Positions 1 to 51,154 of a stretch of 51,154 bases of DNA are shown one piece after another. The position numbers and the translations under genes were made by a program. This DNA is from Escherichia phage damhaus. Numbering within the stretch: position 1 is the first letter of the stretch; each line of letters begins with the position of its first letter. The DNA lies in sequence record NC_049827.1; one strand, written 5' to 3'. Below the pieces are notes generated by a model. It made no database searches. It saw nothing but the letters and a program-made list of their open reading frames with translations, and had not been told where the DNA came from.

Positions 1-31
1 AGCGCCCTTTGTCATATCTGGAGGAAACACA

Positions 32-448
32 ATGGTTGATGAATTTTTCACTGACGCAGAAATCACGCAGCAAATCGTGAAATTAGCGCCACCGATGAAG
101 CAGATTGATCCAGATTTAATGGTGGCATGGATTGGGCTTGCAAAGGAATTTGTTTGCAAGAAGCGGTTTAAAGAATCATATCCCAAAGCGGTTGCTCTTT
201 ATACGTTGCACCTTATGACGCTTGACGGAGCGATGAAACAGGAAGGGGAAAGCGTAGAGAGTTACTCACGGCGCGTGGCGTCATTTTCCCTGACTGGTGA
301 ATTTAGCCAGACATTTGATCGTGTTTCCAGTGATTCAAGCGGAAAAGAGATCAGGCAAACTCCGTGGGGTAAAATGTATGAAACGTTAAATCGCAAAAAA
401 GGCGGCGGATTTGGTCTTGTGACTGGATTTAGGAGACGTTGCAAATGA
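32..448 (+). CDS. virion structural protein, putative head-tail connector/adaptor
   Basis: 138-aa ORF with GGAGG RBS; first of four short coupled ORFs upstream of the major tail protein gene; function inferred from position. Confidence 0.55.
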
Positions 449-816
449 ACTATAACGAGATCGCAAGAATGGCAACAGAAGGAATTAACTTCTTTAGTGA
501 TGGCAATGGTGAGTTTAAGTGCATAACGCAGCGTGGAAGCGTTGAAATCATCGGAGGCGAAGAAGTAGAAAAGCCAGAGATCAGTGTAATGATTAAGGGT
601 TTAATTCGCTCCCCAAAAGTACGCGAGATTGACGGCGAGACAATACGAGTAACCGATAAGTTGGGAGTTTTTAACAACAAGGTTGAAATTAAGAACGGGT
701 ATCATATTGATGTTGATGGTGAATTATATGTTGTAGTTGAAGCAAGACCAATCAGACAAACCAATGTCACTGTTGCTTATCGGCCTATTTTGAGAAGGAT
801 TTCTGTACATGGCTAA
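445..816 (+). CDS. putative head-tail joining protein
   Basis: ATG at 445 overlaps upstream stop (ATGA) with AGGAG RBS; track start 439 is a TTG; position in neck gene block. Confidence 0.5.
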
Positions 817-1252
817 AAACTACACGATAAGGGAATTTCACGGCAACATTGATGCGTGGATAAACGCCGTTGATAGTGGACTAAAAGATTGCGTGGAGTT
901 ATTCGCCGAAAAAGTACACACAGATTTGGTTAAGCGTTCTCCGGTAGATACTGGTCGTTACCGTGGAAACTGGCAGGTAACAGCAAATAAGCCGCCATTG
1001 TATGCGCTTAACCAGTACGATAAGCACGGCGACAAAACGATCGCGGAAGGTAAGCGAGCTATATACGCAATATTGAGAGGTGGCGGAGCGGTAAGGGCTA
1101 TTTATTTTTCAAATATGCTTATTTACGCTAACGCGCTTGAATACGGTCATTCAAAACAAGCGCCAGCTGGTGTGCTTGGTATTGTTGCCGTGAAGTTGCG
1201 TTCATATATGGCTGAAGCAATAAAAGAGTCGAGGGCTAAAAATGCACTATGA
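809..1252 (+). CDS. putative neck / tail completion protein
   Basis: 147-aa ORF overlapping neighbours, in the block preceding the major tail gene. Confidence 0.5.
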   Translation: MAKNYTIREFHGNIDAWINAVDSGLKDCVELFAEKVHTDLVKRSPVDTGRYRGNWQVTANKPPLYALNQYDKHGDKTIAEGKRAIYAILRGGGAVRAIYFSNMLIYANALEYGHSKQAPAGVLGIVAVKLRSYMAEAIKESRAKNAL

Positions 1253-1640
1253 ATTAATGCTATCGGCGCGTAAGGCGCTGGCGACTGAATACGAGAGCAG
1301 ATTCACGATCGCTTATGAAAACGTAGAGTTTACGCCACCTGGTGACGGTTCGCCGTGGTTGAAGTTTGACTATGCCGAAGTTGACACAGAATACTTGTCA
1401 TTGGATCGAAAATGCGTTTCATATATCGGAATGATTCAGGTTGGCATTGTGTTTCCACCAGGTTACGGAACTGACAGGCCGCGCGCTCTAGCTAAAGAGA
1501 TTGCGCAATTCTTTTACGATGGTAAAATGCTGGAGCATGGTTATATATATGAGGGTGCAAGAGTTCACAAGCCGCTCAAGAGTGAAAGCGGTTGGCTTCT
1601 CCCTATAAGGTTTTATGTTCGAATTGAAACAAAGGAGTAA
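1242..1640 (+). CDS. putative tail terminator-like protein
   Basis: 132-aa ORF immediately upstream of the major tail protein gene; positional inference. Confidence 0.45.
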   Translation: MHYELMLSARKALATEYESRFTIAYENVEFTPPGDGSPWLKFDYAEVDTEYLSLDRKCVSYIGMIQVGIVFPPGYGTDRPRALAKEIAQFFYDGKMLEHGYIYEGARVHKPLKSESGWLLPIRFYVRIETKE

Positions 1641-1645
1641 AAATT

Positions 1646-2308
1646 ATGCATTTACCAAATGGATCGCAAATTTTCGTTGAGAGCAATCGCGGAAGCGCTA
1701 TTGAGGCAACGGCAGTATCAAACGCTAAAGATCCTGTATTCACCGTTGCATCTGGCGGAACTGCGTACAAGAAAGGTGATTATGTTATCATCACTGCGTC
1801 TTCTTGGGGTAAGCTGATTGATCGTGTTATGCGTGTAAAGACTAACGGTGAAGAAACAAGCGTAACTCTTGAGGGTGTTGATACTACCGATCAGAACGTG
1901 TTCCCGACTGGCGGCACTGCATCTTTTGCCAAGATTGATGCATGGACGGAGATCCCTTGCGTTCAGGATTTGTCGCAGGACGGCGGCGAACAGCAATACT
2001 ATACTTATCAGTGTTTGGCAGACGACCAGGAACAGCAGTTACCTACCTATAAGAGCGCCGTTTCTCTGACCTACACTTTTGCGCACGAATACGATAACGC
2101 GATCTATCCGTTACTTCGTGCAGCAGATGAATCAGGCGAAGTGACCGCGCTTCGCATGTATGTACCGAAAGCGAAAGAGATGCGTTGCTGGGCTGGTGTC
2201 CTTTCGTTTAACGAGATCCCACAAACGACCGTTAACGAAATGGAAACTGTTTCCCTGTCTGTATCCCTGAAAGGTCGATTCACCTTCCTACCTTCTCAAG
2301 TAGCATAA
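1646..2308 (+). CDS. major tail protein
   Basis: 220-aa ORF with AAGGAG RBS, followed by a strong terminator and then chaperone and tape measure genes (lambda V-like position). Confidence 0.7.
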   Translation: MHLPNGSQIFVESNRGSAIEATAVSNAKDPVFTVASGGTAYKKGDYVIITASSWGKLIDRVMRVKTNGEETSVTLEGVDTTDQNVFPTGGTASFAKIDAWTEIPCVQDLSQDGGEQQYYTYQCLADDQEQQLPTYKSAVSLTYTFAHEYDNAIYPLLRAADESGEVTALRMYVPKAKEMRCWAGVLSFNEIPQTTVNEMETVSLSVSLKGRFTFLPSQVA

Positions 2309-2313
2309 TCACA

Positions 2314-2337
2314 AGGGGCGTTGCGCCCCTTTTTTTG
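2314..2337 (+). terminator. rho-independent terminator after major tail gene
   Basis: AGGGGCG-TTG-CGCCCCT hairpin followed by a T-run. Confidence 0.7.
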
Positions 2338-2375
2338 TTACTGTACAATCATGCTACACGATTCATAATCAATTC

Positions 2376-2394
2376 TTTTAACAAAAAGTGCTAT
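2376..2394 (-). promoter_or_regulatory. conserved intergenic box, inverted copy (late region)
   Basis: TTTTAACAAAAAGTGCTAT on + strand, reverse complement of the ATAGCACTTTTTGTTAAAA box; lies between a CATAAT hexamer and the chaperone RBS. Confidence 0.6.
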
Positions 2395-2407
2395 CAAGGA
2401 GAAAGAA

Positions 2408-2725
2408 ATGTCAAAAATGAAATTGACGATTGGGCCGCTTCCTGACTTTAAATTACCAGTGAAATTTGCAATGCCTAACGGAGAAGATCAAACAATTATC
2501 TTCACAGTTCGCCACCGCAAAACAAGTGAGATTCACGAGCGATACACGTCAGATACTCCAATGAGCGATGTTGAAATGATCACCTTCCTTGCTTCCGGTT
2601 GGAATCTTGATGATGAATTTAACGAAGAAAATATTAAACAGCTTCTTGATTACTACCCAGCAACAGCAATCGGATTAACTAGCGCATACATGAAAGCGCT
2701 TGCTGGGCAGCGAGTAAAAAACTAA
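2408..2725 (+). CDS. tail assembly chaperone (lambda G-like)
   Basis: 105-aa ORF directly upstream of tape measure gene; ends with slippery A_AAA_AAC before its stop. Confidence 0.7.
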   Translation: MSKMKLTIGPLPDFKLPVKFAMPNGEDQTIIFTVRHRKTSEIHERYTSDTPMSDVEMITFLASGWNLDDEFNEENIKQLLDYYPATAIGLTSAYMKALAGQRVKN

Positions 2726-3036
2726 AAAGGGCGGTTTACCTGTTTTATCAGAAACCGCCGACAGATGCAGAGCTTGAGGCCGTTGGCCTTACAAGGGCAG
2801 ACTATGAAGGAGAAGATCCGCCAGAGGTTATATTTGATGAAAGCATGATGCAATCATGGGATATATTTTGCGCAATGCAAACGCAATGGAGATGTTCTGG
2901 CGGTGGCGCTTACGGATTTGATTATAATGTCTTGCCTATGCTTTTTGAGATTTACAAGGTTGAGGATCGCGAGATGGCGCTAAACGACTTGCGAATCATG
3001 GAGCAAAAAGCACTTGAAATGATGCATTCAAAATAA
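2408..3036 (+). CDS. tail assembly chaperone frameshift fusion product (G-T-like), -1 PRF at 2716-2722
   Basis: -1 frame is open from about 2683 to the stop at 3034-3036; slippery heptamer A_AAA_AAC; 8-bp stem-loop begins about 7 nt downstream (about 2730-2759). Confidence 0.55.
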
Positions 3037-3057
3037 GCGCCTACGGGCGCTTTTTTA
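3036..3057 (+). terminator. rho-independent terminator-like hairpin
   Basis: GCGCC-TAC-GGGCGC hairpin plus T-run between chaperone T-frame stop and tape measure start. Confidence 0.55.
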
Positions 3058-3075
3058 TTACCTGGAGGATTAATA

Positions 3076-5748
3076 ATGTCAGAACAATACGCAGGCTTGA
3101 CGCTTGGGGTTGACGTTTCTCAACTCAACAATGCTGTAAAGTCTTTGCAGCAATTCAAGAAGGCAAACGACGACGCAAAGGGGAGCGTTGAGAGTTTTGT
3201 TGATTCAGAGGTTGTTGCAAGACAAAGAGCCAAACAACTGGCTGAGGAATTGGCAAAGCAGAAGCAAGAATTTAAAGCAATTCAGTCGGCAATAGATCCG
3301 ACAGCAAGCAAAATGGATAAGTTGCGCCAGGCTGCGACACAGCTTGATGCGCTTTGGAAAAAAGGAATTGTTCCTGATGACACATTCTTTGAATTAGGAT
3401 CAATTCTTGAGACGCAGCAAAATAAACTGATCGCAACTAAAAAGGCGCTAACTGAAGAAGGCCGCGCAGCGCTTGAGGAAGCAAAAAATAAGGCAAGAGC
3501 AGAGGCTGAGGCAAGAAAGTTCATTGCGGCATTGCAGGCGCAAGCTGACGCAGCGGAAAAAACAAAATCAGAGCTTGTAGAAATGAGAGCCGCACAACTT
3601 GGAGTTAGTGCAGAGGCCGCGCCATTTATTGCAAAAATGAAGGAGCAGGAAAAACAAGCCTCAAAACTTGGCGTTTCTATGGGGCAGTACAAGCAAGCAA
3701 TGGCGCAATTGCCAATGCAGATTACTGACGTTGTTACTTCTCTTGCTTCAGGTATGCCAGTATGGATGATCGCAATCCAGCAGGGCGGGCAAATCAAGGA
3801 CTCATTTGGCGGTGTTGCTAACACGTTTAAAGCGCTAATGACATTTGTCACGCCTTTAAGTGTAGGAATTACGGCGCTGACTGGTGCTCTTGGTTATGCT
3901 GCATATAATGCATACAAAGCAAATGCACAACTGAAGGAGATCACAAAAACCGTTCAGGAGGCAACTGGTCTTTCTGGTGATTTTGCGGAGCGGATTGCAA
4001 CTGGAATCCAGGCGCTATCTGACAAGACAGGTGAGAGCGCCGATAATCTGGCAAAGGCATACATAAGCACTAAGGATGGAGCAACCGAGGCCATACAAAA
4101 ACTCGTCGATGTTGGGTTTACCTATGACGAAGCAAAGGTAAAGGTAAACGAATACAAGAATGCATCAAGTTTTGTAAGTCTCAACAATGAGATTGCTGAT
4201 CACAAAAACAAGGTTCTTGAGCTTGGCGATTCGTGGTATGAAGTCTTAAAAGCGAAGAATGATTATGCTTCACCGTCCGGCGGGCTGTTGGGGAAAGAGC
4301 TTGGTTATGTAAATCCTATGTTGCAATTTGCGAAGAACACCTATGAGGATATAGGAAAGATCGTAAAAGATGCGAATAAGGATATGGCGGAACGAGCAGC
4401 ACGCATCGACAGAGAAAATCTTTCCTTAAACAGAGTTCGAGCGGCGCAAGAGGCTTTAAACAAAGCCATAGAGGATCAGAAAAATGTAGCAAGGACAGCA
4501 GACGAAGAGTTGAAAAAACGAGCAGCCGAGAACGTGGAGTTCAGGCGAAAAGAGCTTGAAGAGGCGAAGAAGGCGCAGCAGCAAAAGGAAAAAGTTGGTG
4601 GAGTTGTAAAAGCACCAACAGAGAAGCTTGATAAGGAGCTATATGTTCTCAAAGCGCAACTTGAAACACTAAAAGAGCACAGGACTGTAAATGATGTTAT
4701 TTCACGCCAGAGGCAATCTTTGTGGAGCATTGAAAAGCAGATCCAGATCCTAGAGGAAGCGCAAAGCAAACGTAAGCTGACAAAAGCGGAACAGGCGTTA
4801 CTAAACGAGCAAAAAACAGTTCTTGCTATGGCAAAAGAAAAGGCCGAGATAGGCGATCAGATTGTTTTGCAACAGAGAAAGAACAAGCAATACCAGGAAG
4901 GGCTAAAGTTCATTCAGCAAACTTCAGATGCCATTGATGCTATGAACTTGCGACAGTCTGGAGCTACAGATCTGCAAATCCAGCGAGAGCTTGAATTGAA
5001 AAAGTTGCGAACTGATTATGTTGCTGGCGGAGGTAGTATCGACGATGAAATTTATCAGCAGATGGAAGCAAAGCTGAAGGAGTATTACGCCACTGAGGAT
5101 CAGCTAAGAAATAACTGGATTGCAGGAGCAAAAAACGCATGGGAGGTTTACGGACAAGATGCAATGGATATGTACGGAAACGTGCAAGATATTGCAAGCG
5201 AGGCGCTCAACGGTCTAACCAACCAAATGGCTACATTCCTTGCAACAGGCAAGGCAAACTTTAAGAGCTTCGCAACGTCAATCATCCAAATGATTATCCA
5301 GATGATCACGAAGATGGTTATCTTTAATGCCATATCCGGTGCGGTTGGCGGTGACACTTGGACGATTGGAAGCCTTCTTAAAAATGTTGGATTTGCAACT
5401 GGTGGATACACTGGCGACGGCGGGAAGTATGAGCCAGCAGGTGTTGTCCATAAAGGCGAGTTTGTCATGACGAAGGAGGCCACGAAGCGGATCGGAGTTG
5501 GAAATCTTTACAAAATGATGCGCGGTTATGCAAATGGCGGCGTTGTTGGCGGCACTTCATACACTGGCGGCGGAGTTTCATCTGGAGCAACAAATCTTAA
5601 TATTGGCGGGATCAACGTTGATATTAACAACGGAAGCGATCCGAAAGGGTTGGAGACTGGCGTAAAAATGATTTTCACTGATATGATTAAGCGTTCCTGT
5701 ACGCAGGGTGGGGAAGTTTACGAATTTGTTATGTCTAAGCGGGGGTGA
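3076..5748 (+). CDS. tail tape measure protein
   Basis: 890-aa ORF, long coiled-coil-like charged/Ala-rich central region, glycine-rich C-terminal part; follows chaperone frameshift pair. Confidence 0.85.
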
Positions 5749-6101
5749 TAGTGAAACTTGAGCAATTTAAATGGTGTACGCAAACGCAAGGAGGCGGCGG
5801 CACTATGACCACATCAAATAACGACAGGGAAATCTCATTTGGTAATGGTTACACACAGGTTGCGTCAGGAGGGTTTAACACGGTACGCAGGGAGTTTTCC
5901 ATTGTCTATGTTGGCAAGGATTACAGAGACGTTGTTGACTTCCTGAATGGTCACAGGTTGAAGCCGTTTTTATGGTTTATGCCTGACGGTCAACCTGGTC
6001 TATTCAGGGTGAAATCCGGTAGTGTTGGATTAACGCCTGTATCAGCAACCGTTCAGGAAGTGAAAGCAACATTTACTGAGCAATTTACATCAATGCAATA
6101 A
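5745..6101 (+). CDS. minor tail protein (lambda M-like)
   Basis: 118-aa ORF starting at GTG overlapping tape measure stop; position in tail tip block. Confidence 0.6.
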
Positions 6102-6104
6102 TTC

Positions 6105-6129
6105 AAGCCGCCTTTGTGCGGCTTTTTTA
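6105..6129 (+). terminator. rho-independent terminator
   Basis: AGCCGC-loop-GCGGCT hairpin followed by TTTTTT. Confidence 0.65.
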
Positions 6130-6162
6130 TTGATGATACAATGCACGAAAGGAGGTGCAATT

Positions 6163-6924
6163 ATGGCTAATGAAACAACAGGTCGCGCAGATCTTGAAAA
6201 CTGTCTGCAAAGCCTTTACCCTGGCGAGATTATCACGCTAATTGAGATTGACGGTACAAAGTTTGGCGCAAACATTTACCGCATACACAATGAGAATATC
6301 TCATACACTGCGGAAGAATTATTGCAGGCGCGAGAAACTGGAGTTCTTCCGCCGAAAGAGATTACATTCCGTGGCGAGGTTTACGGCGCGCGCCCGTTCG
6401 GAATATCTGGAATCAACTTCACAAGCAACGGAAAGGCTGATAAGCCACAATTGATACTATCAAACCTTGATAGCCAGGTGAGCGCGATGATTCGCAACTT
6501 TAACGGCATGATGCAAGCTAAGGTTACAATCTGGATTACGCCAGCGGAATTAATGGGGAAAGATGGCAGCATTAAAGATGGAGCTTCAAGAAAGCTGGTT
6601 TACTACATTGAGCGCCCAAGCCATTACAATAGGATGATGGCAAAATTTGATCTGACATCGCCTTATGATATGGATGGAATAATGATTCCTCCGAGAATAA
6701 CTCAAAGCGTTTGTTATTGGGCGCAGCGTGGATGGTATCGCAGCGGAAAAGGTTGCGGATACAATGGATCGCGAATGTTTGACAAAGACAACAATCCTGT
6801 AACCGATCCATCTCAAGACTTTTGCGCCGGAACTGTAACCGCGTGCAAACTTCGTTTTGGTGCAGATAAGCAGCTTGATTTTGGAGGTGCACCAGTAGCA
6901 AGCCTGTTAAGGAGAAATCAGTGA
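6163..6924 (+). CDS. minor tail protein (lambda L-like)
   Basis: ATG at 6163 with AGGAGG RBS (track start 6130 is TTG); 253 aa; position between M-like and K-like genes. Confidence 0.6.
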   Translation: MANETTGRADLENCLQSLYPGEIITLIEIDGTKFGANIYRIHNENISYTAEELLQARETGVLPPKEITFRGEVYGARPFGISGINFTSNGKADKPQLILSNLDSQVSAMIRNFNGMMQAKVTIWITPAELMGKDGSIKDGASRKLVYYIERPSHYNRMMAKFDLTSPYDMDGIMIPPRITQSVCYWAQRGWYRSGKGCGYNGSRMFDKDNNPVTDPSQDFCAGTVTACKLRFGADKQLDFGGAPVASLLRRNQ

Positions 6925-7655
6925 TGATTAGTGCAAAAATTAAACTTGAAATAATGCAGCACGTAAAAGATGAATACCCGCGCGAGGCTTGCGGTGTTAT
7001 CACTCAAAAATCACGCGTGCAAAAATACCACCGCATAACCAACGTGCATGATGATCCTGAAAATCATTTTGAGATGGACGCAATTGAATACGTTGAAGCG
7101 TGCGAAAGTGGCGAGCTTATTGCTGTTGTGCATAGCCACACTGGAGACGGGGCAAGTACAATCCCAAGCGCCCATGATACATGCATGTGTGATGAAATGG
7201 GTGTTTCATGGGTTATTGTGTCATGGCCCGAAGGTGATATGAGAATAATTGAGCCTGAATCTCGTCCTCTGATTGGTCGCCCGTGGTCGCTTGGTGCGTA
7301 TGATTGCTGGGGGCTTATTATGGAATGGCACAAGCAACATGGAGTTATCCTGAATGATTTCAGGAAACCATATGAATGGTGGAAGCCTGAGCACGGTGAA
7401 AATCTTTATCAAGAAAATTATCTGAAAGAGGGTTTTGTTGAAACAGGAGAGCCGCCAAAACCTGGTGATATGGTTATCTTTCAGCTTTCCGCGCCAGTGT
7501 GGAATCATGCAGGCATTTATCTTGGCAACAATCAGTTGCTTCATCATGCCTTTGGTAAGTTGTCGAGGGTTGATTTGTATTCTGGATGGTATCAGGAACA
7601 TGCAAAAATGGTTTGTAGACATAAGGATCTGAAATATGACTTTGAAGGTGATTAA
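6924..7655 (+). CDS. tail assembly protein (lambda K-like; MPN/JAMM plus NlpC/P60-like motifs)
   Basis: JAMM-like HSHTGDGASTIPSAHD motif and downstream Cys/His (DCWGL...H) typical of K-family tail proteins. Confidence 0.75.
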   Translation: MISAKIKLEIMQHVKDEYPREACGVITQKSRVQKYHRITNVHDDPENHFEMDAIEYVEACESGELIAVVHSHTGDGASTIPSAHDTCMCDEMGVSWVIVSWPEGDMRIIEPESRPLIGRPWSLGAYDCWGLIMEWHKQHGVILNDFRKPYEWWKPEHGENLYQENYLKEGFVETGEPPKPGDMVIFQLSAPVWNHAGIYLGNNQLLHHAFGKLSRVDLYSGWYQEHAKMVCRHKDLKYDFEGD

Positions 7656-8232
7656 ATTATCTGGATCTTTAGGGCGAAGATTTGGTGTATTTCATAAGAT
7701 GGCTGTTGACTCATACCCTGAAGCAATCCGTGCGCTATCTTCGCAGGTGGAAGGATTCAAGGACTACATGCAAAGCGAAGTAGGATCGCGAATGCGTTAT
7801 GCTGTATTTGTTGACGGTAATAATGTAGGACAGCACGACGAAAAAGCGTGGCAATGCGCAAAGGAAGTGAGGATTATTCCAATCCCAACAGGTTCAAAGT
7901 CTGGCGGGTTGTTTCAGGTTGTTCTTGGCGCGGTTATTATGGCGACTGCATTTTTCACTGGCGGCGCTTCACTTGCGTTGATGGGTGCTTTTGCATCGTC
8001 TGCTTTCATGATGGGTGGAGCCATGGTACTTGGCGGAGTAATGCAAATGATCTCACCTCAGCAAGGAGGATCAAGATTGTCATCCCAATCAGCAGAAAAC
8101 AAGCCGTCTTATGCTTTCGGTGGCGCTGTTAACACAACGGCAGCAGGATACCCAATACCATTGCCATATGGTAAAAGGACCGTCGGCGGAGCTATCTGGT
8201 CGGCTGGCAGCTATGCAGAGGATAAGGCTTAA
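7636..8232 (+). CDS. tail assembly protein (lambda I-like)
   Basis: 198-aa ORF with hydrophobic Gly/Ala-rich C-terminal half, between K-like and J-like genes. Confidence 0.6.
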   Translation: MTLKVIKLSGSLGRRFGVFHKMAVDSYPEAIRALSSQVEGFKDYMQSEVGSRMRYAVFVDGNNVGQHDEKAWQCAKEVRIIPIPTGSKSGGLFQVVLGAVIMATAFFTGGASLALMGAFASSAFMMGGAMVLGGVMQMISPQQGGSRLSSQSAENKPSYAFGGAVNTTAAGYPIPLPYGKRTVGGAIWSAGSYAEDKA

Positions 8233-8240
8233 TATAAAAG

Positions 8241-8267
8241 AGTCGCGCGTTGCGCGGCTTTTTTTTT
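8241..8267 (+). terminator. rho-independent terminator-like hairpin
   Basis: GC-rich imperfect hairpin followed by a T-run of about 9. Confidence 0.5.
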
Positions 8268-8313
8268 GCCCGTATAATTCAACAAATCAAATAGCACAAA
8301 AGGTGAAAAAAGC

Positions 8314-11300
8314 ATGGCTGAAAATATGATAACGGGAAGTAAGGGCGGATCATCAAAACCTTATGTTCCGAAAGAGATGGAAGATAACCTGATCTCAATC
8401 AACAAAATCAAAATCCTTCTTGCCGTTTCCGATGGCGAGTGCGATCCAGATTTTACACTTCGCGATCTGTATCTTGATGATGTTCCGGTAATTGCAGACG
8501 ACGGAACTGTTAACTACAAGGGTGTGAAAGCTGAATTTCGACCTGGAACGCAGACGCAAGATTACATCCAGGGGTTTACTGACACATCAAGCGAAGTGAC
8601 GCTGGCGCGTGACATTACGACGACAAATCCTTATGTAATTTCCGTAACCAACAAAACATTATCGGCTATCAGAATCAAAATGCTAATGCCAACAGGCATT
8701 AAGCAAGAGGATAACGGCGATCTTGTCGGCGTTAAGGTTACTTATGCTGTTGATATGGCTGTTGACGGAGACTCTTACAAAGAAGTATTGCGAGACACTA
8801 TCGAAGGTAAAACGCGTTCAGGTTACGACAGAAGCCGAAGGATTGACCTTCCGGCATTTAATGATCGCGTATTACTTAGGGTTAGAAGGGTTACGGCAGA
8901 CAGCGCATCTTCTCGCGTTACTGATCTGATTAAGCTACAAAGTTACGCTGAGGTTATTGATGCAAAATTCCGTTATCCTCTGACTGGTCTTGTATACGTT
9001 GAATTTGACAGTGAGTTGTTCCCTAACCAGATCCCTAACATTTCAATCAAGAAGAAATGGAAGTTGATTAATGTTCCGAGCAATTACGATCCGGTAATGC
9101 GAGAGTATCACGGTTCATGGAATGGCACGTTCAAGAAAGCGTGGTCGAACAATCCGGCGTGGGTACTTTATGACATTATCACAAACCAGCGATACGGATT
9201 AGATCAGCGAGAGCTTGGTGTGCAGGTTGACAAATGGAGTCTTTACGAAGCGGCTCAATACTGCGATCAGAAAGTGCCGGACGGAAAAGGCGGCACAGAG
9301 CCGCGTTATCTATGCGACGTTGTGATTCAAAGTCAGATTGAGGCTTATCAGCTTATTCGTGATATTTGCTCAATCTTCCGAGGCATGAGCTTTTGGAATG
9401 GAGAGAGCTTGTCAATCGTCATTGATAAGCCGCGCGATCCGTCGTACATCTTCACAAATGACAATGTTGTTGATGGTGATTTTCAGTACACAACAGCAAG
9501 TGAAAAGAGCATGTACACGCAGTGCAACGTGACTTTCGATGACGAACAAAACATGTATCAACAGGACGTAGAGGGTGTATTCGACACAGAGGCCGCATTG
9601 CGCTTTGGATACAATCCTACAAGCATAACCGCGATCGGATGTACACGCAGGAGTGAGGCAAATCGGCGCGGTCGATGGATACTAAAAACCAACTTGCGCA
9701 GCACTACGGTAAACTTTGCTACTGGACTGGAAGGCATGATCCCATCAATAGGTGATGTGATTGCTATTGCTGACAATTTTCACAGCAGCAACCTTAAATT
9801 AAACCTATCAGGGCGCGTGATGGAAGTTTCCGGCTTGCAGGTATTCGTTCCGTTTAAGATTGATGCTAGACCAGGTGATTTCATTATCATCAACAAGCCG
9901 GACGGTAAGCCAGTTAAGCGCACAATCTCAAAGGTAAGCGGTGACGGAAAAACCATTGAGCTAAACATAGGGTTTGGGTTTGAAGTTAAGCCGGATACAG
10001 TTTTTGCAATCGACCGCACTGATATTGCATTGCAGCAATACGTTGTTACGTCTATCAGCAAAGGTGATGATGAGGATGAATTTACATACTCCATCACGGC
10101 TGTTGAATATGATCCTAACAAATACGACGAGATTGATTACGGAGTAAACATTGACGACAGGCCAACTTCAATTGTCCAGCCTGACACGATGGCAGCACCG
10201 GAAAACGTGCAAATATCCTCATACTCGCGAATTGTCCAGGGTGCAAGCGTTGAAACAATGGTTGTGTCGTGGGATAAAGTACCTTACGCATCACTGTATG
10301 AAATGCAATGGCGTAAAGGCGATGGCAACTGGCTGAATACACCACAGACCGCAAACAAAGAAATTGAGGTTGAAGGTATTTATTCAGGAAACTACCAGGT
10401 AAGGGTGAGATCTGTTTCTGCTTCCGGTTCGACTTCGCCGTGGTCCAGAATTGTGACAGCTTCACTGACTGGTAAGGTAGGAGAGCCAGGCGCGCCAGTT
10501 AACTTAACCGCATCCGACAATGAAGTTTTTGGCATTCGTGTTAAGTGGGGGATGCCAGAAGGGAGCGGAGACACGGCATACATTGAGCTTCATCAGTCGC
10601 CGGATGGAACGGCTGAAAACTCAAGCCTGCTAACGCTGATCCCGTATCCACAATATGAATACTGGCATGGAACGCTTCCGGCTGGTCATGTTGTATGGTA
10701 TCGGATCAGGAGCGTAGACAGGATCGGCAACGTTTCCGGTTGGACTGATTTTGTTAGAGGTATGGCTTCAGATGATGTGGAGGCTGTTTTAGGAGATATT
10801 CTTGACAAGATTTTTGATACTGAAGCAGGTCAGGATCTGAAAGAGAACGCCATTGACAGTGCAAACAAGATAAAGGACCAGGCGCAAGCAATCATCCAGA
10901 ATGCTCTTGCTAATGATGCTGATATTAAGTGGACGCGAGTACAAAACGGAAAGAGAAAGGCTGAATATGGTCACGCTCTTGAGCTTATAGCCACAGAGAC
11001 TGAGGCACGAGTTACGCAGATTGAAGAATTGAGGGCGTCAATAGACGAGGATATTGTTTCAAGCATAAAGACAGTGCAGGAGGCTATCGCCACAGAATCT
11101 GAAACGCGAGCAACTCAAATAAACGCTTTGGATTCAAAATTCACAACTGAAATTGACGGCGTAAAACGCGATACAGCAGCAAGCATTAATCAGGTGAATC
11201 AAACAATTGCCAACGAATCTGAAGCGCGAGCGCAGGCCGTTAACGCTCTTGATGCGAAGTTCACAAAGGAGATCGAAGATTTAAACGGAGTTATTAAGAC

Positions 11301-11892
11301 TGAGGTTGAGGCTAACATCTCTGAAGTGAAACAGGCTATCGCTAACGAGACAGAAGCAAGGGTGCAGGCTGACCAGGCGTTAACAGCTAAGTTTGGAGAC
11401 GTTGAATCTGCATTAACTCAAAAACTTGATTCATGGGCTAGTGTGTCGTCTGTTGGAGCTAAATACTCAATGAAATTGGGGTTAACATACAACGGTCAAC
11501 AGTACAGCGCAGGAATGGTAATGCAGCTTTCGCAGAGTTCATCCGGCCTTATCTCGCAGATTTTGTTTGATGCGAACAGGTTCGCCATCATGACAAGTTC
11601 GACTGGCGGGGTGTATACGCTGCCTTTCGTGGTGGAAAATAACCAGGTATTCATTAACAGCCTGTTAGTGAAAAACGGTTCAATCACCAATGCGATGATC
11701 GGTAATTATATTCAGTCGAATAACTTTGTTGCCAACTCGACGGGGTGGAGGCTGGATAAAAACGGCAGATTTGAGAACTACGGTTCGACTTCTGGAGAAG
11801 GGGCCATGAAGTTGACCAATGAAACAATAAGTGTGCGAGACGCAAACGGGCGCTTGCGTGTTCAGATTGGTAGGCTTACTGGTACGTGGTAA
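8314..11892 (+). CDS. central tail fiber / host specificity protein (lambda J-like)
   Basis: 1192-aa ORF after I-like gene; fibronectin-III-like segment; C-terminal tandem repeats of about 33 aa. Confidence 0.85.
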   Translation: MAENMITGSKGGSSKPYVPKEMEDNLISINKIKILLAVSDGECDPDFTLRDLYLDDVPVIADDGTVNYKGVKAEFRPGTQTQDYIQGFTDTSSEVTLARDITTTNPYVISVTNKTLSAIRIKMLMPTGIKQEDNGDLVGVKVTYAVDMAVDGDSYKEVLRDTIEGKTRSGYDRSRRIDLPAFNDRVLLRVRRVTADSASSRVTDLIKLQSYAEVIDAKFRYPLTGLVYVEFDSELFPNQIPNISIKKKWKLINVPSNYDPVMREYHGSWNGTFKKAWSNNPAWVLYDIITNQRYGLDQRELGVQVDKWSLYEAAQYCDQKVPDGKGGTEPRYLCDVVIQSQIEAYQLIRDICSIFRGMSFWNGESLSIVIDKPRDPSYIFTNDNVVDGDFQYTTASEKSMYTQCNVTFDDEQNMYQQDVEGVFDTEAALRFGYNPTSITAIGCTRRSEANRRGRWILKTNLRSTTVNFATGLEGMIPSIGDVIAIADNFHSSNLKLNLSGRVMEVSGLQVFVPFKIDARPGDFIIINKPDGKPVKRTISKVSGDGKTIELNIGFGFEVKPDTVFAIDRTDIALQQYVVTSISKGDDEDEFTYSITAVEYDPNKYDEIDYGVNIDDRPTSIVQPDTMAAPENVQISSYSRIVQGASVETMVVSWDKVPYASLYEMQWRKGDGNWLNTPQTANKEIEVEGIYSGNYQVRVRSVSASGSTSPWSRIVTASLTGKVGEPGAPVNLTASDNEVFGIRVKWGMPEGSGDTAYIELHQSPDGTAENSSLLTLIPYPQYEYWHGTLPAGHVVWYRIRSVDRIGNVSGWTDFVRGMASDDVEAVLGDILDKIFDTEAGQDLKENAIDSANKIKDQAQAIIQNALANDADIKWTRVQNGKRKAEYGHALELIATETEARVTQIEELRASIDEDIVSSIKTVQEAIATESETRATQINALDSKFTTEIDGVKRDTAASINQVNQTIANESEARAQAVNALDAKFTKEIEDLNGVIKTEVEANISEVKQAIANETEARVQADQALTAKFGDVESALTQKLDSWASVSSVGAKYSMKLGLTYNGQQYSAGMVMQLSQSSSGLISQILFDANRFAIMTSSTGGVYTLPFVVENNQVFINSLLVKNGSITNAMIGNYIQSNNFVANSTGWRLDKNGRFENYGSTSGEGAMKLTNETISVRDANGRLRVQIGRLTGTW

Positions 11893-11898
11893 AATCAA

Positions 11899-11922
11899 AG
11901 CGGGGCGCTTGCCCCGCATTTA
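11899..11922 (+). terminator. terminator-like hairpin after J-like gene
   Basis: GCGGGGC-GCTT-GCCCCGC hairpin followed by ATTTA (weak U-tract). Confidence 0.45.
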
Positions 11923-11935
11923 TGGAGGTTTAATA

Positions 11936-12241
11936 ATGGCTGAATATGGTGTTTCAACGTGGGATGCTAACGGTAAGTATAACAACTACGGAATCAAGCC
12001 AGTTTCCGTTGTTGGTGTCATCAGCCTTGCCGCTGGTCAGACAAGCGGATCGTGGAGCTTTAGCATTCCAAGTGGTTTTAAGATTGGGTATGTTGTTTCA
12101 CTTGATGAAGGTGCTAGAGGAGTTGGAAGGGAAATAGTAGCATCTGGAAATACAATAAGAATTAGTCCTACATCGTCAATCGGTGCAAATAGGTATTCTT
12201 CTTCAAAGTGCGAGTTAGTTGTTTTTCTTGAGAGGGTTTAA
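11936..12241 (+). CDS. putative receptor-binding protein 1
   Basis: GGAGG RBS; 101 aa starting MAEYG...WDANGK; immediately downstream of J-like gene. Confidence 0.5.
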   Translation: MAEYGVSTWDANGKYNNYGIKPVSVVGVISLAAGQTSGSWSFSIPSGFKIGYVVSLDEGARGVGREIVASGNTIRISPTSSIGANRYSSSKCELVVFLERV

Positions 12242-12242
12242 A

Positions 12243-12881
12243 ATGGCTGAGTATGGAGCGATGTTATCATTATCAAATGGGAATCCATTTGTTACACCAA
12301 AATCAACGCCATTTTGCTTATATGGCAAGTACACTTATTCATCTTCAGGTACTTCTGCCTATCATAGCGCAAGCGCAAATATACCAGTAAATCAATCTTA
12401 TCCATGCATGGCATTTATAAAAACAACAAACACACAGCAGCCAACTGCATTAATAGCTTACAGGAACGGTGGTAATATTTATGTAAACGGAGGTAATCCA
12501 TACGGGCAATCATTTACAATGACTGTTTATATATTTGCCATATTCCCTCAAAATCTACCAAAATATGGCATGGCTATATGGGATGCAAGCGGCAAGTTGG
12601 TTTTAACTAATGAAAGCAGGGTGCTAACAGACCTTGTGACAATTGGTACTCCTGGCTCTTCAGGTGGGACGAATATAGATCAGACATTATCTGGTTCTTA
12701 TGCCGTTTGCCCATCAAGGCTTGGTGCGGTTATAGGTATGGGTGCGTCTGACATATATACATCATGCAGGTATAATGGTTCAGTCACAAGGATAGGTGCA
12801 GCAAGGACAACTCCAGGGACGGGTTCTATAACAAATAACGGAAATTCAATAATTGCAATAAAGACTGATATTTACGACTAA
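12243..12881 (+). CDS. putative receptor-binding protein 2 (paralog)
   Basis: 212 aa, same MAEYG N-terminus and an internal YGMAIWDASGK repeat of the motif. Confidence 0.5.
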   Translation: MAEYGAMLSLSNGNPFVTPKSTPFCLYGKYTYSSSGTSAYHSASANIPVNQSYPCMAFIKTTNTQQPTALIAYRNGGNIYVNGGNPYGQSFTMTVYIFAIFPQNLPKYGMAIWDASGKLVLTNESRVLTDLVTIGTPGSSGGTNIDQTLSGSYAVCPSRLGAVIGMGASDIYTSCRYNGSVTRIGAARTTPGTGSITNNGNSIIAIKTDIYD

Positions 12882-12883
12882 TG

Positions 12884-12912
12884 AAAAAGGGGCTTTCGCC
12901 CCTTTGTTTTTA
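12884..12912. terminator. bidirectional rho-independent terminator
   Basis: AGGGGC-TTTC-GCCCCT hairpin flanked by an A-run and a T-run between convergent genes. Confidence 0.65.
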
Positions 12913-12913
12913 T

Positions 12914-13141
12914 TTACAGACTGCAATCAGCGTTTTTAAAGTTGTCAATGCTTACCCACTGAAAATTAAACGGATAGCCAGCCTTAACAAGAGTGCGGTC
13001 GCCAACTCGTTTTACTCCAAAAATAGCAACTGAATACTGCATACCGCTATTTTCATAAATAGCCGTGCATTCACGTTTAGGCATATTTGCGCAACCAGTC
13101 ATGGTTACGGCTGCAATCAAAACGGCGATTAATTTTTTCAT
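12914..13141 (-). CDS. small outer-membrane lipoprotein, putative superinfection-exclusion (Cor/Llp-like)
   Basis: 75 aa with signal peptide and lipobox (MTGC); convergent with receptor-binding-like genes as in T1/T5-type phages. Confidence 0.55.
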   Translation of the reverse strand: MKKLIAVLIAAVTMTGCANMPKRECTAIYENSGMQYSVAIFGVKRVGDRTLVKAGYPFNFQWVSIDNFKNADCSL

Positions 13142-13196
13142 CTTGGTATCTCCTTCGTTGTTGTTGGTTGCAACTATACACGATCTTACAGCAGGC

Positions 13197-13217
13197 GTTT
13201 AGCAAAAAGTGCTATTC
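13197..13217 (-). promoter_or_regulatory. conserved intergenic box, degenerate copy
   Basis: reverse complement reads GAATAGCACTTTTTGCTAAAC; on the minus strand followed by TATAGT and the leader/RBS of the lipoprotein gene. Confidence 0.5.
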
Positions 13218-13585
13218 TGTTCTTTTTGTTCTCGCGTGTTCTCAAATCTGCGGAGTCTTAAATTTAGCTCAAAAAGTGAACAATAATAGAGAGCAATACA
13301 TACAGATAAATATATATACATACATATAAATCAATAAGTTAGTAGTATATATATTTATGTTTGTTCTTTATTGTTATCTATGTTTTGTGTGATTTTGTGT
13401 GTCTGGTGATTTTTCTGTGATTATGCATGTGTCAGTGGTTATGTGTGCCTATATATCTATATCCGGCGCAAATTGAGGAACAAGAGAACAAAACGACAAC
13501 AAAGATATTTATCAATCACTTACATGTAAGTTTTGTTATCCAAATTGACGAGAACGTTGTTAAAACAGAAAAAACAAAATAACTA

Positions 13586-13613
13586 TTGACTAAACGCATC
13601 AAATAGCTACAAT
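13586..13613 (+). promoter_or_regulatory. sigma70-type promoter (TTGACT-N16-TACAAT)
   Basis: near-consensus -35 and -10 hexamers about 30 nt upstream of the exonuclease start. Confidence 0.6.
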
Positions 13614-13642
13614 GCAGACATACCAACCAATGAGGGCAAATC

Positions 13643-14704
13643 ATGAATAAGTTTATGGCGTACACCAGCGAAGAAATGAGTAATGATCTTTATCACGATC
13701 CAGAAGCGTGGACGGCTGACTATGTTAGTGGATCAAGCCTGGCCGAGATTTACAGCACATGCCCGGCGGCGTGGAAGTTCAAGCCTCGTGACGATAATAG
13801 CAAGGCGCTAGTTTTTGGTACACAGTCGCATACCAACTTTGAAAGCAAGGAGCTTTTCGAAAAAACCTATCGACGCGCGCCAGCGCCAGAAGACTTTAAG
13901 GATCTGATAACTAGCCAAACTGCGCTTGCCGCAAAACTGAAATCATTTGGCCTGAAAGGTACAACCGGAAAGACTTATCCAGACCTTATCAAAATGATGG
14001 TCGATTGCGGAGAAGACCTTAACGTTATGTGGTTGATTGAGATGATCGAAGAAAGCCAGGCCAGAGCCGACGGAGTGCAGCTAATCGACGCTAAAGACTA
14101 CGACGCTTGCGTTGCAATGCGCCAGGTTCTGGAATCAATACCGGAACATAACGCATGTATGAATAGCAAGACAGCACAACGTGAATTATCGTTGTTCGGT
14201 GAAATCAACGGCGTAAAAGTCAAAGTGCGATGCGATCACGTTGACGTAACAAAGAACGTGACAGCAACTCTGATTGATGGTTACGATGAAAAAGGTCAAC
14301 CGATTTGCCGCGATATTATTTATCCAGAGGCCATTGTGATCACAGACTACAAAACCACGATGAGCGCGAATCCGTCTGAGTTTATGCGCCTGGCTTACAA
14401 TCACGGCTATTATTTGAAAATGGCGTTGCAATGTGATTTATTCAGGAAAGCGTATCCAGAAGAAAAGCGACCTATAGTTGTTCGCCTGTTAGCACAGGAG
14501 AAGAAAGAGCCTTATTTGCCGTTGGCTTTCCGCATGAACAACGAGCAATTGAAGATTGGGCGCATTCAGTACATGAGCGTGATTAACCAGTTTGCCATGT
14601 GCCAGCAACATGACGTTTGGCCTTCGTATTCAAACGGTGAGCCGGAGGTTTGTCTTGATACTCCTGATTGGGTGCGACGTCAGTTTAAGCAATATCTTAT
14701 TTAA
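13643..14704 (+). CDS. PD-(D/E)xK recombination exonuclease
   Basis: 353-aa ORF with IVITDYKTT (D-x-K) nuclease motif; first gene of exonuclease / annealase / SSB module. Confidence 0.6.
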   Translation: MNKFMAYTSEEMSNDLYHDPEAWTADYVSGSSLAEIYSTCPAAWKFKPRDDNSKALVFGTQSHTNFESKELFEKTYRRAPAPEDFKDLITSQTALAAKLKSFGLKGTTGKTYPDLIKMMVDCGEDLNVMWLIEMIEESQARADGVQLIDAKDYDACVAMRQVLESIPEHNACMNSKTAQRELSLFGEINGVKVKVRCDHVDVTKNVTATLIDGYDEKGQPICRDIIYPEAIVITDYKTTMSANPSEFMRLAYNHGYYLKMALQCDLFRKAYPEEKRPIVVRLLAQEKKEPYLPLAFRMNNEQLKIGRIQYMSVINQFAMCQQHDVWPSYSNGEPEVCLDTPDWVRRQFKQYLI

Positions 14705-14785
14705 ACAGCACAAATAGCTAAACAAATGAAAAATGCGGTGTTATAATTCACCGCATAAGTTAACAACAAGTGTGAGGAAATAAAC

Positions 14786-15064
14786 ATGGAAAACAAACAA
14801 GTTTCAGAGGTAGCAGTTCATATCAATAATTTTGCAACTGGCATGGCTATGTTGCTTCGTGACTTTGTAGCGCCGCTTGATCCAACGGCAGGCACAGAAG
14901 AAATGGAGTACATCAGAAAAGTAATGGATGCAGTCGATAACGTCGTACTTGTTGCAACAATGAGCGAAGACAACGAGGAAGCAATCAAGGCGGTAAAAGA
15001 AAGTTCTGATCGCATGATGGAAAATCTGATTAAATTACACACCAAAGAAGAAACAAAGCATTAA
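14786..15064 (+). CDS. hypothetical acidic protein
   Basis: 92-aa ORF with GAGGAA RBS; D/E-rich; no recognisable motif. Confidence 0.55.
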   Translation: MENKQVSEVAVHINNFATGMAMLLRDFVAPLDPTAGTEEMEYIRKVMDAVDNVVLVATMSEDNEEAIKAVKESSDRMMENLIKLHTKEETKH

Positions 15065-15109
15065 CAGCAATAAGGCGGCGAAAGCCGCCATTAGTTACGG
15101 GAATTAATC

Positions 15110-15766
15110 ATGAAACTATCAGAGCAATTCGATAAGGTTTTACCAGCACTGCATAAGGCGCGTAGTTTGTTTGTAAAGGTGAAGAAGGATAAGCAAAACA
15201 CTCACCTTAAAAACCGTTACGCAACACTTGATGCCGTACTTGATGCAATCACCCCAGCATTGAATGATAACGAGCTAATGTTGATGCAGGACATGATTGA
15301 AAGCGAACAACCTAACCGCATCAAAGTTGAGACAACCGTTCTTCATGTTTCAGGTCAGTGGGTGAAATTTTACGCAGAGCTACCAATCGTTAAAAACGAT
15401 CCTCAAGGTGTCGGATCTGCATTCACATACGCGCGTCGCTATGCAGCAGCAGCAGCATTTGGCTTAAGCCAGGCAGACGATGACGCACAGATTGCCGTTA
15501 AATCTGCAAACGACTGGAAGCGTGACATTGAGAAATGCGAAAGCGTAAACGAATTGCAAGAAGTGCTTAAATCAGCATGGAAGGCAAGCGATCCGGCAAG
15601 CAAGCAGGTAATTAAAGAGCATTACGAAAAACGCAAAGCAGAGCTTGAGATCGGAAAAGCGCGAGGATTTAATCCAGCGCAACCAAAGCAAAATCTCGCT
15701 ACTCAAGAAGTTGACACAAAAAACGACGAGAAAGTAAAATCACAAAGTATCACTGACTTTGAATAA
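15110..15766 (+). CDS. single-strand annealing protein (ERF-like)
   Basis: 218 aa with [17 protein letters not shown] motif as I recall it from ERF-family proteins; sits between exonuclease and SSB. Confidence 0.55.
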
Positions 15767-15772
15767 TTGACA

Positions 15773-15796
15773 TGGGGCGCTTGCGCCCCTTTCTTA
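15773..15796 (+). terminator. terminator-like hairpin
   Basis: GGGGCGC-TTG-CGCCCC hairpin followed by TTTCTT. Confidence 0.5.
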
Positions 15797-15810
15797 CAGG
15801 AGAATAAATA

Positions 15811-16263
15811 ATGCATATTATTACTGGTGAGATCCGAAAAGAGCCGCGAGTAAAGCAAATGCCTAACGGCAGCACACTTTATGTGGTTGAACTTTCAGAG
15901 CGATACAAAGATAAAGATGGAAACTGGCAATATACAAACTACAGTTTCTTTTTTAATGCCAAAACAGAAGGTCTTAATGGTTGGTATGCTGAGGCGTTCC
16001 AGGTTGGAAAGGTTATTTCTGTATCTTGCGACACGCTGCGCATAGAAACGCGTGAATATAACGGAAAGATGTATTCAAGTTTGATGCCTGGCGGATTTGC
16101 AAATCTTATCTTCAGTCAGCGCGGGGAAAGCCAGCAACAATATCAGCAGCGAACGCAAGGAGGATGGGGACAACCACAACAACAGAATCAACCGCAACAA
16201 CCGCAACAGCCAAGACAAAGCAATCAACCTCCTATGGACTTTGACGACGACATTCCTTTCTGA
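15811..16263 (+). CDS. ssb: single-stranded DNA-binding protein
   Basis: OB-fold-like N-terminus, Q/P/G-rich linker and canonical acidic tail DFDDDIPF. Confidence 0.85.
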   Translation: MHIITGEIRKEPRVKQMPNGSTLYVVELSERYKDKDGNWQYTNYSFFFNAKTEGLNGWYAEAFQVGKVISVSCDTLRIETREYNGKMYSSLMPGGFANLIFSQRGESQQQYQQRTQGGWGQPQQQNQPQQPQQPRQSNQPPMDFDDDIPF

Positions 16264-16268
16264 TCAAC

Positions 16269-16291
16269 AAAGGGGCATTACGCCCCTTTTT
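16269..16291. terminator. bidirectional terminator
   Basis: AAAGGGGC-ATTA-CGCCCCTTTTT between convergent SSB and minus-strand genes. Confidence 0.6.
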
Positions 16292-16535
16292 CACTTTCAG
16301 CCATCCCAAGCACGGCAATCACCTTAACAGCAATTCTCTTTGCAAGTTCAGTTTGATGAGCGTTAAGTTTTCCAGTGGTCATTATTGACAACATTCCGCT
16401 CATACTTCCAAGCCCGTTAAGATCTGACATTGCAGATTTCATTATTGATATTGGTGAATGACCATCATCAGCTATTGTGTGCGCTCTCTCTGACAGGTCT
16501 TTAACTACCTGATCAATTCCTTCACTTTTCGTCAT
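16278..16535 (-). CDS. hypothetical protein
   Basis: 85-aa ORF; its 3' end overlaps the terminator hairpin, so the true extent is uncertain. Confidence 0.4.
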   Translation of the reverse strand: MTKSEGIDQVVKDLSERAHTIADDGHSPISIMKSAMSDLNGLGSMSGMLSIMTTGKLNAHQTELAKRIAVKVIAVLGMAESEKGA

Positions 16536-17013
16536 TTGCTTTTCCTTCAGGAGTTGATTGCTGTTCTGGCATTACAGGCCACGGGCTAATTGATTCCCTT
16601 TCTGCTACTGGTTTTTCAGGTTCAATACCTAAAAACTTTCCTACAAACTCACCAACAAAATTTGAGCTATCGCTTACATAAACATGCATCCTGTCTAGAT
16701 CTGCAACCGTAACGCTATTTGGTGCGATCATGATCCTCTGTTGGTGAAAACCGATATACATCACATTAGCCGGACGCTCAATAGTTCCCATATTTGGCGC
16801 AATTACGCCCATTATCCAACAATAATGAATGTTGCCATCAAGCGGCTCACATCCAGCGTTAAGCCAGTTTACTTTCTGGTGTGGGAATGCCATTGATGAA
16901 TCAGTAGCATCACGCCGCAACGACCATTTAACGCCTCCAATCTCAATGATTTGTTTTGGCCTCATTCCGTTGAATTGAGTCACGCCAGCGCCATTTTGAT
17001 TAATGTTTTGCAT
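16522..17013 (-). CDS. hypothetical protein
   Basis: 163-aa ORF with AAGGTGA RBS. Confidence 0.6.
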   Translation of the reverse strand: MQNINQNGAGVTQFNGMRPKQIIEIGGVKWSLRRDATDSSMAFPHQKVNWLNAGCEPLDGNIHYCWIMGVIAPNMGTIERPANVMYIGFHQQRIMIAPNSVTVADLDRMHVYVSDSSNFVGEFVGKFLGIEPEKPVAERESISPWPVMPEQQSTPEGKANDEK

Positions 17014-17027
17014 ATCGGTTCACCTTG

Positions 17028-17351
17028 TTACATTGATTTCATTTTACGCAATGCGCAGATACAAGCGGCAGCAAGATCGGTTAATTCTTTCTCAATGCCA
17101 TGATGCGATCCGTCTGCCTTTTCTGTCATTAGCTCTTTGTATTCCATTTCTACAATCGACATTAAACCGCCTGGCTTGTCAATGTGCGCGTCCCAGGTCT
17201 TAGGATAGTGCTTAGTTCTTTCAATAACACTTCCCATAACTGCATCATGTTCATGATCTCGATCATAATCTCTATCATGGCCATTTCCTTCAATTACTAC
17301 TCGCGGCAAATGCACGCGCGGTAAATGATAGCCAGCGACAAGAATTTTCAT
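17028..17351 (-). CDS. hypothetical protein, possible MazG-like NTP pyrophosphohydrolase
   Basis: 107 aa with AAGGGGA RBS; weak E-x-x-E...D resemblance to MazG. Confidence 0.45.
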   Translation of the reverse strand: MKILVAGYHLPRVHLPRVVIEGNGHDRDYDRDHEHDAVMGSVIERTKHYPKTWDAHIDKPGGLMSIVEMEYKELMTEKADGSHHGIEKELTDLAAACICALRKMKSM

Positions 17352-17364
17352 GAGTATATCCCCT

Positions 17365-17391
17365 TATAAAAAAGCGCCCCGAAAGGCGCTT
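17365..17391 (-). terminator. rho-independent terminator (minus strand)
   Basis: AAGCGCC-CCGAAA-GGCGCTT hairpin followed by a T-run on the minus strand. Confidence 0.6.
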
Positions 17392-17397
17392 GATTTA

Positions 17398-18102
17398 TTA
17401 GCAACCGCAACAGCCAGTTGGCGGAGTCTGCGGAGTAGGCAACTTGAAGTTTACCAATTGCTCTACCTGGTTGATTTTGCAATTCAGTGAGGCGGTCTGG
17501 TTTGCCTGAGATAGAGCAAAACGCGCTTCCTGCAACTGAGCTTTCATATCGCAAATCAAAACAGCCTGAGAATCAGCAAACTGTTGGCGCATCAGATCTC
17601 GCGTTGCATTGCCTTGTCGCTCAATATTCAGGTTTGTCTCACAGCAACATCTCTCCGCTGCAATCTGTGCCTGATAGGAACGCTCAAGAGCATTAACATC
17701 AGCAGCATTAATCGCAGCAACTGTTTGGTTAGTACCGCTAACAATCGCGGTATTCAGTCCGGCGAAACCTTGCACCGATGCAAGCAGGTTTTGCGTATTC
17801 TGGCTGGTAATGCCGTTAAAGGTTGATGCGGCGGAGCGCTCAACGGTAAGGTTTGTGGAGTTTTGGCCTTGCAGAGTTTGCAGACCCAGGTTGTTTACGC
17901 CTGTCTGGATGTTATTAATACCATCAAGAACAGCGTTAGCACCGACAGCAACAGCAGCACCATCACCACCATAACCACCACGACCATTAAATCCGTTACC
18001 AAACCATGACCCAATCAGGCCACCAACAGCACCGCCAAGACCAGCCGCGCCAGCTTCGCCACCAAAACCACCACCAGTAGGGAGTAAAGTCATATCTGAC
18101 AT
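17398..18102 (-). CDS. glycine-rich / Cys-cluster protein of unknown function
   Basis: 234 aa with AGAGGAA RBS; about 40-aa Gly-rich N-terminus, Q/N/T-rich middle, CCC and CCGC clusters. Confidence 0.65.
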   Translation of the reverse strand: MSDMTLLPTGGGFGGEAGAAGLGGAVGGLIGSWFGNGFNGRGGYGGDGAAVAVGANAVLDGINNIQTGVNNLGLQTLQGQNSTNLTVERSAASTFNGITSQNTQNLLASVQGFAGLNTAIVSGTNQTVAAINAADVNALERSYQAQIAAERCCCETNLNIERQGNATRDLMRQQFADSQAVLICDMKAQLQEARFALSQANQTASLNCKINQVEQLVNFKLPTPQTPPTGCCGC

Positions 18103-18234
18103 AGTAAATTCCTCTTTGACGTTAAAAAATTAAAAAAGTTTGCAACATTTATGTTACAACAAAGAGTATGCGCCTAACTGTCAGGAATAGATATAAAACA
18201 TTTGTAAGCGATATGTAAGCAAATGGCATAAAGA

Positions 18235-18262
18235 CGAAAAAAAGCGCAGCCGGAGCCGCGCT
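18235..18262 (-). terminator. terminator-like hairpin after tail fiber gene
   Basis: GC-rich hairpin followed by a U-run on the minus strand. Confidence 0.45.
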
Positions 18263-18268
18263 TAGTGA

Positions 18269-20431
18269 TTAAAGATTGTTATTTAAAGATGAAACAATGG
18301 CTTTCAACTCTTCAATTTCACTTTCAAGTTTAGAGATCCTTTCATCGCTTTCTCTGCAAACCTGCACAAGCAAGCCAGTTAAAGCCGAGTAATCAACTGC
18401 AAGATACCTTTCCTCGCCAAGAACGCGATCCCCATCAGTTGACGGGCCAGGTAATTCCTCATAATTAAATCCACCGCTTATTGCCTCCGGCAATGCTTCC
18501 ATTACCTCTTGTGCAATAACACCAGCGTAAGGCATACCATTTGATTTGAGTGTGTAGGTGTAACCATTAATCTTGCGCAGCGATTCAGTAGCGTTCTCAA
18601 TCTTCTGAATGTTATCTTTCAGAGTCCCATCTGAAACTTGAGTAAGAGTCGTACACTCAATGTTTCCGTTCATCTTCATCGTTCTTGATCCATCCTTGTT
18701 TTCCTGCACATAGTAGAAATAGCCATCAGGAACGCCCCATTCAATAACAGTTGGTCGATCAGCGCTACCCCATAAACGCATCGCCGCATCTTTTGCCGCA
18801 GACTTAACGTTGTGTAATCTGTAAGCCCTACCGCCATTAATCAATGAGATAACAGAGCCTTTAGAATCAATATATCCGACACCTCCCTTTGAATTTAATT
18901 CAACAGTACCATCTGCTTTCAAAGATAAGTTGTTACCTCCGCCACCGTCATTGTAAAAAGAAGCACCATTGTTACCAGTAATCCTGAATCCGTTACCACT
19001 AATTTCACCACCAAAAGAAACGTTTCCGTCTGGAGTGAGTGACATGCATCTTTTGATTAACTCTGAATTGTTTCTATAAGAATAGATCGCGTAATTCGGG
19101 CCATAAAAGCCAGCCCTAAAACCAGGTTGACCGTCAGCGAATAGGTAAACAGTCCAGCAACCACCACTAGATTCATCCGACGCACGTTGAATTTTTACCG
19201 CGTCTTGACTTCCTTTGAATAATTGAGAGCCAACAAAAGTGTTTGAAACATTTAGACCAGGAACATCAAGATTCTTTCTTGCTTCAGGAGCATTAAGAGC
19301 ACCAGTTCCTCCGCGAGCAACAGAAAGAGCAACCCATCCATCAGTATCATAAACGCCCCAACCAACACCGCGATCTTTCAATGAAAAGTAAGTGTTTTTA
19401 TCTGGGCATCTTACTATTGTTTCAGTGCTGTCTTGTTCAAAGCGATCAAGGCTTAAATTCTGTTTTGATTGTACAACATCAACCACGTCTGAAAGGTTCG
19501 CATCTTTGCGCATCATGTTTGTTGCATCCAACTGTTTTGCAAGTTCAGCGGCGCGATCAGCTTCATTTTTTGCAGTAGTCGCAGAAACAGCGGCGGCAGT
19601 TGCAGAAACAGCGGCGGCAGTTTTCGACGCATCAGCGGATTGCGCTGATTGTGCGGCCTGAGTCTTTGACGTGTTAGCGGCTGTTTCGCTCGCCTTTGCG
19701 TTTGTCTCGCTTGCCTTAGAATTAGTCTCGCTTGTCTTTGCGGCTGTTGCAGATGCGGCGGCGGATGTCTTGCTTGCCATTGCTGCATTCTCTGACGCTT
19801 TCGCGTTTGTTTCGCTGGTTTTCGCGGCTGCCTGGCTTGTCTTTGCCGCAGCCTCTGACGATTTGGCGTTTGTTTCACTGGTCTTTGCGGCGGCTTGTGA
19901 TGCATCGGAGGCGATCTGGCTTGCTCTTGCTGAATCCTGACTTGCCTTTGCAGCATTCTTGAATTGTTCCGCGTCATTTCTTGCATTAACAGCATTTGTT
20001 TCGCTTGTCTTTGCTGCGGAAGCGCTTTGCTTTGCTGATTCAGCGCCTTGCTTGACTTGATTTACAAGATCCTTCAATCCTTCAAGATCAAAGTCTCTAA
20101 AAAATTCAAGTGCATCCGCGATCTCTGTTTCTTTGCTTTGATAGTAACGCAATGTTTCAGCTACATCTTGAGCAAGACCATCAACAGTTATTGAGTCATG
20201 AAGTAAGATCGCGTAATTTGAACGGGTAACTACCGCGCCACCAGTTGTAATTGCACGAATGCTTGTATCGTTAATAACTTCAGTTATCACGGCAATCTGC
20301 AACGGCTGAGTTAAAAATACAATAGTTGCGCCAGGGCGAATGAGCGTTAGTTGTTCTCGCCATTTTGTGTCGTATCCAGTGATATAACCTTGAGCGTCCA
20401 TTGACGCTTGTCCAGTTCTGTAAATTGCCAT
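18269..20431 (-). CDS. lateral tail fiber protein with C-terminal intramolecular chaperone (peptidase S74-like)
   Basis: Start moved to Met34 with GGGAGA RBS; A/S/T-rich repeats [13 protein letters not shown]; C-terminal chaperone-like region ending in a coiled coil. Confidence 0.8.
19550..19990. repeat. imperfect tandem repeats (about 39 bp) inside tail fiber gene
   Basis: Reiterated GCTTGTCTTTGCGGC-like units encoding [13 protein letters not shown]-type repeats. Confidence 0.6.
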
Positions 20432-20488
20432 GCGTTTTCTCCCATGTTGCATGTTAATGTCAATGCAGATAATAGCATTTGATAAGGT

Positions 20489-20511
20489 AAAAAAAAACCC
20501 CGCAATGCGGG
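20489..20511 (-). terminator. rho-independent terminator (minus strand) after primase
   Basis: CCCCGC-ATT-GCGGGG hairpin followed by a long U-run on the minus strand. Confidence 0.65.
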
Positions 20512-20530
20512 GTAAAAGTAGCAGTGACAT

Positions 20531-21463
20531 TTAGAGAAGAGATTCAGGTTTGTAAACCTTCCTCTCTATCCCTTGCCTGTAATTATCATTAATCGGCATC
20601 ATAATTTCAAGTCCTCTTTCCTCGGCAGCAATGATCGCGTCACGATCTGTGCTCTTACAGACAACTCGCATTCTTCTGTTGCCTTTATACCTGTAAGCTA
20701 CAATCTCAATGTTAGTTGCATCAAAGCAGGCCCAAACCTCCTGACCAGTTGCAAGGTGAATATGTTGCGCATCAATCCAGTCAACGCAAAGATAGATCGT
20801 CTTATCTGTGCTTCCTGTTCTCACAACCGACCCGCGCGTGTATTCCTTTGCGAGAAAAGACTGTTTACCTTCTTCATCAATGAAAAGCACATTGCACATT
20901 TCATCATCAATATCATCGGAATGTACCAGGTAACATGGTAACGCGTGAATGTATCGACCATCTTTAACGCCGCATTCATAATGGCCATCTTCAGGCGGGT
21001 ATATCCCTTCATAGGTGCTTAACGGCGTGCGATCAAATTTTAGTGTTTTTGACATAACGCGCTCGCAGCATTCATGGCTTGCCTGTTTCCCAAACGAATA
21101 ACCAGAATCACGAGATACTCGCTTATTTGCCTTGATCCTATAGTCCTGCGGAACTTTTCCAAGAAAGCGGCCCAAAATATTGATCACTTCGCTGTAAGGT
21201 TCTCCGGTTATCTTCATGATCCAACCAATTCCAGTATCGTTCCCGCACACGTTGCAGATAGCGCCGCCGTCGCCTTTTTTATCTCCAAGTTTATCCGTCC
21301 ATCTGAAGCGATCCTTTCCGCCGCAGTGGGGGCAAGATTGATGCTTGCCGTTAAAAACTTCATTTGGAAGACCGCAAATACTTTGTAGCGCCTCACGCCA
21401 TAATCCCTGCATATATGGGAGAACATCTTCCTTTTGATAAACCATAAAGTTTTCGTTGTTCAT
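20531..21463 (-). CDS. DNA primase (zinc-binding)
   Basis: Start moved to Met35 (GAGGTG RBS); CPHCGGKDRFRW zinc-ribbon motif near the N-terminus. Confidence 0.6.
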   Translation of the reverse strand: MNNENFMVYQKEDVLPYMQGLWREALQSICGLPNEVFNGKHQSCPHCGGKDRFRWTDKLGDKKGDGGAICNVCGNDTGIGWIMKITGEPYSEVINILGRFLGKVPQDYRIKANKRVSRDSGYSFGKQASHECCERVMSKTLKFDRTPLSTYEGIYPPEDGHYECGVKDGRYIHALPCYLVHSDDIDDEMCNVLFIDEEGKQSFLAKEYTRGSVVRTGSTDKTIYLCVDWIDAQHIHLATGQEVWACFDATNIEIVAYRYKGNRRMRVVCKSTDRDAIIAAEERGLEIMMPINDNYRQGIERKVYKPESLL

Positions 21464-21518
21464 ATGCACCTCAAACAAAAAAGCCTGACAGATGATAACA
21501 TCATGCCAGGCATTGTTT

Positions 21519-21992
21519 TTAGCAATTAGTGCTTTCAGGTTTATACAGGAATCCGCCAGGTTCATAATCTGACATTCTTACCACTCGCAACATTTCACGC
21601 TTATCACATCTCTTTGTGAGCGGTTTGCCATTGGAATCAAATCGCAGGTCTGGACGACAAAATGATGCGCGATAACCTTGACAGCCATACTTTTTATAAT
21701 CATTGTGCACCTTTTGAGCGCCAGCGGCTGAAATCATACCGCGAACGCGCCACTGATTTACAGTTTGCTGGCTAACGTTAAGACGTTTTGCCATTGCTGA
21801 TACACTTCCGTAATACTCAATAAGGATGTCAAGGCGCGCTTTTAGTCCGGCGCGAACTTCATCTTTTAAAACATAGTATCCTGTAGGGCGCTTGCGCTTT
21901 TTCTTATCTTTACCCCGTCGAGTTCCGTTGTTGCCATTAATTGTGCGCTTGTCAATCTTGCCAGTTGATACGGCGATCCGCTGTTCTTTCAT
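21519..21992 (-). CDS. HTH-domain DNA-binding protein (putative transcriptional regulator)
   Basis: 157 aa; predicted helix-turn-helix SVSAMAKRLNVSQQTVNQW; very basic N-terminus; divergent from helicase gene. Confidence 0.55.
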   Translation of the reverse strand: MKEQRIAVSTGKIDKRTINGNNGTRRGKDKKKRKRPTGYYVLKDEVRAGLKARLDILIEYYGSVSAMAKRLNVSQQTVNQWRVRGMISAAGAQKVHNDYKKYGCQGYRASFCRPDLRFDSNGKPLTKRCDKREMLRVVRMSDYEPGGFLYKPESTNC

Positions 21993-22081
21993 TATTCATT
22001 CTCCAATAGCATTTTTTGTTAAACGATGATTTAATGATTGTGTATTATACACGCCAAATGGCATTACTCAAAGGTTTTAGA

Positions 22082-24127
22082 ATGATTCCAAACATTGAAA
22101 AGCAAATATCAGCACTTGGTGAAGCGGTAATTAAATCCATTCAGGAGCGATTCACTGTTGGCGATATTGTGCCTTACCCTTACCAGTGCGTTGCATACGC
22201 TGAGATCGCAAAGCGTATGAAAAATTATGAGCATCCATTCTTTGTTAAAGCGTCGGTATCGGCTGGAAAAACATTGATGTTTGCAATGGTTGCTCACCAG
22301 TGCCGGAAAATGGGCTTGAAAATGATGGTCCTTGCTCGCCAGGCTGAGATTGTGGATCAGGATTCTGAAGAGATAACAAATCTTGGCGTGCCGAACTCCA
22401 TCTATTGTGCAGGACTGAAGACAAAAAGCGCATACTTTCCGATCGTTGTTGGTTCTGAGGGAACTGTAGTTAATGGACTGTTTAAAGCGCTTGGCGACTA
22501 TGTTCCTCACGTTATCGGGATTGACGAGTGTCACCAGGTGGATTGGGAAGACCTTGCCGACGCCATAGAGAAAGATGAGTCATTTTTACAAATGACGACG
22601 AAGAAAGGCGAAAAAGTACCAAATCCAGATTATGACATAACAAAGGGAAGCAGGAACAGAAATACAGAGTTCCTGATTGGTGAGGATGGCTTGCCAATGG
22701 AGGGAACAGGCCGCACGCAATACACTGTCATTATCATGGAAATGATGCGACGTTGCAGGAAAGCATACGGTCATGAACTGCGCATCTTTGGTATGACTGG
22801 ATCGGAGTTTCGCGGCGTAGTTCCAATACTGGTAGAAGATAAAAAGCAGAAAGGATTTTGGCGTGAACAGGTTACTAATATTGACACCAACTACCTGATC
22901 AAGTTCGGTTCTGTTGTTCCGACTAATTTTGGCGACGTTGGCGATCTTGGGTATGACCTTTCAGAGTTTGAGGCATCCAGTGAGGATGGCGTTGCAGACT
23001 TTGACGCTAAAACGCTTCGTAGGATGGAACAAAAAATTCATGAAGAAGCGACCATGACAAAGCGCATCATGGCGAAAGTGCACGAGATCTGTAAAAACCG
23101 TAACGGTGTACTTGTGACATGTGCAGGCGAAAGGCACTGTAAAGAGGCAGCGGCAGCATTGCCGCCTGGAACGACTTACAGGATCATTACTGGTAAGACT
23201 GGCGATAACCAGCGCAAGGAGTGGTTGAAAGAAGCATACGAGGGAAAGGTTAAATACATCTTCCAGGTGCAGGCGCTAACTACTGGCGTTAACGTGCCGT
23301 TTTGGGATACGTCTGTTATTCTGCGTAAGATTGGATCTCTTACGTTGCTGATTCAGCTTTTAGGTCGCGGAATGCGACTACTTAAGAAGTGGCATAAGGA
23401 GCAAGGATTCCAGAAGGATGATCATCTAGTCATGGATTTTTCAGGAACGATGGACGAGCTAGGGGAGCTTTATTTTGATCCGATACTGGAACAGGCGCAG
23501 CACCAGAAGCGATTTAGGAACGGTAAAGATCCGAAGCCTTGTCCTGTTTGCGGAACTCTTAACAGCTATTATGCTCGTCGTTGTATGAACGTAGATGAAA
23601 ACGGCAACAGATGCGAGTGGTTCTTTAAATTCAGGACATGTGATGATCAGATTGACCCGCGCACTAAAAAGATTATTCATCGCGGTTGCGGAACGAAGAA
23701 TGATATTGCGGCCAGGGTATGCAGACATTGCGACATGTCATTGATTGACCCTAACGAGAAGTTAAGCGGAAAGCACTACACAAAAAACGACTGGTTCCAG
23801 GTGCAATCTTTCGCGGTTGACATGACGAAAAACCAGAAAGGGATAATATTTAATTATGAGCTTTCCGATGGCATAGATACTTTCAAGGCGAGAGAGATAT
23901 TTTTCCCTGAATCTGAAAGCCAAATTTGTCGCGCAAAATGGCGAAGCGTTGCTCTTAAGCACATACCAGATCGCCGTGTCGCTGGCATGGTCGCGAGCTA
24001 TCGTAATGCACGTAAAATCATGCAATATGTGAATCACATTATGCCACCATCGCGTGTGACTCACCGCAAGACGAGCAAGGGCGAAGATAATTTGTATAAG
24101 AAGGAATTTAATTATGGCAATGACTGA
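22082..24127 (+). CDS. SF2 DNA helicase with C-terminal zinc-finger region
   Basis: Walker A (SAGKT) and DECH box (GIDECHQ); C-terminal CxxC clusters; start at Met23. Confidence 0.75.
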   Translation: MIPNIEKQISALGEAVIKSIQERFTVGDIVPYPYQCVAYAEIAKRMKNYEHPFFVKASVSAGKTLMFAMVAHQCRKMGLKMMVLARQAEIVDQDSEEITNLGVPNSIYCAGLKTKSAYFPIVVGSEGTVVNGLFKALGDYVPHVIGIDECHQVDWEDLADAIEKDESFLQMTTKKGEKVPNPDYDITKGSRNRNTEFLIGEDGLPMEGTGRTQYTVIIMEMMRRCRKAYGHELRIFGMTGSEFRGVVPILVEDKKQKGFWREQVTNIDTNYLIKFGSVVPTNFGDVGDLGYDLSEFEASSEDGVADFDAKTLRRMEQKIHEEATMTKRIMAKVHEICKNRNGVLVTCAGERHCKEAAAALPPGTTYRIITGKTGDNQRKEWLKEAYEGKVKYIFQVQALTTGVNVPFWDTSVILRKIGSLTLLIQLLGRGMRLLKKWHKEQGFQKDDHLVMDFSGTMDELGELYFDPILEQAQHQKRFRNGKDPKPCPVCGTLNSYYARRCMNVDENGNRCEWFFKFRTCDDQIDPRTKKIIHRGCGTKNDIAARVCRHCDMSLIDPNEKLSGKHYTKNDWFQVQSFAVDMTKNQKGIIFNYELSDGIDTFKAREIFFPESESQICRAKWRSVALKHIPDRRVAGMVASYRNARKIMQYVNHIMPPSRVTHRKTSKGEDNLYKKEFNYGND

Positions 24128-24533
24128 TAAAGGCGATTATCTGGAGTTTTACGAAAGAGATCCGACAGATACGCTAAAAGAGGAATCTCACCAGATCGGG
24201 GCGTTTCAATGGTTAACTTATGCTCATCCTGAATTACTGGCATGGCATACGAAAAACGAGGGCGACAAGGGGATCGCCACCGCAATGATGGATCAGCAAG
24301 CTGGGCTTGTTAAGGGCGTAAGTGATTTTATCATCCTGATTGGATTAAAAGGTCGTTACCCGTTCGCGGCAATTGAGATGAAGCGCGTCAATAAGTCCGG
24401 CAAGGGTAAGGCTTCACCAGTCAGCAAGGACCAAAAAGCCTTCTTGCGTCGTGTGCGTGAGCTTGGCGGATTCGCTGCCGTAACATACGGATATAAGCAA
24501 TTCATGATCGCTGTAGAATACATGATGAAATAG
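24114..24533 (+). CDS. VRR-NUC-like PD-(D/E)xK nuclease
   Basis: 139 aa with D...E-x-K pattern (GVSDFIIL...AIEMK). Confidence 0.55.
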   Translation: MAMTDKGDYLEFYERDPTDTLKEESHQIGAFQWLTYAHPELLAWHTKNEGDKGIATAMMDQQAGLVKGVSDFIILIGLKGRYPFAAIEMKRVNKSGKGKASPVSKDQKAFLRRVRELGGFAAVTYGYKQFMIAVEYMMK

Positions 24534-24549
24534 CACTTTTTGTTAAAAC
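24528..24549 (+). promoter_or_regulatory. conserved intergenic box copy
   Basis: AAATAGCACTTTTTGTTAAAAC; its TAG is the stop of the upstream gene; followed by a GC hairpin and CATAAT. Confidence 0.7.
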
Positions 24550-24607
24550 AGGCGCGAAGGATTGCGCCATAATAACGCCAGTTCAACAAGCAACAGGTAA
24601 TTAAGAA

Positions 24608-25309
24608 ATGAGTAAAGAAACTGAAGTGACATTTGAACAAATAGAACGCGAAACATTCATTGGCAATGCTCTTGCTACTGGTGGTCATTACCAGGCTGTT
24701 AAACCAAATCAATATTTCAAAGTGACTGGCAACCGCTATAACGGCAGCAATACGCCGGACATTGTGCGCGATTTGTGGTCTACTCCGTATGAGCTTGTCG
24801 CATGGATGGAAAGTGAATACGGTGATTATGACATCGACGCGGCTGCAAGCAAAGAAAATGCTGTATGTGAAAAATTCTACAGCAAGGAAACAAATTGCTT
24901 AAAGCGTTGGTGGGGTAGTAACAAGCATATATGGCTTAATCCACCGTACAGCAATATTACGCCATTTGTTAAGAAGGCGATTGAGCAAATGGAGCACAAC
25001 AACCAGATCGACATGCTGTTACCTTGCGACACATCAACAGGATGGTTTTATGAAGCGCAACAGCGCGCAGCGGAAATCATCTGGATCACTGGCGAAGTTT
25101 ACCAGGAAGACGGAACAGAATATTCCCGCACAGGACGCCTTGCGTTTACCTCTGCTCTTACAGGTAAACCAGTGCAGGGCAACAACAAAGGAAGCGTTAT
25201 TTTCATCATGCGCGAACTTAAAGAAGGTGAGCAGCAGAAAACGCGATACGTTAAAATCAGCGACATTTGCCCTTCGGTGGCAGACCGTCGCGCACGGAAA
25301 CGGAGCTAA
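24608..25309 (+). CDS. dam: DNA N6-adenine methyltransferase (T1 Dam-like)
   Basis: 233 aa with DAAAS and NPPYS motifs. Confidence 0.75.
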   Translation: MSKETEVTFEQIERETFIGNALATGGHYQAVKPNQYFKVTGNRYNGSNTPDIVRDLWSTPYELVAWMESEYGDYDIDAAASKENAVCEKFYSKETNCLKRWWGSNKHIWLNPPYSNITPFVKKAIEQMEHNNQIDMLLPCDTSTGWFYEAQQRAAEIIWITGEVYQEDGTEYSRTGRLAFTSALTGKPVQGNNKGSVIFIMRELKEGEQQKTRYVKISDICPSVADRRARKRS

Positions 25310-25313
25310 AACC

Positions 25314-25553
25314 ATGCAGAAAGAAAGAAGCGTTTATTTAAATGAAACTGGAGAGTGGTTGTTATTTCGCGCTATGGTTTGCGAGGCGCTTGATAAAAAC
25401 GATTTCATAAAGCCGCTATTAGGTTGCGACCCGTGGGAGTTTACAAGCGCGCTTGATATGAGCTTTGAGGAAACAAGAAAACTACCGCTTGAAAAATGGC
25501 ATGAGCAGATCGGTAAAGACTTGCAAGAGTTTTACGAATCCGCGTCAAAATAG
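25314..25553 (+). CDS. hypothetical protein
   Basis: 79 aa from an internal Met of track ORF 24966-25553; GGAG RBS. Confidence 0.5.
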   Translation: MQKERSVYLNETGEWLLFRAMVCEALDKNDFIKPLLGCDPWEFTSALDMSFEETRKLPLEKWHEQIGKDLQEFYESASK

Positions 25554-25569
25554 CACTTTTTGTTAAAAC
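25548..25569 (+). promoter_or_regulatory. conserved intergenic box copy
   Basis: AAATAGCACTTTTTGTTAAAAC overlapping the TAG stop; followed by GCCCGG...CGGGC hairpin and CATAAT. Confidence 0.7.
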
Positions 25570-25625
25570 GCCCGGCCTTGTGTCGGGCATAATTATTTCA
25601 TCAAAACGAACAAGAGGAAAACAAA

Positions 25626-25805
25626 ATGGTTGTTTACGATCCACGCGCTTTTAAAATTGCTCAAGAAGTTTCACGCGAATCTGTTGCTGGCGGTTCGGTT
25701 AACGGCTATCAGTTTGATTGGTCGGCAGCAATGACCTTGCTTAAGGTTGCATATGGTCACGCGCCAATTGAAACAGCGGAGGAATATTATAAGCATGAAG
25801 GTTGA
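25626..25805 (+). CDS. hypothetical small protein (59 aa)
   Basis: Below the ORF-track size cutoff; ATG preceded by the conserved leader ...AAGAGGAAAACAAA. Confidence 0.4.
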   Translation: MVVYDPRAFKIAQEVSRESVAGGSVNGYQFDWSAAMTLLKVAYGHAPIETAEEYYKHEG

Positions 25806-26037
25806 GCAAGGTAGGCAGGCTGTATGGGATCACGCAAAGGAATGCGGGATCGCAGAAGACATATCCAGGATAGCGAAATATTTTGATATTGCTGACATAA
25901 GCATTATCAGCGGCGACAAAATGACATTTCTCAATGAACGCCCGCGCAAGATGCATCGCGTCCCAGCAATACCAACAAAGATTGATTTCAAAGAGGCTAT
26001 GGCGAAAATTCGCGAGCCGCGCAAATACTACAAATGA
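25795..26037 (+). CDS. hypothetical protein
   Basis: Start at Met17 of track ORF with GGAGG RBS. Confidence 0.45.
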   Translation: MKVEQGRQAVWDHAKECGIAEDISRIAKYFDIADISIISGDKMTFLNERPRKMHRVPAIPTKIDFKEAMAKIREPRKYYK

Positions 26038-26133
26038 GGATTATTATCATGTGGCGTTTGTTACTTTTGCCCTTACCTGTTATGATGGCGATCTCTATTG
26101 TATACGTTGTCATAATGAGATAAGGAGAATTTT

Positions 26134-27267
26134 TTGATGAAGCAAATCAAAATCACAGATGAACAATTTATCAATGAGCGCAAGCAGGGAAAGACATATA
26201 AGCAGATCGCTAATGAGTATGGCATGAACGTTCGAAGCATTGAGCGACGTGCGGCACGATTAGCAAAGCAAGGTAAAGTTACAACCATCGGATCGCCTGG
26301 TTTTGGTGTTACTGGAGAATCAAAGCTAATTGATAAAGATGGCAATGTTGTTATGACATGGATTAAGACAAGCAAGGACCGCGAACAGTTAGAAGCATTA
26401 ATGCAGGCCGCTATGGATGCATTTAGCGAAGAAGTTCCGCGACTTGATCCACAGCCAGAATCACAAAAGGATTATAGCGAGACGTTATCACTGTATCCGA
26501 TATTTGACATGCACTTGGGCGCAATGGCGCATAAGCATGAATGCGGCGAGAATTGGGATACAGCAACAGCAGAGCGCGTAATGAATAATTTCATTGATTA
26601 TTCCATCCAGTGCGCGCCGGATAGTGAAAAGGCTGTTTTGCTGATTGGTGGTGATATGCTTCACAGCGACGGACTGGAAGCGGTAACTCCTGCAAGCGGT
26701 CACGTATTAGATCAAGATAGTCGATATGCAAAACTTGTTTATGTTGCTATCCGGTCGGTTCGTCGAGCAATTACAAAGCTGTTATCAAAACACAAAAACG
26801 TCGAGATCCAAATCATTGAAGGCAACCACGACCAAAGCGGTATGATCTGGTTGCGCGCAGCAATGGCGGCAGCATATGAGAATGAGCCGCGAGTGCATGT
26901 TGATGTGTCTCCGCGAGTAGTTCATCACACACAATATGGCAAAACGTTCCTGGCATACCATCACGGGCATACTATCCGCAAACCTGAAACATTGCTCATG
27001 ATGTGCGCGGCAGACTGGCGCGAAGATTTCGGCAATTCAAAAATGATGTATGCTCACGTAGGGCACTGGCATCATCAGACAGTAACTGAAACAAGCCTTG
27101 GCATTGTTGAAGTGCATAGCACTATGGCGGCAAAAGATGCATATGCGGCGCGCGGTGGATGGCGTTCTCGTCGCCGTGCGGCTGTTATTGTTTACGATAA
27201 AGAATACGGCGAAGTCGGGCGATTTATGCATTATCCAGAAATGGCTGATCGAACTTTTAATTATTAA
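26134..27267 (+). CDS. HTH-domain protein fused to calcineurin-like metallophosphoesterase domain
   Basis: N-terminal HTH (TYKQIANEYGMNVRSIERR); phosphoesterase signatures D-x-H, GGDMLHSD, GNHD, GHWHH. Confidence 0.55.
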   Translation: MMKQIKITDEQFINERKQGKTYKQIANEYGMNVRSIERRAARLAKQGKVTTIGSPGFGVTGESKLIDKDGNVVMTWIKTSKDREQLEALMQAAMDAFSEEVPRLDPQPESQKDYSETLSLYPIFDMHLGAMAHKHECGENWDTATAERVMNNFIDYSIQCAPDSEKAVLLIGGDMLHSDGLEAVTPASGHVLDQDSRYAKLVYVAIRSVRRAITKLLSKHKNVEIQIIEGNHDQSGMIWLRAAMAAAYENEPRVHVDVSPRVVHHTQYGKTFLAYHHGHTIRKPETLLMMCAADWREDFGNSKMMYAHVGHWHHQTVTETSLGIVEVHSTMAAKDAYAARGGWRSRRRAAVIVYDKEYGEVGRFMHYPEMADRTFNY

Positions 27268-27295
27268 AATATCAATATAAATCATCAATTTAATT

Positions 27296-27326
27296 GGGCG
27301 AGGCATTTTGCTTTGCCCTTTTTTTA
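27296..27326 (+). terminator. terminator-like hairpin
   Basis: imperfect GC hairpin followed by TTTTTTT. Confidence 0.4.
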
Positions 27327-27398
27327 TTCCTTTTTGTGCGTTCAATGGTTAGGATACAATCAATTAATTGTTGACTTTTATTTACAGGAGATCTAATC

Positions 27399-27614
27399 AT
27401 GAAAGATTTTTTAAACGCTGCAACTTCCGGCACTGGCGGCGCGTCAATCACTGGCGCGGTAACTGGTCAAACAACGATTGCAATAGCCAGCTTCGTTTTG
27501 ATGGCTGCATTTGGTATGTGGGGCGCTTATCTTCGTTGGCGTGATAGTAAGGCGCTACGTGACGCGCTTGAATGCGGTGATATTAAGAAGGCTATTGAAA
27601 TCAGGGGTAAATAA
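27399..27614 (+). CDS. holin (probable pinholin)
   Basis: 71 aa, single hydrophobic segment, charged C-terminus, immediately upstream of endolysin. Confidence 0.6.
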
Positions 27615-28102
27615 TGAGCATAAAACAAAGAGTGACCGCTGCGGCTTTTGGCGTTGCTCTTGCTCTTACTTCTCCATTACTGGAGGAAATAGAAGGAGTA
27701 AAATATAAGCCGTACAAAGATATTGCTGGAATATGGACGGTTTGCGCCGGAATAACTGGACCTGACGTAATACCAGGTAAGACGTACACACAGAGAGAGT
27801 GCGATGCGCTACTGGCAAAGCATATCAAGATCGCAAAGGATGAAGTTGATAAGCGCGTGAAGGTTGATATTCCTGATACAATGCGCGCGGCAATGTATTC
27901 ATTCACGTATAATGCTGGCACTGGTGCTTTTAGAAATTCAACCATGCTTAAGCTGATTAATAAAGGCCGTTACATGGAAGCGTGCGATCAGTTATGGCGA
28001 TGGACCAAATACACCAATCCAAAAACAGGAAAGAAAGAAACGTCTAAAGGACTGCGCAACCGCCGCGCCGTGGAATTTAAATATTGCATTAAGGATCTGT
28101 AA
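27614..28102 (+). CDS. SAR endolysin (T4-lysozyme-like muramidase)
   Basis: Gly/Ala-rich N-terminal signal-anchor-like segment; E-x8-D-x5-T catalytic spacing. Confidence 0.75.
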
Positions 28103-28104
28103 TT

Positions 28105-28503
28105 ATGAGAAAGTTATCAGTAATCGCGATCGCTGTTATCTTGTCTGGATGTTCAAGCGTTACGCCACTGACCGGATTGATAGGAAGCAAGCCTGAGATA
28201 ACAGCACAGGCAGGAGCGGAGAACGTAAAACAGACCGTCGGACTGACAGCAAAACAGGACGCCAGCACAAAACAGGATACGACAATTAAAGAGTCGAAAG
28301 TTGACACTGTTGATACTTCAAACAAAAAGGAGATCAAAACGTCAACCATTCAGGCCAATACCATCAAGGCTGATAAAATCCAGGTCGTGCAGGGTGAGCA
28401 AGGCAAGTGGTACGATCCTATAATATATTGCGCGGCAATTTTTAGTGGTCTTTTGTCAATGCTTTACTTTTCCTGCCGAAAGGGCAACAAAAAGGAGGCT
28501 TAA
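28105..28503 (+). CDS. unimolecular spanin (u-spanin, T1 gp11-like)
   Basis: 132 aa with N-terminal lipoprotein signal (LSGC) and C-terminal transmembrane helix. Confidence 0.7.
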   Translation: MRKLSVIAIAVILSGCSSVTPLTGLIGSKPEITAQAGAENVKQTVGLTAKQDASTKQDTTIKESKVDTVDTSNKKEIKTSTIQANTIKADKIQVVQGEQGKWYDPIIYCAAIFSGLLSMLYFSCRKGNKKEA

Positions 28504-28518
28504 CGCCTCCTTTGTTTT
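28492..28518 (+). terminator. rho-independent terminator after lysis cassette
   Basis: GGAGGC-TTAAC-GCCTCC hairpin followed by TTTGTTTT. Confidence 0.6.
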
Positions 28519-28732
28519 ATGCATCAGCCCACATATAACTTTCGTTTGTGAGTTTTGCATATTCGCGAACTTCAAATTCGCACTTATCACCGTACATCTC
28601 CGCGACTTTCTTCTCGTTCGCTACCGCTGATTCCTCGGTCCATCCATCAGCTTTGCTGTAAAGAGTTGGAATCTCACTGCTAGTACCGTTGGAGTGATTA
28701 TAAACGCGAACTACTAAAAATTTGTTAGCCAT
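28517..28732 (-). CDS. hypothetical protein
   Basis: 71-aa ORF preceded by box, hairpin and conserved leader. Confidence 0.5.
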   Translation of the reverse strand: MANKFLVVRVYNHSNGTSSEIPTLYSKADGWTEESAVANEKKVAEMYGDKCEFEVREYAKLTNESYMWADA

Positions 28733-28793
28733 GATGTTTTCCTTCTGGTCGTTTCGTCTCGATGAAACAAATATACCCGATACGAGATCGGGT

Positions 28794-28815
28794 GTTTTAA
28801 CAAAAAGTGCTATTC
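28794..28815 (-). promoter_or_regulatory. conserved intergenic box copy
   Basis: minus strand reads AAATAGCACTTTTTGTTAAAAC overlapping the TAG stop of gene 28810-29004. Confidence 0.7.
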
Positions 28816-29004
28816 AATACGCTTTACAGTAACCAACAAAACTCCGTCCTCATCACACAAATTATGCTCTGATATATCAAACGCTCGCATGTCAGAATGA
28901 ATGAGCGTTAACATTGCGTGCATGAAGTCGTCATGTGAGATTGAACTTACGGCGCAGAACTTCAATATTTTGTCTATTAGCATTTGACGTAAACAATTCT
29001 TCAT
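28810..29004 (-). CDS. hypothetical protein (start uncertain)
   Basis: 64-aa ORF; overlaps the upstream ORF by 74 nt in another frame, so the start may be an internal Met. Confidence 0.35.
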   Translation of the reverse strand: MKNCLRQMLIDKILKFCAVSSISHDDFMHAMLTLIHSDMRAFDISEHNLCDEDGVLLVTVKRIE

Positions 29005-29323
29005 CGCTCATTTCTCCGATCCGTAAAACATCCCTTACCCATTCGTTTTGCATACCTTCCAGGCTGTAAAGTTCAAACGAGAAAGGGCGATTTGCTGATC
29101 CTTTCTTACACCAGAACTTTCCACCAACTCCATCAAGATAACCAGCGGTCATCATTCTTGCGCAAAATTCTTTTGAAACGGCAGTTGCAAACATCCTCGG
29201 CGTAAATCCTGCGGCCCTTGCGAGCCGCTCACATTCTCTGTGCTGAAAGATAAATTTTGCTATATGTTGACGTGTAAACCATTCGAATGACTCACACCAG
29301 CGATACAGATCCAGAAGAAACAT
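28931..29323 (-). CDS. hypothetical protein
   Basis: 130-aa ORF directly after the DUF3987-like gene. Confidence 0.5.
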   Translation of the reverse strand: MFLLDLYRWCESFEWFTRQHIAKFIFQHRECERLARAAGFTPRMFATAVSKEFCARMMTAGYLDGVGGKFWCKKGSANRPFSFELYSLEGMQNEWVRDVLRIGEMSDEELFTSNANRQNIEVLRRKFNLT

Positions 29324-29325
29324 AA

Positions 29326-30909
29326 TTACCCTAGCAATGTTGGATTTACGAAAACAACGCCATTAATCACACAAATATAATTTCTTTCCTCAATCATCGG
29401 AAGCAGTTGCGTTTCCATGCGCTTCATTACTCCAGCCTGACCAACAAAAGGCTTAACTTTTCGTGCAGCCTCATATATGGCGCGCACATTCAAGATTCCC
29501 TTATTAGCCTTTCCGTGTCGAGTGATGATCTCGATTAGTTTACCCATTTCAGCATCATCACCAGCATAGCCAGAAGCGTTTGCGGCGCTAATGTATGTTT
29601 TGCTCAACTCGCTAAACATCAGCAATGCTTCCTGAACGGTTTCAACCTCAATCTCTTTCGACTTCTGAGGGTATCCACCAGGATTAAACCAATTGCGGAT
29701 AGTGTGCAAAACCGAAGCAATCCTGATCACCTGCTTATCCATTTTGCCAAGCGCACCTCGCAGCATTGTATGCGAATACTTTCCGCCATCAGCAAGGTGC
29801 GGTTCCATCTCCTGACGAGCCATGTTAAGCACTCGCATTGCGGATTTGCTGATCTTAAGCTGGATGTTTGATTCGCTCATGATGTTATGGATCAGCTTAA
29901 AATATTGGCTTTTCAGTTCTCCATCAACAGGCTCATAAGTCGAATCACCGTTATCATCAACAAATTTTCGACGACCTAAAAATGATTCTTCACGCACAAG
30001 CAAATAACGCTCACTCACACCGATACCGCGCGATCCTGCATCCATGATGGCATTAATTGTTTCATCCTGGGCAATTACTGCCATGCAGCCAAGAGCTTTA
30101 AAACTCATGTTATTGTCTGCGTTTGCGCGAGCTATAGAAACATGACCGTGATCCCATGCTTTTAGCACAAGTTCGCTGTTTGTTTTGCGTTCGCTATTGG
30201 CATATGTCAGACCTAAAAGGCTGTTAATACTCGTTGCCTCGTCTGAAATTACAGCAAAGTTACCCTGGCGATTGTTGATTCTTGCAAGTCCTTCCGGCGT
30301 GGTATCGGACACAGGGAAAACAATGTCACACATCTTTTCAAGTTTTTCTTCAAGATCTTCTTTCTCTTGGTATAGCGATTCCATATCAGCGCCAGATCGC
30401 TCGCTTTTCATCTCTTTTGCAAGACCTGCCAACTTTGCCTGAATCTTTTTTCGTTCCTTCTTTCGCTGATCATTAATTCTTTCTACTTCAGCAACCATAG
30501 GAGCAAGTGCCAGGCTGTTAACGGCAGATTTACCAGTTGAAGGAGGCTGGCTTGTGACAACATAAAGAGCTGTCGGCTGATCCGTTCCGTGATACTCAAC
30601 CGTGAAGCGTCCAAGCATTGCAGCAGACACGCAGCCGATAAAATGCATATATGCCGATGATTCAGGGAATTGAACAGAGCGAGCAATGTTGCGAGCCAAC
30701 TTACCAACAACATCAACATCATTGCCAAGAGAAATTACAGGGTAGCGATCGTTTCCGTTATTGACATCATTAACCTCACCCCAAAAGCTGGACGATTGAC
30801 GGTATCCGTTAGCCTGAATGGACACGCGCACCGGAGACAATCCTTGTGCATCAGCTAATTCGATAATTTGTTTTGGTGTTAGTTTATTTGTTTCAAACGA
30901 AAAATTCAT
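29326..30909 (-). CDS. putative replication-associated P-loop protein (DUF3987-like)
   Basis: Start at Met19 with AAAGGAG RBS; 527 aa; Walker-A-like PSTGKSAV; family assignment from memory of motif context. Confidence 0.5.
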   Translation of the reverse strand: MNFSFETNKLTPKQIIELADAQGLSPVRVSIQANGYRQSSSFWGEVNDVNNGNDRYPVISLGNDVDVVGKLARNIARSVQFPESSAYMHFIGCVSAAMLGRFTVEYHGTDQPTALYVVTSQPPSTGKSAVNSLALAPMVAEVERINDQRKKERKKIQAKLAGLAKEMKSERSGADMESLYQEKEDLEEKLEKMCDIVFPVSDTTPEGLARINNRQGNFAVISDEATSINSLLGLTYANSERKTNSELVLKAWDHGHVSIARANADNNMSFKALGCMAVIAQDETINAIMDAGSRGIGVSERYLLVREESFLGRRKFVDDNGDSTYEPVDGELKSQYFKLIHNIMSESNIQLKISKSAMRVLNMARQEMEPHLADGGKYSHTMLRGALGKMDKQVIRIASVLHTIRNWFNPGGYPQKSKEIEVETVQEALLMFSELSKTYISAANASGYAGDDAEMGKLIEIITRHGKANKGILNVRAIYEAARKVKPFVGQAGVMKRMETQLLPMIEERNYICVINGVVFVNPTLLG

Positions 30910-30960
30910 TGATGATAACTCCTTTTTGATGCGGCAATAATACCGCACCAATGCTACCCG

Positions 30961-30982
30961 CATTTAACAAAAAATGCTATTT
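30961..30982 (-). promoter_or_regulatory. conserved intergenic box copy (one mismatch)
   Basis: minus strand AAATAGCATTTTTTGTTAAA overlapping the TAG stop of gene 30977-31198; followed by hairpin containing TATTAT. Confidence 0.6.
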
Positions 30983-31198
30983 GATCCGCTCTATGCTAAC
31001 TAAGATTTTTTCTGGTTCCTTTGCGCTGTGGCAATGCGCGGTTACGGAATCAGCAAAATCAAAATAAAGTGATTTGTTGTAAGAAAAACCAATCAGCCAT
31101 CCAACCATCGTTTTCTTTATTGGCCTGACTATATCGCCAGGCTTGAATGTTTTTGTTGCTGAACAAGTAACCTTATAGCGATATTCAGTCTTGATCAC
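30977..31198 (-). CDS. hypothetical protein
   Basis: 73-aa ORF with GTG start overlapping the upstream stop (GTGA). Confidence 0.45.
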   Translation of the reverse strand: MIKTEYRYKVTCSATKTFKPGDIVRPIKKTMVGWLIGFSYNKSLYFDFADSVTAHCHSAKEPEKILVSIERIK

Positions 31199-31581
31199 TT
31201 ATACATAGCCTCAAACAAATGACAGCCACCAGCGGAAAATCCTACTTCTTCGCGGTATAGCGTCCAGCGGTCGCCAGCTTCATCAAAAACATAACCAGCA
31301 ACAGCACCAAGCGCTCGTCCTTGCTCAATCTGGTAACGCTTTCCTTCTTTGAAATGCTTTTTGCACGGGATCTTGTGATCTACAAAGGTGCATTTAATTG
31401 TTTTTGTCTTGATATGACGATAGTCAGACTCAACAGCGTTTTGCCACTTGCTACCCTTTGTAATACTCTTTACCTGGAATTGTTCCAACTCGATCACATC
31501 ATCGCTACCAGCAATTTTTTCGTATACAGCTTTATAACGACCGTTCATCAAAACGTTGGTTTTATTGCAGATAACTTTCAT
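31195..31581 (-). CDS. hypothetical protein
   Basis: 128-aa ORF with AAAGGAG RBS. Confidence 0.55.
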   Translation of the reverse strand: MKVICNKTNVLMNGRYKAVYEKIAGSDDVIELEQFQVKSITKGSKWQNAVESDYRHIKTKTIKCTFVDHKIPCKKHFKEGKRYQIEQGRALGAVAGYVFDEAGDRWTLYREEVGFSAGGCHLFEAMYK

Positions 31582-31636
31582 CGTTTATTTCTCCTTTCGT
31601 TTCGGTGAAGTGATTATGCCAGGATTTTACACCTGG

Positions 31637-31658
31637 CTTTTAACAAAAAGTGCTATTT
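31637..31658 (-). promoter_or_regulatory. conserved intergenic box copy
   Basis: minus strand AAATAGCACTTTTTGTTAAAA overlapping the TAG stop of the methyltransferase gene; followed by GCCAGG...CCTGGC hairpin and CATAAT. Confidence 0.7.
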
Positions 31659-32363
31659 TGCGTTAGCTTCAAAGACTGCGCGTGCAAAACCGCGCGGGGT
31701 GAGAGAGCGGATCATCTTTGTGCGAGATGATTTTCCGCCAGTTTTGGCCCAGCCTGGATTATCTTTATCGTCCTCTTTCGGCAGTATTAAAGCGCGCGGA
31801 GGAATAACAAAGCCGTTGCCAGTCCAAAGACATGTTTTCTTAAAGTAGCGATCCCGCGCAGGAATAATATCAGGGAAGTCGGGATGTTTATCATCTTCCG
31901 GCAGATAGCCAGCGTAATCGCACGGATGGAACGTATAATCAGGCTTACGCCATAACGTTGACAGCTTGCCTACAGGATTCTCTATCATGTAAGGAACACC
32001 GAAATAATCAGCGATATGCGCCGCTATTTTGCAAGTGTCGGCGGCTTCATCCTGGAATTTTGGATTATCAATTCTCTTTTTAGCCCAATGGCGAGATCCG
32101 CTATTTGCAAGGTCAGTGCATGGAGGGAACGCCATAATAAAATCAGGCTTACCCCAATTTTCAAGTTTTGCGGTATATTTGAATAGATCATCAATCCACA
32201 CATTAACGTAAAAAATATTATCGTGGATTATGCGCACTGAGTGGTAATCACCGTGATCTGCATCATCGTAATTAAAGCAAATGCATTTATATCCAGCATT
32301 AGCCCAATCTTTAACGGCTTTACCAGATCCATCAAACAAAGAGAAAATTAAACCCTTATACAT
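31653..32363 (-). CDS. putative DNA (cytosine-5)-methyltransferase-like protein (short, orphan)
   Basis: 236 aa with FDGSG (motif I-like), PPC (motif IV-like PC dipeptide) and IENP (ENV-like); GAGGTGA RBS. Confidence 0.5.
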   Translation of the reverse strand: MYKGLIFSLFDGSGKAVKDWANAGYKCICFNYDDADHGDYHSVRIIHDNIFYVNVWIDDLFKYTAKLENWGKPDFIMAFPPCTDLANSGSRHWAKKRIDNPKFQDEAADTCKIAAHIADYFGVPYMIENPVGKLSTLWRKPDYTFHPCDYAGYLPEDDKHPDFPDIIPARDRYFKKTCLWTGNGFVIPPRALILPKEDDKDNPGWAKTGGKSSRTKMIRSLTPRGFARAVFEANAK

Positions 32364-32372
32364 TTCATCACC

Positions 32373-32597
32373 TCAAAACGGAAAGCATCGCGGGCAGTTA
32401 GGATCGAAGTTGCAGCCGCAATCATTGACAATCATTGTTGGATCTGCAAATGCAGCGCCGCATTCATGGTCCATATCCATTTCACCCAACGCATCATCAA
32501 GCGTCCTGATTTTATATGCGACTTCAAGCGCGGCCTCTTTATTCAGTCCGGCATCTTCTGCTTTTTGCAGTCGCTCAAAAAATCCGTCCTGACTCAT
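32373..32597 (-). CDS. small Cys-rich protein (possible zinc-binding)
   Basis: 74 aa; C-terminal HECG...CGCNFDPNCPRC cluster; AAGGAG RBS. Confidence 0.55.
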   Translation of the reverse strand: MSQDGFFERLQKAEDAGLNKEAALEVAYKIRTLDDALGEMDMDHECGAAFADPTMIVNDCGCNFDPNCPRCFPF

Positions 32598-32695
32598 TTA
32601 ATAAACTCCTTAATAACAGTAAGAAGAATTGCAAGCCAAAGCAAACCAACAAGGCCAATCATCACGACAAATAAAATATCAAGAAATTTCATCAT
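32594..32695 (-). CDS. putative 33-aa hydrophobic micro-protein
   Basis: Below track cutoff; MMKFLDILFVVMIGLVGLLWLAILLTVIKEFIK; AAAGGTGA RBS; stop overlaps downstream start. Confidence 0.4.
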   Translation of the reverse strand: MMKFLDILFVVMIGLVGLLWLAILLTVIKEFIK

Positions 32696-32742
32696 TATTA
32701 TCACCTTTATTTAAAGGGAGGCGGAAACCTCCCATTGATTAA

Positions 32743-32970
32743 TCATACAGCCTTCCAGCTTTCAATAAACATGCTGTTTTCTTCCAGCAGTTTAATCAAT
32801 TCTTCGCGCGTGTATTTGCGGATTTTACTACCTGGATGTGAGCCAACAACAAACACACCTTTACCACTCGTGATTGTTAACTGGTTGATTCCGCAAGATT
32901 TATCCATCTTAATGGCGACGCGGTGATGTGCATCAACAGTGTGCATGATGTTAGTGACTTTAGCTTTCAT
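32743..32970 (-). CDS. hypothetical protein
   Basis: Start at Met22 of track ORF (GAGGA RBS, TATAAT and a degenerate box upstream). Confidence 0.5.
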   Translation of the reverse strand: MKAKVTNIMHTVDAHHRVAIKMDKSCGINQLTITSGKGVFVVGSHPGSKIRKYTREELIKLLEENSMFIESWKAV

Positions 32971-33022
32971 TATGCGATCCTCATTATATTTGGTGTGGTA
33001 ACTATACAAGGTTTGATAAATA

Positions 33023-33043
33023 TTGTTTAGCAATTCGTGCTAT
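33023..33043 (-). promoter_or_regulatory. conserved intergenic box, variant copy
   Basis: minus strand ATAGCACGAATTGCTAAACAA, like the variant at 39967; followed by TATAGT and TATAAT. Confidence 0.5.
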
Positions 33044-33144
33044 CAGTTGAAATAGCTATGGCGCTTTGCTCGCTTGCCGTCTCCGCCATAATGATCATTT
33101 GCAACAGCTACCATCCAGGCATTATGGAGTATTATTAGCTTCAT

Positions 33145-33426
33145 CTAATTAATACCAACAACGTTAAAACTCACAGCTTTTGTTGCGCTAAATACATACG
33201 CTTCAACAGCCTCACCAAATACACGAATTTTTCCATAACCGTACTGCGCATTCATATTGCGCCAAACCGTCCTGTTAGAACAGAACGCGTTACCAGTCTT
33301 GATAAGATTATCCATCTCTTTTCTTAGGTCATGATAATCAAGCCAGAATCTATAAGCGCGTTGTTTAATGAGTTGCGCCTTTATTGTTTCGATTGCGCTA
33401 TTGAAATCATTCTTTTCGTATGCCAT
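33145..33426 (-). CDS. hypothetical protein
   Basis: 93-aa ORF with GGAGA RBS, translationally coupled to upstream gene. Confidence 0.55.
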   Translation of the reverse strand: MAYEKNDFNSAIETIKAQLIKQRAYRFWLDYHDLRKEMDNLIKTGNAFCSNRTVWRNMNAQYGYGKIRVFGEAVEAYVFSATKAVSFNVVGIN

Positions 33427-33665
33427 TAGACGATCTCCAAATTCTCGATCTTGTTATTGCCAATTGCAGAATGAACGCAACGCTCTTGCGTCTCCTTGTC
33501 GCCATGAACATCAATATAATACCCTGGTATAACAGTAAAAAACCAATTGCCGCGCCAGAAGAAATAAAGGCCGTGCTTGCTTCCTTTTGCGCATTTATTC
33601 GCATTTTTAGGTATTGGAAGTCCGTGGACTCGCCGCAATTCTACATTCTTGTTAAAATTTGGCAT
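33426..33665 (-). CDS. hypothetical protein
   Basis: 79-aa ORF with GGAGG RBS; several Cys/His. Confidence 0.55.
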   Translation of the reverse strand: MPNFNKNVELRRVHGLPIPKNANKCAKGSKHGLYFFWRGNWFFTVIPGYYIDVHGDKETQERCVHSAIGNNKIENLEIV

Positions 33666-33859
33666 TATACAACCTCCATAAAAGTATTGAATCCACGCAG
33701 TTTGAAAGCATTGCCGTGTTTAACAACGTTCCATGTCAGACCGGAGTGATACGCAACCATATCCTCAAGATCAATTGTGATGATAGCGCCTTTCTTAAAG
33801 ATTCCTTTCTCGTGAGTGGTGTCGCGCTGCACAACTTTAACATCAACCTGTGTTTCCAT
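33665..33859 (-). CDS. hypothetical protein
   Basis: 64-aa ORF with GAGGA RBS, preceded by box, hairpin and conserved leader. Confidence 0.5.
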   Translation of the reverse strand: METQVDVKVVQRDTTHEKGIFKKGAIITIDLEDMVAYHSGLTWNVVKHGNAFKLRGFNTFMEVV

Positions 33860-33914
33860 TTTTAAATCCTCGTTCGTTGTCGATGCGCATAATATACCAA
33901 TCAGAGGCGCATCG

Positions 33915-33936
33915 GTTTTAACAAAAAGTGCTATTT
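33915..33936 (-). promoter_or_regulatory. conserved intergenic box copy
   Basis: minus strand AAATAGCACTTTTTGTTAAAAC directly after the TAA stop; followed by hairpin containing TATATTAT. Confidence 0.7.
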
Positions 33937-34201
33937 AGTCCAGGAATTCGATTTCACGATCGCCAGTTAACGGATCTACAAGCCAGAATCCGAGCGGTTC
34001 GCCGTAAACACCGCCATAGAATCCAAGCGCCGCCAGATCTTCACCTTTAACGAATGCCAGGTTTCCGCTACGGCTTACATGAGACACGTTAACGATAACC
34101 GGAAAGGTGCGATCCTTAAACGCAGGCCGCAGGGCGTAACATCCGTTATTGAGTAAACGGGCCTTGCGCTTAACTGGAATAGGTGCATTGATACGTGGCA
34201 T
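33935..34201 (-). CDS. hypothetical protein
   Basis: Start at Met32 of track ORF with AAGGAG RBS; 88 aa. Confidence 0.5.
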   Translation of the reverse strand: MPRINAPIPVKRKARLLNNGCYALRPAFKDRTFPVIVNVSHVSRSGNLAFVKGEDLAALGFYGGVYGEPLGFWLVDPLTGDREIEFLD

Positions 34202-34220
34202 CTTTATTTCTCCTTTGTTG

Positions 34221-34460
34221 TTAACCATGTTTAACGGCATCCAGAACATCACAGGATTCGTTAATAAATTTTGCCATGCGCTTATCATCACCAACAGGTA
34301 TTAGCGCGTTACACTCGCGTTCGCTACTGAACACTGTCACTTTATGGAATGATGCGAAAGGCATCGACGGGAACTCGACTGTTTGCCTCAAGATCCGCAA
34401 CCCCATCTTTTTGGCCCTTACCTGGGCCTCTGCAAGTTCAAAATCCACTTCGCTAATCAT
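34221..34460 (-). CDS. hypothetical protein
   Basis: 79-aa ORF with AAGGAG RBS. Confidence 0.55.
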   Translation of the reverse strand: MISEVDFELAEAQVRAKKMGLRILRQTVEFPSMPFASFHKVTVFSSERECNALIPVGDDKRMAKFINESCDVLDAVKHG

Positions 34461-34729
34461 TTCTTGATCTCCTTAGCAATAAACTTCAATACCTTGCGCA
34501 AAAATACCTCGTTGTTGATGGTCGCTGGCAATTCTTCTTTCACTTCTTGCGGCAGGTAAATATTGCCGTGCCAGGTTAGGCAATCGTAGTTGATACGATA
34601 AGAGCAAAGCCACTCGCAATCGTTATCAGCTTCCCAAATGCAAAGCTGCATTACGTCGCCAAAATCTTCAACAGTCAGTTCCAGACCATGACGCTTTGCA
34701 AAGTTGAAGGTGGTTTTGCTGATGTTCAT
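34457..34729 (-). CDS. hypothetical protein (first gene of minus-strand block)
   Basis: 90-aa ORF; GGAGA RBS; Cys-rich (CxxxxxxC...C...C). Confidence 0.55.
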   Translation of the reverse strand: MNISKTTFNFAKRHGLELTVEDFGDVMQLCIWEADNDCEWLCSYRINYDCLTWHGNIYLPQEVKEELPATINNEVFLRKVLKFIAKEIKK

Positions 34730-34790
34730 TGCTATCTCCTGATTGGTATCTCGTTTCGATGAGATAACTATACCAGGTTATTCCGATCTT

Positions 34791-34812
34791 GTTTTAACAA
34801 AAAGTGCTATTT
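34791..34812 (-). promoter_or_regulatory. conserved intergenic box copy at head of minus-strand block
   Basis: minus strand AAATAGCACTTTTTGTTAAAAC followed by TATAGT and the CATCGAAACGAGAT leader. Confidence 0.7.
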
Positions 34813-35345
34813 CTCAACTGGCGATTATTCCATCTATTCCATTAATCAGGAATAACAGGAATAACTCATTCGAGATCACCTGGATTGTGAGATCTTGAGT
34901 TTGATCAATTTTAATCAGGTGATTAACTTTTTGTGTGGAGGGGATAGAGAAACGCGGTCCTCTTGCGTCCTTTCCGGCAATCCTGGCGCGCGCATCTGTT
35001 ATCTTCTGTTATCGCTGTTATGCGTGTTATTCCGGCGTGGAATCGCATAACAAAAAATAACAAGAGAAATCCATATAACATACTAAAAAATAAGGATTAT
35101 TTATTTATATGTATCTATAAATTACTATCTGTTGTGCGTGTTATGTGGTCATATTGATGCCTGATGTATTTTTGGTGATTGTATGTGGTTGTGTGTTGGC
35201 AGGTATGTATATATGGGGCGGTGGCGTATCCGCGCATTTTTAGATAACACGCAAAAACAACATTGATTTATAAGAAAAAAAACACAAATCCTGTTGTGTT
35301 CTGAAAAGACAACATAGGAAAACCGCCAATAACAATAAAAAACAG

Positions 35346-35375
35346 TTGACACACCAGGTGACGGTAAATGATAAT
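35346..35375 (+). promoter_or_regulatory. sigma70 promoter (TTGACA-N18-GATAAT)
   Basis: consensus -35 and near-consensus -10 about 30 nt upstream of the first plus-strand early gene. Confidence 0.65.
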
Positions 35376-35405
35376 GCAGCCACTGAATCACGAGGGGGAT
35401 AAAGC

Positions 35406-35876
35406 ATGAGTGAATCTGTATTTACAAATGAGCTTCGCAAGGTTGCAATTGCTCTAGCCACTGGAGTGCATGAATCTATCCAGATACCTGAAAGATGGGT
35501 AAGGCAGCACCTGGAGGGCAAGAAGTCAGCCAGCAACGCCGGATCATATCTGCGTCAGATTATGGGGCGCGTTCCAGAAGTGGCGGAGAAGGGGAGAGTT
35601 TCAGTCTCAAAGAAACCTTACGGCCCTGATAGCGAATATTTCGGAGAAAATTACTTTGATGTGGCGATTGTTAGTGCTCCGAATCGCAGGGTGTACAACA
35701 AGGCCGCGCTTGAGAAGGCTGTAGCGAAAGCAAAACGCCAGGTTGCTGAGTCGATGCTTAAAGTCTCACCAAACCTAGCGAACTACTCGCCAGATGAATA
35801 TGAAACACTTGCTAAGGCGATCGCAGACTTTCACGCGATCATTAAAGAAACATATCTTAACGATGAGGATCAATAA
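35406..35876 (+). CDS. hypothetical protein (first plus-strand early gene)
   Basis: 156-aa ORF with GAGGGGGA RBS. Confidence 0.6.
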   Translation: MSESVFTNELRKVAIALATGVHESIQIPERWVRQHLEGKKSASNAGSYLRQIMGRVPEVAEKGRVSVSKKPYGPDSEYFGENYFDVAIVSAPNRRVYNKAALEKAVAKAKRQVAESMLKVSPNLANYSPDEYETLAKAIADFHAIIKETYLNDEDQ

Positions 35877-35877
35877 A

Positions 35878-36126
35878 ATGAGCAAACTTACTCTTGATGA
35901 ACTGATGGAAAAAATTGATGAAGTGGGCTTTAACAAACTGGTTGATTTCCACTTGACCGCATGTGAAATCACCGCGCAGGAGTTTAGCGAAATGCTATCT
36001 GATGCGAGCGAGATTTACACAAGCCTATGCGGAAGAGAAATCAAAGTCATTGAAATTGAAATGCCTGGAGATCCGGTATTTGCAAGGCTTGTGGCTGCAT
36101 TCGATGAGGAGAATGTTGGACTCTGA
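35878..36126 (+). CDS. hypothetical acidic protein
   Basis: Start at Met29 of track ORF (GAGGA RBS); 82 aa. Confidence 0.5.
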   Translation: MSKLTLDELMEKIDEVGFNKLVDFHLTACEITAQEFSEMLSDASEIYTSLCGREIKVIEIEMPGDPVFARLVAAFDEENVGL

Positions 36127-36130
36127 GCGG

Positions 36131-36152
36131 AAATAGCACTTTTTGTTAAAAC
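36131..36152 (+). promoter_or_regulatory. conserved intergenic box copy
   Basis: AAATAGCACTTTTTGTTAAAAC followed by GCCAGGC...GCCTGG hairpin, AATAAT and conserved leader. Confidence 0.7.
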
Positions 36153-36209
36153 GCCAGGCGCAAAGCCTGGAATAATAGCCTCATCGAAACGAGATTGAGG
36201 AAAACAAAA

Positions 36210-36395
36210 ATGGCACGTCGCATCACCAAAGACCTTAAAGTTCTGAACAAAGAAAACGTAGTTAAAATCCTGGTTATCTGGGGATACAACGAAGAAACAG
36301 CAAAGCAGAAGGTAGAAGCAGGTTATGAGCTGGCTGTAAAAGCAATGCCAAACGACGACGCAAAAGGCATTGCAAACTATGTAGCTTTCTTTTAA
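36210..36395 (+). CDS. hypothetical protein
   Basis: 61 aa from the ATG after the conserved GAGGAAAACAAAA leader. Confidence 0.5.
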   Translation: MARRITKDLKVLNKENVVKILVIWGYNEETAKQKVEAGYELAVKAMPNDDAKGIANYVAFF

Positions 36396-36410
36396 TTATC
36401 AGGTGAATAA

Positions 36411-36596
36411 ATGAAAACGAAATTAGTCCATAAATCAGAAATCAAGATCGGCGATACTGTAATTCACAACGGCGAGCTTAGAACGGTTGGCAAAGAGTCA
36501 ATAATCCACGATGAATTTATGGGGATCTTGTTGTTCGGTGACTCTTATCGTCTTGGTTATAAAATGGTTGAGCTTGTGGAAGATGTAAAATTCTAA
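36411..36596 (+). CDS. hypothetical protein
   Basis: 61-aa ORF with AGGTGA RBS. Confidence 0.5.
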   Translation: MKTKLVHKSEIKIGDTVIHNGELRTVGKESIIHDEFMGILLFGDSYRLGYKMVELVEDVKF

Positions 36597-36617
36597 ATAG
36601 CACTTTTTGTTAAAAAC
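36595..36617 (+). promoter_or_regulatory. conserved intergenic box copy
   Basis: AAATAGCACTTTTTGTTAAAAAC overlapping the TAA stop; followed by CATAAT. Confidence 0.7.
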
Positions 36618-36696
36618 GCCAATCTGAAAACCTGGCATAATGCATCACATAGGGCGGCACGGCGTCGCCCAGTTAAACCAATCAGGAGAAAGTACC

Positions 36697-37017
36697 ATGT
36701 TAAAACTTGCTGACATTAAATTCCCGATCACCTTCGAATCTCGCGGCGTTGGTCATTACACATTCACAGATAAGAACACTTGCCATCAAGTCTACATGTA
36801 TAGCGACAAGCCAGAGCCATCAACAATGAAGATTGAGGACTTCATTGATAAGCACAACAAGCACTACAATTCGCTAAAAGATTATGGATACGCAATGCCA
36901 GGATACACCTGTTTGCACTATAAGCCATATAAGGGCCAGGTGTTACCAGTGCGCTCAACGGAACGCGCAGAGATTCATACGGTAGATATGAAAACCTGCG
37001 ACTACAAAAAATTGTAG
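36697..37017 (+). CDS. hypothetical protein
   Basis: Start at Met20 of track ORF with AGGAG RBS; 106 aa. Confidence 0.5.
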   Translation: MLKLADIKFPITFESRGVGHYTFTDKNTCHQVYMYSDKPEPSTMKIEDFIDKHNKHYNSLKDYGYAMPGYTCLHYKPYKGQVLPVRSTERAEIHTVDMKTCDYKKL

Positions 37018-37026
37018 TGCTTAAGC

Positions 37027-37605
37027 GTGGATAATATCAAGTATCCGATTGTTTTTCATTGTGGCGGTTCAACAATCAGGTTCACATCGCGCGACAATGG
37101 CGTTTATAGCGATGGTCAGAAATCAGAGTTGAAAGTTGATTTCTTTGTTAATGGTCACAACAAATTCAATCCGCACAATGAAACTGGCAATGTGTACTAC
37201 GTGGAAGACATTACAAAACACTTGTTTGGGGAAACACCATTCGGCGGCGGGAAGACGTCAATTCAACAAATCATTGGCGAGGAGATCCACAAGGCAGCCG
37301 TTGAAATGAAAGCGCCTGGAGGCTGTAAGATTGATAAAATCGACCTTATCACCATTCGCTCAAAGATTGGCGGAGTTGAATACGAGGGCAAAATTGAAAA
37401 AATGCCGCTCGGCGCTTCAATTATCGGCATCAAAGACGACAACGGCGATTGGCATGATGTTTCTTTCCCGATCAAGCGTATCGAAGTTCTCGACGACTTG
37501 ATTTGCCTCCTGGCGCATCATGGCAGCTATAAGAACAATCCGTTCTCCGCAGAGCTAAACATCAAGCGCGGAACGCTGGTTAAGTGGAAGGTTAAGTGTA
37601 AATAG
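37027..37605 (+). CDS. hypothetical protein
   Basis: 192-aa ORF; only possible start is GTG without a clear SD; ends inside a box copy. Confidence 0.45.
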   Translation: MDNIKYPIVFHCGGSTIRFTSRDNGVYSDGQKSELKVDFFVNGHNKFNPHNETGNVYYVEDITKHLFGETPFGGGKTSIQQIIGEEIHKAAVEMKAPGGCKIDKIDLITIRSKIGGVEYEGKIEKMPLGASIIGIKDDNGDWHDVSFPIKRIEVLDDLICLLAHHGSYKNNPFSAELNIKRGTLVKWKVKCK

Positions 37606-37621
37606 CACTAATTGTTAAAAC
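37600..37621 (+). promoter_or_regulatory. conserved intergenic box copy (variant)
   Basis: AAATAGCACTAATTGTTAAAAC overlapping the TAG stop; TATAAT about 17 nt downstream. Confidence 0.65.
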
Positions 37622-37674
37622 TCAAATGTGGGGCCAAGTATAATGGCCTCACTTTCAACGAAGGAGATAAAACG

Positions 37675-37896
37675 ATGTACATTAACAAGAAGATGAAATG
37701 CATTTCCGTTAACTATGGTTGCGCTGGAATGTTCAAGCCTGGCGAAATATATATGGCGCAAAAGTTGAAATCGTCAACCGGATCTTTTTACGTGAGCAAT
37801 AGTAAGGGGCATCGCATGTTCCTGAACGGCGGTGAAGGCACTAAGGTTATGGCACACGCTATGGTAATTGCTGAATTTGAGGAAGTGAAAGAATGA
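37675..37896 (+). CDS. hypothetical protein
   Basis: Start at Met22 of track ORF with AAGGAG RBS; 73 aa. Confidence 0.5.
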   Translation: MYINKKMKCISVNYGCAGMFKPGEIYMAQKLKSSTGSFYVSNSKGHRMFLNGGEGTKVMAHAMVIAEFEEVKE

Positions 37897-38078
37897 TTGT
37901 TTACGTTGTGCATGGTGATATTATCTACGACGGTGAATACTATGAGGGCGTTTTCAGTACGTTCGAACAGGCAGAGCATCATGCAAAGAATCTTCCTGAT
38001 TATTACGATAACGTAACAGTCAGAGAGTCAAAAATTGACGATCCAGCATACGAAGGTAACACATGGGATTTCCGATGA
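37893..38078 (+). CDS. hypothetical protein
   Basis: 61-aa ORF, ATGA overlap with upstream gene, GAGGAAG RBS. Confidence 0.5.
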   Translation: MIVYVVHGDIIYDGEYYEGVFSTFEQAEHHAKNLPDYYDNVTVRESKIDDPAYEGNTWDFR

Positions 38079-38614
38079 AAAAATACGAATTTGAACTTTG
38101 GGGAAGCAAATACCATTTTTCCACTAGCAAGCCGATTGTTATTGTTGACCTTGACGGCACGTTATCAGATGGAACGCACCGCTTGCACCTGCTGCCGACA
38201 GAAGATTTGCACCTTACAGAAAGCTGGTCTGAGTTCAACAAAGCGGCTGTTGGCGATTCGCCGATTAAGAGCACGGTTTCAGTGGTTAACGGATTGTGGA
38301 TGTCAGGATTTGCCATCGTTATCCTGACAGGGCGCAGCGATGAGGTGATGGCTGACACCTGCGACTGGTTAAATTATAACGGCATCAAGTACGACGCGTT
38401 AATCATGCGCCGAAAGGAAGATAACCGAAAAGACACGATCATCAAAGAGGAAGTCTTGCGAGCTATCGGACTGGAAAACATTGTGTGCGCTTTTGATGAT
38501 TCGCCGAACGTGGTTAAGCACTTCCGCAGCCTGGGAATCACAACCTATCAGGTCACGGAATACGAAAAGCCACATAATCACATCCAATCGCACGGCGTGG
38601 ATGAATTAAAATAG
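38075..38614 (+). CDS. HAD-superfamily phosphatase (polynucleotide 3'-phosphatase-like)
   Basis: DLDGTL (DxDxT) motif near the N-terminus; start at Met5 overlapping the upstream stop. Confidence 0.6.
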   Translation: MKKYEFELWGSKYHFSTSKPIVIVDLDGTLSDGTHRLHLLPTEDLHLTESWSEFNKAAVGDSPIKSTVSVVNGLWMSGFAIVILTGRSDEVMADTCDWLNYNGIKYDALIMRRKEDNRKDTIIKEEVLRAIGLENIVCAFDDSPNVVKHFRSLGITTYQVTEYEKPHNHIQSHGVDELK

Positions 38615-38630
38615 CACTTTTTGCAAAAAC
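38609..38630 (+). promoter_or_regulatory. conserved intergenic box copy (variant)
   Basis: AAATAGCACTTTTTGCAAAAAC overlapping the TAG stop; followed by hairpin and TATAGT. Confidence 0.65.
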
Positions 38631-38685
38631 AGATTGTCGGGCTTGCGGTATAGTAAGCCCATCGACAACGAAAAAGGAAAACATC

Positions 38686-38985
38686 ATGTTAGTTCGTAAT
38701 GCGATTTATAAATTCACCAACGAGATGGGAGTTCACCTTTACCACGTAAACCATCAAGGCCACACATCAATTGCGATGTATCGCGACGCTCGCGGGAAGT
38801 GCAAACCTTCTCTGCGTGGCAGAATTTCGCCTGCGTTCTTCATGTTCAGATGGTATGCAACAGAACAAAGCAACCATAACCATTGGAATAAAGTATTGGT
38901 TGCAGGAGGCCGAATTGTTGCCAGCCACGTAGTCGATCCGCGCAAACTAACCAGCCGCCAGCTTCGCAAAATGGCGCGCAAGTGA
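38686..38985 (+). CDS. hypothetical protein
   Basis: 99-aa ORF after the conserved AAAAAGGAAAACATC leader. Confidence 0.5.
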   Translation: MLVRNAIYKFTNEMGVHLYHVNHQGHTSIAMYRDARGKCKPSLRGRISPAFFMFRWYATEQSNHNHWNKVLVAGGRIVASHVVDPRKLTSRQLRKMARK

Positions 38986-39001
38986 TAGAGGAGAAGAACA
39001 A

Positions 39002-39187
39002 ATGATCTATGCGCTTGTATTTTTAGTGATTTTCTTTTATATTTCAGGATTATTTATCTTCCGCGCATTGGTTAAAGCGTGTGATTGCACTGATAAAGAT
39101 CAGCCTATTGTTCTGATTTTCTGGTTTGTGTGGTTTTGGGTGGCGCTTTACCAGATTGTGCGGGATGAAAGCGGCTTTAAGTGGTGA
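39002..39187 (+). CDS. small membrane protein
   Basis: 61 aa with two hydrophobic segments; AGAGGAG RBS. Confidence 0.5.
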   Translation: MIYALVFLVIFFYISGLFIFRALVKACDCTDKDQPIVLIFWFVWFWVALYQIVRDESGFKW

Positions 39188-39381
39188 TTCTTGCTATAGC
39201 GCATTCATGCAGTGCGCTATGTTGAGATAACAACATGAGATCATGAAGATGCGAAACTTCGAAAAAATCGTATCCAAAAAGAAGCGATACAGCTACCACG
39301 AGCACCAAGAGATGAATCAACGCTATCGCAATAAGCGCCAGCGCCCAGGTAAACATTCAAGCCGATATGGAGACAACTAAT

Positions 39382-39972
39382 ATGAAAAGAGACATTATCA
39401 TCCTTAACGGACCGCCAGGGGTTGGCAAGGATACGCTTGCGGCATACTTAACGGGCCATCGTTACGCAGCCGTTAAAGCGTCGTTTAAACAGCCTATGTT
39501 TGATATTGCGTTTTCCATGCTTGGCGTTTACCGATATGACGAGTTCATTGATCTGTATAACGACCGCGAGCAGAAAGAAAAGCCTCAAGCAATCTTGCAA
39601 GGCAAGTCGCCTCGCCAGTTCATGATCTGGATTAGCGAAGAAGTTATGAAGCCAGCTTTTGGCGAGCAATATTTCGGAAATCGCATGGTTGAGCAAGTAC
39701 ACGAGATGTACAGAGATTTAGCTGTTGTAATTAGTGATGGCGGATTCCCTGAAGAAATCAAACCGCTCGTTAAGGCAGGCCATGAAGTTCACATTTGCCG
39801 ACTGCATCGCGAAGGCTTCACGTTTGATGGCGATTCACGAAACTATATTGACCTGAGCGGATACCATCACCGCGTAAAACATTACGACTTCACAATGATT
39901 GATGGCGATCAAGAAAAGACTGTTGACGAGATCATCAAAACGGTCCAGTGGAAACACATTAAGATCAAATAG
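39382..39972 (+). CDS. P-loop nucleotide kinase (dNMP kinase-like)
   Basis: GPPGVGKDT Walker A near the N-terminus, a GKDT-type motif as I recall it from phage dNMP kinases; start at Met6. Confidence 0.55.
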   Translation: MKRDIIILNGPPGVGKDTLAAYLTGHRYAAVKASFKQPMFDIAFSMLGVYRYDEFIDLYNDREQKEKPQAILQGKSPRQFMIWISEEVMKPAFGEQYFGNRMVEQVHEMYRDLAVVISDGGFPEEIKPLVKAGHEVHICRLHREGFTFDGDSRNYIDLSGYHHRVKHYDFTMIDGDQEKTVDEIIKTVQWKHIKIK

Positions 39973-39988
39973 CACGAATTGCTAAAAG
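39967..39988 (+). promoter_or_regulatory. conserved intergenic box copy (variant)
   Basis: AAATAGCACGAATTGCTAAAAG overlapping the TAG stop; hairpin then TATAAT about 18 nt downstream. Confidence 0.6.
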
Positions 39989-40042
39989 CGGGGCGCAATG
40001 CCTCGCTATAATGCAAACACCAATCAACGAGAGGAAATCATC

Positions 40043-40444
40043 ATGGTAGAGTTAAACGACATTCGCGTTGGAACAAAATTTCGCGTAACCTGGGCAGATG
40101 AATATTGCGGCGTTAGCAAGGGCCAGGTTGTTACTGTGGATAGTATTTATCGCGGATGCAGCAAAGACTTTCGCCGCCCACGCATCAAGAATGGCTATAT
40201 CATTACTCGCCGTTTTGGCTTTGAGCATTATTACGTAGTGGCGACTCAAGGAGTTTTGATTGAGCTTCAGCGAATCAGCGATCATCGCGGCTGTCATGTC
40301 AAAACAACGAAGATACCATTTCAGCGAGCGAGATACGATGCGCGACGGATGCGCCGACTTGCTCGAAATGCGATCAAGTTCAAGAAGCATGGTGGTAACT
40401 TTTACCGAATGTACAAAGGGATTGCGCGAAATGCTGGAAAATAA
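40043..40444 (+). CDS. hypothetical basic protein
   Basis: Start at Met16 with GAGAGGAAA RBS; Arg/Lys-rich C-terminus. Confidence 0.5.
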   Translation: MVELNDIRVGTKFRVTWADEYCGVSKGQVVTVDSIYRGCSKDFRRPRIKNGYIITRRFGFEHYYVVATQGVLIELQRISDHRGCHVKTTKIPFQRARYDARRMRRLARNAIKFKKHGGNFYRMYKGIARNAGK

Positions 40445-40543
40445 CAACAACGCAACCAATCCAAAGCCGCCATTTGATTTTCATGAAATCATGATTGTGT
40501 TATTCTTGATTCTCTTAGTTATCTATTCAGTGAGGGCCGCACT

Positions 40544-40807
40544 ATGGTTTTTAACGCACTAAAACGAATCTTTAAACCTGAATACCGGATCGTTGCTTGC
40601 ACAGAATGCAAGATTTATTACCTGCAACGCCGCCGCGTTATCAGTGGCGATTGGGAATATCTGACGGATGACGCTTTCGGCTTTTGGGCTATGGAGTTCA
40701 ATAGCTACAGTGAAGCGCGCGAATACGCTAAAAAGTTGCACAAGTTCCGACCTTACAAAATGCGTTTGCTTGTTGTAAAAAAATGCGATGTGTGGGATCA
40801 CGTATGA
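40544..40807 (+). CDS. hypothetical protein
   Basis: 87-aa ORF with GAGGG RBS. Confidence 0.5.
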   Translation: MVFNALKRIFKPEYRIVACTECKIYYLQRRRVISGDWEYLTDDAFGFWAMEFNSYSEAREYAKKLHKFRPYKMRLLVVKKCDVWDHV

Positions 40808-40983
40808 AAAGAGTAATTATCACTTTTATTGCCCTTATCGCTGGTTGCTACTTGGCTTATGGATATGGCGGCATTGTTGAGTCAATCGGCGGATTGATTA
40901 TCTTCATGGCTGGCGGATATGCTGGCTATGGTGACGGATTCAAAGACGGTAAGCGATACATGCTGACCGGAAAAAAGAAGTAA
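40804..40983 (+). CDS. small membrane protein
   Basis: 59 aa, Gly/Tyr-rich hydrophobic; ATGA overlap with upstream gene. Confidence 0.45.
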   Translation: MKRVIITFIALIAGCYLAYGYGGIVESIGGLIIFMAGGYAGYGDGFKDGKRYMLTGKKK

Positions 40984-41025
40984 TGTTAACCGCGCCGCTT
41001 AGGTGGCGCCAAAAGGAGGAAACAA

Positions 41026-41313
41026 ATGGCTAAAAGCTATCGTAAAATGTTGATTAACGCATTCGAAAAGGCAGCGCTTGAGCGTGGTTGGAATGACTCA
41101 TTTCACACAGCAAACTGTATCCGCCGTTACGGATTCAAGAATTGCCGCTCATGGGCGCGTGAAATGGCTTCATGGTATGATCTTGATGCGCATTACCTTG
41201 ATATGGATTGCGCCCTGGTTGAAATGATTGAACAGGCAGCATTAGAGGATCGACCATTAACGCAATCTGATTTTGACGATTTTGTGCGCGATGAAATTTA
41301 TTATATGAGCTAA
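41026..41313 (+). CDS. hypothetical protein
   Basis: 95-aa ORF with AAAGGAGG RBS. Confidence 0.55.
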   Translation: MAKSYRKMLINAFEKAALERGWNDSFHTANCIRRYGFKNCRSWAREMASWYDLDAHYLDMDCALVEMIEQAALEDRPLTQSDFDDFVRDEIYYMS

Positions 41314-41332
41314 TAGCACTTTTTGTTAAAAC
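41312..41332 (+). promoter_or_regulatory. conserved intergenic box copy
   Basis: AATAGCACTTTTTGTTAAAAC directly after the TAA stop. Confidence 0.65.
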
Positions 41333-41388
41333 TTCCGCGAGGGCATTTGTTAAAGTGTCCTCATTGAAGCGAAACAGAGGAAAGCGCA

Positions 41389-41613
41389 ATGAAAATTCGA
41401 ATTACCAATATTGAATCAACTAGCCCGTTTGATACTGACGAATTAAGCCTTGAGCAGTGTGGGATCGAGGTTGGCGATGTGTTCGAAGTTACCGGACAAT
41501 ATCGCGATGGGACTTTGAGCATTCAAGCGCCACGAGATACCGATGATGGTTGCATCAAGGCTGGCGATGAATTGAGCGTTAACGAAGGTGAATATGAGGT
41601 TGTAGAAGAATGA
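41389..41613 (+). CDS. small highly acidic protein
   Basis: 74 aa, D/E-rich; first of three coupled acidic ORFs. Confidence 0.55.
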   Translation: MKIRITNIESTSPFDTDELSLEQCGIEVGDVFEVTGQYRDGTLSIQAPRDTDDGCIKAGDELSVNEGEYEVVEE

Positions 41614-41873
41614 TCACGATTAACCTGTCAGAGCAGCAAGCGCGCATTATGTTAGCGGCCTTTGGCTGGCGAGATGATGACGGCATCCAGGCAACTGTTA
41701 AAATTCCTGAGCCAGTGGCGCGTGAAGTTTTCAGCCAGCTAGAACACGCATTTGATCCTGCTGGGACTGAGCAAGCGGAAACTGCCGCATGGTTCGGTGA
41801 GAACGGATACCGCGATCAGCAGATTGAAGAATGGAAGCGCAAAAACGAGACTGCGGAGGATGCAGGATTATGA
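41610..41873 (+). CDS. small acidic protein
   Basis: 87 aa; ATGA overlap with upstream gene. Confidence 0.55.
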   Translation: MITINLSEQQARIMLAAFGWRDDDGIQATVKIPEPVAREVFSQLEHAFDPAGTEQAETAAWFGENGYRDQQIEEWKRKNETAEDAGL

Positions 41874-42184
41874 TTTACATTCACTACTACCAGATCGGGA
41901 CAAACGAAAACAAGCAGGAGCGCAGAGCAATTTGTGACACGCTCGACGATGCGAAAGCACAGCAACGCGTTTTGGGTGGTGTAATTCAGGCTTTTGAGCC
42001 AGTGGAAGATATAGAGCACCGAGAGCATTTGAAAGAGATTGTTGTTGATGAAATTTCATCACTAATCGACGACATGACAAATCACGGGCCTGGTTCTCCG
42101 TGGGAAGAAGCCGGATCGACGGAGTGGGATTGCGCTAAAGTTGCAACGCTTAACAACTTTCGTGAGTTGCTCGACGATTTTTAA
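41870..42184 (+). CDS. small acidic protein
   Basis: Start at Met14 overlapping the upstream stop; 104 aa, D/E-rich. Confidence 0.5.
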   Translation: MIYIHYYQIGTNENKQERRAICDTLDDAKAQQRVLGGVIQAFEPVEDIEHREHLKEIVVDEISSLIDDMTNHGPGSPWEEAGSTEWDCAKVATLNNFRELLDDF

Positions 42185-42193
42185 TTAAAAATG

Positions 42194-42240
42194 AATGCCT
42201 CATACAGCGAACAGGACGCATTTTGACGAGGCATTTTTTA
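42194..42240 (+). terminator. rho-independent terminator
   Basis: AATGCCTC ... GAGGCATT stem with long loop followed by TTTTTT. Confidence 0.55.
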
Positions 42241-42254
42241 GGTAAGGTGATTCA

Positions 42255-42383
42255 ATGGATAACTACATAAAACCGTCGCAGTGGTGCGCACAGAAGCAAG
42301 AGGAAGCATTAGAACGCGGCGACACTGAAACGGCAATGCACTATTTCGAAATGTACAACTTGTGGAAGGGTAGAGGTCTGTAA
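42255..42383 (+). CDS. putative 42-aa protein
   Basis: Below track cutoff; AAGGTGA RBS; stop overlaps downstream start (TAATG). Confidence 0.4.
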   Translation: MDNYIKPSQWCAQKQEEALERGDTETAMHYFEMYNLWKGRGL

Positions 42384-42613
42384 TGTTTGGAATGAACGAG
42401 GCACAATTCAACGCTGCAAAGCGCCAGGCTAAGAAGTGCGGCGAGGCAATGAAAGCGGATGTTGAAAAGCGCGGAAAGTATGTTGATGAAGTTATGAAGG
42501 GCATTATTGCCGAACATTATCAGCCAGTTGCGCCAATGCTGACAATTACCCAATTCATCTGGTTGTGTGGTTATCTTCGTGGTAGATGGGGAAACGCATT
42601 TGACCGCGAATGA
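42383..42613 (+). CDS. hypothetical protein
   Basis: 76-aa ORF coupled to the upstream small ORF. Confidence 0.5.
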   Translation: MFGMNEAQFNAAKRQAKKCGEAMKADVEKRGKYVDEVMKGIIAEHYQPVAPMLTITQFIWLCGYLRGRWGNAFDRE

Positions 42614-42759
42614 TTGACAACGCTTTCCTGATTGGTTAGCATCTTTGGTGTTTACATAAGAGCGGCGTTAGTGCCGAACGGGTGGCGCGGTTGCCACGCA
42701 GCAACGGCGATATGCAGGTTTTTACCGTAAGACGTATCGCCTTTTTTATAGGTGAATAT

Positions 42760-42993
42760 ATGGAAAAGTACAAATTAACTTTCATGTTTAATAGTATGGT
42801 GATGAATCCATTAAATGGTTACGCTTGCAATAGCTTTTCTGTTACCGTGGATGAGGATGGAATTGATGATGATGGTAAATTTATTCAAATAGGTGATTAC
42901 CTTTATCCTATTCACAATATCAATTGCATCAAACGCGAGATTGTTAAAGATGAAGTACAAAGTAAAGCTGACGATCAGGCGAATGGGGCGTAA
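42760..42993 (+). CDS. hypothetical protein
   Basis: Start at Met27 of track ORF with AGGTGA RBS; 77 aa. Confidence 0.5.
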   Translation: MEKYKLTFMFNSMVMNPLNGYACNSFSVTVDEDGIDDDGKFIQIGDYLYPIHNINCIKREIVKDEVQSKADDQANGA

Positions 42994-43131
42994 TTGCTCG
43001 TCATGTAGGCAGGATTTTGAATGCGAGATTTCAGCGCAAAATCCTGTTGACGCGATTCAATGTGCTAAAGTTATATCAGGTGCAGATCCAGAGACGCATC
43101 AATTTTCAATCAATTTTGTAAGGGAAGTATC

Positions 43132-43365
43132 ATGTTGAACTTAATTTCTGCTTTTGTTATTGGTTTTGTTTTTGCTGTAATTATTCTGTTTGTCGCATCG
43201 GAAAAGATTTGCAAATTTCTTGCTAAGAACGGGAAGTTTGCAAGCGTGACATGGAATAACAAGATGCATCGATGGGATGTTCGCGGTCACTATCTGACGA
43301 TTGGTAGCAAAATCCATCAGCACCTGAAGAATCAAGAAGATGAAAAAGTAAAATACAAGTATTGA
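43132..43365 (+). CDS. small membrane protein
   Basis: 77 aa with N-terminal transmembrane helix; AGGGAAG RBS. Confidence 0.55.
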   Translation: MLNLISAFVIGFVFAVIILFVASEKICKFLAKNGKFASVTWNNKMHRWDVRGHYLTIGSKIHQHLKNQEDEKVKYKY

Positions 43366-43371
43366 CCAACT

Positions 43372-43396
43372 ACCCGCCAAATGGCGGGTTTTTTAT
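43372..43396 (+). terminator. rho-independent terminator
   Basis: CCCGCC-AAAT-GGCGGG hairpin followed by TTTTTTATT. Confidence 0.7.
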
Positions 43397-43445
43397 TGTT
43401 TGCAATTTGTCTATAATGAGGCTTTGTTATAAAGGAGGGCGCATT

Positions 43446-43967
43446 ATGGCTAAAAACGTTGAGCCAGCAGTAAAGGCTTGCAATTTTAAAAAACTATATA
43501 ATAAGCAATATGGCGATATTGCAAAAATGACAAAGGCGCACAAGTACACGCCGGAACAGGTGTTTGATCTGGCTGTACGTTACTTTACGTGGGCCGAGGA
43601 AAACCATATACAGGCTGCGGAAACTGCATCCTTTCAGGGTGATGTATACGAAAGCAAGGTTCACAAGCCGCGCGTGTTCACCTTAAATGGATTCCGCTTA
43701 TTCGCTGGCCTTTCTGCTTCCGTGCTTGAAAAATGGCGACGCGAGCCAGGATTCAGCGATGTTATGGACTTTATCGACGGCGTTGTTTACGAGCAAAAAT
43801 TCCAGCTTGCTGCAAACAATATTGTTAACGCCGGATTCATTGGTAAAGAGATCGGCATTGAAAAGCCAGCCACCGTTACCATTGAGAATAACACAAGCGC
43901 CAGCGTTGACGCTGTAACGGCGGAGGAAGTCAAAGAGGCGGTAATTGACATTCTGGAGAAGATATAA
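43446..43967 (+). CDS. terS: terminase small subunit
   Basis: 173 aa from Met29 of track ORF (AAAGGAGGG RBS), immediately upstream of and overlapping the large terminase gene. Confidence 0.6.
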   Translation: MAKNVEPAVKACNFKKLYNKQYGDIAKMTKAHKYTPEQVFDLAVRYFTWAEENHIQAAETASFQGDVYESKVHKPRVFTLNGFRLFAGLSASVLEKWRREPGFSDVMDFIDGVVYEQKFQLAANNIVNAGFIGKEIGIEKPATVTIENNTSASVDAVTAEEVKEAVIDILEKI

Positions 43968-45535
43968 TGCTGATTTGGGAAGACTTAACAGCGGCGCAGA
44001 AACGCGCCGTTAAGGAAATGAGCGAATATTCATTCGAAAAGATGATCCGCATCTGGTTTCAATTATTGCAAGGTCAGAAATTCTTAGGAAACTGGCATTT
44101 CAGCTACCTATGCAGCGAAGTTGAAAAAATCATCAAAGGCGAGTCACAGAATGTAATTTTCAACATAACGCCAGGCAGCGGTAAAACAGAGATATTCTCG
44201 ATCCATATGTCACCTTATGCGTCATTGAAAAGTAAGAAGGTGCGAAATCTTAATCTTTCGTTTAGTGATGGCCTTGTCCAGCAGAATAGCAACCGAATTA
44301 AGGAGATTATTGGTTCTCCAGAATGGCAGGAGCTATGGCCTGGAAAGCTGGCAAAGGCGAGCGCAAAGGATTTGATTGTAACCGATGGCGGCAAGGTTAA
44401 GTTACAAGTTAACTCGCGTTCTATCGGTGGCCAGGTTACTGGTCTGCGTGGTGGCTACATGGACGATGGATTTACTGGTATGCTGGTTCTTGACGATCCA
44501 GACAAGCCGGATGACATGCTTTCTAAGGTAAAGCGCGAAGCCGGACACATGCGCCTAAAGAACACAGTGCGATCGCGTCGAATGAAGGACACAACGCCAA
44601 TCGTAATGGTCCAGCAACGTCTACACGTCAATGATTCAACATGGTTCATGACAAACGGAGGTATGGGCGGCATCCAGTTTAAGGTTGTTAGCATTCCGGC
44701 GCTAGTTACTAAGGAATATCGCGAAACGCTTCCTGATTGGTTAAAGCCTGAGTTTGATCGCGATGTTTTGTCCAGTAAGCCAGTGATGATTGATGGAGTT
44801 GCTCATTATTCATTCTGGCCTGCTAAGGAAAGCGCGGAGGAATTGCTTGCGCTTCGAAATGCTGATCCGTACACGTTCGCTAGTCAGTATCAGCAACAGC
44901 CTGTTGCGCTTGGCGGTAACGTGTTTAAAACAGAGTGGTTTCAGTATTACGGCAGCAGCGAAAAATGCACGCTACCAAAACCGGATCGCTTTGAATATAC
45001 ATTTATCACGGTTGATACCGCACAGAAAACAGGGGAGCTTAACGACTATTCCGTGATCTGTTATTGGGGGATGTATAAAGATCGTGTTTACTTCATTGAT
45101 GGTGTTCGCGGAAAATGGGAAGCACCGGACCTTGAGACGAATTTTGTTGCATTCGTTAATCAGTGCTGGAAGCGCAATAAAGAATGCGGAACGTTGAGAA
45201 GGATTCATGTTGAAGATAAATCGTCTGGCACTGGTTTGATTCAGAGTGCAGCGAAAAAAATCATGATCAAGATCAATCCCGTTCAGCGAGATAAAGATAA
45301 GGTTACGCGAGCAATGGACGCAGCGCCAGTAATGCGCGCCGGACGCGTAGCACTTCCAGAATCGCATCCTATGCTGGCTGAGATACTCGCTGAAGTTGCG
45401 GCGTTTACATTCGATGATTCGCATCCTCATGATGATATTGTTGATAACATCATTGATGCGGTTAACATTGAAATGAACATGGCAGATGATCCGGTAGGAA
45501 GAATGAAAAAATTGGCAGGTTTGCGGAACAAATAG
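43967..45535 (+). CDS. terL: terminase large subunit
   Basis: 522 aa; Walker A (PGSGKTE); size and position upstream of portal. Confidence 0.8.
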   Translation: MLIWEDLTAAQKRAVKEMSEYSFEKMIRIWFQLLQGQKFLGNWHFSYLCSEVEKIIKGESQNVIFNITPGSGKTEIFSIHMSPYASLKSKKVRNLNLSFSDGLVQQNSNRIKEIIGSPEWQELWPGKLAKASAKDLIVTDGGKVKLQVNSRSIGGQVTGLRGGYMDDGFTGMLVLDDPDKPDDMLSKVKREAGHMRLKNTVRSRRMKDTTPIVMVQQRLHVNDSTWFMTNGGMGGIQFKVVSIPALVTKEYRETLPDWLKPEFDRDVLSSKPVMIDGVAHYSFWPAKESAEELLALRNADPYTFASQYQQQPVALGGNVFKTEWFQYYGSSEKCTLPKPDRFEYTFITVDTAQKTGELNDYSVICYWGMYKDRVYFIDGVRGKWEAPDLETNFVAFVNQCWKRNKECGTLRRIHVEDKSSGTGLIQSAAKKIMIKINPVQRDKDKVTRAMDAAPVMRAGRVALPESHPMLAEILAEVAAFTFDDSHPHDDIVDNIIDAVNIEMNMADDPVGRMKKLAGLRNK

Positions 45536-45550
45536 CACGAATCGACAAAC
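45530..45550 (+). promoter_or_regulatory. conserved intergenic box, degenerate copy
   Basis: AAATAGCACGAATCGACAAAC overlapping the TAG stop of terL; TATATAAT and a canonical terminator follow. Confidence 0.5.
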
Positions 45551-45563
45551 CAATATATAATCA

Positions 45564-45589
45564 AAGGCTGGTAAATCCAGCCTTTTTTA
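45564..45589 (+). terminator. rho-independent terminator
   Basis: AAGGCTGG-TAAAT-CCAGCCTT hairpin followed by TTTTTT. Confidence 0.7.
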
Positions 45590-45603
45590 TTGGAGGAAAG
45601 ATA

Positions 45604-46884
45604 ATGAGTAAATCACGAATCGTTAAGGCTGACGGCTACAACGAGATCTTTAAAGGCGAGAATTGCAAATCGCGAGTAGAGCAACCATTCTACATGCAGT
45701 CAATGCCATACAAGACGCTTGCTGACTTTTACGAAAAAGATGGCCTGGCAAAAAGGATTATTGACGTAGTACCAGAGGAAATGGTTTCCCCTGGCTTTAC
45801 TGTTGACGGCGTGGCAGACGAGGCAGCATTCCGTTCTTTGTGGGATGAGAAGCGATTGAATGCAAAAATCATTGATGCGCTTTGCTGGTCGCGTTTGTTT
45901 GGCGGATCTGCAATCATTGCTCTTGTTCAGGATGGGCGAGCGCTCAAATCACCTGTAAAGCCTGGTGCCATGCTGGAAGATGTGCGAGTTTACGATCGTT
46001 ATCAGATTCGCGTTGAAGCGCGAGAAACAAATCCCCGCAAGGTTCGCTATGGTGAGCCAGTGCTTTACACTGTAACGCCAGGCGGAGACTTGCCGGAATA
46101 CCAGGTACACTACACGCGAGTTTGCATTATCGACGGTGAGCGGATACCTAACGCAAAGCGACGCAGCAATGATGGCTGGGGTGAGTCAGTTCTTAACAAG
46201 AGACTTGTTGAGTCTATTGTTGATTATAACTATTGTGAAACATTGGCAACGCAATTATTGCGGAGGAAACAACAGGCGGTATGGAAGGCTAAAGGACTTG
46301 CTGACTTGTGCGATGATGAGGAAGGTGTTAGCGCGGCACGCCTGAGACTTGCGCAGGTTGACGATGAGGGAGGCGTAGGTAGGGCCATTGGTATTGATGC
46401 TGAGGATGAGGAATATGATGTTCTTAACTCTGACATTAGCGGCGTTGATTCTTTTCTGGAAAAGAAAATGGATCGCATAGTTTCCCTTTCAGGCATTCAT
46501 GAAATCATCCTGAAAAATAAAAACGTTGGCGGCGTTAGCGCAAGCCAAAATACGGCGCTTGAAACATTCTATAAGCTGATTGAAAGAAAACGCGTTGAGG
46601 ATTACAAGCCTATCCTTGAATTTCTATTGCCGTTCATCATTAGCGAGCAGGAGTGGAGCATTGAGTTTTCACCTTTGAGCGTACCTAGCGATAAAGATCA
46701 GGCTGAAATTCTGAATAAGAATATCGACTCAATCAGCAAGGCTATTGATGGTCAGTTCCTTGATGTTGAAGAAGCGCGAGACACGTTGCGAGCAATCGCC
46801 CCAAGCGTTAAACTAAAGGACACTAATAAAATCAAGCTGCCGGAGCCAGCGGAGCCGGAGCCAGGCACACAGGGGAATGAGTAA
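45604..46884 (+). CDS. portal protein
   Basis: 426-aa ORF directly downstream of terL; acidic C-terminus. Confidence 0.7.
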   Translation: MSKSRIVKADGYNEIFKGENCKSRVEQPFYMQSMPYKTLADFYEKDGLAKRIIDVVPEEMVSPGFTVDGVADEAAFRSLWDEKRLNAKIIDALCWSRLFGGSAIIALVQDGRALKSPVKPGAMLEDVRVYDRYQIRVEARETNPRKVRYGEPVLYTVTPGGDLPEYQVHYTRVCIIDGERIPNAKRRSNDGWGESVLNKRLVESIVDYNYCETLATQLLRRKQQAVWKAKGLADLCDDEEGVSAARLRLAQVDDEGGVGRAIGIDAEDEEYDVLNSDISGVDSFLEKKMDRIVSLSGIHEIILKNKNVGGVSASQNTALETFYKLIERKRVEDYKPILEFLLPFIISEQEWSIEFSPLSVPSDKDQAEILNKNIDSISKAIDGQFLDVEEARDTLRAIAPSVKLKDTNKIKLPEPAEPEPGTQGNE

Positions 46885-47648
46885 TGAAAGTGAAGGGCGT
46901 CGTTAAACAATGGCGCTTTCCTGAAGCAAGCGAGCGGCAATTTAGCCGCTCAATTCAGGAGGCAATTAGAGATCTTGTGGTTCTCATGCGCAAGCGAACA
47001 AAAGCGATGAAGTTTGACGCAACAGATAATGAGATCAACAGCGCAGAAGATGAAATTAACGGCCTGGCAACTGACCTTATAGCTGGCATTGTTTCAACTC
47101 TTCCTGCAATCGCGTTGACCATTTATAAATTCAATGCGAAGCAGTTTATCAATGTTGCCAAGTCAACTGGAGGAAAGGATAATACGGCGGTAATTGTTTT
47201 GATCGCGGTTGGAGCTAACGCTAACGAGGAGTGGTATCAGACGCTTTACGGGCAATGGCACGGACTCACAGAATCATCGCTAAGGAAGTTGTTTACAAAT
47301 ATTGTGTCTGACTGGTCAACAAACATTCGCAATGCAAACTTTCGCGGAAGCAATGATAAACAGGTTAATGATCTTGCAGAAAAGAGATTTGCTGTTTATA
47401 GCTCCTGGGGTAAAACGAGATCAGAAAACATTATCGGCGCGTGGAATAGTCGCCTGATGCGCCAGCGTCTTTATGATGCTAAGGTAACTCATTATTTCTG
47501 GCATGGAATGTTAGATGATAGAGAGCGATTGCAGCATGTGTTATGGGAAGGTAAAAGAATAGCTCTTGATGCAATTCATGATTTCCCTGGTGAGCCGTGG
47601 GGTTGCCGTTGCTGGGCGATTCCAGATTGGAATAGTAAAGGAGAGTAA
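46884..47648 (+). CDS. head morphogenesis / minor capsid protein
   Basis: 254-aa ORF coupled to portal gene; positional inference. Confidence 0.5.
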   Translation: MKVKGVVKQWRFPEASERQFSRSIQEAIRDLVVLMRKRTKAMKFDATDNEINSAEDEINGLATDLIAGIVSTLPAIALTIYKFNAKQFINVAKSTGGKDNTAVIVLIAVGANANEEWYQTLYGQWHGLTESSLRKLFTNIVSDWSTNIRNANFRGSNDKQVNDLAEKRFAVYSSWGKTRSENIIGAWNSRLMRQRLYDAKVTHYFWHGMLDDRERLQHVLWEGKRIALDAIHDFPGEPWGCRCWAIPDWNSKGE

Positions 47649-47651
47649 TTA

Positions 47652-48764
47652 ATGAAGGCAAAACAAAGATTTGATAGCGTCCAAGTTAAGGCGCATTTTG
47701 ATGATAATGGCTTTTTAGTGGATCGCCCAATTGTGGCGCGAATTGGCTTGCAGGAGTATCACACGCCGTATGGAATCAGACGAGAGTTCAGACCAGCGTC
47801 AGAGGTGTTCAAAGCTGATTCCCTTGCCACGTTCGCAGGCAAGCCGATCACTATCGGTCACGTCACGGTAACACCGGACAATGCGGATCAGGTTGTTGTT
47901 GGTTCATGCGCTGGCGCTGGTGTTCCTAATGGGATTGGCGTTGAAGTTCCGTTAAGCATTTACTCAAAGCGAGCAATTGAGAGTGCAAAAAAGAAAGATA
48001 CGGCTGAAATTTCAGTTGGTTACACATCAATTGATATTGATAAACCAGGATGGGGCAACAATAAAACTGGTGATTACTTATTTGATGAAGACCTTAAAGA
48101 AGACTGGAAGCCTGATTCTCCTGATTGGGTCAAATTTGACGCCATTCAGACGAATATCCGTGTCAACCACATTGCGCTTGTCTTTCGTGGTCGTGCTGGC
48201 ATTGCCAAATTAAATCTTGATAGTGAACAAGATTTTCCGTATAGTGACGAGGTTCTAAATGACAAAGGAGATGAGGAAATGACAGTGAAAATTAAACTTG
48301 ATGGCGCGGTAGAATTTGATGTTCCAAAGGCCGTTGCTGATCATATTGAGGCGTTAAAGGCAGATGCAAAAGCTGCAACCGAAAAAGCTGATGGCCTTGA
48401 GGCCGAGCGCGACGCCCTGAAAACTAAAGTCGATGGAATTCCGGCGCAGATTGCAGAAGCTGTTAAGAAGGCAAAGACTGACGCAGAAGAACACGCCAAG
48501 CTGGTTGCAGATGCAACTGAAATTGGCATCAAGTGTGACGGCTTGGACGCTAAAGCGATCAAGGTTGCTTACGTCAAAGAAGTCACTGGCGCTGATATTT
48601 CAGAAAAAGCCGATGCATATATTGAAACAGCTTTTGACCTTGCGAAGCAGTCTGATAAAATGGCGGCGCAGCGTAAATCTGTTAAGGGCGATTCTTTCGA
48701 ATCTGGCAAGAGTGAAAAAACCGACTCCCTTGATCCTACTGCGCGTTTGAAAAAACTTAAATAA
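47652..48764 (+). CDS. putative scaffolding protein / prohead protease
   Basis: 370 aa; C-terminal half charged and helical (repetitive K/A/E/D); position between head morphogenesis and capsid genes. Confidence 0.5.
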   Translation: MKAKQRFDSVQVKAHFDDNGFLVDRPIVARIGLQEYHTPYGIRREFRPASEVFKADSLATFAGKPITIGHVTVTPDNADQVVVGSCAGAGVPNGIGVEVPLSIYSKRAIESAKKKDTAEISVGYTSIDIDKPGWGNNKTGDYLFDEDLKEDWKPDSPDWVKFDAIQTNIRVNHIALVFRGRAGIAKLNLDSEQDFPYSDEVLNDKGDEEMTVKIKLDGAVEFDVPKAVADHIEALKADAKAATEKADGLEAERDALKTKVDGIPAQIAEAVKKAKTDAEEHAKLVADATEIGIKCDGLDAKAIKVAYVKEVTGADISEKADAYIETAFDLAKQSDKMAAQRKSVKGDSFESGKSEKTDSLDPTARLKKLK

Positions 48765-48776
48765 GGAGAAATAAAC

Positions 48777-49289
48777 ATGGCTACAATTGGAGCAAGCTAC
48801 TTTGCTGTAATGTCTCGTGCGTTACCTGGTCAGGTTTCTGACACTTCGGCTTATAATATTGATGGCGCTTGTGTTCTTGAGAATGCGGCAGGCAATCAGA
48901 ATCAGTCTGTTTTTGTTGGTGTGGCGGTCCAGCATGGCGGCGTTGACGCTATGGGCAATAAGCTAATTAAGCCGATGGCGGCAAGCGGCAAGGCTTACGG
49001 CGTTGCAATTCGATCTCACTTTCAGACAACTTCGTCTGACGGTCGAATGATTTATGAATCTGGCGGCGGAATCAACGTAATGACTGAAGGGCGTGTTTGG
49101 ATGTTGGCTAAAGACGCCTCCGCGCCAGCGTTCGGCACTACAATCAAACTGTCTGACGATGGTCAGGTTGATACCGGGTCTGGCACTATCGAAACAAACT
49201 GGATCGCGACTGGTGATTTCACCAAGTTTCAAGACTTGAAGCTGGTAGAGGTTCAGGTGCAAAAAGTTCCGGCAGTTTCAGCAGGTTAA
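48777..49289 (+). CDS. putative capsid decoration / structural protein
   Basis: 170-aa ORF with GGAGA RBS upstream of major capsid gene; paralog of next ORF. Confidence 0.5.
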   Translation: MATIGASYFAVMSRALPGQVSDTSAYNIDGACVLENAAGNQNQSVFVGVAVQHGGVDAMGNKLIKPMAASGKAYGVAIRSHFQTTSSDGRMIYESGGGINVMTEGRVWMLAKDASAPAFGTTIKLSDDGQVDTGSGTIETNWIATGDFTKFQDLKLVEVQVQKVPAVSAG

Positions 49290-49295
49290 TAAATA

Positions 49296-49320
49296 CGGCG
49301 CTCACTGAGCGCCTTTTTTA
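49296..49320 (+). terminator. rho-independent terminator
   Basis: GGCGCTC-ACT-GAGCGCC hairpin followed by TTTTTT. Confidence 0.7.
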
Positions 49321-49334
49321 TATTTGGAGTTCTC

Positions 49335-49769
49335 ATGAGTGATTATTCAGTCATTGTTGGCGCTGAGTCGCCAGGGTGCATGGTCGATTCTTCAATAATG
49401 GTGATTAACGGATCTTTCGTGTGCGGAGATGAATTTATTGCGCCAGGTAAGATTGTGCGACTATCACATATAACAAATGGATACAAAATAGCAAGTGTTA
49501 ATGGGGATCTCGTTATTGGCGTGGCAGTAAGGCCGCCGGACTCGTGCATATATGAGGAGGGCGATCCAGTTAATGTGGTTAGTCGAGGTAGTGTTTGGTG
49601 CTTAACTTCTGAGAGCGAAGCGCCAGAATATGGAGATAAAGTATTTGTAACGCAAGATGGATATGCGGCATACAGTGAAGGCGACTTGCTGATTGGTTGG
49701 ATCTTTACTGGCGAACATGTAAAGGTTGATCATGATTCATATATTGTCGGGGTAAGCATTGACTCATAA
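49335..49769 (+). CDS. putative capsid decoration / structural protein (paralog)
   Basis: 144 aa sharing the G(V/I)A(V/I)R ... VW(M/C)L ... A(P/E) pattern with the preceding ORF. Confidence 0.5.
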   Translation: MSDYSVIVGAESPGCMVDSSIMVINGSFVCGDEFIAPGKIVRLSHITNGYKIASVNGDLVIGVAVRPPDSCIYEEGDPVNVVSRGSVWCLTSESEAPEYGDKVFVTQDGYAAYSEGDLLIGWIFTGEHVKVDHDSYIVGVSIDS

Positions 49770-49787
49770 CACAAAATTATGTTGCAC

Positions 49788-49806
49788 GTTTAACAAAAAA
49801 TGCTAT
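49788..49806 (-). promoter_or_regulatory. conserved intergenic box, inverted degenerate copy (late region)
   Basis: GTTTAACAAAAAATGCTAT on + strand upstream of the major capsid gene, followed by a hairpin and RBS. Confidence 0.5.
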
Positions 49807-49852
49807 CATTGGTCCGTTACATACTAACGGCCTTTATATATGGAGGAAGAAA

Positions 49853-50827
49853 ATGGAAAAAGAAAAATTTGATCAGCTAGATGCGGATATTGTTTCTAGC
49901 TATCTGGCTACTCGCGGCGTTAAAGGTGATGCGTCCGATATGGGTATTTGGACCGCTCAAGAACTGCATAAGATTCGCTCTAATGCTTACGAGAAAGAAT
50001 ATCCGGCAGGTTCGGCGCTTCGTGTATTCCCTGTAACTAATGAGCTTTCTGATACTGATAAGACTTTTGAATATCAGATGTTTGACAAAGTTGGTTACGC
50101 AAAAATTATCGCTGATTACACCGACGACCTGCCGACCGTTGATGCGCTGATGTCTAGCGAATTCGGTAAAGTGTTCCGCTTGGGTAACGCGTTCTTGATC
50201 TCAATTGACGAAATCAAGGCTGGTCAGCGTACTGGTAAGAGCCTTTCTACTCGCAAGGCAAACGCAGCGCAAAACGCTCATGATCAGGAAGTTAACCGCT
50301 TAGTGTTTAAGGGTTCAAAGCCGCATAAGATTCTTTCTGTGTTTGAACATCCTAACCTGACAAAGATCGTGTCAACTGGCTGGTTAAGTTCTGATGAAAA
50401 CACCAAGTTCCCACAGGCGGCATCTGATGAACTGGAAAAGGCTATTGAAACCATTCAGACCATTACCAATGGTCAGCACCGCGCAACCAATATCCTGATT
50501 CCGCCGTCTATGCGCAAGGTTCTTTCAGTTCGAATGGAAAACACCACTGAAAGTTATCTGGAATACTTCCAGAAACAAAACAGCGGGATCACCATCGATT
50601 CAATCGCAGAGCTTGAGGATATTGATGGCGTTGGAACGAAAGGTTGCCTGGTATATGAGAAAGACCCGATGAACATGTCGATCGAAATTCCAGAAGCATT
50701 TAACATGCTTCCGGCGCAACCAAAAGATCTGCATTTCAAAGTTCCGTGCACTTCAAAATGTACTGGCCTGACGATTTACCGTCCGTTTACGCTAGTACTT
50801 ATTACTGGCTTGAAAAAATCAGGTTAA
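49853..50827 (+). CDS. major capsid protein
   Basis: 324-aa ORF with GGAGGAAG RBS, strong terminator downstream, position after decoration-like genes. Confidence 0.7.
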   Translation: MEKEKFDQLDADIVSSYLATRGVKGDASDMGIWTAQELHKIRSNAYEKEYPAGSALRVFPVTNELSDTDKTFEYQMFDKVGYAKIIADYTDDLPTVDALMSSEFGKVFRLGNAFLISIDEIKAGQRTGKSLSTRKANAAQNAHDQEVNRLVFKGSKPHKILSVFEHPNLTKIVSTGWLSSDENTKFPQAASDELEKAIETIQTITNGQHRATNILIPPSMRKVLSVRMENTTESYLEYFQKQNSGITIDSIAELEDIDGVGTKGCLVYEKDPMNMSIEIPEAFNMLPAQPKDLHFKVPCTSKCTGLTIYRPFTLVLITGLKKSG

Positions 50828-50839
50828 TCGTATAACATT

Positions 50840-50870
50840 GGGGAATCCTTAACTGGATTCCCTTTTTTAT
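50840..50870 (+). terminator. rho-independent terminator after capsid gene
   Basis: GGGAATCC-TTAACT-GGATTCCC hairpin followed by TTTTTT. Confidence 0.7.
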
Positions 50871-50883
50871 TGGAGGTTATGAA

Positions 50884-51154
50884 ATGGCTAAAGAAAAAAC
50901 TGTAACGCTAAAGGTTTCCGGCGTGTGCCTTATCATTGTTGATGGTGAGCATTATCATCCAGGCAAAGAGTTTGACGTAGAAGAATCAAAATTGAAAACA
51001 AGCGCGTTTGAATATCTAATTGCAAAAGGCGATCTGGAGGTTAAAGACAACTCCGCATTGAACGAAGAAATCAAACAGAGCGCAGCAAGCAAACGTAAAA
51101 AAGACCCACGAGAGGGCAAGAGCAAAGCCGAACTTGAAGACGGCGGCATCTATT
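50884..51154 (+). CDS. hypothetical structural protein (partial, runs off window end)
   Basis: ATG with GGAGG RBS after the capsid terminator; open to the last base; not in ORF track because no stop is reached. Confidence 0.5.
   Translation, partial: MAKEKTVTLKVSGVCLIIVDGEHYHPGKEFDVEESKLKTSAFEYLIAKGDLEVKDNSALNEEIKQSAASKRKKDPREGKSKAELEDGGIY

Follow-up and report, generated by a model that had tools for sequence, protein, structure and literature searches.

The window, i.e. the whole stretch of 51,154 nucleotides analysed here, belongs to a T1-like phage (Drexlerviridae, Hanrivervirus), the closest relatives of which have Escherichia and Shigella as hosts. In its late structural region the tail tube gene is followed by a terminator hairpin and the tail assembly chaperone gene, and the gene of a cement/decoration-like capsid protein is followed by the major capsid gene; each of these two intergenic regions contains a copy of the box that stands in the early cassettes (Table 1). 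Copy 1, upstream of the chaperone gene, extends from 2375 to 2396, with TTTAACAAAAAGTGCTATCA at 2377-2396, and copy 2, upstream of the capsid gene, from 49787 to 49808, with TTTAACAAAAAATGCTATCA at 49789-49808; on the plus strand both are the reverse complement of the early-cassette box. The original prediction had pointed to two inverted box copies in the late region, and indeed both are present, far above chance, and conserved in relatives. At up to 3 mismatches the box motif has 14 occurrences against 0.04 expected, a count reached by 0 of 100 shuffles, and 15 further copies at up to 5 mismatches are all co-oriented with the downstream gene; only copies 1 and 2 are inverted relative to plus-strand late genes.

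Table 1. Positions of the genes, predicted promoter elements and box copies discussed in the text
Feature	Position	Strand	Remarks
Tail tube gene (major tail protein)	1646-2308	+	Pfam Phage_tail_3, E = 1.7e-64; PHROG major tail protein; 5' of copy 1
Intrinsic terminator hairpin and T-run after tube gene	2313-2336	+	terminator score on plus strand only
P+ -35-like TTGCGC	2321-2326	+	inside terminator loop and 3' arm
P+ -10 TACAAT	2344-2349	+	conserved plus-strand -10; predicted start ~2356
P- -10-like TAGCAT	2351-2356	-	exactly 18 nt after 20-bp marbox; predicted start ~2344
CATAAT hexamer	2364-2369	+	in variable spacer between marbox and P- hexamer
Copy 1, 20-bp marbox match ATAGCACTTTTTGTTAAAAG	2375-2394	-	exact to GCANNWWNTGNNAAA; 1 mismatch to AYNGCACNNWNNRYYAAAYN
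Chaperone RBS AAGGAG	2396-2401	+	
Tail assembly chaperone gene	2408-2725	+	Pfam Phage_TAC_4, E = 1.8e-31
Forward marbox-like site	8291-8310	+	1 mismatch to 15-mer; ~+8 to +27 of TTGCGC, 16 nt, TATAAT (8250-8277)
Regulator/helicase marbox match	22006-22025	+	early region; predicted class II for helicase gene, -10 TATTAT 22043-22048
Forward marbox match 5' of portal gene	45532-45551	+	1 mismatch to 20-mer; covers -35 and spacer of TAGCAC, 17 nt, TATAAT (45533-45561)
Cement/decoration-like capsid protein gene	49335-49769	+	Pfam XM1_gp53_minor_capsid and Phage_cement; 5' of copy 2
Capsid promoter -35 TTGCAC	49782-49787	+	A-rich tract 5' of it
Copy 2, 20-bp marbox match ATAGCATTTTTTGTTAAACG	49787-49806	-	exact to GCANNWWNTGNNAAA; 1 mismatch to 20-mer; TLS repeat DR7
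Capsid extended -10 TGcTATCAT	49801-49809	+	predicted start ~49816
Hairpin, then T-rich tail	49814-49830	+	directly 3' of capsid promoter; predicted start inside 5' arm; annotated terminator T35 in TLS
Capsid RBS GGAGGA	49842-49847	+	
Major capsid gene	49853-50827	+	Pfam Major_capside, E = 1.2e-53

Identity of the box and layout of the early cassettes

The box corresponds to the 21-nt direct repeat, consensus aaATAGCACnnnTTGnTAAAA, that was described for phage TLS in 2024 and is also present in T1, Rtp and Rogue1 (PMC11447400). According to that publication the repeats point the way transcription runs and precede start codons by about 76 nt; their suggested roles were those of stoperators, enhancers or UP elements, the function was listed as an open question, and there is neither a mention of marboxes nor a comment on the opposite strand of the repeat DR7 (PMC11447400). 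DR7 is the homologue of our copy 2, and copy 1 is absent from TLS. Unlike the co-directional repeats at about 76 nt, the two copies considered here are inverted and end 12 nt (copy 1) and 45 nt (copy 2) before the start codon.

By its match to consensus, the box appears to be a marbox, which would make it an asymmetric 20-bp site for monomers of the AraC-family proteins MarA, SoxS and Rob (RamA in Klebsiella). Two published 15-mer consensuses, gcannwwntgnnaaa (PMC12052159) and GCAHWWWWTGYYAAA (PMC6900184), and a 20-mer, AYNGCACNNWNNRYYAAAYN (PMC2064960), were compared with it. The T-type box, GCACTTTTTGTTAAA, agrees with 15 of 15 positions of both 15-mers and with 13 of the 14 specified positions of the 20-mer, and copies 1 and 2 are likewise exact to both 15-mers and fit the 20-mer at 13 of 14 specified positions. 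The window contains 20 exact 15-mer matches where 1.9 are expected (0 of 100 shuffles reach this count), and 21 matches to the 20-mer with no more than one mismatch where 1.5 are expected; there are 14-20 exact sites in each of T1, TLS, Rtp and haarsle, and one in lambda. No encoded MarA-like protein was found in the window, so that the binder of the box would be encoded by the host. The literature searched provided no link of marboxes to T1-like phages; the resemblance was not recognised in the original prediction either.

Other identities of the box were considered and rejected. Stoperators of the mycobacteriophage L5 type are asymmetric sites of fixed orientation to transcription, bound by a phage repressor; this reading fails, as the late copies occur in both orientations and the only phage repressor that turned up in searches of the window is a Cro-like regulator. 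The A/T-rich consensus of an UP element, the site of the alpha-CTD, covers -59 to -38, upstream of the -35, and this reading fails too: the box spans about -50 to -31, carries an invariant GCAC and belongs to early promoters that have no -35. A sigma54-like reading (TGGCAC, 5 nt, TTGC) has a wrong spacing and misses the GG, and no site of IHF, Fis, CRP, DeoR, ArcA or LexA fits, as judged by eye.

In the early cassettes the box is forward and centred at about -40, a -35 is absent, and a TAnnnT hexamer follows exactly 18 nt downstream. Of the 84 boxes in four genomes, 59 have their best TAnnnT exactly 18 nt past the 20-mer and 71 have it at 17-19 nt. Using the TTGTTA/TTGCTA inside the box as an early -35 would require a spacer of 22 nt, and we discarded it. 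Class II marbox sites are described as forward, near -41 and with no -35 (literature including PMC12052159), and our measurement of E. coli micF gave 19 nt between the 20-mer and the -10 and a centre at -41. The early cassettes share this class II geometry, in which the marbox would replace the -35 in an activating position. They resemble the micF-like class II promoters of the mar/sox/rob regulon in the marbox at the -35 position and the normal -10, with 18 nt in the phage vs 19 nt in the host, and the minus strand of copy 1 is alike. The phage marboxes are, however, exact to consensus, with about 20 of them in 50 kb; the sites of the host are degenerate and scattered.

Predicted promoters around the two inverted copies

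The chaperone gene has a predicted promoter, P+ (TTGCGC, 17 nt, TACAAT), which stretches across the T-run of the tube gene terminator; the pattern TTGNNN, 16-18 nt, TAnnnT is kept there in 51 of 53 unique relatives, and the -10 is TAAAAT, TAGAAT or TACAAT in all 29 relatives that bear the box and also in box-less ones. Copy 1 was found in 29 of 54 unique intergenic sequences, T1 included, and roughly half of the lineages lack it (TLS, Rtp, Webervirus). Where it is present, its marbox columns are 98% conserved vs 62-64% in the flanks and the spacer, the spacer length is invariant, and a minus-strand TAnnnT accompanies it in 28 of 28 relatives vs 0 of 23 box-less ones. It would be logical to suggest, from letters and spacing, that copy 1 and its minus-strand hexamer make up a complete class II unit, with a promoter, P-, that overlaps the divergent P+. 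Relative to the chaperone gene this copy is reverse; it is centred at about -40 of P- and occupies about +20 to +39 of P+, where its centre (about +28 to +30) is just outside the range of core overlap, about -35 to +25. We had also considered a face-to-face arrangement, and the recomputed starts (~2344 leftward, ~2356 rightward) give instead a divergent, overlapping pair with predicted starts about 12 bp apart.

The predicted P- faces the terminator and the tube gene's 3' end, and no gene lies downstream of it, in which it differs from the class II promoters of the host; neither a minus-strand terminator nor an ORF after P- is conserved. Antisense promoters had been envisaged for both copies, with short transcripts running towards the adjacent terminators. 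The promoter part of this idea is supported at copy 1, by the TAnnnT after the invariant 18 nt, and the terminator part is not: the hairpin at 2313-2336 forms in minus-strand RNA too, with no proper U-tract there, its terminator score is confined to the plus strand, and in T1 its minus-strand tail is not U-rich. At copy 2 neither part stands. The minus-strand hexamer at class II spacing is TATGAG/TTATGA, in the stop-codon region and not conserved, so that copy 2 forms no class II unit, and any minus-strand transcript would run away from the hairpin at 49814-49830.

Copy 1 does adjoin the chaperone RBS, as had been noticed, its last base, 2396, being the first of AAGGAG, with the ATG at 2408. 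The CATAAT described as lying just upstream of the inverted box is present as well, but conservation of its columns is only about 64%, with other letters outside Hanrivervirus; it is the TACAAT of P+ that represents the conserved -10 on the plus strand. A promoter scan paired CATAAT with TGTACA at 9 of 12 matches, and promoter-like matches in its region are not above chance (2 found vs 5.9 expected). An extended -10 on the plus strand of copy 1 (TGcTATCAA) was rejected, its position 6 being not T, its letters not conserved and its start beyond the RBS. Class I marboxes are reverse and centred 53-85 bp upstream of the start of the gene they face (literature including PMC12052159); class I activation would place the chaperone start at 2437-2469, inside the chaperone ORF, and the capsid start at 49849-49881, at or past the capsid ATG, and was dismissed in both cases.

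According to our analysis copy 2, rather than forming an antisense unit, sits inside a conserved plus-strand sigma70 promoter predicted for the capsid gene. It takes up the whole 16-nt spacer together with the three leading bases of the -10, from about -29 to -10, and its centre at about -20 falls into the range, about -35 to +25, of core-overlapping marboxes of the pbpG type. The promoter elements with the 16-nt spacer are kept in 40 of 51 unique relatives: TTGNNN at the -35 in 40 (TTGCAC 19, TTGAAC 7, TTGACG 7, TTGACC 5), and a -10 with A2 and T6 in 39 (TATCAT 19, TATATT 9, TATTCT 9). Copy 2 is found in essentially all Drexlerviridae loci examined, with an exact reverse marbox in 33 of the 51 unique relatives; in a part of Webervirus it has decayed to 2 mismatches and the promoter persists. 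The structure of the hairpin that follows is conserved in relatives while its sequences differ.

Further copies show that orientation is not the distinguishing variable: late promoters carry the box forward (portal, J-like tail-tip fibre) or reverse (capsid, chaperone). What differs is its position relative to the core promoter. The statements that late-gene control is unlike that of the early cassettes, and that the element is a DNA-level site, are supported. The forward site at 8291-8310 overlaps the RBS of the J-like tail-tip fibre gene, with the same arrangement in T1 and TLS, and in T1 a forward copy overlaps the RBS of terS. The marbox match between the regulator and helicase genes is, on the other strand, also reverse at about +12 to +31 of a minus-strand promoter (TTGAGT, 16 nt, TATAAT, 22071-22044) and adjoins the RBS of the Cro-like regulator gene which this promoter serves. 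It represents the same module as copy 1, in a layout shared by T1 and TLS. The TLS equivalent of the regulator promoter is P57, one of only three canonical promoters found in TLS; T1-like phages encode neither an RNA polymerase nor a sigma factor, and canonical promoters are almost absent from them.

Host counterparts and the suggested regulation

The E. coli gene pbpG, which is subject to repression by MarA, SoxS and Rob (PMC12052159), bears a reverse marbox between the -35 and -10 of a sigma70 promoter, as the capsid gene does. By our measurement, it reads TTGACG-[ATCGCACTTTTTGCTCGT]-TATGAT, compared with TTGCAC-[GTTTAACAAAAAATGC]-TATCAT in the phage. The spacer is 18 nt in pbpG vs 16 nt at the capsid promoter, and the pbpG site, with its 2 mismatches, stops 4 bp short of the -10, whereas the phage site is exact to consensus and runs into it. 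The context also differs, the phage gene being a late structural gene of a virulent phage, whose repression would follow by analogy. A second counterpart is lpxC of E. coli, the marbox of which overlaps the core of P1 and is class II for P2, both promoters serving the same gene (PMC12052159). Copy 1 and the regulator/helicase region likewise combine one marbox with two overlapping promoters and opposite expected effects; unlike in lpxC, the phage promoters of each pair diverge, with predicted starts about 12-18 bp apart.

We propose, with a probability of roughly 55%, that the box is a marbox whose early copies activate, while the inverted late copies occupy non-activating positions at late promoters of the sigma70 type. 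Our result draws on sequence, geometry and conservation, and these suggest binding by a host protein, the sign of its effect and the titration step described here. Once bound at the capsid promoter, the regulator should obstruct RNA polymerase, as at pbpG. At copy 1 the two divergent starts would be too close for polymerases to bind both at once; the bound regulator would draw polymerase to P-, giving a transcript antisense to the tube gene's end and the terminator, and the engaged P- would shut out P+, the bound protein being also in the path of P+ transcripts. As long as active regulator is available, the early promoters would be on and these late promoters held down; replication would multiply the approximately 20 consensus sites per genome and dilute the regulator, and the balance would flip.

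The extension of this to the whole temporal programme of T1-like phages, run on host MarA, SoxS and Rob (or RamA) with early class II activation, restraint by the late marboxes (capsid, portal, tail-chaperone and tail-fibre) and regulator soaked up by replication, is tentative. Unstressed cells contain little MarA or SoxS, and Rob is mostly sequestered in inactive aggregates, yet T1-like phages grow fast in ordinary culture. All this counts against our proposal, as does the exposure of the late sigma70 promoters at time zero that would result if the regulator were not active beforehand. The late marboxes are also dispensable, because copy 1 is absent from about half of the lineages and the capsid marbox has decayed in part of Webervirus.

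The marbox reading offers an answer to the question of repeat function left open in 2024 for T1-like phages, and would account for early promoters that have no -35, for the "inverted" box at late promoters and for the module shared between the regulator and helicase genes. If it is true, phage development would be coupled to the host responses to antibiotics, oxidative stress and bile salts, and replicating phage DNA would soak up, like a sponge, the regulators behind efflux-mediated drug resistance. A large enterobacterial phage family present in therapy collections would then answer to regulators of efflux and porins, which bears on phage-antibiotic combinations.

Alternative binders and modes of action

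The same architecture could be served by a phage-encoded protein, with the marbox match being a coincidence or mimicry. The only recognisable DNA-binding regulator of the phage is the conserved Cro/YdaS-like helix-turn-helix protein (21519-21992, minus strand), which might activate from -40 and repress at core-overlapping sites; the canonical sigma70 promoter of its gene, equivalent to P57 of TLS, reads into a box adjoining its own RBS, a layout resembling autoregulation. The dyad TAGCA, 5 nt, TGCTA, contained in the G-type boxes, would suit a dimer. This dyad is real there, yet its GCA...TGC is inherent in the marbox consensus and its flanks are asymmetric, for which a dimer operator was rejected; the box, with asymmetric conservation across 20 nt, fits three marbox consensuses and the class II spacing exactly. 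Across subfamilies the regulator is 55-64% identical, with changes in the putative recognition helix, whereas the box is invariant, and its single-sequence AlphaFold model (pLDDT 48) contains, at low confidence, one small helix-turn-helix core only. We regard this explanation as rather unlikely. It is also improbable, in our opinion, that a MarA-family protein binds and the late copies act positively, by a distortion near the -10 that aids opening of the capsid promoter, or through P- antisense RNA on the 3' end of the tube mRNA and its terminator. MarA can activate from inside a core promoter, as at flgBP2, where it distorts base pairs beside its site (PMC12781870), and the GCA end of the marbox adjoins the -10 at the capsid promoter, so that the sign of the effect there could go either way. 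But flgBP2 is a defective promoter of sigma28, while the capsid promoter combines a good -35 with an extended -10; the distortion at flgBP2 is 5 bp outside the site, while here -11 falls within the 20-mer; and pbpG, the sole spacer-located sigma70 marbox examined, is repressive. The P- RNA would begin with a stable terminator hairpin, complementary to the tail of the tube mRNA, against which stands the lack of a conserved minus-strand terminator or ORF past P-.

An action of the inverted box in RNA, as a translational operator or a processing site by the RBS in late 5' leaders, is scarcely credible, even though copy 1 adjoins the chaperone RBS and forward copies overlap the RBS of the J-like tail-tip fibre gene and, in T1, of terS: the late copies in both orientations would produce different RNAs, shuffled sequences fold as well as the chaperone leader does (z = 0.00), copy 2 lies upstream of the start predicted there, and the window as a whole gave no match to an Rfam family. 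We find it very unlikely, too, that the late copies are functionless relics of early-type cassettes, i.e. of promoter-bearing morons inserted in an inverted orientation. Such cassettes are mobile, since Rtp has a forward one with an extra gene at the tube/chaperone site and a 174-kb contig of non-T1 size bears one complete cassette, and the distribution of copy 1 is patchy. On the other side, the contrast of 98% in the marbox columns with about 63% in the flanks and the invariant spacer length speak for function, the TAnnnT is retained in 28 of 28 relatives though the tube proteins are 70% identical across subfamilies, and copy 2 is integrated family-wide in what is predicted to be a working promoter.

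Identity of the repeated box

The box AAATAGCACTTTTTGTTAAAAC, present in the window in 17 copies at up to 5 mismatches (its 20-mer core 14 times at up to 3 mismatches, against 0.04 expected), is the 21-nt direct repeat aaATAGCACnnnTTGnTAAAA of phage TLS, described in 2024 and stated also for T1, Rtp and Rogue1 (PMC11447400). The TLS authors weighed stoperators, enhancers and UP elements and left the function of the repeat among their open questions; their DR7, on the negative strand directly ahead of hairpin T35 (PMC11447400), is the homologue of the copy before the major capsid gene in the window. Checked against published consensus definitions, the box agrees with the marbox of E. coli, the binding site of MarA, SoxS and Rob. 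Its common phage form, GCACTTTTTGTTAAA, agrees at all positions with both 15-mers, gcannwwntgnnaaa (PMC12052159) and GCAHWWWWTGYYAAA (PMC6900184), and at 13 of 14 specified positions with the 20-mer AYNGCACNNWNNRYYAAAYN (PMC2064960). By chance, 1.9 exact 15-mer matches would be expected in the window, which has 20; for the 20-mer at up to one mismatch the count is 21, with 1.5 expected. T1, TLS, Rtp and haarsle carry 14-20 exact sites each versus one in phage lambda, and an IMG/VR scan with the exact 20-mer gave matches almost solely on contigs of 46-53 kb.

The repeat itself was already known, but its marbox reading for T1-like phages appears to be new; no paper in the literature collection searched connects the two. 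What would be novel is the use, throughout a virulent phage genome, of promoters under marbox control, of the class II as well as the core-overlapping kind. The first 8 kb of the window share 97-98% identity with Escherichia phage haarsle, Shigella phage pSf-1 and relatives (Drexlerviridae, Tempevirinae, Hanrivervirus), and the earlier gene calls agree with Pfam and PHROGs.

Early cassettes and late copies

Fifteen copies are oriented as the downstream gene. The two inverted copies of the original prediction, 2375-2396 (copy 1, before the tail-chaperone gene and adjoining its ribosome-binding site) and 49787-49808 (copy 2, before the capsid gene), do run opposite to the plus-strand late genes.

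In the early cassettes, where a forward box and a TAnnnT -10 precede an early gene, 84 boxes were compared across four genomes; the best TAnnnT lies exactly 18 nt past the 20-mer in 59 of them and no more than 1 nt off this spacing in 71, so that the site is centred at about -40. There is no -35 in these cassettes; TTGTTA was ruled out as one, as its spacer would be 22 nt. Class II marbox promoters in the literature are forward, clustered near -41 and devoid of a -35 (PMC12052159 among others), and in E. coli micF, which we measured directly, GCACTGAATGTCAAA ends 21 nt ahead of TAGAAT (19 nt from the 20-mer), with its centre at -41. With the 18-nt geometry and no -35, the early cassettes qualify by sequence and layout as predicted class II marbox promoters.

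Late copies are separated from early ones by position relative to the core promoter and not by orientation, and the proposed difference in late-gene control is supported. Further late promoters, listed below, have marboxes within the core or directly past it, in both orientations. The copy 1 module recurs between the Cro-like regulator and helicase genes, where the regulator promoter transcribes through a reverse marbox adjoining the regulator's ribosome-binding site, which is at once class II for the helicase gene.

Coordinates of genes, promoters and marbox-associated features
Feature	Position	Strand or orientation	Remarks
Tail tube gene	1646-2308	+	Pfam, PHROGs
Tail assembly chaperone gene	2408-2725	+	Pfam, PHROGs
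Cement/decoration protein gene	49335-49769	+	Pfam, PHROGs
Major capsid protein gene	49853-50827	+	Pfam, PHROGs
Chaperone promoter P+	2321-2326; 2344-2349	+	TTGCGC, 17 nt, TACAAT
Capsid promoter	49782-49787; 49804-49809	+	-35 TTGCAC, GTTTAACAAAAAATGC, -10 TATCAT; TG at extended -10 position
Cro-like regulator promoter	22071-22044	minus	TTGAGT, 16 nt, TATAAT; canonical
Portal-gene marbox	45532-45551	forward	over -35 and spacer
J-like tail-tip fibre marbox	8291-8310	forward	about +8 to +27
T1 terS marbox			in or just past promoter core
stf (side tail fibre) marboxes, T1 and Rtp		reverse	about +1 to +18
Stop codons in or adjoining marbox	24531-24533, 25551-25553, 37603-37605, 38612-38614, 39970-39972	+	
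Stop codons in or adjoining marbox	30979-30977, 31655-31653	minus	
Hairpin-forming 18-nt spacers	24550-24567, 25570-25587, 28776-28793, 31619-31636, 36153-36170, 39989-40006		
Leader motif CATCGAAACGA, examples	25598-25610, 36181-36193		
Leader motif CATCGAAACGA, example	34743-34731	minus	

At the stop-codon positions in the table, the upstream gene ends in a TAG within the marbox (aaATAGcac) or a TAA adjoining it, which leaves no gap between coding sequence, predicted regulator site and the promoter that follows. The 18-nt stretch up to the -10 can often fold into a GC-rich hairpin (-7 to -12 kcal/mol), perhaps serving the upstream transcript as a 3' stem-loop or terminator inside the next promoter. 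About 5 nt past the -10, 8 of 18 early cassettes carry a conserved leader motif, found likewise in T1, TLS and Rtp. A complete early-type cassette (marbox, 18 nt, TATAGT, CCATCGAAAC leader, ribosome-binding site, ATG) lies at 9990-10090 of the 174,436-bp contig IMGVR_UViG_648019609_000001, far larger than any T1-like genome, which suggests transfer between phage families. Within 12914-13217, in the late region, a small minus-strand gene with a lipoprotein-type signal peptide and a Cor-like position is served by a class II marbox promoter of its own (13196-13217).

Chaperone and capsid promoters

The plus-strand chaperone promoter, P+, is kept in Drexlerviridae (TTGNNN, 16-18 nt, TAnnnT in 51 of 53 unique sequences), its -35 falling within the terminator of the tube gene, across loop and 3' arm, and the T-run serving as spacer. 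The same arrangement, a -35 TTGCGC within loop and 3' arm of the preceding intrinsic terminator with the T-run as spacer, is seen at the late promoters at 2313-2349 and 8242-8277. The inverted box occurs in 29 of 54 unique intergenic sequences, T1 included, and box-less ones are about 35-40 nt shorter. Where the box is present, order and spacing never change: plus-strand -10, 1 nt, ATnnnA, 20 variable nt, 18-mer, which on the minus strand reads marbox, 18 nt, TAnnnT (TAGGAT, TACGAT, TAGAGT, TAGCAT and others). Hexamer positions T1, A2 and T6 are retained in 28/28 box-bearing versus 0/23 box-less sequences, and alignment columns are conserved to 98% in the marbox, 80% in the hexamer and 64% in the spacer. 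From this layout and retention, copy 1 is predicted to be a complete minus-strand class II unit (P-), gained and lost whole. The antisense promoter proposed earlier thus finds a candidate at copy 1; the CATAAT noted at 2364-2369 is there, but falls within the variable spacer. Predicted starts of P- (about 2344, leftward) and P+ (about 2356, rightward) diverge about 12 bp apart, so two polymerases could not occupy them simultaneously, and the marbox covers about +20 to +39 relative to P+. That antisense transcripts are short cannot be claimed: the predicted P- RNA starts with the terminator hairpin, which scores as a terminator on the plus strand only, and its minus-strand tail in T1 is not U-rich. 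Unlike the window, Rtp has at this site (16303-16380) a forward class II cassette for the extra gene rtp34.

At copy 2 no minus-strand -10 lies at class II spacing (TATGAG/TTATGA there is in the stop-codon region), and the antisense reading fails. Instead, 40 of 51 unique capsid-upstream sequences share TTGNNN, a 16-nt spacer and TATNNT, the spacer being G or C plus the reverse marbox (exact in 33 of 51), which makes copy 2 the spacer and -10 start of a plus-strand promoter, centred at about -20. Some Webervirus members keep the -35 and -10 with a marbox that has decayed to 2 mismatches, which argues that the promoter is primary and the marbox an overlay; Rtp has no copy 2 at up to 3 mismatches. 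E. coli pbpG is the nearest precedent, with a marbox over the spacer and repression by MarA, SoxS and Rob (PMC12052159); we read it as TTGACG-[ATCGCACTTTTTGCTCGT]-TATGAT, a reverse marbox with 2 mismatches. At the capsid and portal promoters (49804-49830 and 45556-45590) a hairpin and T-run follow within 3-5 nt, with the predicted start inside the 5' arm; the hairpin would end upstream read-through, and promoter-started transcripts would lack the full stem.

Candidate binding proteins and alternatives

We propose that a host MarA-family protein binds the boxes. Rob is constitutive and would therefore be the likeliest. Such a regulator would switch on the early class II promoters, and through the same type of site late sigma70 promoters would be kept low: at the capsid promoter because the spacer is occupied, at the chaperone promoter because polymerase is diverted to the overlapping, divergent P-. 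Titration of the regulator by replicating genomes may follow. Against this stand the scarcity of MarA and SoxS without stress, a largely inactive Rob, and the absence of copy 1 from many lineages. No phage-encoded counterpart was found: a MarA/SoxS/Rob profile matched none of 576 ORF segments, and Pfam gave no AraC-type domain in 20 suitably sized ORFs.

The phage's Cro/YdaS-like regulator (Pfam, PHROGs) could be the binder, given its autoregulatory-looking gene layout and a dyad within G-type boxes; yet the box is asymmetric and marbox-like in sequence and spacing, and it stays constant although regulator identity drops to 55-64%. The sign of the effect at copy 2 is itself a deduction, because MarA also activates sigma28 flgBP2 from inside the core promoter via DNA distortion (PMC12781870); the late copies may instead act positively, or via RNA, a less probable reading. 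A function of the box at the RNA level is unlikely since it is found in both orientations, the chaperone leader gives z = 0.00 and there is no Rfam match, and conservation of the late copies makes relic cassettes an unlikely explanation too.

The window has other repeats. Within the side tail fibre gene on the minus strand (18269-20530), a degenerate one of at least 8 copies with 21-nt periodicity (19656-20035) probably reflects a repeat of 7 residues in the protein. An AT-rich 36-nt inverted repeat pair (13302-13337 and 35097-35132), 21.8 kb apart, lies at gene-block borders, and one of the two is annotated as repeat_region in the haarsle record.

Follow-up and report, generated by a model that had tools for sequence, protein, structure and literature searches.

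Why does a virulent phage carry one short sequence some 20 times, almost always aimed at the next gene? The question arises in Escherichia phage damhaus (NC_049827.1), of which the whole stretch of 51,154 nt, here called the window, was analysed; all copy counts refer to it. The original prediction of a 22-bp box in at least 18 copies is borne out. Searching the window with the 22-mer gave 13 matches at up to three mismatches, against 0.01 expected, and 17 at up to five. The marbox consensus of E. coli, GCAHWWWWTGYYAAA, used as an independent query, located 20 sites at no more than one mismatch, 16 of them perfect, compared with 2.6 ± 1.65 in the shuffled window, and added three copies to those reported earlier, at 14703–14724 (+), 21516–21537 (−) and 33024–33045 (−). 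Eighteen of the 20 boxes are directed at the next gene; the other two, 2375–2396 and 49787–49808, are antisense within the late operon, in agreement with the two inverted late-region copies first described. The box is not, as had been supposed, always intergenic: in about two-thirds of the 332 cassettes that were pooled, the upstream gene ends with a stop codon in the box or adjoining it, for example a TAG at box positions 4–6. It is conserved across the phage family. Counted in relatives with the same query, as had been proposed, there are 22 sites in T1, 21 in JakobBernoulli and 18 in Klebsiella phage NJR15, against two, neither perfect, in lambda.

Nor is the motif undescribed, as had been thought; it is the published direct repeat of T1-like phages (PMC11447400) and it is the E. 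coli marbox (PMC6900184). The 2024 re-annotation of phage TLS gives a 21-nt direct repeat, aaATAGCACnnnTTGnTAAAA, also present in T1, Rtp and Rogue1, for which a stoperator, the first idea of its authors, an enhancer site or an UP element were suggested as functions (PMC11447400). The consensus for MarA, SoxS and Rob is 5'-GCAHWWWWTGYYAAA-3' (PMC6900184), and box positions 6–20 (GCACTTTTTGTTAAA) agree with it at 15 of 15 positions. Changes in the box are confined to degenerate positions of the consensus: among 309 cassettes chosen with a loose anchor, positions 11 and 12 are A or T in 97–98% (W in the consensus), position 16 is C or T in 96% (Y) and position 9 is C in 93% (H), while positions 18–20 are A in 94–96%. 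The micF marbox, GCACTGAATGTCAAA, is centred at −41, with TAGAAT coming after a further 20 nt; the phage core likewise lies 20 nt from its −10. The mar operator marbox, read as its reverse complement ATGCCACGTTTTGCTAAATC, has 15 of 20 positions in common with the box, all of TTTTGCTAAA included. Among chromosomal sites compared with the consensus, micF fits at 14 of 15 positions and inaA and nfo give no match within three mismatches. The marbox is a 20-bp asymmetric site that the AraC-family proteins MarA, SoxS and Rob of enterobacteria bind as monomers, joined in Klebsiella and Salmonella by RamA. A point against host activators is an imperfect palindrome within the phage box, TAGCA-N5-TGYTA, to which a dimeric protein of the phage would be suited.

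The boxes stand in a fixed relation to a −10 hexamer. Such a hexamer had been predicted 17–24 nt after the box; it is present, but the range is narrower, the distance being 18 nt in 14 of the 20 window copies, 17 nt in five and 19 nt in one. In the set of 335 unique cassettes, 185 have an 18-nt spacer, 15 have one of 17 nt and 21 one of 19 nt; TATAAT occupies positions 41–46, 78% carry a G at −14, and CA marks the predicted +1, relative to which the box reaches from −52 to −31. The −35 slot of the window copies matches TTGACA at a mean of 2.15 of six positions, the poor match noted originally. Nowhere in the window are matches to canonical sigma70 promoters enriched, which corrects the earlier statement that the only ones found lie in the two large non-coding regions. 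The fixed 18-nt spacing, extended −10, conserved start site and gene-directed orientation support the view that box and −10 form a promoter class of their own, one that lacks a −35 element and would use the box as an activator site. To that extent the separate class of the original prediction stands; of the two means invoked for it, a phage factor is not the best candidate and an UP element is not supported.

A forward-oriented marbox over the −35 slot, with only the −10 retained, points to the micF kind of class II marbox promoter. Class II sites are in the forward orientation, overlap the −35 and cluster at −41; their promoters have no recognisable −35 (mean 1.9/6 matches), and Rob or SoxS displaces sigma region 4 (PMC10268841, PMC12052159, PMC8811837). 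Our preferred reading, to which we give somewhat better than an even chance, is that each cassette is a class II promoter with a consensus marbox, at which Rob, MarA or SoxS of the host acts. Since the box is a perfect marbox placed where these proteins bind, about 18 early and middle promoters of this lytic phage are probably under the control of a host antibiotic-stress regulator. The bound activator would stand in for the contact between sigma region 4 and the −35, and by contacting sigma region 4 and the alpha C-terminal domain would recruit the host RNA polymerase. Being constitutive and abundant, Rob would be the likeliest activator in the absence of stress; MarA or SoxS could serve under stress. 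Transcription would start at the conserved CA, 7 nt 3' of the −10, and the approximately 18 promoters, each placed before a single gene or a pair of genes, would supply the genes of replication and recombination, the methylase gene and those of the small ORFs. We infer from the motif and its placement both the binding of Rob, MarA or SoxS and the dependence of transcription on them; a literature search yielded neither mapped transcription starts for a phage of the Drexlerviridae nor binding data for the three proteins on phage DNA.

Several points count against a host activator. In unstressed cells Rob is largely sequestered and MarA and SoxS are scarce, yet T1-like phages plaque well on laboratory K-12. 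The older 20-bp marbox consensus has Y where position 21 of the box is A in 72%. The extended −10 TG, found in nine of the 20 copies, could fire without an activator, and the same boxes are present in Vc1, labelled a Vibrio phage. Activation by the MarA/SoxS/Rob family is usually modest, at two- to fourfold (PMC8811837).

The Dam methylase cassette (24528–24573, +) shows the arrangement: box AAATAGCACTTTTTGTTAAAAC, an 18-nt spacer with a GC hairpin and CATAAT as the −10, ahead of the ATG at 24608, with the preceding gene, VRR-NUC, terminating at the TAG within the box. At 25548–25593 (+) a perfect box is combined with a terminator-like spacer hairpin and CATAAT (gene start 25626). The candidate helicase promoter (22004–22048, +) has box CAATAGCATTTTTTGTTAAACG, 17 nt and TATTAT, and the primase cassette (21492–21537, −) has box TGAAAGCACTAATTGCTAAAAA, 18 nt and TGtTATCAT; here a hairpin around the −10 is followed by a T-run, so that the hairpin appears to double as the terminator of the Cro-like regulator gene. 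In the recombination block the box at 14703–14747 (+) has one mismatch and precedes TGtTATAAT (gene start 14786), and an isolated minus-strand cor-like gene with its ATG at 13141 has its putative marbox promoter at 13173–13217 (−). Further minus-strand cassettes lie at 28770–28815 (spacer hairpin, gene start 28732), 30937–30982 (a GCAT variant 5' of a 545-aa helicase-like gene, hairpin around the −10), 31613–31658 (TGgCATAAT, gene start 31581), 33001–33045 (a GAA variant with one mismatch, gene start 32970), 33891–33936 (an inverted repeat on both sides of the −10, gene start 33859) and 34767–34812, the first of the leftward small-ORF arm (TGgTATAGT, gene start 34729). Those on the plus strand follow at 36131–36176 (spacer hairpin, TGgAATAAT, gene start 36210), 36595–36641 (19-nt spacer, TGgCATAAT), 37600–37644 (a TAA variant, 17-nt spacer, TATAAT), 38609–38654 (one mismatch, in the promoter-proximal marbox half, an inverted repeat around the −10, gene start 38686), 39967–40012 (a GAA variant, spacer hairpin, TATAAT) and 41311–41356 (TGtTAAAGT, an inverted repeat around the −10, gene start 41389).

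Both antisense copies have counterparts in T1. One (2351–2396, −; T1 18831, −) lies between the genes for the major tail protein and the tape-measure chaperone, with an 18-nt spacer and TAGCAT, which is about 20 nt from the terminator hairpin of the major tail protein gene. The other (49763–49808, −; T1 15067, −), directly 5' of the major capsid gene, has a poor −10 (TATGAG). These two copies, and a T1 box that overlaps the terS promoter, fit poorly with simple activation.

A GC-rich inverted repeat had been reported in most copies. A stable hairpin accompanies only about 12 of the 20, in two kinds. Hairpins at an MFE of −6 kcal/mol or below accompany 73% of cassettes with a co-directional upstream ORF and 27% of those without (p = 1e-8), and the T1 record annotates cassette hairpins as terminators. 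They are best read as terminators or 3' stem-loops of the upstream gene, not as promoter parts; class II promoters make no sequence demand on the spacer from −35 to −17, so a hairpin fits between the elements. The alternative raised originally, a nut-type RNA element for antitermination or processing, formed by box and hairpin in read-through transcripts, would agree with the hairpin 3' of the box in about 80% of distinct cassettes and with selection on arm complementarity (−8.8 kcal/mol, against −5.8 ± 0.16 in partner-swapped controls). We consider it very improbable, given that the position and loop of the hairpin are unconserved, that there are two classes, that 25 of 137 cassettes (about one-fifth) have none and that an Rfam search gave no match. 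Hairpin strength tracks the upstream gene, cassettes with no co-directional upstream gene retain the box but not the hairpin, and conservation falls on TGnTATAAT and CA, which are promoter signals in DNA.

Could a phage protein read the box instead? Neither phmmer nor tblastn with MarA and SoxS queries gave a match in the phage better than an E-value of 0.07, and Pfam scans of 30 early-region ORFs revealed no AraC-type HTH. The only conserved HTH regulator is a Cro-like protein of 157 aa (21519–21992, −; Pfam YdaS/P22_Cro), a homologue of T1 ST23. As a dimer on TAGCA-N5-TGYTA, centred at about −42, this protein might switch on the box promoters much as lambda cI does at PRM, or as Mor does in Mu; it would be expressed early, from a sigma70 promoter of its own, and would shut down its own gene via the leader box. 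It is a core gene of the family, present in 841 phage records, and its AF2 model (pLDDT 87.8), with Foldseek matches to the Xfaso1 and N15 Cro proteins, suggests a Cro-like fold. Its near-consensus promoter (TTGAGT-16-TATAAT, 22044–22071, −) is so placed that the helicase box falls in the 5' untranslated region of the regulator gene and the −10 elements of the two promoters overlap on opposite strands, a layout also found in T1 and NJR15; the palindrome, with its A/T-rich centre, would also suit such an operator. Nevertheless, few parts of the protein are as poorly conserved as its recognition helix (SQQTVNQW versus DVCRLTNAY), yet the genomes concerned have an unchanged box, and asymmetric conservation with strict orientation to the −10 favours a monomer with two different HTH motifs. 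The 15/15 marbox match, and variation limited to degenerate positions, would become coincidental. We regard this operator as unlikely; the variable helix and the lack of an AraC-type protein ruled against a phage factor as best candidate.

Slightly less probable still is that host RNA polymerase alone reads the box, as an UP-like element or −35 substitute that boosts an extended −10 with no activator. UP-like elements were proposed for TLS (PMC11447400), and this reading would agree with the A and T tracts, the TGn extended −10 of many copies and growth in unstressed laboratory cells. The UP element itself was rejected: G6, C7, C9 and G15 are invariant, which would be unexpected of a minor-groove site for the alpha C-terminal domain, and the box extends to −31 instead of occupying −59 to −38. 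As a −35, TTGYTA lies 22 bp from the −10, out of reach of sigma region 4, and the hexamer at the correct spacing agrees with TTGACA at only about two of six positions. We give very little credence to stoperator-like sites at which a repressor bound inside transcription units blocks elongation. Many single-orientation copies between genes, the T1 box over the start of the terS promoter and the two copies within the late operon are in keeping with it, but 19 of 20 copies have a −10 at 17–19 nt and a conserved start, needless for a roadblock, and the phage has no repressor or lysogeny module. A further role, additional to that in transcription, is possible though doubtful: the cassettes, of about 90 bp, may be homology patches through which small genes are shuffled among T1-like phages by recombination. 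Most small ORFs are flanked by near-identical cassettes, the box marks exact gene boundaries because it overlaps the preceding stop codon, the phage has recombination genes for Erf and an exonuclease, and the gene content of the small-ORF arms varies among close relatives (70–88% coverage at 93% identity); against this, the common patch is just 22 bp of exact identity and short motifs.

How, then, do the marbox cassettes compare with known systems? The T1-like direct repeats, reportedly called 'enhancers' in the T1 genome paper, are the same element, with about 20 copies along the direction of transcription, about 76 nt 5' of start codons, and the same TTT, GAA and AAA subtypes; the TLS paper made no mention of fixed −10 spacing or of marbox identity, both of which are added here. 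The analogy with T4 middle promoters, drawn originally, holds for the logic, in which an activator replaces the −35 contact, but not for membership. T4 middle promoters also keep the −10, have an activator box for the −35 and occur in many copies in the early and middle region. The MotA box (TGCTTtA), however, is centred at −30 and requires phage MotA and sigma appropriation by AsiA, whereas the phage damhaus box is 20 bp, is centred at about −41 and fits a host activator site; no MotA- or AsiA-like proteins were found in this phage. The PeSL (promoter-early stem-loop) cassettes of T4-type phages are similarly repeated units of promoter and stem-loop around small variable ORFs, but theirs are ordinary sigma70 early promoters, and a recombination role for the marbox cassettes is only proposed. 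Mycobacteriophage L5 stoperators are comparably short and asymmetric, with about 20–30 copies in one orientation relative to transcription; unlike the cassettes of the virulent damhaus, with their fixed −10 spacing, they are targets of a phage repressor and lie at no set distance from a −10. Lambda nut has the same order of conserved box (boxA) and hairpin (boxB), but boxB has a conserved loop and acts in RNA, whereas here loops vary, the hairpin is optional and the signals are those of a DNA promoter. Closest are the class II promoters of the micF type (also lpxC P2, lpxL P1 and rfaY P1), which share the forward orientation, the −35 overlap, the centre near −41 and a sigma70 −10 with no recognisable −35; the 20 nt from marbox AAA to −10 are the same as in micF. 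Chromosomal marboxes are degenerate and scattered, whereas the phage has 16 perfect sites within 51 kb, the sites being joined, unlike in chromosomal class II promoters, to a preceding stop codon and a hairpin, and binding by the host activators is predicted.

The box, an element of about 22 bp that recurs through the window, was first counted with the 22-mer AAATAGCACTTTTTGTTAAAAC, which gave 13 matches at up to three mismatches, where 0.01 are expected, and 17 at up to five. The total of 20 copies was reached by searching with an independent published pattern, the consensus GCAHWWWWTGYYAAA of the marbox, the site of the monomeric AraC-family activators MarA, SoxS and Rob (PMC6900184). With at most one mismatch this pattern located 20 sites (16 perfect and four with one mismatch), compared with 2.6 ± 1.65 in shuffled sequences, adding copies at 14703-14724 (+), 21516-21537 (-) and 33024-33045 (-). 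The original prediction of at least 18 copies is borne out, as is the inversion of two of them in the late region. Eighteen of the 20 lie forward relative to the -10 hexamer and the downstream gene; the remaining two, at 2375-2396 and 49787-49808, are antisense in the late operon and are kept at the same places in T1.

The motif had been taken to be undescribed, but it is the direct repeat already published for T1-like phages. The 2024 re-annotation of phage TLS reports a 21-nt direct repeat, aaATAGCACnnnTTGnTAAAA, in 21 copies that are co-oriented with transcription and precede start codons by about 76 nt, divides it into TTT, GAA and AAA subtypes and states that it also occurs in T1, Rtp and Rogue1 (PMC11447400). 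Only three σ70 promoters were identified in that work, and the repeats were left unexplained, with three untested proposals: stoperators, enhancer sites or UP elements (PMC11447400). The box of the window agrees with the TLS repeat in sequence, in its roughly 20 copies, in its co-orientation with genes and in the spacing of about 76 nt to the start codon; for example, 78 nt separate the box start at 25548 from the ATG at 25626.

We read the box as a promoter element and newly assign here, on the basis of sequence and geometry, the identity of this published repeat with a consensus class II marbox. The two halves of a marbox, CACT and AAA, are 7 nt apart and each is read by one of the two HTH motifs of the activator (PMC8811837). 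Box positions 6-20, GCACTTTTTGTTAAA, match the consensus at 15 of 15 positions, and the GAA subtype matches at 14. Among 309 cassettes (a box with its spacer and -10 hexamer before a gene) chosen with a loose anchor, variation is confined to the degenerate marbox positions. At the W positions of the consensus, 11 and 12, 97-98% of these cassettes have A or T; at Y (position 16) 96% have C or T, and at H (position 9) 93% have C. An A is found at each of positions 18-20 in 94-96%. The box also agrees at 15 of 20 positions, among them all of TTTTGCTAAA, with the reverse complement of the mar operator marbox (ATGCCACGTTTTGCTAAATC).

The promoter anatomy was derived from 335 unique cassettes pooled from T1-like genomes and aligned in a fixed register from the box. 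A -10 hexamer occupies cassette positions 41-46 (T63 A81 T65 A57 A52 T81, in per cent) with an extended -10 motif, G at -14 in 78% and T at -15 in 48%, and CA at positions 52-53 is the predicted transcription start, followed by a conserved leader, tCGAAACGA. The box spans -52 to -31 in this register. A gap of 18 nt separates the box from the best -10 hexamer in 185 pooled cassettes, as against 15 with 17 nt and 21 with 19 nt; in the window 14 copies have 18 nt, five have 17 nt and one has 19 nt, so that the hexamer foreseen in the original prediction is present but its expected range of about 17-24 nt shrinks to 17-19 nt. The window consensus is TATAAT, with A2 and T6 kept in 19 of the 20 copies, and a TG extended -10 occurs in nine. 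The hexamer in the -35 slot resembles TTGACA as poorly as had been proposed, with a mean of 2.15 of six matches. TTGYTA was rejected as a -35 element since, at 22 bp from the -10 hexamer, it is too far away, and matches to the canonical σ70 promoter are not enriched anywhere in the window (24 versus 39, 28 versus 37 and 15 versus 16 in shuffles). Given the fixed -10 register, the unmatched -35 slot, the distance of TTGYTA and this lack of enrichment, the cassettes appear to constitute a separate promoter class, composed of an upstream box and an extended -10 without a -35 element.

Two further features of the cassettes were noted. A conserved leader, CATCGAAACGA, starts at the predicted transcription start in most of them (positions 52-64; for example window 36182-36194 and 34750-34761), and in some copies a 5' stem-loop is formed with it (TATCTCatcgaaacGAGATA). 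In the Citrobacter phage HCF1, at 7317(-) and 6221(-), and in the Vibrio phage Vc1, at 13199(-), boxes lack one base of the central T-run, the promoter-proximal half still being 18 nt from the -10 hexamer; CACT-N7-AAA survives in these shortened boxes because the box ends in four A's.

The box is not always intergenic, as had been supposed. Of 332 unique cassettes, about two-thirds have the upstream gene's stop codon within the box or at its edge: 138 have TAG at box positions 4-6, 37 have TAA at 17-19 and 50 have TAA or TGA at the edge (positions 0-2). Examples of upstream ORFs that end in a box are found in the window at 24533, 25553, 37605, 38614, 39972, 28810, 30977 and 31653. Coding sequence and the putative activator site therefore overlap, and this packing of stop codons accounts for the invariant A at position 5, where the marbox consensus has 'n'.

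The GC-rich inverted repeat predicted to follow most boxes is indeed common, being found in about 80% of 137 distinct cassettes, but it is not a single variable structure: there are two forms, and 25 of the 137 cassettes have no hairpin. One form is contained in the spacer and reaches as far as the -10 hexamer, with the T-rich -10 region as its tail; such hairpins are annotated in the T1 record as rho-independent terminators. In the other the arms flank the -10 hexamer, the 3' arm occupying the stretch from there to the start, and there is no U-tract. The complementarity of the arms is real, since the minimum free energy of positions 23-56 is -8.8 kcal/mol, compared with -5.8 ± 0.16 kcal/mol when the 3' part is swapped between cassettes. 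Among 202 distinct cassettes, an energy of -6 kcal/mol or lower is reached by 73% of those that follow a co-directional ORF ending at the box and by 27% of the rest (p = 1e-8); the hairpin therefore belongs with the upstream gene and not with the promoter. At window copies that lack such an ORF (13196, 22004, 33024 and both antisense ones) no good hairpin lies in the -10 hexamer or around it. In the leftward arm, the first cassette (34791) follows just a 64-codon ORF and has a stem-loop in its leader and none in its spacer. The spacer may tolerate a terminator in that a class II promoter makes no sequence demand from -35 to -17. Separately, the late structural region (window 1-20000) has an excess of terminator-like hairpins (37 versus 19.5 ± 3.8 in shuffles), several of them bidirectional, which fits the 'transcripton' layout described for T1.

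The window is the genome of a T1-like siphovirus (Drexlerviridae, Tempevirinae, Hanrivervirus) that shares about 93-96% identity with Shigella phage pSf-1 and Escherichia phages herni, aaroes and JakobBernoulli. The presence of the box in multiple copies in related Drexlerviridae was confirmed: the marbox consensus finds 22 sites in T1, 21 in JakobBernoulli and 18 in the Klebsiella phage NJR15, and the box as such is present in T1, with at least 22 copies, in a Klebsiella Webervirus and in the most divergent T1-like genomes that could be reached. The same search of lambda gave two sites, neither perfect and neither with a -10 hexamer. In a scan of viral contigs the multi-copy box was restricted to T1-like contigs of 40-52 kb.

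We consider it probable that the boxes are bound by host Rob, MarA or SoxS, or by RamA in Klebsiella. The likeliest activator in unstressed cells is Rob, because it is constitutive and abundant and binds with high affinity. Against a host activator, Rob is mostly sequestered in unstressed cells, members of this family usually activate just two- to fourfold (PMC8811837), and nine window copies have a TG extended -10 that might be enough by itself. The original prediction had allowed for a phage factor as an alternative to the use of the box as an activator site; the distinct promoter class stands, but a phage factor is not the leading candidate. Searches with MarA and SoxS (phmmer and tblastn) returned nothing below E = 0.07, and no AraC-type HTH emerged when 30 early-region ORFs were scanned against Pfam. 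Our literature search found neither a paper linking marboxes to phage promoters nor Drexlerviridae transcriptome data.

The box might instead be read by a phage protein, the 157-aa Cro-like regulator (the T1 ST23 homologue; 21519-21992, -), although this explanation is weakened. The regulator is the sole conserved DNA-binding protein, a core gene product present in 841 phage records, with a single Cro-like all-α HTH domain (AF2 pLDDT 87.8) and the Cro proteins of Xfaso1 and N15 as its top Foldseek hits. Its gene has a near-consensus σ70 promoter, TTGAGT-16-TATAAT (22071 to 22044, -), whose -10 overlaps that of the helicase box promoter on the opposite strand; the helicase box itself is within the leader of the regulator (21993-22037 region), and the arrangement is kept in T1 and NJR15. 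On this evidence the region looks like a mutually exclusive divergent switch. The recognition helix of the regulator, however, is among the least conserved parts of the protein, and the box is identical in the genomes with the most divergent helices, which weakens the regulator as its reader. An altered box was looked for in the most divergent T1-like phages (HCF1, Vc1 and one metagenomic contig), and all of them carry the unaltered one. The overlapping -10 hexamers lie within a palindrome, GTGTAT-T-ATACAC (window 22040-22052), and the motif of the regulator that is invariant across the family is an N-terminal basic arm (residues 13-33, DKRTxNGNNGTRRGxDKKxRK), in which AF2 confidence is low.

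Host activators remain the preferred readers of the box, and some sites do not conform to simple activation by them. Neither antisense copy fits. At the 2375 copy, TAGCAT follows after 18 nt, and the major tail protein gene's terminator another 20 nt or so downstream (window 2300-2396, -); T1 has this layout too, at 18831(-), and a short antisense RNA, about 45 nt long, could be made from the copy. The -10 hexamer of the 49787 copy is poor. A perfect marbox in T1 (8360-8381) covers the -10 and start of the promoter of terS, the small terminase gene, in what would be a repressing position, another misfit to simple activation. Its counterpart in the window (43400-43445) is a degenerate remnant after TATAAT at 43413-43418. 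Elsewhere, the large divergent non-coding region contains four (C/G)TGTTAT direct repeats about 9-10 bp apart (34990-35040), which could be iterons, an origin or regulator sites.

T1-like phages are classic coliphages, abundant in the gut and sewage, and are candidates for phage therapy. The class II marbox reading provides an immediately testable hypothesis for early and middle transcription in the family. We suggest tentatively, and with rather more doubt than attaches to binding itself, that throughout the Drexlerviridae nearly all early and middle transcription is wired through consensus-strength class II marboxes, at about 18-22 promoters per genome, to the host antibiotic- and bile-stress activators MarA, SoxS and Rob (RamA). 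Phage development would thereby be tuned to the stress and efflux state of the host, and bile salts, salicylate, oxidants or mar mutations would boost it. With some 20 perfect sites per genome, replicating genomes in their hundreds could also titrate the activators off the host resistance regulon, and one antisense box may drive a small antisense RNA, in parallel to the marbox-driven micF RNA. If this is true, gene expression in a virulent phage family depends on host activators of multidrug efflux, and phage susceptibility is tied to antibiotic-stress physiology (mar, sox or rob mutants, RamA-overexpressing Klebsiella and bile in the gut), with relevance to phage-antibiotic combinations. The cassettes would also offer a natural, compact set of consensus marbox promoters for studies of class II activation.

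Other classes of element were compared with the box and set aside. An UP element, bound by the α C-terminal domain, is A/T-rich, has no specific G/C positions and extends from -59 to -38; the box lies from -52 to -31 and has invariant G6, C7, C9 and G15. A σ54 promoter is TGGCAC-N5-TTGCW, in which exactly 10 bp separate GG from GC and transcription starts 12 nt downstream, whereas the box, TAGCAC-N3-TTGYT, is 2 nt short, has AG instead of GG and is followed by a σ70 -10 at 18 nt. The Lrp consensus, YAGHAWATTWTDCTR, is matched at 12 of 15 positions and was dropped in favour of the marbox, which matches at 15 of 15 and is also right in orientation and spacing. None of the consensus sequences of CRP, FNR, Fis, IHF, ArcA and σ32 fits the box by eye. 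Stoperators are repressor sites in transcription units with no fixed relation to promoter elements, and here the spacing to the -10 hexamer is fixed at 17-19 nt in 19 of 20 copies. The suggested likeness to T4 middle promoters holds for logic but not for class: these have a MotA box centred at -30 and use phage MotA with AsiA, whereas the box is centred near -41 and the 30 early-region ORFs gave no Pfam match to either family. A nut-like RNA element, the other alternative raised originally, is also disfavoured. The lambda-type nut site acts in RNA and comprises boxA and a boxB hairpin with a conserved loop; the stems and loops of the cassettes vary, the hairpin is missing in 25 of 137, and scans of the window for Rfam families and tRNAs were empty.

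The remaining comparison is with class II marbox promoters, in which a forward marbox overlies the -35 slot, with sites clustered at -41, no -35 element is recognisable (mean 1.9 of six matches) and structures have σ region 4 displaced from the -35 position by Rob or SoxS (PMC10268841, PMC12052159, PMC8811837). In the phage cassettes the distal GCAC and proximal YYAAA are 7 nt apart, as in the consensus, and in 18 of 20 copies the box is forward, GCAC being distal to the -10 hexamer and AAA proximal. The core overlaps the -35 slot at a fixed distance of 20 nt (19-21) from the -10 hexamer, its centre falling at -40 or -41 from the predicted start, and a σ70-type -10 occurs without a -35 element (2.15 of six matches versus 1.9 in the literature). 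The marboxes of inaA and nfo, considered as further comparators, were too degenerate to locate with the 15-mer. In E. coli K-12 the micF promoter, the class II archetype, reads GCACTGAATGTCAAA, 20 nt and TAGAAT, with the RNA start 8 nt past the hexamer and the marbox centred at -41; the phage cassettes are built alike, with core, 20 nt and -10 hexamer in the identical strand sense.

Follow-up and report, generated by a model that had tools for sequence, protein, structure and literature searches.

A predicted lambda G/GT-type -1 ribosomal frameshift at the end of the tail assembly chaperone gene of Escherichia phage damhaus

Directly between the tail tube and tape measure genes of Escherichia phage damhaus lies a pair of overlapping open reading frames (2408-2725 and 2683-3036). 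The question raised by this locus is how the second frame is translated. A first-pass annotation had proposed a programmed -1 ribosomal frameshift of the G/GT type that is conserved upstream of tape measure genes. The proposal was followed up by computational analysis of the window, i.e. the whole 51,154-nucleotide stretch of sequence record NC_049827.1. Judged from the sequence, this T1-like siphovirus very probably uses the junction at 2716-2722 for a programmed -1 ribosomal frameshift of the lambda G/GT type in its tail assembly chaperone gene. Synteny, domain content and the position and register of the heptamer all fit what had been proposed, as do its conservation at synonymous positions and the change of the selected frame. 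The anatomy of the junction, its homology, its conservation and the frame switch of selection are documented for damhaus in the following.

Genome context and the two reading frames

When 801 bases around the chaperone junction were compared, damhaus was 99.6% identical to Escherichia phage egaa, and about 25 further records showed at least 99% identity. Taxonomy was read for the close records JLBYU09, G29-2 and KarlJaspers, which belong to the Drexlerviridae, subfamily Tempevirinae, genus Hanrivervirus. Judged by its identity to these Hanrivervirus records, the damhaus window is the genome of a T1-like virulent siphovirus of E. coli/Shigella. The region 2300-3100 was also matched by about 20 GenBank entries that go by the name 'Campylobacter phage' (host Campylobacter jejuni); this looks like a case of misassigned hosts or contaminating coliphages.

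The left end of the window carries a lambda-like tail module which, according to the ORF list and Pfam, is encoded on the + strand throughout. Its gene order is tube protein, tail assembly chaperone, -1 ORF, tape measure protein, M-like protein and L-like protein (Table 1). A terminator scan placed one strong terminator-like hairpin on either side of the chaperone ORFs, and in T1, G29-2, Sushi and Sazh a rho-independent terminator is annotated at each of the two equivalent sites. The presence of this flanking pair suggests a conserved transcriptional attenuation that may step expression down along the tail operon.

Table 1. Sequence features at and around the chaperone junction of phage damhaus (positions in the window).
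Feature	Position	Strand	Basis or remarks
Tail tube protein	1646-2308	+	Pfam Phage_tail_3, 1.7e-64
Terminator-like hairpin, T tract	2313-2331	+	Terminator scan; between tail tube and chaperone genes
Short tail assembly chaperone, G-like, frame-0 ORF, 105 aa	2408-2725	+	ORF list, Phage_TAC_4, PHROG
Slippery heptamer A_AAA_AAC	2716-2722	+	Sequence; X_XXY_YYZ register; P-site AAA Lys, A-site AAC Asn
-1 frame extension, T-like, 104 codons and stop	2722-3036	+	Open frame, DUF1799, PHROG 680
Frame-0 stop TAA, abutting 3' end of heptamer	2723-2725	+	Sequence
RNA hairpin	2730-2759	+	8 bp, 2-nt bulge, 3 bp, 6-nt loop; MFE -15.1 kcal/mol
Terminator-like hairpin, T tract	3035-3052	+	Terminator scan; between end of -1 ORF and tape measure gene
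Tape measure protein	3076-5748	+	TMP_2 and Tape_meas_lam_C
M-like protein	5745-6101	+	Phage_min_tail
L-like protein	6130-6924	+	Phage_tail_L

The 105-aa product of the frame-0 ORF matches Pfam family Phage_TAC_4 (PF08748) over its full length (E=1.8e-31; 109.3 bits at a gathering threshold of 21.1), and also PHROG 569 and PHROG 17368. Its 3' end reads CGA GTA AAA AAC TAA, in agreement with the GTA AAA AAC TAA ending given in the first-pass annotation, and the canonical slippery sequence claimed there is indeed present in the X_XXY_YYZ register. The boundaries given for the -1 frame were likewise correct: a TAG (2680-2682) precedes it, and from 2683 onwards it stays open until the TAA at 3034-3036. 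Frame 0 and frame -1 overlap by 43 nt (14 codons). The -1 frame is devoid of ATG, GTG and TTG codons between 2683 and 2844. The first of these codons is the ATG at 2845, which corresponds to residue 42 of the extension and would open a 63-aa ORF (2845-3036), the 'track ORF' of the earlier description.

Residues 22-101 of the extension match Pfam family DUF1799 (PF08809; E=6.8e-13, 49.1 bits, gathering threshold 26), and the match to PHROG 680 begins at extension residue 9. Homology to these two families thus begins 20-33 codons upstream of ATG 2845. In PHROG 17368 (213 positions), positions 1-107 match the upstream ORF and positions 109-211 match the extension. As this one family covers both halves, fused proteins of such architecture are already contained in annotated phage genomes. 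By these features of its sequence, the T-like extension is taken to be reached by frameshifting only. A tandem slip would yield a product of 105 + 104 = 209 aa, the length that had been predicted for the fusion. The Pfam search returned Phage_TAC_4 and DUF1799 only; there was no match to the lambda gpG and gpT families at E<=0.01. A sequence search of the PDB with the fusion gave chance matches only (E about 0.4), and a single-sequence structure model of the fusion (pLDDT 42.6) was too poor for fold comparison.

Within the 43-nt overlap, A_AAA_AAC at 2716-2722 is the only in-frame X_XXY_YYZ motif. In the ORFs of the window such motifs occur in frame at 0.0029 per codon, which gives an expectation of about 0.04 per 14-codon overlap. 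The string AAAAAAC as such is not rare (18 copies in the window vs 21.5 expected). Among 47 in-frame heptamers, the one at 2716-2722 has by far the longest -1 continuation (104 codons) and lies zero codons before the stop; the runner-up, with 50 codons, lies in a spurious antisense ORF. A second in-frame heptamer near the end of an ORF, AAAAAAT at 32577-32583 (+), is located two codons before the end of a 103-aa ORF and would give a 43-codon -1 extension. This candidate was rejected because the + strand ORF is spurious, being antisense to real - strand genes (31653-32363 and 32373-32597). No SD-like stimulator was found upstream of the chaperone heptamer, the best anti-SD duplex in 2690-2715 having -2.8 kcal/mol, at the 35th percentile of background.

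Conservation of the junction in phages and prophages

With the predicted 209-aa fusion as query, tblastn matched 1154 phage records. Among the matches listed, 57 of 60 consisted of two pieces in two frames. From GenBank phage records and IMG/VR, 100 loci were gathered, which comprised 74 non-identical junctions and 70 once four error-prone ones had been removed; as the junctions of relatives are phylogenetically related, counts among them do not represent independent events. Four IMG/VR sequences (L020:905, L025:909, L057:906 and L058:905) have A5 in place of A6, which would put the T frame in +1. Their interpretation as a +1 variant was rejected, as three of the four carry more indels or a deletion in the same stretch, and they probably reflect homopolymer sequencing or assembly errors. 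In L025, the end of the T ORF is fused to the start of the tape measure gene.

The heptamer is well conserved in relatives. A_AAA_AAC followed by a stop codon (51 TAA, 2 TGA) was found at 53 of the 70 junctions, including those of T1 (L064/L100), TLS, Rtp-like phages and one Dhillonvirus; in the latter the two frames overlap by only 10 nt. Slippery or Lys-slip variants occupy the same position in the rest: (i) A_AAG_GTC in five junctions (Rogunavirus); (ii) A_AAA_GTY or A_AAA_GCC in nine (Webervirus); (iii) A_AAG_GGT in one; (iv) G_GGA_AAC in two. Such a motif adjoins a stop codon in all 70 non-identical phage junctions, and this frame-0 stop is located at identical alignment columns throughout (70/70; A2 columns 31-33). 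The A-AAA and A-AAG variants retain a Lys codon with an A before it, and tetramers of this kind form the most shift-prone class reported in E. coli (PMC4066793). More distant homologues (25-40% identity) were found in 31 prophages (L102-L130 among the loci) of Pseudomonas, Burkholderiales, Neisseria, Gilliamella and others. There a stop codon lies directly 3' of G_GGA_AAC in 16 cases and of A_AAA_AAC in four (in total 20/31).

Variability along the alignment was determined as entropy per codon position. Upstream of the heptamer, the three frame-0 codon positions had 0.56/0.39/1.76 bits; downstream, the three positions of the -1 frame had 0.68/0.63/1.38 bits. Since third positions are the most variable ones in frame 0 upstream and in frame -1 downstream, the selected frame switches at the site. 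The stretch 2728-2785 contains no start codon, yet it displays the codon-position pattern of a translated -1 frame. Within the heptamer, the frame-0 third positions had 0.19, 0.42 and 0.47 bits vs 1.76 for those just upstream. AAA is invariably preceded by an A, though the codon to which this base belongs may be GTA, GCA, GAA or ACA. In terms of sequence evolution, this combination of synonymous-site conservation and frame switch is the signature to be expected for a functional shift site, and it would not arise from a pair of independently translated genes.

Two other explanations for the second frame have to be weighed against these data. Both frames might be independent genes, with a 63-aa protein made from ATG 2845 and the heptamer being incidental. 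Separate CDSs are annotated accordingly in JLBYU09, KarlJaspers, T1 and many other records, and AAAAAAC is, as mentioned, not rare in the genome. This explanation is nevertheless very unlikely: DUF1799 and PHROG 680 homology starts well before the presumed start codon, the start-less stretch behind the heptamer has the pattern of a translated -1 frame, and the heptamer is kept at synonymous sites. Moreover, the SD of ATG 2845 would be poorly placed (the nearest GAGG, 2824-2827, is 17 nt away), and the annotated starts of the downstream ORF are at inconsistent positions in relatives. Alternatively, RNA polymerase might add one A within the A6 run (2716-2721), so that the fusion is encoded in a single frame. 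The homopolymer is at the right place for such transcriptional slippage, and the product, ...VKKLKR..., would be that of a ribosomal slip in the P site only. Efficient slippage of bacterial RNA polymerase, however, as a rule requires runs of at least about 8-9 bases. Even a homopolymer run of six is missing in the homologues that have A_AAG_GTC, A_AAG_GGT or G_GGA_AAC; a single common mechanism therefore has to be ribosomal, which leaves transcriptional slippage extremely improbable.

In GenBank, the two frames appear as separate CDSs in most of the close records, the T1 reference among them, and the close Hanrivervirus records as well as the T1 reference are without a join annotation. In most GenBank and RefSeq entries of Hanrivervirus and in the T1 reference genome, the downstream half is listed as a separate short 'hypothetical' or 'tape measure' protein, and the predicted 209-aa fusion is missed. 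The missing join is an annotation gap and not a discovery, the frameshift being already known for the T1-like family. In RefSeq records such as NC_049852, NC_049824 and NC_005833, the chaperone and the short downstream ORF are both named 'tail length tape measure protein'. This double naming is a misnomer which stems from PHROG-based naming; PHROGs 569, 680 and 17368 bear the same label. In phage vB_EcoS_G29-2, an AGG-to-ATG change just past the stop codon (L002:1929-1931, equivalent to 2728-2730 of the window) creates an in-frame -1 start. A separate 102-aa CDS is annotated from this new ATG in the record of that phage, and the start is absent from all other relatives.

The downstream hairpin and the adjoining stop codon

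In addition to the heptamer, the first-pass annotation had described a stem-loop at about 2730-2759 that begins 7 nt downstream. In damhaus this part of the claim holds: the structure is present and non-random. Its outer helix is formed by GGCGGTTT / GGCGGUUU (2730-2737) pairing with AAACCGCC (2752-2759), its inner helix by CUG 2740-2742 pairing with CAG 2749-2751, and the spacer between heptamer and stem is UAAAAAG (7 nt). In stability the hairpin exceeds 197 of 200 dinucleotide shuffles (z=-2.65) and each one of 1000 sequences in which the peptide of the -1 frame was recoded synonymously, with codons drawn from the phage's own usage. Among the 45-nt windows of the genome, the region belongs to the lowest 1.5% by stability. 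Inspection by eye of 2760-2830 did not reveal a pseudoknot partner for the loop (CAGGU, AUAAAA).

As a general component of the signal, the stem-loop fared less well, being absent from some relatives that have the same heptamer. A hairpin beyond the expectation from recoding (p<=0.05) was found at 49 of the 70 junctions; 21 of 70 (about 30%) are without one, including most Rogunavirus and Rtp-like junctions. Damhaus, T1, TLS and many others share this helix, some of them in a slightly longer form extended by GC pairs, and in them it beats recoding. In loci L026 and L027, the peptide LKRAVYLFYQKPPTDAE and the heptamer are identical, and synonymous changes destroy the stem. Helix pairing in the alignment amounts to 78.8% vs 75.3% in shuffles and reflects mainly the sequence conservation of the coding region. 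The covariation score of the exact helix was 0.131 vs 0.139 in a control slid by -1, other lineages using other registers.

It is conceivable that the frameshift is real and the hairpin is not its stimulator. In that case the heptamer and the adjoining stop would drive the slip, with an incidental hairpin or one that has some other function, e.g. in mRNA stability. The junctions that lack a hairpin, L026 and L027 among them, and the covariation score that does not exceed its slide control are in line with this possibility, as is the position of the stop, which is invariant by contrast. In addition, the lambda G/GT site and the IS site A_AAA_AAC work without an established stimulator (PMC4066793). 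Against it speaks that the damhaus hairpin surpasses every synonymous recoding and that hairpins with differing arms are located at similar distance in at least four lineages (T1/TLS/Hanrivervirus, Webervirus, Dhillonvirus EE09 with GGCGGCG/CGCCGCC, and Pseudomonas phage YMC11). The 7-nt spacer is also within the range of known -1 signals. We regard a hairpin without stimulatory role as possible, though on balance unlikely. Still another function might be that of an intrinsic terminator on the minus strand, where GGCGGTTT...AAACCGCC is followed by the T-rich tract CTTTTTAGTTTTTT. Such a terminator was, however, not called by the terminator scan, and its loop would be 14 nt long without the inner pairs. 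Because the long ORFs with a family match from 32 to 11892 are all on the + strand, there is no convergent transcript to stop. Furthermore, heptamer and A-rich spacer, read on the opposite strand, already account for the T tract, and the spacer is variable in relatives. The terminator explanation is given almost no credence. In the damhaus lineage, the hairpin is probably a real, selected and stimulatory element of the frameshift signal. As about 30% of relatives do without one, it probably acts as an accessory stimulator that is not required by the chaperone family.

Of the two neighbours of the heptamer, the abutting stop codon is conserved more universally; it had not been flagged as part of the signal by the first-pass annotation. 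The frame-0 stop, conserved more than the hairpin, may belong to the signal. An abutting stop codon could add a pause (a 'shifty stop'). As the frame-0 stop is fixed 3' of X_XXA_AAC from T1-like phages to prophages of Pseudomonas, Burkholderiales and Neisseria, frameshifting might be termination-coupled in the whole chaperone family, the pause being supplied by slow release-factor recognition and not by RNA structure. We consider this generalization tentative and unlikely. If true, the G:GT ratio would be set by the RF1/RF2 activity of the host, and the hairpin would be a lineage-specific add-on.

Proposed translation of the junction and comparison with known systems

From the features described above we infer the slippage itself, its efficiency, the roles of stop codon and hairpin, and the function of both proteins. 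According to the preferred model of a programmed -1 ribosomal frameshift, most ribosomes would translate 2408-2725 and terminate at the TAA to release the 105-aa chaperone. A minority would move one base back on A_AAA_AAC and make the 209-aa fusion, whose C-terminal half is the T-like DUF1799 part. In a tandem slip, the tRNA-Lys on AAA (2717-2719) and the tRNA-Asn on AAC (2720-2722) would re-pair one base back with AAA AAA. Decoding would then resume at CUA (2722-2724) and continue through CTA AAA AGG... to 3036, which gives the junction ...VKNLKR.... Alternatively, tRNA-Lys alone could slip before AAC is decoded, with ...VKKLKR... as the result. Pausing would likely be brought about by the abutting frame-0 stop (2723-2725), a presumed pause element, and by the hairpin located 7 nt behind the heptamer.

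In lambda, binding to the tape measure protein is the task of the G part and recruitment of the tube protein that of the T part, and a low fusion-to-chaperone ratio of about 1:30 is needed (PMC5009743). By analogy, the damhaus proteins would coat or bind the tape measure protein through their shared N-terminal (G) part, and the T part would bring in the tail tube protein. As an A-site codon, AAC is one of those less prone to shifting in E. coli, heterogeneous ones being weaker than AAG or AAA (PMC4066793). A weak A-site codon therefore fits a low fusion-to-chaperone ratio. An experimental demonstration of the fusion protein in any T1-like phage was not found in the literature searched. The damhaus site does not open a new question on phage biology. 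It is a clean, family-wide case of an X_XXA_AAC heptamer abutting a stop codon, and offers a convenient natural system with regard to the adjoining stop or the hairpin as the element that sets a low frameshift ratio in E. coli.

The lambda G/GT frameshift is reportedly the subject of work by Levin, Hendrix and Casjens (1993) and by Xu, Hendrix and Duda (2004, 2013, 2014); this programmed -1 frameshift was demonstrated first in lambda and then extended to long-tailed phages in general, among which it is conserved, as has been reviewed (PMC5009743). Damhaus resembles lambda in the position of the gene between those for the major tail protein and the tape measure protein. Further similarities are a short frame-0 chaperone ORF with an X_XXY_YYZ heptamer close to its 3' end, from where it is continued in the -1 frame, a downstream ORF without a start of its own, and the low level of fusion that would be expected. 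The two systems differ in the heptamer (A_AAA_AAC in damhaus vs G_GGA_AAG in lambda), in the stop that abuts it and in the downstream hairpin present in damhaus. In addition, the damhaus proteins belong to Phage_TAC_4 and DUF1799, the definition of the G/GT family resting on synteny and not on homology, and the damhaus fusion is a predicted product.

Closer counterparts are found in TLS (tfmA/tfmS, AY308796), Klebsiella phage Sushi, Citrobacter phages Sazh and Stevie, and E. coli phage U136B. They are homologous to damhaus with 47-73% amino acid identity over the fusion and do not differ from it in anything substantive. In TLS and Sazh, both the junction (A_AAA_AAC+TAA) and the hairpin are those of damhaus, whereas Sushi and other Webervirus phages carry A_AAA_GTT, which is not a full heptamer. 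A joined -1 product is annotated in TLS, Sushi and Sazh (638, 641 and 632 nt, respectively); one additional base makes each length a multiple of three. In print, the chaperone frameshift of T1-like phages is described for Stevie and U136B and hypothesised for Rogue1 (PMC4319613, PMC8104045, PMC3496638).

A_AAA_AAC is a proven -1 site in the E. coli IS cluster A_AAA_AAC_1, where it lacks an established stimulator (PMC4066793). The IS and damhaus sites share the heptamer and the ribosomes of the host; they differ in context and product, a transposase being made in the IS elements, and the IS site is not stop-adjacent in the same way. We take this cluster to be IS1 insA/insB'. In E. coli dnaX (A_AAA_AAG with an upstream SD and a stem-loop), an A-rich Lys heptamer is likewise followed by a hairpin a few nucleotides downstream. 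The damhaus site differs by AAC (Asn) in place of AAG in the A site and by the absence of an SD-like element, and a far lower efficiency than that of dnaX would be expected.

Follow-up and report, generated by a model that had tools for sequence, protein, structure and literature searches.

A duplicated iteron-bearing element as a candidate replication origin in the T1-like phage damhaus

We asked what a 501-bp gap (positions 13142-13642) between cor (12914-13141, minus strand) and an exoVIII/RecE-like gene (13643-14704, plus strand) might do in Escherichia phage damhaus. The window analysed was the complete genome of this T1-like phage (Drexlerviridae, Hanrivervirus-type; 51 kb, 51,154 nucleotides). 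One of the seven classical T phages, T1 belongs to a family with several hundred sequenced members, many of which have been put forward for therapy or are notorious for contaminating fermenters. To our knowledge, the replication origin of T1 has never been mapped, and recent papers on the TLS and SU57 genomes reported that no origin could be found for these T1-like phages (PMC11447400, PMC7718038). Our literature searches likewise returned no mapped origin for the T1 family; an earlier mention in the T1 or Rtp genome paper is possible.

A composite non-coding element between cor and exoVIII

The original prediction placed the gap between divergent genes and saw no plausible ORF in it, and both statements held. 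The four small ORFs (13427-13582, 13087-13329, 13199-13321 and 13516-13665) were rejected, each carrying stop codons in close relatives, and we therefore regard the gap as non-coding. Searching the whole damhaus genome against Rfam at gathering thresholds yielded no RNA family match. Some annotation pipelines call small ORFs in the equivalent gap of relatives. From left to right, the gap holds a perfect box copy directed toward cor, a 286-bp composite element (13217-13502), hereafter R1, and a sigma70 promoter for recE-erf-ssb. The features of the gap are as follows.

13173-13178, minus strand: -10-like hexamer TATAGT for cor, 21 nt downstream of the box TTGCTA
13198-13215, minus strand: box ATAGCACTTTTTGCTAAA, the 18-21-nt direct repeat of the phage family, oriented toward cor, 0 mismatches
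13217-13502, plus strand: R1 composite (iterons, AT-rich core, T/G-rich tract, GC clamps), a unit found twice and collinear with R2
13218-13242, plus strand: left iteron array, three copies of TGTTCT (13218, 13227, 13237) spaced 9 and 10 bp
13246-13256, plus strand: left GC clamp ATCTGCGGAGT, related to the TCCGCAGA / CCGGCGyAAA motif of other lineages
13277-13282, plus strand: inverted iteron copy TGAACA
13290-13357, no strand: AT-rich core, 82% A+T, candidate DNA-unwinding element, containing the most AT-rich 70-nt window of the genome
13329-13341, plus strand: IHF consensus match AATCAATAAGTTA, putative site at the centre of the R1 core
13355-13460, plus strand: T/G-rich tract, 77% T+G, containing the most T+G-rich 100 nt of the genome
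13362-13386, plus strand: iterons right of the core, TGTTCT (13362), TGTTAT (13372) and TGTTTT (13381), spaced 10 and 9 bp
13461-13474, plus strand: right GC clamp ATCCGGCGCAAATT
13477-13501, plus strand: inverted iteron array GGAACA, AGAACA, ACAACA
13510-13522, plus strand: second IHF consensus match TATCAATCACTTA, putative site
13586-13613, plus strand: predicted sigma70 promoter TTGACT-16-TACAAT for exoVIII-erf-ssb, 10/12 match, 84 bp past the end of R1

The outer parts of the gap are familiar from other T1-like phages. The box, originally described as a degenerate copy at 13197-13217, is present there and is not degenerate: it matches ATAGCACNNNTTGNTAAA perfectly on the minus strand and is one of 17 perfect copies in the damhaus genome. 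Like the direct repeats of TLS and T1, it fits aaATAGCACnnnTTGnTAAAA, the consensus published for TLS as a 21-nt direct repeat (PMC11447400), is intergenic and points at its downstream gene, here cor. Nearly all box copies are followed at 21-22 nt by a TATAnT-like hexamer, and the box is probably a phage-specific promoter element. The near-consensus promoter foreseen at 13586-13613 was also found, and it corresponds to TLS P51 upstream of recE (PMC11447400). The box and P51 are thus shared between TLS/T1 and the damhaus gap, but they only flank R1.

Within R1, the iterons at 13218-13242 and 13362-13386 run forward and are opposed by inverted copies at 13277-13282 and 13477-13501, and the second copy of the element (R2, below) is patterned alike. 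The TGTT of each left-array repeat is kept in position in 21 Tempevirinae, with the following 2-3 nt differing by lineage. Counted per 350 bp, TGTT[CA]T occurs 7 times in R1 and 10 times in R2; the mean for the genome is 0.63 and the next-best value is 4. The right end of R1 consists of CCGGCGCAAAT followed by the three inverted copies, and GCGCAAA or CGCAAAA was found in 9 of 20 lineage representatives. The string WATCAANNNNTTR occurs 8 times in 51 kb, twice within R1, and AATCAATAGTTTA is retained in several relatives. Neither R1 nor R2 contains a DnaA box, which is neutral with regard to a phage-encoded initiator.

In composition, the tracts that the original prediction called unusual are genuine outliers. 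Among 70-nt windows of the genome, the two richest in A+T lie at 13307 (0.86) and 35052 (0.84), with the next at 0.79, and among 100-nt windows the two richest in T+G lie at 13348 (0.80) and 35128 (0.79), with the next at 0.72. Among the strings it listed, TATATATA (13311 and 13346) and TTGTGTG (13385 and 13395) are present, but CATACATACATATA is absent, the actual string being ATATATATACATACATATA at 13310. The longest alternating purine-pyrimidine run of the genome (19 nt) is located there as well; alternating content was rejected as a hallmark of the element, being high yet no clean outlier. An imperfect palindrome at 13279-13375 folds better as DNA than all 200 shuffles (z=-3.8). Its counterpart in R2 is not significant (z=-1.3), and cruciform formation is therefore no shared defining feature. 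The T/G-rich tract of R1 is predicted to have almost no structure as a single strand (z=-1.5).

Two copies per genome, conserved across the T1 family

The original prediction held that the element is present twice. A profile built from 18 other Tempevirinae loci, and so without the damhaus copies, matched the damhaus genome at exactly two places, collinear and on the same strand: R1 (nhmmer E=1.1e-36) and a second region, R2, the surroundings of which are listed here.

34793-34810, minus strand: box copy ATAGCACTTTTTGTTAAA, toward the leftward small genes of region 2
34811-34992, no strand: pac-type region, rich in GATTG and GATGA, with GATC at 34874, 34891 and 34903; in region 2 only
34993-35259, plus strand: R2 composite, the paralogue of R1, nhmmer E=1.6e-15 over HMM positions 10-280 of about 290
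34997, 35007, 35016 and 35025, plus strand: R2 iterons, four copies of TGTTAT
35346-35375, plus strand: predicted sigma70 promoter TTGACA-18-GATAAT, 11/12 match, 87 bp past the end of R2

R2 repeats the order of R1: the four TGTTAT copies are followed by TCCGGCG, three inverted ATAACA, an AT core (35063-35128), TGTTGT and TGTTAT (35130 and 35139), a T/G-rich tract (35129-35215), a GC clamp (35216-35236) and, last, inverted ATAACA / AACAACA. The two cores are 82-83% A+T. Both predicted sigma70 promoters are nearly invariant in the Tempevirinae alignment.

Pairwise alignment gave a result that depended on the ranges used. The pairing originally proposed, 13280-13480 with 35100-35240, did not stand out (forward z=1.6, with 26 of 300 shuffles as good); these sub-ranges are too narrow. 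The full R1 and R2 regions aligned at z=5.0 against shuffles preserving local composition, and the corresponding pairs in T1, TLS and Rtp also exceeded such shuffles, with z=35 in Rtp.

The pair of elements is carried by T1, TLS, Rtp, haarsle and SRT8 too, and was seen in every T1-family phage examined. In TLS, the profile detects them at 28747-29023 and 120-430, in contrast to the statement in the TLS paper that neither gp58 nor the rest of that genome contains iteron-type repeats (PMC11447400); haarsle is likewise paired. The two most AT-rich 70-nt windows of the genome are exactly these cores in damhaus, T1, TLS, haarsle and Rtp, and the layout of the element is kept across five subfamilies.

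The repeats themselves are specific to lineages. Upstream of exoVIII, 54 loci carry 6-12-nt repeats in up to 13 copies, mostly 8-10 bp apart. The top repeated 6-mer averages 6.0 copies in these loci compared with 3.4 in coding DNA (p=3e-8), and the spacing of same-strand copies peaks at 8-10 and 18-20 bp. Repeats found in different lineages include TGTTCT, TGTTTC, TGTAAC, GATTAC, TGGGACAAAT (10-13 copies), AATCCTCCGCAA (8-9 copies) and GTAAGAT (11 copies). RCIP0096 is a relative of the TGTTTC type and not a Webervirus. The two copies share one 11-nt repeat in Ec_L1, but R1 and R2 repeats differ in several genomes (TGTTAC and TGTTAA in T1, TGTAATC and TGTCTAA in SRT8, TGTTCT and TGTTAT in damhaus), which we count against an origin function. 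In Webervirus F20 and Eclunavirus Ec_L1, R1 lies between the primase and exoVIII genes, both pointing in the same direction, and R1 is therefore more than a spacer between divergent promoters.

Candidate replication proteins and origin precedents

We consider it reasonably likely, judging from sequence and protein models, that R1 and R2 are two paralogous replication-origin modules. Iteron-type origins are recognized by at least three direct repeats phased about one helical turn apart and by an adjacent AT-rich region of low stability, and both elements have the former as well as the latter. The reading is further suggested by the presence of just two copies, their outlying AT and T+G content, the iteron density and the repeat excess in the 54 loci. 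Of the shared regulatory or origin-like element that was originally proposed, the duplication is thus upheld; the origin-like part fits the anatomy and the helicase model, with the function remaining a candidate one. The following gene products could act with the elements.

20531-21565: primase
21519-21992, minus strand: Cro-like HTH protein, directly before the primase; candidate repeat reader or regulator
28931-29323, minus strand: 130-aa winged-helix protein, directly after the helicase; candidate DNA-binding partner
29326-30909, minus strand: DUF3987 helicase, 527 aa from the start used by relatives; candidate initiator helicase

The DUF3987 helicase models as an MCM-like AAA+ protein with a C-terminal winged helix, and we infer that it acts at R1 and R2. 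Similar modules were found in two distant phages whose DUF3987 helicase is 36-39% identical; in one of these, L214, the module occupies a 498-bp gap immediately upstream of the helicase gene. The pairing of HTH protein and primase also recurs in L214, where an 87-aa protein precedes the primase (hhalign probability 93%). By its fold, the 130-aa protein is a winged helix of a generic kind, without a specific relative, and the 137-aa protein that follows the L214 helicase has no detectable relation to it. Counted against the origin reading is the C-terminal domain of the helicase, which is well conserved across lineages with unlike repeats.

A close architectural likeness is to the origins of SaPI and SCCmec elements, in which 6-12 penta- or hexanucleotide iterons are divided equally between the two sides of an AT-rich region and point in opposite directions. 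These origins are served by the MCM-like self-loading hexameric initiator helicases Rep2 and Cch with a C-terminal winged helix (PMC9371898). R1 and R2 share the opposed iterons around an AT-rich region, and the DUF3987 helicase appears to share the SF3/MCM-like class and the C-terminal winged helix. This match in helicase build, together with the module adjoining the L214 helicase gene, argues for the origin reading. The differences are that the damhaus elements have no detectable sequence similarity to these origins, carry in addition a T/G-rich tract, GC clamps and flanking promoters, and are accompanied by a candidate winged helix whose sequence shows no clear covariation with the repeats. 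Moreover, the SaPI origin is single and immediately downstream of rep, whereas damhaus has two copies at 4-16 kb from the helicase and primase genes (the helicase gene is 4 kb from R2 and 16 kb from R1), and the module adjoins the helicase gene only in L214.

Two-site systems provide further precedents that favour an origin function. SPP1, a pac-type headful siphovirus with AT-rich islands as its strongest composition bias, has two origin-type sites, oriL and oriR, each combining direct repeats with an AT-rich unwinding element and both bound by one initiator; its switch to concatemers employs a 5'-3' exonuclease, a single-strand annealing protein, SSB and a junction resolvase (PMC6316719). 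Damhaus encodes the corresponding set (exoVIII, Erf-like, SSB and VRR-NUC). However, SPP1 has an initiator (gp38), a loader (gp39) and a DnaB-type helicase (gp40), none of them related to the MCM-like helicase of damhaus; oriL lies inside gene 38, and the sites share no sequence similarity. In P4, ori consists of the 8-nt repeats GGTGAACA/TGTTCACC, 10-11 bp apart, around an AT-rich spacer, and the same repeats recur in crr, a second cis site about 4.8 kb away. The TLS repeat GTGAACA equals 7 of the 8 bases of the P4 repeat, and the damhaus primase and P4 alpha have the Zn_Ribbon_Prim domain (PF08273) in common. P4 alpha, however, is a single chain of primase, SF3 helicase (D5_N/DUF5906) and Pox_D5 origin-binding domain, whereas the damhaus helicase is separate and MCM-like. 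None of the damhaus candidates matched an alpha-homologous domain of the Pox_D5 type: phmmer against the PDB gave nothing significant for a P4-alpha-like origin-binding domain, and in hhalign comparisons with P4 alpha, none of the three proteins (helicase, 130-aa protein and HTH protein) exceeded a probability of 0.5% (0.3% at best for the 130-aa protein). The best, non-significant stretch of the 130-aa protein lies in the C-terminal domain of alpha.

On this model, a phage-encoded DNA-binding protein would occupy the phased iterons that face each other across the AT-rich core, while divergent transcription from the box promoter and the strong sigma70 promoter would generate negative supercoiling, and an IHF-type bend at the centre of R1 may assist. 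The AT core would then melt, with the neighbouring T/G-rich strand remaining unstructured, the MCM-like DUF3987 helicase with its C-terminal winged helix would self-load together with the P4-alpha-type primase, and the genome would be copied by host polymerase. Protein binding, melting, helicase loading and the firing of one copy or both are what we infer. In a more elaborate version, which we regard as speculative and rather improbable, the MCM-type self-loading initiator helicase would be loaded at both paralogous origins with a division of labour like that of SPP1: one would fire theta replication, and R1, bound by initiator, would be a programmed fork barrier that triggers a recombination-dependent switch to concatemers. 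R1 lies directly upstream of recE-erf-ssb.

Alternative functions and implications for T1-like phages

R1 and R2 could also be transcription control regions. On this view, either the Cro-like HTH or the 130-aa winged-helix protein would be a phage regulator that uses the repeats as operators or activator sites to switch both the divergent box promoters and the two early sigma70 promoters that are strongest, and the core would be bent or IHF-bound architectural DNA. This reading, which is compatible with origin function, seems to us conceivable but doubtful. Each element is followed, at about 85 bp, by a near-consensus sigma70 promoter and adjoins a box promoter, R1 has IHF consensus matches, and only three intergenic sigma70-like promoters are reported for TLS, of which one precedes recE (PMC11447400). 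In L062, L063 and L068, the rightmost repeats abut the promoter, as expected of a transcription factor site, and this also counts against the origin reading. However, the core and most of the repeats are 100-370 bp upstream of the -35, too distant for ordinary operator or UP-element action, and the repeats, being direct hexamers one helical turn apart, lack the palindromic form typical of sites for Cro-type dimers. In favour of a regulator is the phage-encoded Cro-like HTH protein, with a recognition helix that differs between lineages, a difference confounded with phylogeny; where lineage and repeat are uncoupled, the helix does not track the repeat, since F20 and L214 have GTAAGAT repeats in common and unlike HTH helices, and this weighs against both the regulatory and the origin reading. 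Transcription control would also leave unexplained the extreme AT content, the T/G strand bias and the association with the MCM-like helicase that distant phages show.

A role in packaging or recombination, either as auxiliary small-terminase sites near pac or as preferred entry sites for RecE/Erf, is very improbable. R2 adjoins the stretch where the deposited genome sequences of T1, TLS, Rtp and haarsle have their start, the pac of T1-like phages has been located in that untranslated region (PMC7718038), and R1 is upstream of recE-erf-ssb. A pac site should coincide with the genome terminus, yet these termini map to about 34850-34950, left of R2 and not within it (the haarsle start equals damhaus 34938), in the stretch equivalent to the separate GATTG/GATGA-rich block at 34811-34992. 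R1 has no such block and is 22 kb from pac, and such a role would leave both the AT core and the helicase link unaccounted for. Least credible is a small RNA, a small protein or a compositionally drifting spacer with chance repeats, suggested by the long non-coding stretch, the strong promoter nearby and the ORFs called in relatives. The Rfam result for the whole genome and the T/G tract, in which no structure is predicted, argue against an RNA, as do the stops in close relatives against a protein, and chance could not account for the profile match of R2, the five-subfamily layout or the repeat excess.

These findings make R1/R2-type elements, on the grounds of their sequence and the modelled helicase, the best candidates yet for the unmapped replication origins of the T1 family. 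They provide exact, testable origin coordinates that can be applied family-wide. If the origin reading is true, MCM-like self-loading helicases and iteron/AT-rich origins, hitherto studied in staphylococcal islands, would also drive virulent coliphages, and T1-like phages would be a second example of a two-origin phage besides SPP1. The elements would then also supply defined cis elements for T1-based replicons and for engineering or disabling T1-like phages.

Organization of the gap between cor and exoVIII

The genome is complete, circularly permuted and T1-like. The 601 bases around the gap between cor and the exonuclease VIII/RecE-like gene (exoVIII) are matched by 57 phage records at 80-99% identity, including Escherichia phages aaroes, grams and haarsle and Shigella phage pSf-1; the matching phages are Drexlerviridae, Tempevirinae, Hanrivervirus. 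About 18-20 GenBank 'Campylobacter phage' records (MG065636-MG065687, host given as Campylobacter jejuni) are 92-93% identical to the E. coli/Shigella Hanrivervirus region; their host labels look doubtful (contaminating coliphages?).

In agreement with the original prediction of a gap of about 500 bp with a strong sigma70 promoter and no plausible ORF, stop codons break all four small ORFs of the gap in relatives that are 92-98% identical, and the gap is therefore non-coding. G+C reaches its minimum for the window (0.313) in the 300-bp bin 13201-13500, and a composite element, R1, occupies 13217-13502.

Features of the gap and its flanks
12914-13141, minus strand: Cor lipoprotein gene, left of the gap
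13142-13642: gap, 501 bp
13198-13215, minus strand: perfect box ATAGCACNNNTTGNTAAA, directed at cor
13218, 13227 and 13237, plus strand: left repeats of R1, TGTTCT
13246-13256: left GC clamp
13277-13282: inverted repeat copy
13290-13357: AT core, 82% A+T
13329-13341: IHF consensus match WATCAANNNNTTR, centre of the core
13362, 13372 and 13381: three TGTT repeats right of the core
106 nt within R1: T/G tract, 77% T+G, nearly no single-strand structure predicted
13461-13474: right clamp, ATCCGGCGCAAATT
13477-13501: three inverted repeat copies at the right end
13510-13522: second IHF consensus match in the R1 region, WATCAANNNNTTR
13586-13613, plus strand: sigma70 promoter TTGACT-16-TACAAT, 84 bp past the R1 end
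13643-14704, plus strand: exoVIII, right of the gap, followed by Erf-like and SSB genes

The AT core lies within an imperfect palindrome (13279-13375; DNA fold z=-3.8, equalled by 0 of 200 shuffles). The strict IHF consensus has 8 matches in the window, 2 of them in R1, one at the exact centre of this palindrome; no match was found in R2, the R1 paralogue at 34993-35259. The predicted TATATATA and TTGTGTG tracts were present in R1, and an inexactly described CATACATACATATA proved to be ATATATATACATACATATA at 13310, the window's longest alternating purine-pyrimidine run.

A box copy, the family's 18-21-nt direct repeat, had been described as degenerate; the copy is there but is not degenerate, since it has no mismatch. 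The window holds 17 perfect copies in all, others being at 24530-24547 (+), 25550-25567 (+), 28796-28813 (-), 31639-31656 (-), 36133-36150 (+) and 39969-39986 (+), for example. A -10-like hexamer (TATAAT, CATAAT or TATAGT) stands 21-22 nt past the TTGNTA of each box, the over-long spacer being a GC-rich hairpin in most copies, and the structural gene block is nearly free of boxes. The boxes look like a phage-specific promoter class requiring a phage factor; the TLS paper leaves their function an open question (PMC11447400).

A second copy and its conservation

Eighteen other Tempevirinae, with neither the window nor its close relatives among them, supplied the corresponding stretch for a profile HMM, which matched the window only twice: at R1 (E=1.1e-36) and R2 (E=1.6e-15), both on one strand and over HMM positions 10-280 of about 290. 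This bears out the proposal that the element is present twice; both copies were also recovered in TLS and haarsle. In TLS (AY308796) the elements lie at 28747-29023 and 120-430, with repeats GTGAACA/TGTTC. The profile-guided alignment of R1 and R2 is collinear, part by part. The sub-ranges originally put forward align no better than shuffles in forward orientation (z=1.6); the full regions give z=6.7 against dinucleotide shuffles and z=5.0 against shuffles preserving local composition. Against the latter, T1 gives z=6.7, TLS z=7.7 and Rtp z=35 (123 bp, about 85% identity).

R2 keeps the part order of R1 with TGTTAT repeats, and a promoter lies 87 bp past its end. It differs by an extra 180 bp on its left:

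34811-34992: pac-type block

GATTG/GATGA/TGAG motifs abound in this block, and three GATC sites lie within 30 bp (34874, 34891 and 34903). The deposited haarsle genome starts at window position 34938, and those of T1, TLS and Rtp in the equivalent stretch.

Non-coding similarity to R1 occurs in 178 phage records, at identities down to 67% and always upstream of exoVIII. We also fetched 80 IMG/VR loci with an exoVIII homologue, 54 after dereplication. The commonest 6-mer (at least 2 G/C) averages 6.0 copies in these 54, 3.4 in the coding DNA beside them and 3.0 in shuffles (Wilcoxon p=3e-8); on a given strand, each copy is followed by the next at 8-10 or 18-20 bp. The repeat sequence depends on lineage:

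Tempevirinae: TGTTCT, TGTTTC, TGTTTA
T1 group: TGTAAC
SRT8: GATTAC
Klebsiella-type group: GTAAGAT, 11 copies
Further lineages: TGGGACAAAT, 10-13 copies; TGTTAT, 8 copies; AATCCTCCGCAA, 8-9 copies

When 21 Tempevirinae are aligned, every repeat keeps its TGTT in place and the 2-3 bases after it drift. Both copies of one genome share a repeat in Eclunavirus Ec_L1 (AATCCTCCG) and in another lineage (TGTTAT); R1 and R2 repeats are unlike in T1 (TGTTAC/TGTTAA) and SRT8 (TGTAATC/TGTCTAA). Some features recur regardless of lineage: ATATATA (19 of 20 lineages), TATAGATA (14 of 20) and GCGCAAA-type clamps (9 of 20).

In Webervirus F20 and Ec_L1, R1 lies within the replication and recombination module between co-directional primase and exoVIII genes, and is therefore more than a spacer between divergent promoters. 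Primase, R1, exoVIII, erf and ssb run in one direction (F20, 1152-4133; Ec_L1, 135-2694), with an HTH regulator seen ahead of the primase in F20 only. Webervirus and Eclunavirus have no cor gene beside R1, and the F20 R1 region matches 343 records. Klebsiella phage RCIP0096 (OR532890) carries at 9022-9233, in an expected tail-fibre region, the annotation 'CRISPR with 4 repeat units'.

Candidate proteins and modules in distant phages

The window encodes a DUF3987 helicase, followed directly by the gene for a 130-aa protein, and a primase whose Zn_Ribbon_Prim domain is common to P4 alpha, directly preceded by a Cro-like HTH protein. The helicase, modelled as MCM-like with a C-terminal winged helix, has the build of the self-loading initiator helicases known from staphylococcal islands, in which the C-terminal winged helix recognizes penta- or hexanucleotide iterons, half on either side of an AT-rich region and in opposite directions (PMC9371898). 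Its C-terminal domain is conserved among lineages whose repeats differ; the recognition helix of the HTH protein changes from lineage to lineage, and F20 and the distant phage L214 have GTAAGAT repeats in common and unlike recognition helices. Using hhalign against P4 alpha, no P4-alpha-type origin-binding domain was detectable in the helicase, 130-aa protein or HTH protein.

Two distant phages, L214 and L216, encode DUF3987 helicases 36-39% identical and have a similar iteron/AT-rich module. In L214, a 498-bp gap immediately upstream of the helicase gene contains the most AT-rich 70 nt of the 21.5-kb locus, flanked by eight GGTAAGAT/ATCTTACC repeats in both orientations; in L216, the AT-richest window lies in a 556-bp divergent gap and has ten ACACGCCCACG-type repeats on its flanks. 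L214 also retains the HTH-primase gene pair (hhalign probability 93%). L214 (ENA ERZ1524532 NODE_9, 44.7 kb) has non-T1 virion genes, Terminase_3 and a tailspike-type Phage_tail_beta, and groups the greater part of the T1-type replication set in a compact block (9503-16947), in this order: iteron/AT-rich module, DUF3987 helicase, 137-aa protein, primase, HTH protein, ResIII helicase, VRR-NUC and DUF3799 exonuclease. The replication module therefore moves as a unit from one phage group to another.

Probable paired origins and other explanations

The original observation was confirmed with small corrections, and its reading as a shared regulatory or origin-like element is supported. On sequence and modelled structure, R1 and R2 are best read as probable paired replication origins of the iteron-plus-unwinding-element type served by a self-loading helicase. 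A phage protein would bind the repeats flanking the unwinding element; the divergent flanking promoters would generate negative supercoiling that, perhaps along with IHF, assists melting, after which the MCM-like helicase would load together with primase.

Because the last repeats adjoin the promoter in some lineages, transcription control, though less likely, must be taken seriously as a rival or as a second function. A packaging role for R1 and R2 is a weak explanation, and the pac-type block is probably a pac region distinct from the R2 element. An RNA explanation is likewise weak; no Rfam family matched anywhere in the whole window. Chance, too, is a weak explanation. The two cores are the two AT-richest 70-nt windows of the whole genome in the window, T1, TLS, haarsle and Rtp (A+T 0.84-0.91, compared with at most 0.80 elsewhere), the window's two T+G-richest 100-nt stretches are the tracts beside them (0.80 and 0.79; next 0.72), and, counting both strands, TGTT[CA]T reaches 7 copies per 350 bp in R1 and 10 in R2 (mean 0.63, next-best 4).

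Paired origins have two-site precedents. SPP1 oriL and oriR each combine direct repeats with an AT-rich unwinding element and bind one initiator; fork stalling at oriR has been proposed to trigger the switch to concatemers, which depends on exonuclease, annealing protein, SSB and resolvase (PMC6316719). GGTGAACA repeats occur in both ori and crr of P4, and 7 of their 8 bases recur in the TLS repeat GTGAACA. The TLS and SU57 papers report that the origin was not found in these phages (PMC11447400, PMC7718038). The T1 or Rtp genome papers possibly mention the regions. R1 and R2 are two paralogous copies conserved across a classical phage family without a mapped origin.

Follow-up and report, generated by a model that had tools for sequence, protein, structure and literature searches.

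The minus-strand gene at 18269..20431 of Escherichia phage damhaus is best explained as a whole, with a probability of about 0.85, as the lateral (side) tail fibre (LTF) gene of a Hanrivervirus-like siphovirus of the T1 family. The window that we analysed, the whole 51,154-nucleotide stretch of record NC_049827.1, is that of a Hanrivervirus-like member of the Drexlerviridae, and the fibre gene occupies the known LTF locus of this family. What is new is the allele: the kind of protein and its place in the genome are already known for the family, and both the mosaicism of the locus and the coiled-coil/IMC architecture have been published in the BASEL studies of 2021 and 2025 (PMC8594841, PMC11990801).

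The protein, 720 aa plus stop in the ORF list and its translation, matches PHROG tail-fibre families (best E = 2.6e-92). It lies apart from the tail module, with recombination/SSB genes on one side and primase/helicase genes on the other, in a slot syntenic with the annotated 'lateral tail fiber protein' of the BASEL Hanriverviruses JakobBernoulli and KarlJaspers, and it carries the attachment domain that the whole family shares at the far N-terminus. In fact, conservation of Drexlerviridae LTFs is limited to the far N-terminus, and their genes sit at a site between recombination and primase/helicase genes (PMC8594841, S1C Fig). These fibres are presumed to bind O-antigen, a role that according to BASEL 'has never been directly demonstrated' (PMC8594841). 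A 78-kDa SDS-PAGE band in TLS is weak evidence for LTF on the virions of T1-like phages, and we would expect the damhaus fibre to be mounted on the virion too.

The neighbours are the primase gene at 20531-21565 (PF08273, phrog_510), which adjoins the LTF gene, and, on the other side, a Gly-rich gene of 234 aa at 17398-18102 (phrog_9288, a family with no function assigned there). Among the genes of the main tail module, tape measure lies at 3076-5748 and the central fibre gene J at 8314-11892, so that the LTF gene lies about 6.4 kb beyond J. The GC content of the gene bears no foreign signature, except that its repeats are rich in Ala codons. Thus, the first-pass annotation, which had described a minus-strand 720-aa fibre gene between primase and Gly-rich gene, about 6 kb from the tail module, is borne out by ORF, profile and synteny searches, by the N-terminal match to solved Webervirus tail proteins and by the measured distance; its terminators and S74 chaperone also stand, and only its repeat period of 39 bp has to be given up.

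The start codon needed a decision, since the open reading frame extends over 18269-20530. We place the start at the ATG at 20431, which is backed by the relatives and by a Shine-Dalgarno sequence, GGGAGA, read directly 6 nt upstream (20438..20443, minus strand). The in-frame ATG at 20530 would give a 753-aa protein; it abuts the primase stop codon, and we rejected this longer form because it reads across the hairpin of the primase terminator and because relatives and PDB homologues begin with MAIYR/MALYR. Another ORF of 160 aa in an alternative frame (19513-19995) was dismissed as a by-product of the repeats.

From N- to C-terminus the protein is composed of an anchor, a heptad stalk, a distal tip and a chaperone. 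PDB homology, AF2 prediction and conservation together define the virion-anchor domain and neck helix as aa 1-126 (20054..20431, minus strand). In a PDB sequence search, aa 1-171 align with the N-terminus of Depo32 (7VYV, 7VZ3) and DpK2 (7LZJ) at E = 1.8e-55, and in Depo32 this N-terminus consists of an anchor domain plus a helical bundle (PMC10581125). In the AF2 model a beta-barrel spans aa 3-76 (pLDDT 74-93) and leads into a helix; with this model Foldseek returned generic small beta-barrels only (E > 0.01). The anchor DNA is 94-98% identical to that of other Hanriverviruses, and aa 1-126/146 are near-identical to aaroes and JakobBernoulli.

The anchor is followed by 25 heptads (K-x-S-x-x-x-A) at aa 127-301 (19529..20053, minus strand), which period, AF2 and indels lead us to regard as a predicted alpha-helical coiled-coil stalk. 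Position 3 is Ser in 20 of the 25 units and position 7 is Ala in 22. Autocorrelation of the amino-acid sequence has its peaks at lag 7 and its multiples (14, 21 and onwards), with a value of 0.458 at lag 7 against 0.171 +/- 0.026 after shuffling, a value reached in none of 5000 shuffles (0/5000). The 13-aa (about 39 bp) period suggested at first is not recovered: lag 13 stays at background (0.136), DNA autocorrelation is 0.486 at lag 21 versus 0.28 at lag 39, and TRF finds 21- and 63-bp periods. The true period is 21 bp (7 aa), and the 13-letter unit proposed earlier turns out to be two adjoining heptads read out of register. Repeats do occupy the span 19550-19990 given at the time, with limits that have to be moved slightly outwards. 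AF2 predicts a continuous helix over aa 120-200 (pLDDT 87-94). The stalk also varies in length, as had been anticipated: compared with near-identical alleles, it is shorter in-frame by exactly 13 heptads in the aaroes LTF and by 15 whole heptads in the LTF of P0001/L004, and a junction falls on the shared AGCGAAACA.

Beyond the stalk, aa 302-599 (18635..19528, minus strand) make up an allele-specific distal shaft and presumed receptor-binding region, delimited by tblastn and AF2. In tblastn with this region no phage record exceeds 61% identity, identity of 98% is found only to P0001, and the tip region (aa 330-545) had no relatives in IMG/VR. In the AF2 monomer of aa 321-720, the structure prediction advised by the first-pass annotation, the distal part is beta-rich; with a mean pLDDT of 62, and values >= 90 only around aa 550-590, its confidence is too low to define the fold of the tip, and we discarded it for this purpose. 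In Foldseek, profile and sequence searches aa 557-592 resemble a shaft motif of T4 gp34. The receptor is most probably O-antigen or another surface glycan, by analogy with relatives. Given how rare the tip allele is among phage records and in IMG/VR, it could bind a glycan beyond those that characterised coliphages cover so far.

The C-terminus, aa 600-720 (18269..18634, minus strand), is a Peptidase_S74 intramolecular chaperone, assigned by Pfam and alignment. PF13884 hits aa 600-650 with E = 4.5e-13 and 49.7 bits, where the gathering cut-off is 22, and the S-D-x-x-x-K dyad appears as S600-D-G-T-L-K605 at the start of the domain, aligned to SDRRIK of S16 gp37. Across an alignment of 40 sequences, D601 and K605 never vary, and at least 90% keep S600. 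The region aligns with the S16 gp37 chaperone (6F45) and with the MYRF ICA domain (7DC3), and the AF2 monomer has a C-terminal beta-hairpin at aa 651-679 (low pLDDT, ~58-68), after which aa 681-719 are helical (pLDDT 81-92); hairpin and helix would agree with the 'tentacle' and the terminal helical coiled coil of this chaperone family. Pfam score and conserved dyad thus fit the self-cleaving chaperone noted earlier, and the predicted scissile bond is Val599|Ser600; T5 pb1 is cleaved at Thr1263|Ser1264, with Lys1269 (PMC4690869).

The locus is mosaic. We mapped cassette boundaries against three Hanriverviruses: the flanks of the LTF are 94-98% identical between damhaus and these phages, the distal halves of the gene are unrelated, and identity resumes at 18271-18284, that is, at the stop codon. 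The comparison among related phages called for by the first-pass annotation therefore supports horizontal exchange, with distal halves swapped between conserved flanks. One exchange even crosses the genus boundary. By blastn, 18023..19699 (minus strand) is shared at 98.3% identity with L004, a contig that has a backbone 98.2% identical to that of the Warwickvirus FritzSarasin and flanks only 75-81% identical to damhaus; the 5' junction lies inside a heptad unit. Judged by sequence, 18023-19699 is a recently exchanged Hanrivervirus-to-Warwickvirus cassette.

On both sides, and on its own strand, the gene is flanked by terminator-like hairpins, as had been reported. The intrinsic terminator after the primase gene (20497..20513, minus strand; 7 bp stem + T9, -12.5 kcal/mol, z = -3.2) has a stem conserved across Hanrivervirus and Warwickvirus, where only the loop differs. 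The other begins 5 nt past the LTF stop codon (18242..18263, minus strand; 9 bp stem + T7, -16.4 kcal/mol, z = -4.3), within the conserved 3' flank of the exchanged cassette. Between primase terminator and start codon lies an intergenic block, AAATGCTATTATCTGCATTG (20461..20480, minus strand), whose sequence does not differ among 4 Hanriverviruses and 2 Warwickviruses; neighbouring coding DNA is 76-81% identical between the genera. It contains TGcTATTAT (20477-20469), an extended -10-like candidate for the promoter of the fibre gene. A sigma-70 consensus scan listed no promoter in the 100-nt gap upstream of the LTF, TGcTATTAT included; its sole match (10/12) falls within the 3' end of primase at 20610-20582.

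Could the protein be a tailspike enzyme that depolymerises or deacetylates a polysaccharide, like the Webervirus proteins with which it shares its anchor? The homology of aa 1-171 to the capsule depolymerases Depo32 and DpK2 and the beta-rich distal part would agree with such an enzyme, but the homology ends at aa ~171, and the ~300 residues between stalk and chaperone compare with a depolymerase beta-helix of ~370 residues (aa 272-642; PMC10581125). Moreover, Pfam and NCBIfam searches gave no catalytic domain, and Foldseek points to the T4 gp34 fibre shaft rather than to a beta-helix enzyme, which makes the tailspike improbable. That the S74 domain is kept in the mature fibre, either as a structural cap that does not cleave or within the binding tip, is very improbable: S74-type domains do differ in the final location of the serine (PMC4690869), yet both catalytic residues are present here and conserved across 40 homologues, and all characterised members with an intact dyad (T5 pb1 and the K1F endosialidase) auto-cleave (PMC4690869). 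A lateral fibre with a cleavable chaperone is the reading that we retain.

The 13- and 15-heptad differences, the junction within a heptad and the longest array among 28 relatives raise the thought that stalk length might be selected for the depth of O-antigen or capsule. Tentatively, the Ser/Ala stalk could be a dedicated module for in-register recombination and length tuning, its length fitted to the host O-antigen/capsule independently of the specificity of the tip. The heptad array may instead be merely a compositionally simple stalk, with incidental indels and junctions and no promotion of exchange by the repeats. This we consider doubtful too, even though the cases examined are just two indels and one inter-genus transfer, and the exchange boundaries with JakobBernoulli and KarlJaspers, at 20052 and 20124, fall in the anchor domain, outside the repeats. 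Against mere coincidence, each of the two indels amounts to an exact multiple of 21 bp and ends within homologous units, a shared 18-nt unit is overlapped by the L004 junction, and the damhaus allele has 23 consecutive small-residue heptads where 27 related proteins, by the same criterion, have at most 11.

We envision the lateral fibre as follows. Its gene would form a transcription module of its own in the leftward block of replication genes, with a terminator, an extended -10-like element and a Shine-Dalgarno sequence upstream and a terminator downstream. Three chains would trimerise, nucleated and registered from the C-terminal end by the S74 domain acting as an intramolecular chaperone. 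After correct folding, Ser600, with Lys605 as its activator, would cut Val599|Ser600 and release the chaperone, so that the mature fibre, as we propose, lacks it. The conserved beta-barrel anchor (aa 1 to ~115) would dock the fibre onto the tail, the 25 Ser/Ala-core heptads would form a long alpha-helical coiled coil, and the beta-rich distal region would carry the receptor-binding surface and mediate a reversible first contact. In evolution, the conserved anchor and heptad array may serve as a 5' homology arm, with a 3' arm starting at the stop codon/terminator, so that distal halves are replaced via homologous recombination between the arms; out-of-register pairing of heptad units may shift stalk length in whole heptads.

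The closest known counterpart is Gp36 of JakobBernoulli (Bas07, Hanrivervirus). It holds the same slot between primase and Gly-rich gene, with flanks 94-96% identical, a near-identical N-terminal ~126 aa and the same order of anchor, coiled coil, distal tip and C-terminal intramolecular chaperone. The distal region, however, lacks DNA-level similarity, the whole proteins are 34% identical, and the regular stalk of 25 Ser/Ala heptads is a feature of damhaus; the receptor of Gp36, the O16 O-antigen, is not transferable to the damhaus allele. The Klebsiella Webervirus proteins Depo32 (GH-K3) and DpK2, also from Drexlerviridae, share a homologous anchor and helical bundle, whereas distally they carry a beta-helix depolymerase plus CBM, without S74, in place of the fibre tip and S74 of damhaus.

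The L-shaped tail fibre pb1 of T5 (4UW7/4UW8), a lateral fibre for reversible glycan binding, likewise has a C-terminal S74 chaperone with a Ser...Lys dyad five residues apart, which leaves by autoproteolysis, and T5-like phages match aa ~500-716 at ~53% identity in tblastn. pb1 differs in its size (1396 aa) and its N-terminal attachment. It was not retrieved from the PDB by phmmer, profile hmmsearch or Foldseek, where the distal model was of low confidence, and its bullet-shaped receptor-binding domain (pb1 residues 970-1263) likewise gave no match in sequence, profile or Foldseek searches, the last with that same low-confidence query. The chaperones of Salmonella phage S16 gp37 and the K1F endosialidase (3GW6) belong to the same family as that of damhaus: the damhaus SDGTLK lines up with SDRRIK, and they have the motifs GYTY and AGxIAQEV in common. 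Their fibre bodies are unrelated to the damhaus LTF, and S16 requires a separate adhesin, gp38. We considered whether the Gly-rich gene might encode an adhesin of the gp38 kind or a chaperone specific to the allele and set this aside: it is 94-96% conserved beside unrelated tips and missing from L004, which has the same tip. Being neither linked to the allele nor present in a phage with the same tip, it is an improbable candidate for a gp38-type cap.

The literature on relatives suggests that the LTF may act as a host-range locus. The passage of T1-like phages through O-antigen barriers would be decided by lateral fibres, and their alleles therefore matter for the prediction and engineering of host range. 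The damhaus locus offers a clean natural example of cassette movement and stalk-length change, with one transfer between genera caught at 98%.

The predicted lateral tail fibre (LTF) gene lies on the minus strand, in an open reading frame spanning 18269-20530. Translation from the ATG at 20431, which is preceded by the Shine-Dalgarno sequence GGGAGA (20443-20438, minus strand), gives a protein of 720 aa with the N-terminus MAIYRTGQ, and the start position is the same in relatives and in the solved homologues 7VYV and 7LZJ. The in-frame ATG at 20530 was rejected because it directly adjoins the stop codon of the primase gene, and a reading frame begun there would run across a terminator hairpin. 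Reading frame, translation and neighbour families agree with the placement made in the first-pass annotation, between the primase gene upstream (20531-21565; PF08273, phrog_510) and a gene for a 234-aa Gly-rich protein downstream (17398-18102, minus strand; phrog_9288, function unknown). The separation from the main tail module, put at about 6 kb, is ~6.4 kb, counted from the central fibre J gene (8314-11892), with the tape-measure gene at 3076-5748; the genes for Exonuclease VIII, Erf and SSB lie in between. Intrinsic-terminator hairpins do flank the gene on its own strand, at 20513-20497 (7-bp stem, T9 tail, -12.5 kcal/mol, z = -3.2) and at 18263-18242 (9-bp stem, T7 tail, -16.4 kcal/mol, z = -4.3).

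Flanking DNA shows 94-98% identity to genomes of Hanrivervirus (Drexlerviridae, Tempevirinae), including aaroes, JakobBernoulli, KarlJaspers, grams and herni, in which the order regulator, primase, fibre, Gly-rich gene, three small genes and SSB is constant; in BASEL, the syntenic gene carries the annotation 'lateral tail fiber protein'. We mapped the cassette edges, in window coordinates, from DNA identity to three of these phages. Upstream identity stops at 20052 for JakobBernoulli, 19991 for aaroes (plus 19551-19744) and 20124 for KarlJaspers, and downstream identity restarts at 18271, 18284 and 18284, respectively. What varies is therefore the gene body, which begins where the conserved N-terminal anchor ends, or inside the stalk formed by the heptad array, and extends to the stop codon; the downstream terminator is part of the conserved arm. 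In and beyond the variable region, full-length alignments give ~34% protein identity to JakobBernoulli and aaroes. The top tblastn match to aa 331-720 among 50,697 phage records was Henu8 (61%), and a scan of IMG/VR with the distal tip region gave no matches.

The neighbouring Gly-rich protein, named 'putative sugar-binding protein' in BASEL, is 94-96% conserved next to unrelated fibre tips and is thus not an allele-specific fibre partner. It has no Pfam match. Its N-terminus is Gly-zipper-like, and cysteines are clustered close to the C-terminus and at its very end (CCCE..., ...GCCGC). A weak similarity of aa 23-77 to the influenza HA2 fusion peptide (E = 0.05) may be compositional. The gene is split into two ORFs in JakobBernoulli.

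In a large collection, a single protein, P0001 (615 aa), shares the last 400 aa at 98% identity. It is encoded on L004, a 51-kb contig with a Warwickvirus backbone, which matches the Warwickvirus FritzSarasin at 98.2% up to fibre codon 115 and again from the SSB gene on. Against the window, L004 is 98.3% identical over 19699-18023, with flanks at 75-81%. This block extends past the terminator and the intergenic region into the first ~80 nt of the Gly-rich gene, a gene that Warwickviruses otherwise lack. What follows in L004 is a ~91% identical piece of window 16465-16264 (the 38 aa left from the 5' end of the Hanrivervirus Gly-rich gene and this piece lie at L004 12017-12133 and 12106-12306), and an equivalent of 16466-18022 is missing. 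The simplest reading of these alignments is that a Warwickvirus recently acquired the segment from a Hanrivervirus-type donor, with internal deletion of the 16466-18022 equivalent; the Gly-rich remnant, the ~91% piece and the gap together form a footprint of the direction in which the fibre cassette moved. The mosaicism and horizontal exchange proposed for this locus are visible both in the divergence of the proteins against near-identical flanks and in the cassette on a Warwickvirus backbone. Twenty records named 'Campylobacter phage' also match window 17300-21700 (e.g. A16a, MG065636, 50 kb, unannotated, at 90.6% identity); they are probably T1-like contaminants or mislabelled.

The repeats within the gene had been read as units of about 39 bp, and here the first-pass annotation was wrong: the actual period is 7 aa. 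Amino-acid autocorrelation peaks at multiples of 7 only. Over aa 127-301, identity is 0.458 at lag 7 against 0.171 +/- 0.026 after shuffling (0 of 5000 shuffles as high) and stays at background (0.136) at lag 13; DNA lags of 21 and 39 give 0.486 and 0.28, and TRF reports periods of 21 and 63 bp. Laid out in register, aa 127-301 comprise 25 heptads of the form K-x-S-x-x-x-A, with Ser at position 3 in 20 and Ala at position 7 in 22, a 3/4 spacing that has the look of a small-residue coiled-coil core. AlphaFold2 models the array, as a monomer, as an unbroken helix (pLDDT 87-94 over aa 120-200); the hairpin turn at aa 209-218 would be an effect of modelling a normally trimeric chain as a monomer. 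A 160-aa Q/R/P-rich ORF in another frame of the array (19513-19995, minus strand) was set aside as an artefact of the repeats rather than a gene.

Stalk length does vary, as had been expected. P0001 is shorter by exactly 15 heptads (105 aa, aa 143-247), with the deletion junction on AGCGAAACA, common to both units. The protein of aaroes, the closest backbone relative, shows no difference up to aa 146, then misses 91 aa (13 heptads); near-identity resumes and lasts to aa ~293, beyond which the two diverge. Since their end-points differ, the two gaps are independent events. By a strict small-residue criterion, 23 heptads are consecutive here, compared with 2-11 in 27 related proteins. The repeats may actively drive exchange or may simply be tolerated; two of the four mapped 5' boundaries fall in the anchor, outside the repeats.

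Could the protein be an enzymatic tailspike? Residues 1-171 match the N-terminus of the Webervirus depolymerases Depo32 (7VYV/7VZ3) and DpK2 (7LZJ) with E = 1.8e-55; in Depo32, the equivalent region is described as comprising an anchor domain and a helical bundle, and it cannot be seen in the cryo-EM map (PMC10581125). A tailspike is nevertheless unlikely: depolymerase homology stops at aa ~171, searches of Pfam and NCBIfam gave no catalytic domain, and there is room for about 300 residues only. The N-terminal model shows a small beta-barrel (aa 3-76) followed by helices, and Foldseek retrieved generic beta-barrels only. Structure prediction of the region upstream of the chaperone, suggested at first pass, gave a beta-rich fold for aa 302-599 but a poor monomer model (mean pLDDT 62), with high confidence around aa 550-590 alone. 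A 36-residue stretch there (aa 557-592) resembles a T4 gp34 shaft motif (profile E-value 8.6e-9; Foldseek probability 1.0 over ~100 residues). Searches with the fibre protein did not retrieve the T5 pb1 bullet domain, the tip-region model being of low confidence.

The C-terminal S74-like intramolecular chaperone recognised earlier is supported by a match of aa 600-720 to Peptidase_S74 (PF13884; 49.7 bits, cut-off 22). The domain starts with S600-D-G-T-L-K605. In phage S16 gp37 (6F45) the aligned residues are SDRRIK, and the equivalent position in the MYRF ICA domain (7DC3) aligns too. T5 pb1 cleaves itself at Thr1263|Ser1264; Lys1269 is the activating base, S1264A stops processing and the serine departs with the chaperone (PMC4690869). 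By analogy, we predict cleavage at Val599|Ser600, which would yield a 599-aa mature fibre and a freed 121-aa chaperone. An S74 domain that is kept and does not cleave is unlikely, because the Ser/Lys dyad is intact and conserved: D601 and K605 never vary across 40 aligned homologues, and at least 90% of these keep S600. The modelled beta-hairpin (aa 651-679, low confidence) and the helix at the end of the chain (aa 681-719) are consistent with the 'tentacle plus coiled coil' described for the T5 pb1 chaperone.

A scan listed no consensus sigma-70 promoter in the 100-nt gap upstream of the fibre gene. In this gap, four Hanriverviruses and two Warwickviruses all carry AAATGCTATTATCTGCATTG (20480-20461) unchanged, whereas adjacent coding DNA differs by ~20% between the genera. 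The unchanged block contains the extended -10-like TGcTATTAT just past the T-run of the terminator, and we infer that it is a candidate promoter of the fibre gene's own. With such a promoter, the gene would be a module bounded by terminators, like the 'transcriptons' proposed for T1 (quoted in PMC11447400). A sigma-70-like site in the 3' end of primase (TTGAAA-17-GATAAT, 10/12 matches, 20582-20610, minus strand), ~70 nt upstream of the primase terminator, may be due to chance, promoter-like matches in the scan not being enriched over shuffles; its hexamers are nearly conserved in Warwickviruses (TTGACA ... GATAAT), confounded by coding constraint.

With at most 3 mismatches allowed, the two strands together carry 16 copies of the 20-nt element AATAGCACTTTTTGTTAAAA (0.02 expected), at 2376, 13197, 22005, 24529, 25549, 28795, 30962, 31638, 33916, 34792, 36132, 36596, 37601, 38610, 41312 and 49788. 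This element corresponds to the 21-nt repeat found between genes in T1-like phages, the role of which is acknowledged to be an open question (PMC11447400). A GC-rich stretch follows the copies at 24528, 25548, 36131 and 41311, with a hairpin in three of the four; past it, cATAAT stands ~22 nt after TTGTTA (TAAAGT in the 41311 copy). The leftward block holding the fibre gene (16278-21992) has no copy; in Warwickviruses, however, a reverse-orientation copy stands immediately ahead of the fibre gene's RBS.

The kind of gene is known. In Drexlerviridae, the LTF locus sits between conserved recombination and primase/helicase genes, conservation in the main LTF gene is confined to the far 5' end, O-antigen binding by LTFs is probable and 'never directly demonstrated', and JakobBernoulli uses O16 (BASEL 2021, PMC8594841). 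JakobBernoulli Gp36 combines an elongated N-terminal coiled coil with a T5-like tip and a C-terminal chaperone (BASEL 2025, PMC11990801), and papers on KanT1 and TLS describe the same architecture in general terms, with weak evidence for the fibre on the virion. Given these descriptions, the first-pass annotation was a correct reading of a known gene kind, its interpretation supported and its observations sound apart from the repeat period. Specific to this fibre gene are the rarity of its tip allele, the unusual length of its heptad stalk and a well-resolved transfer between genera.
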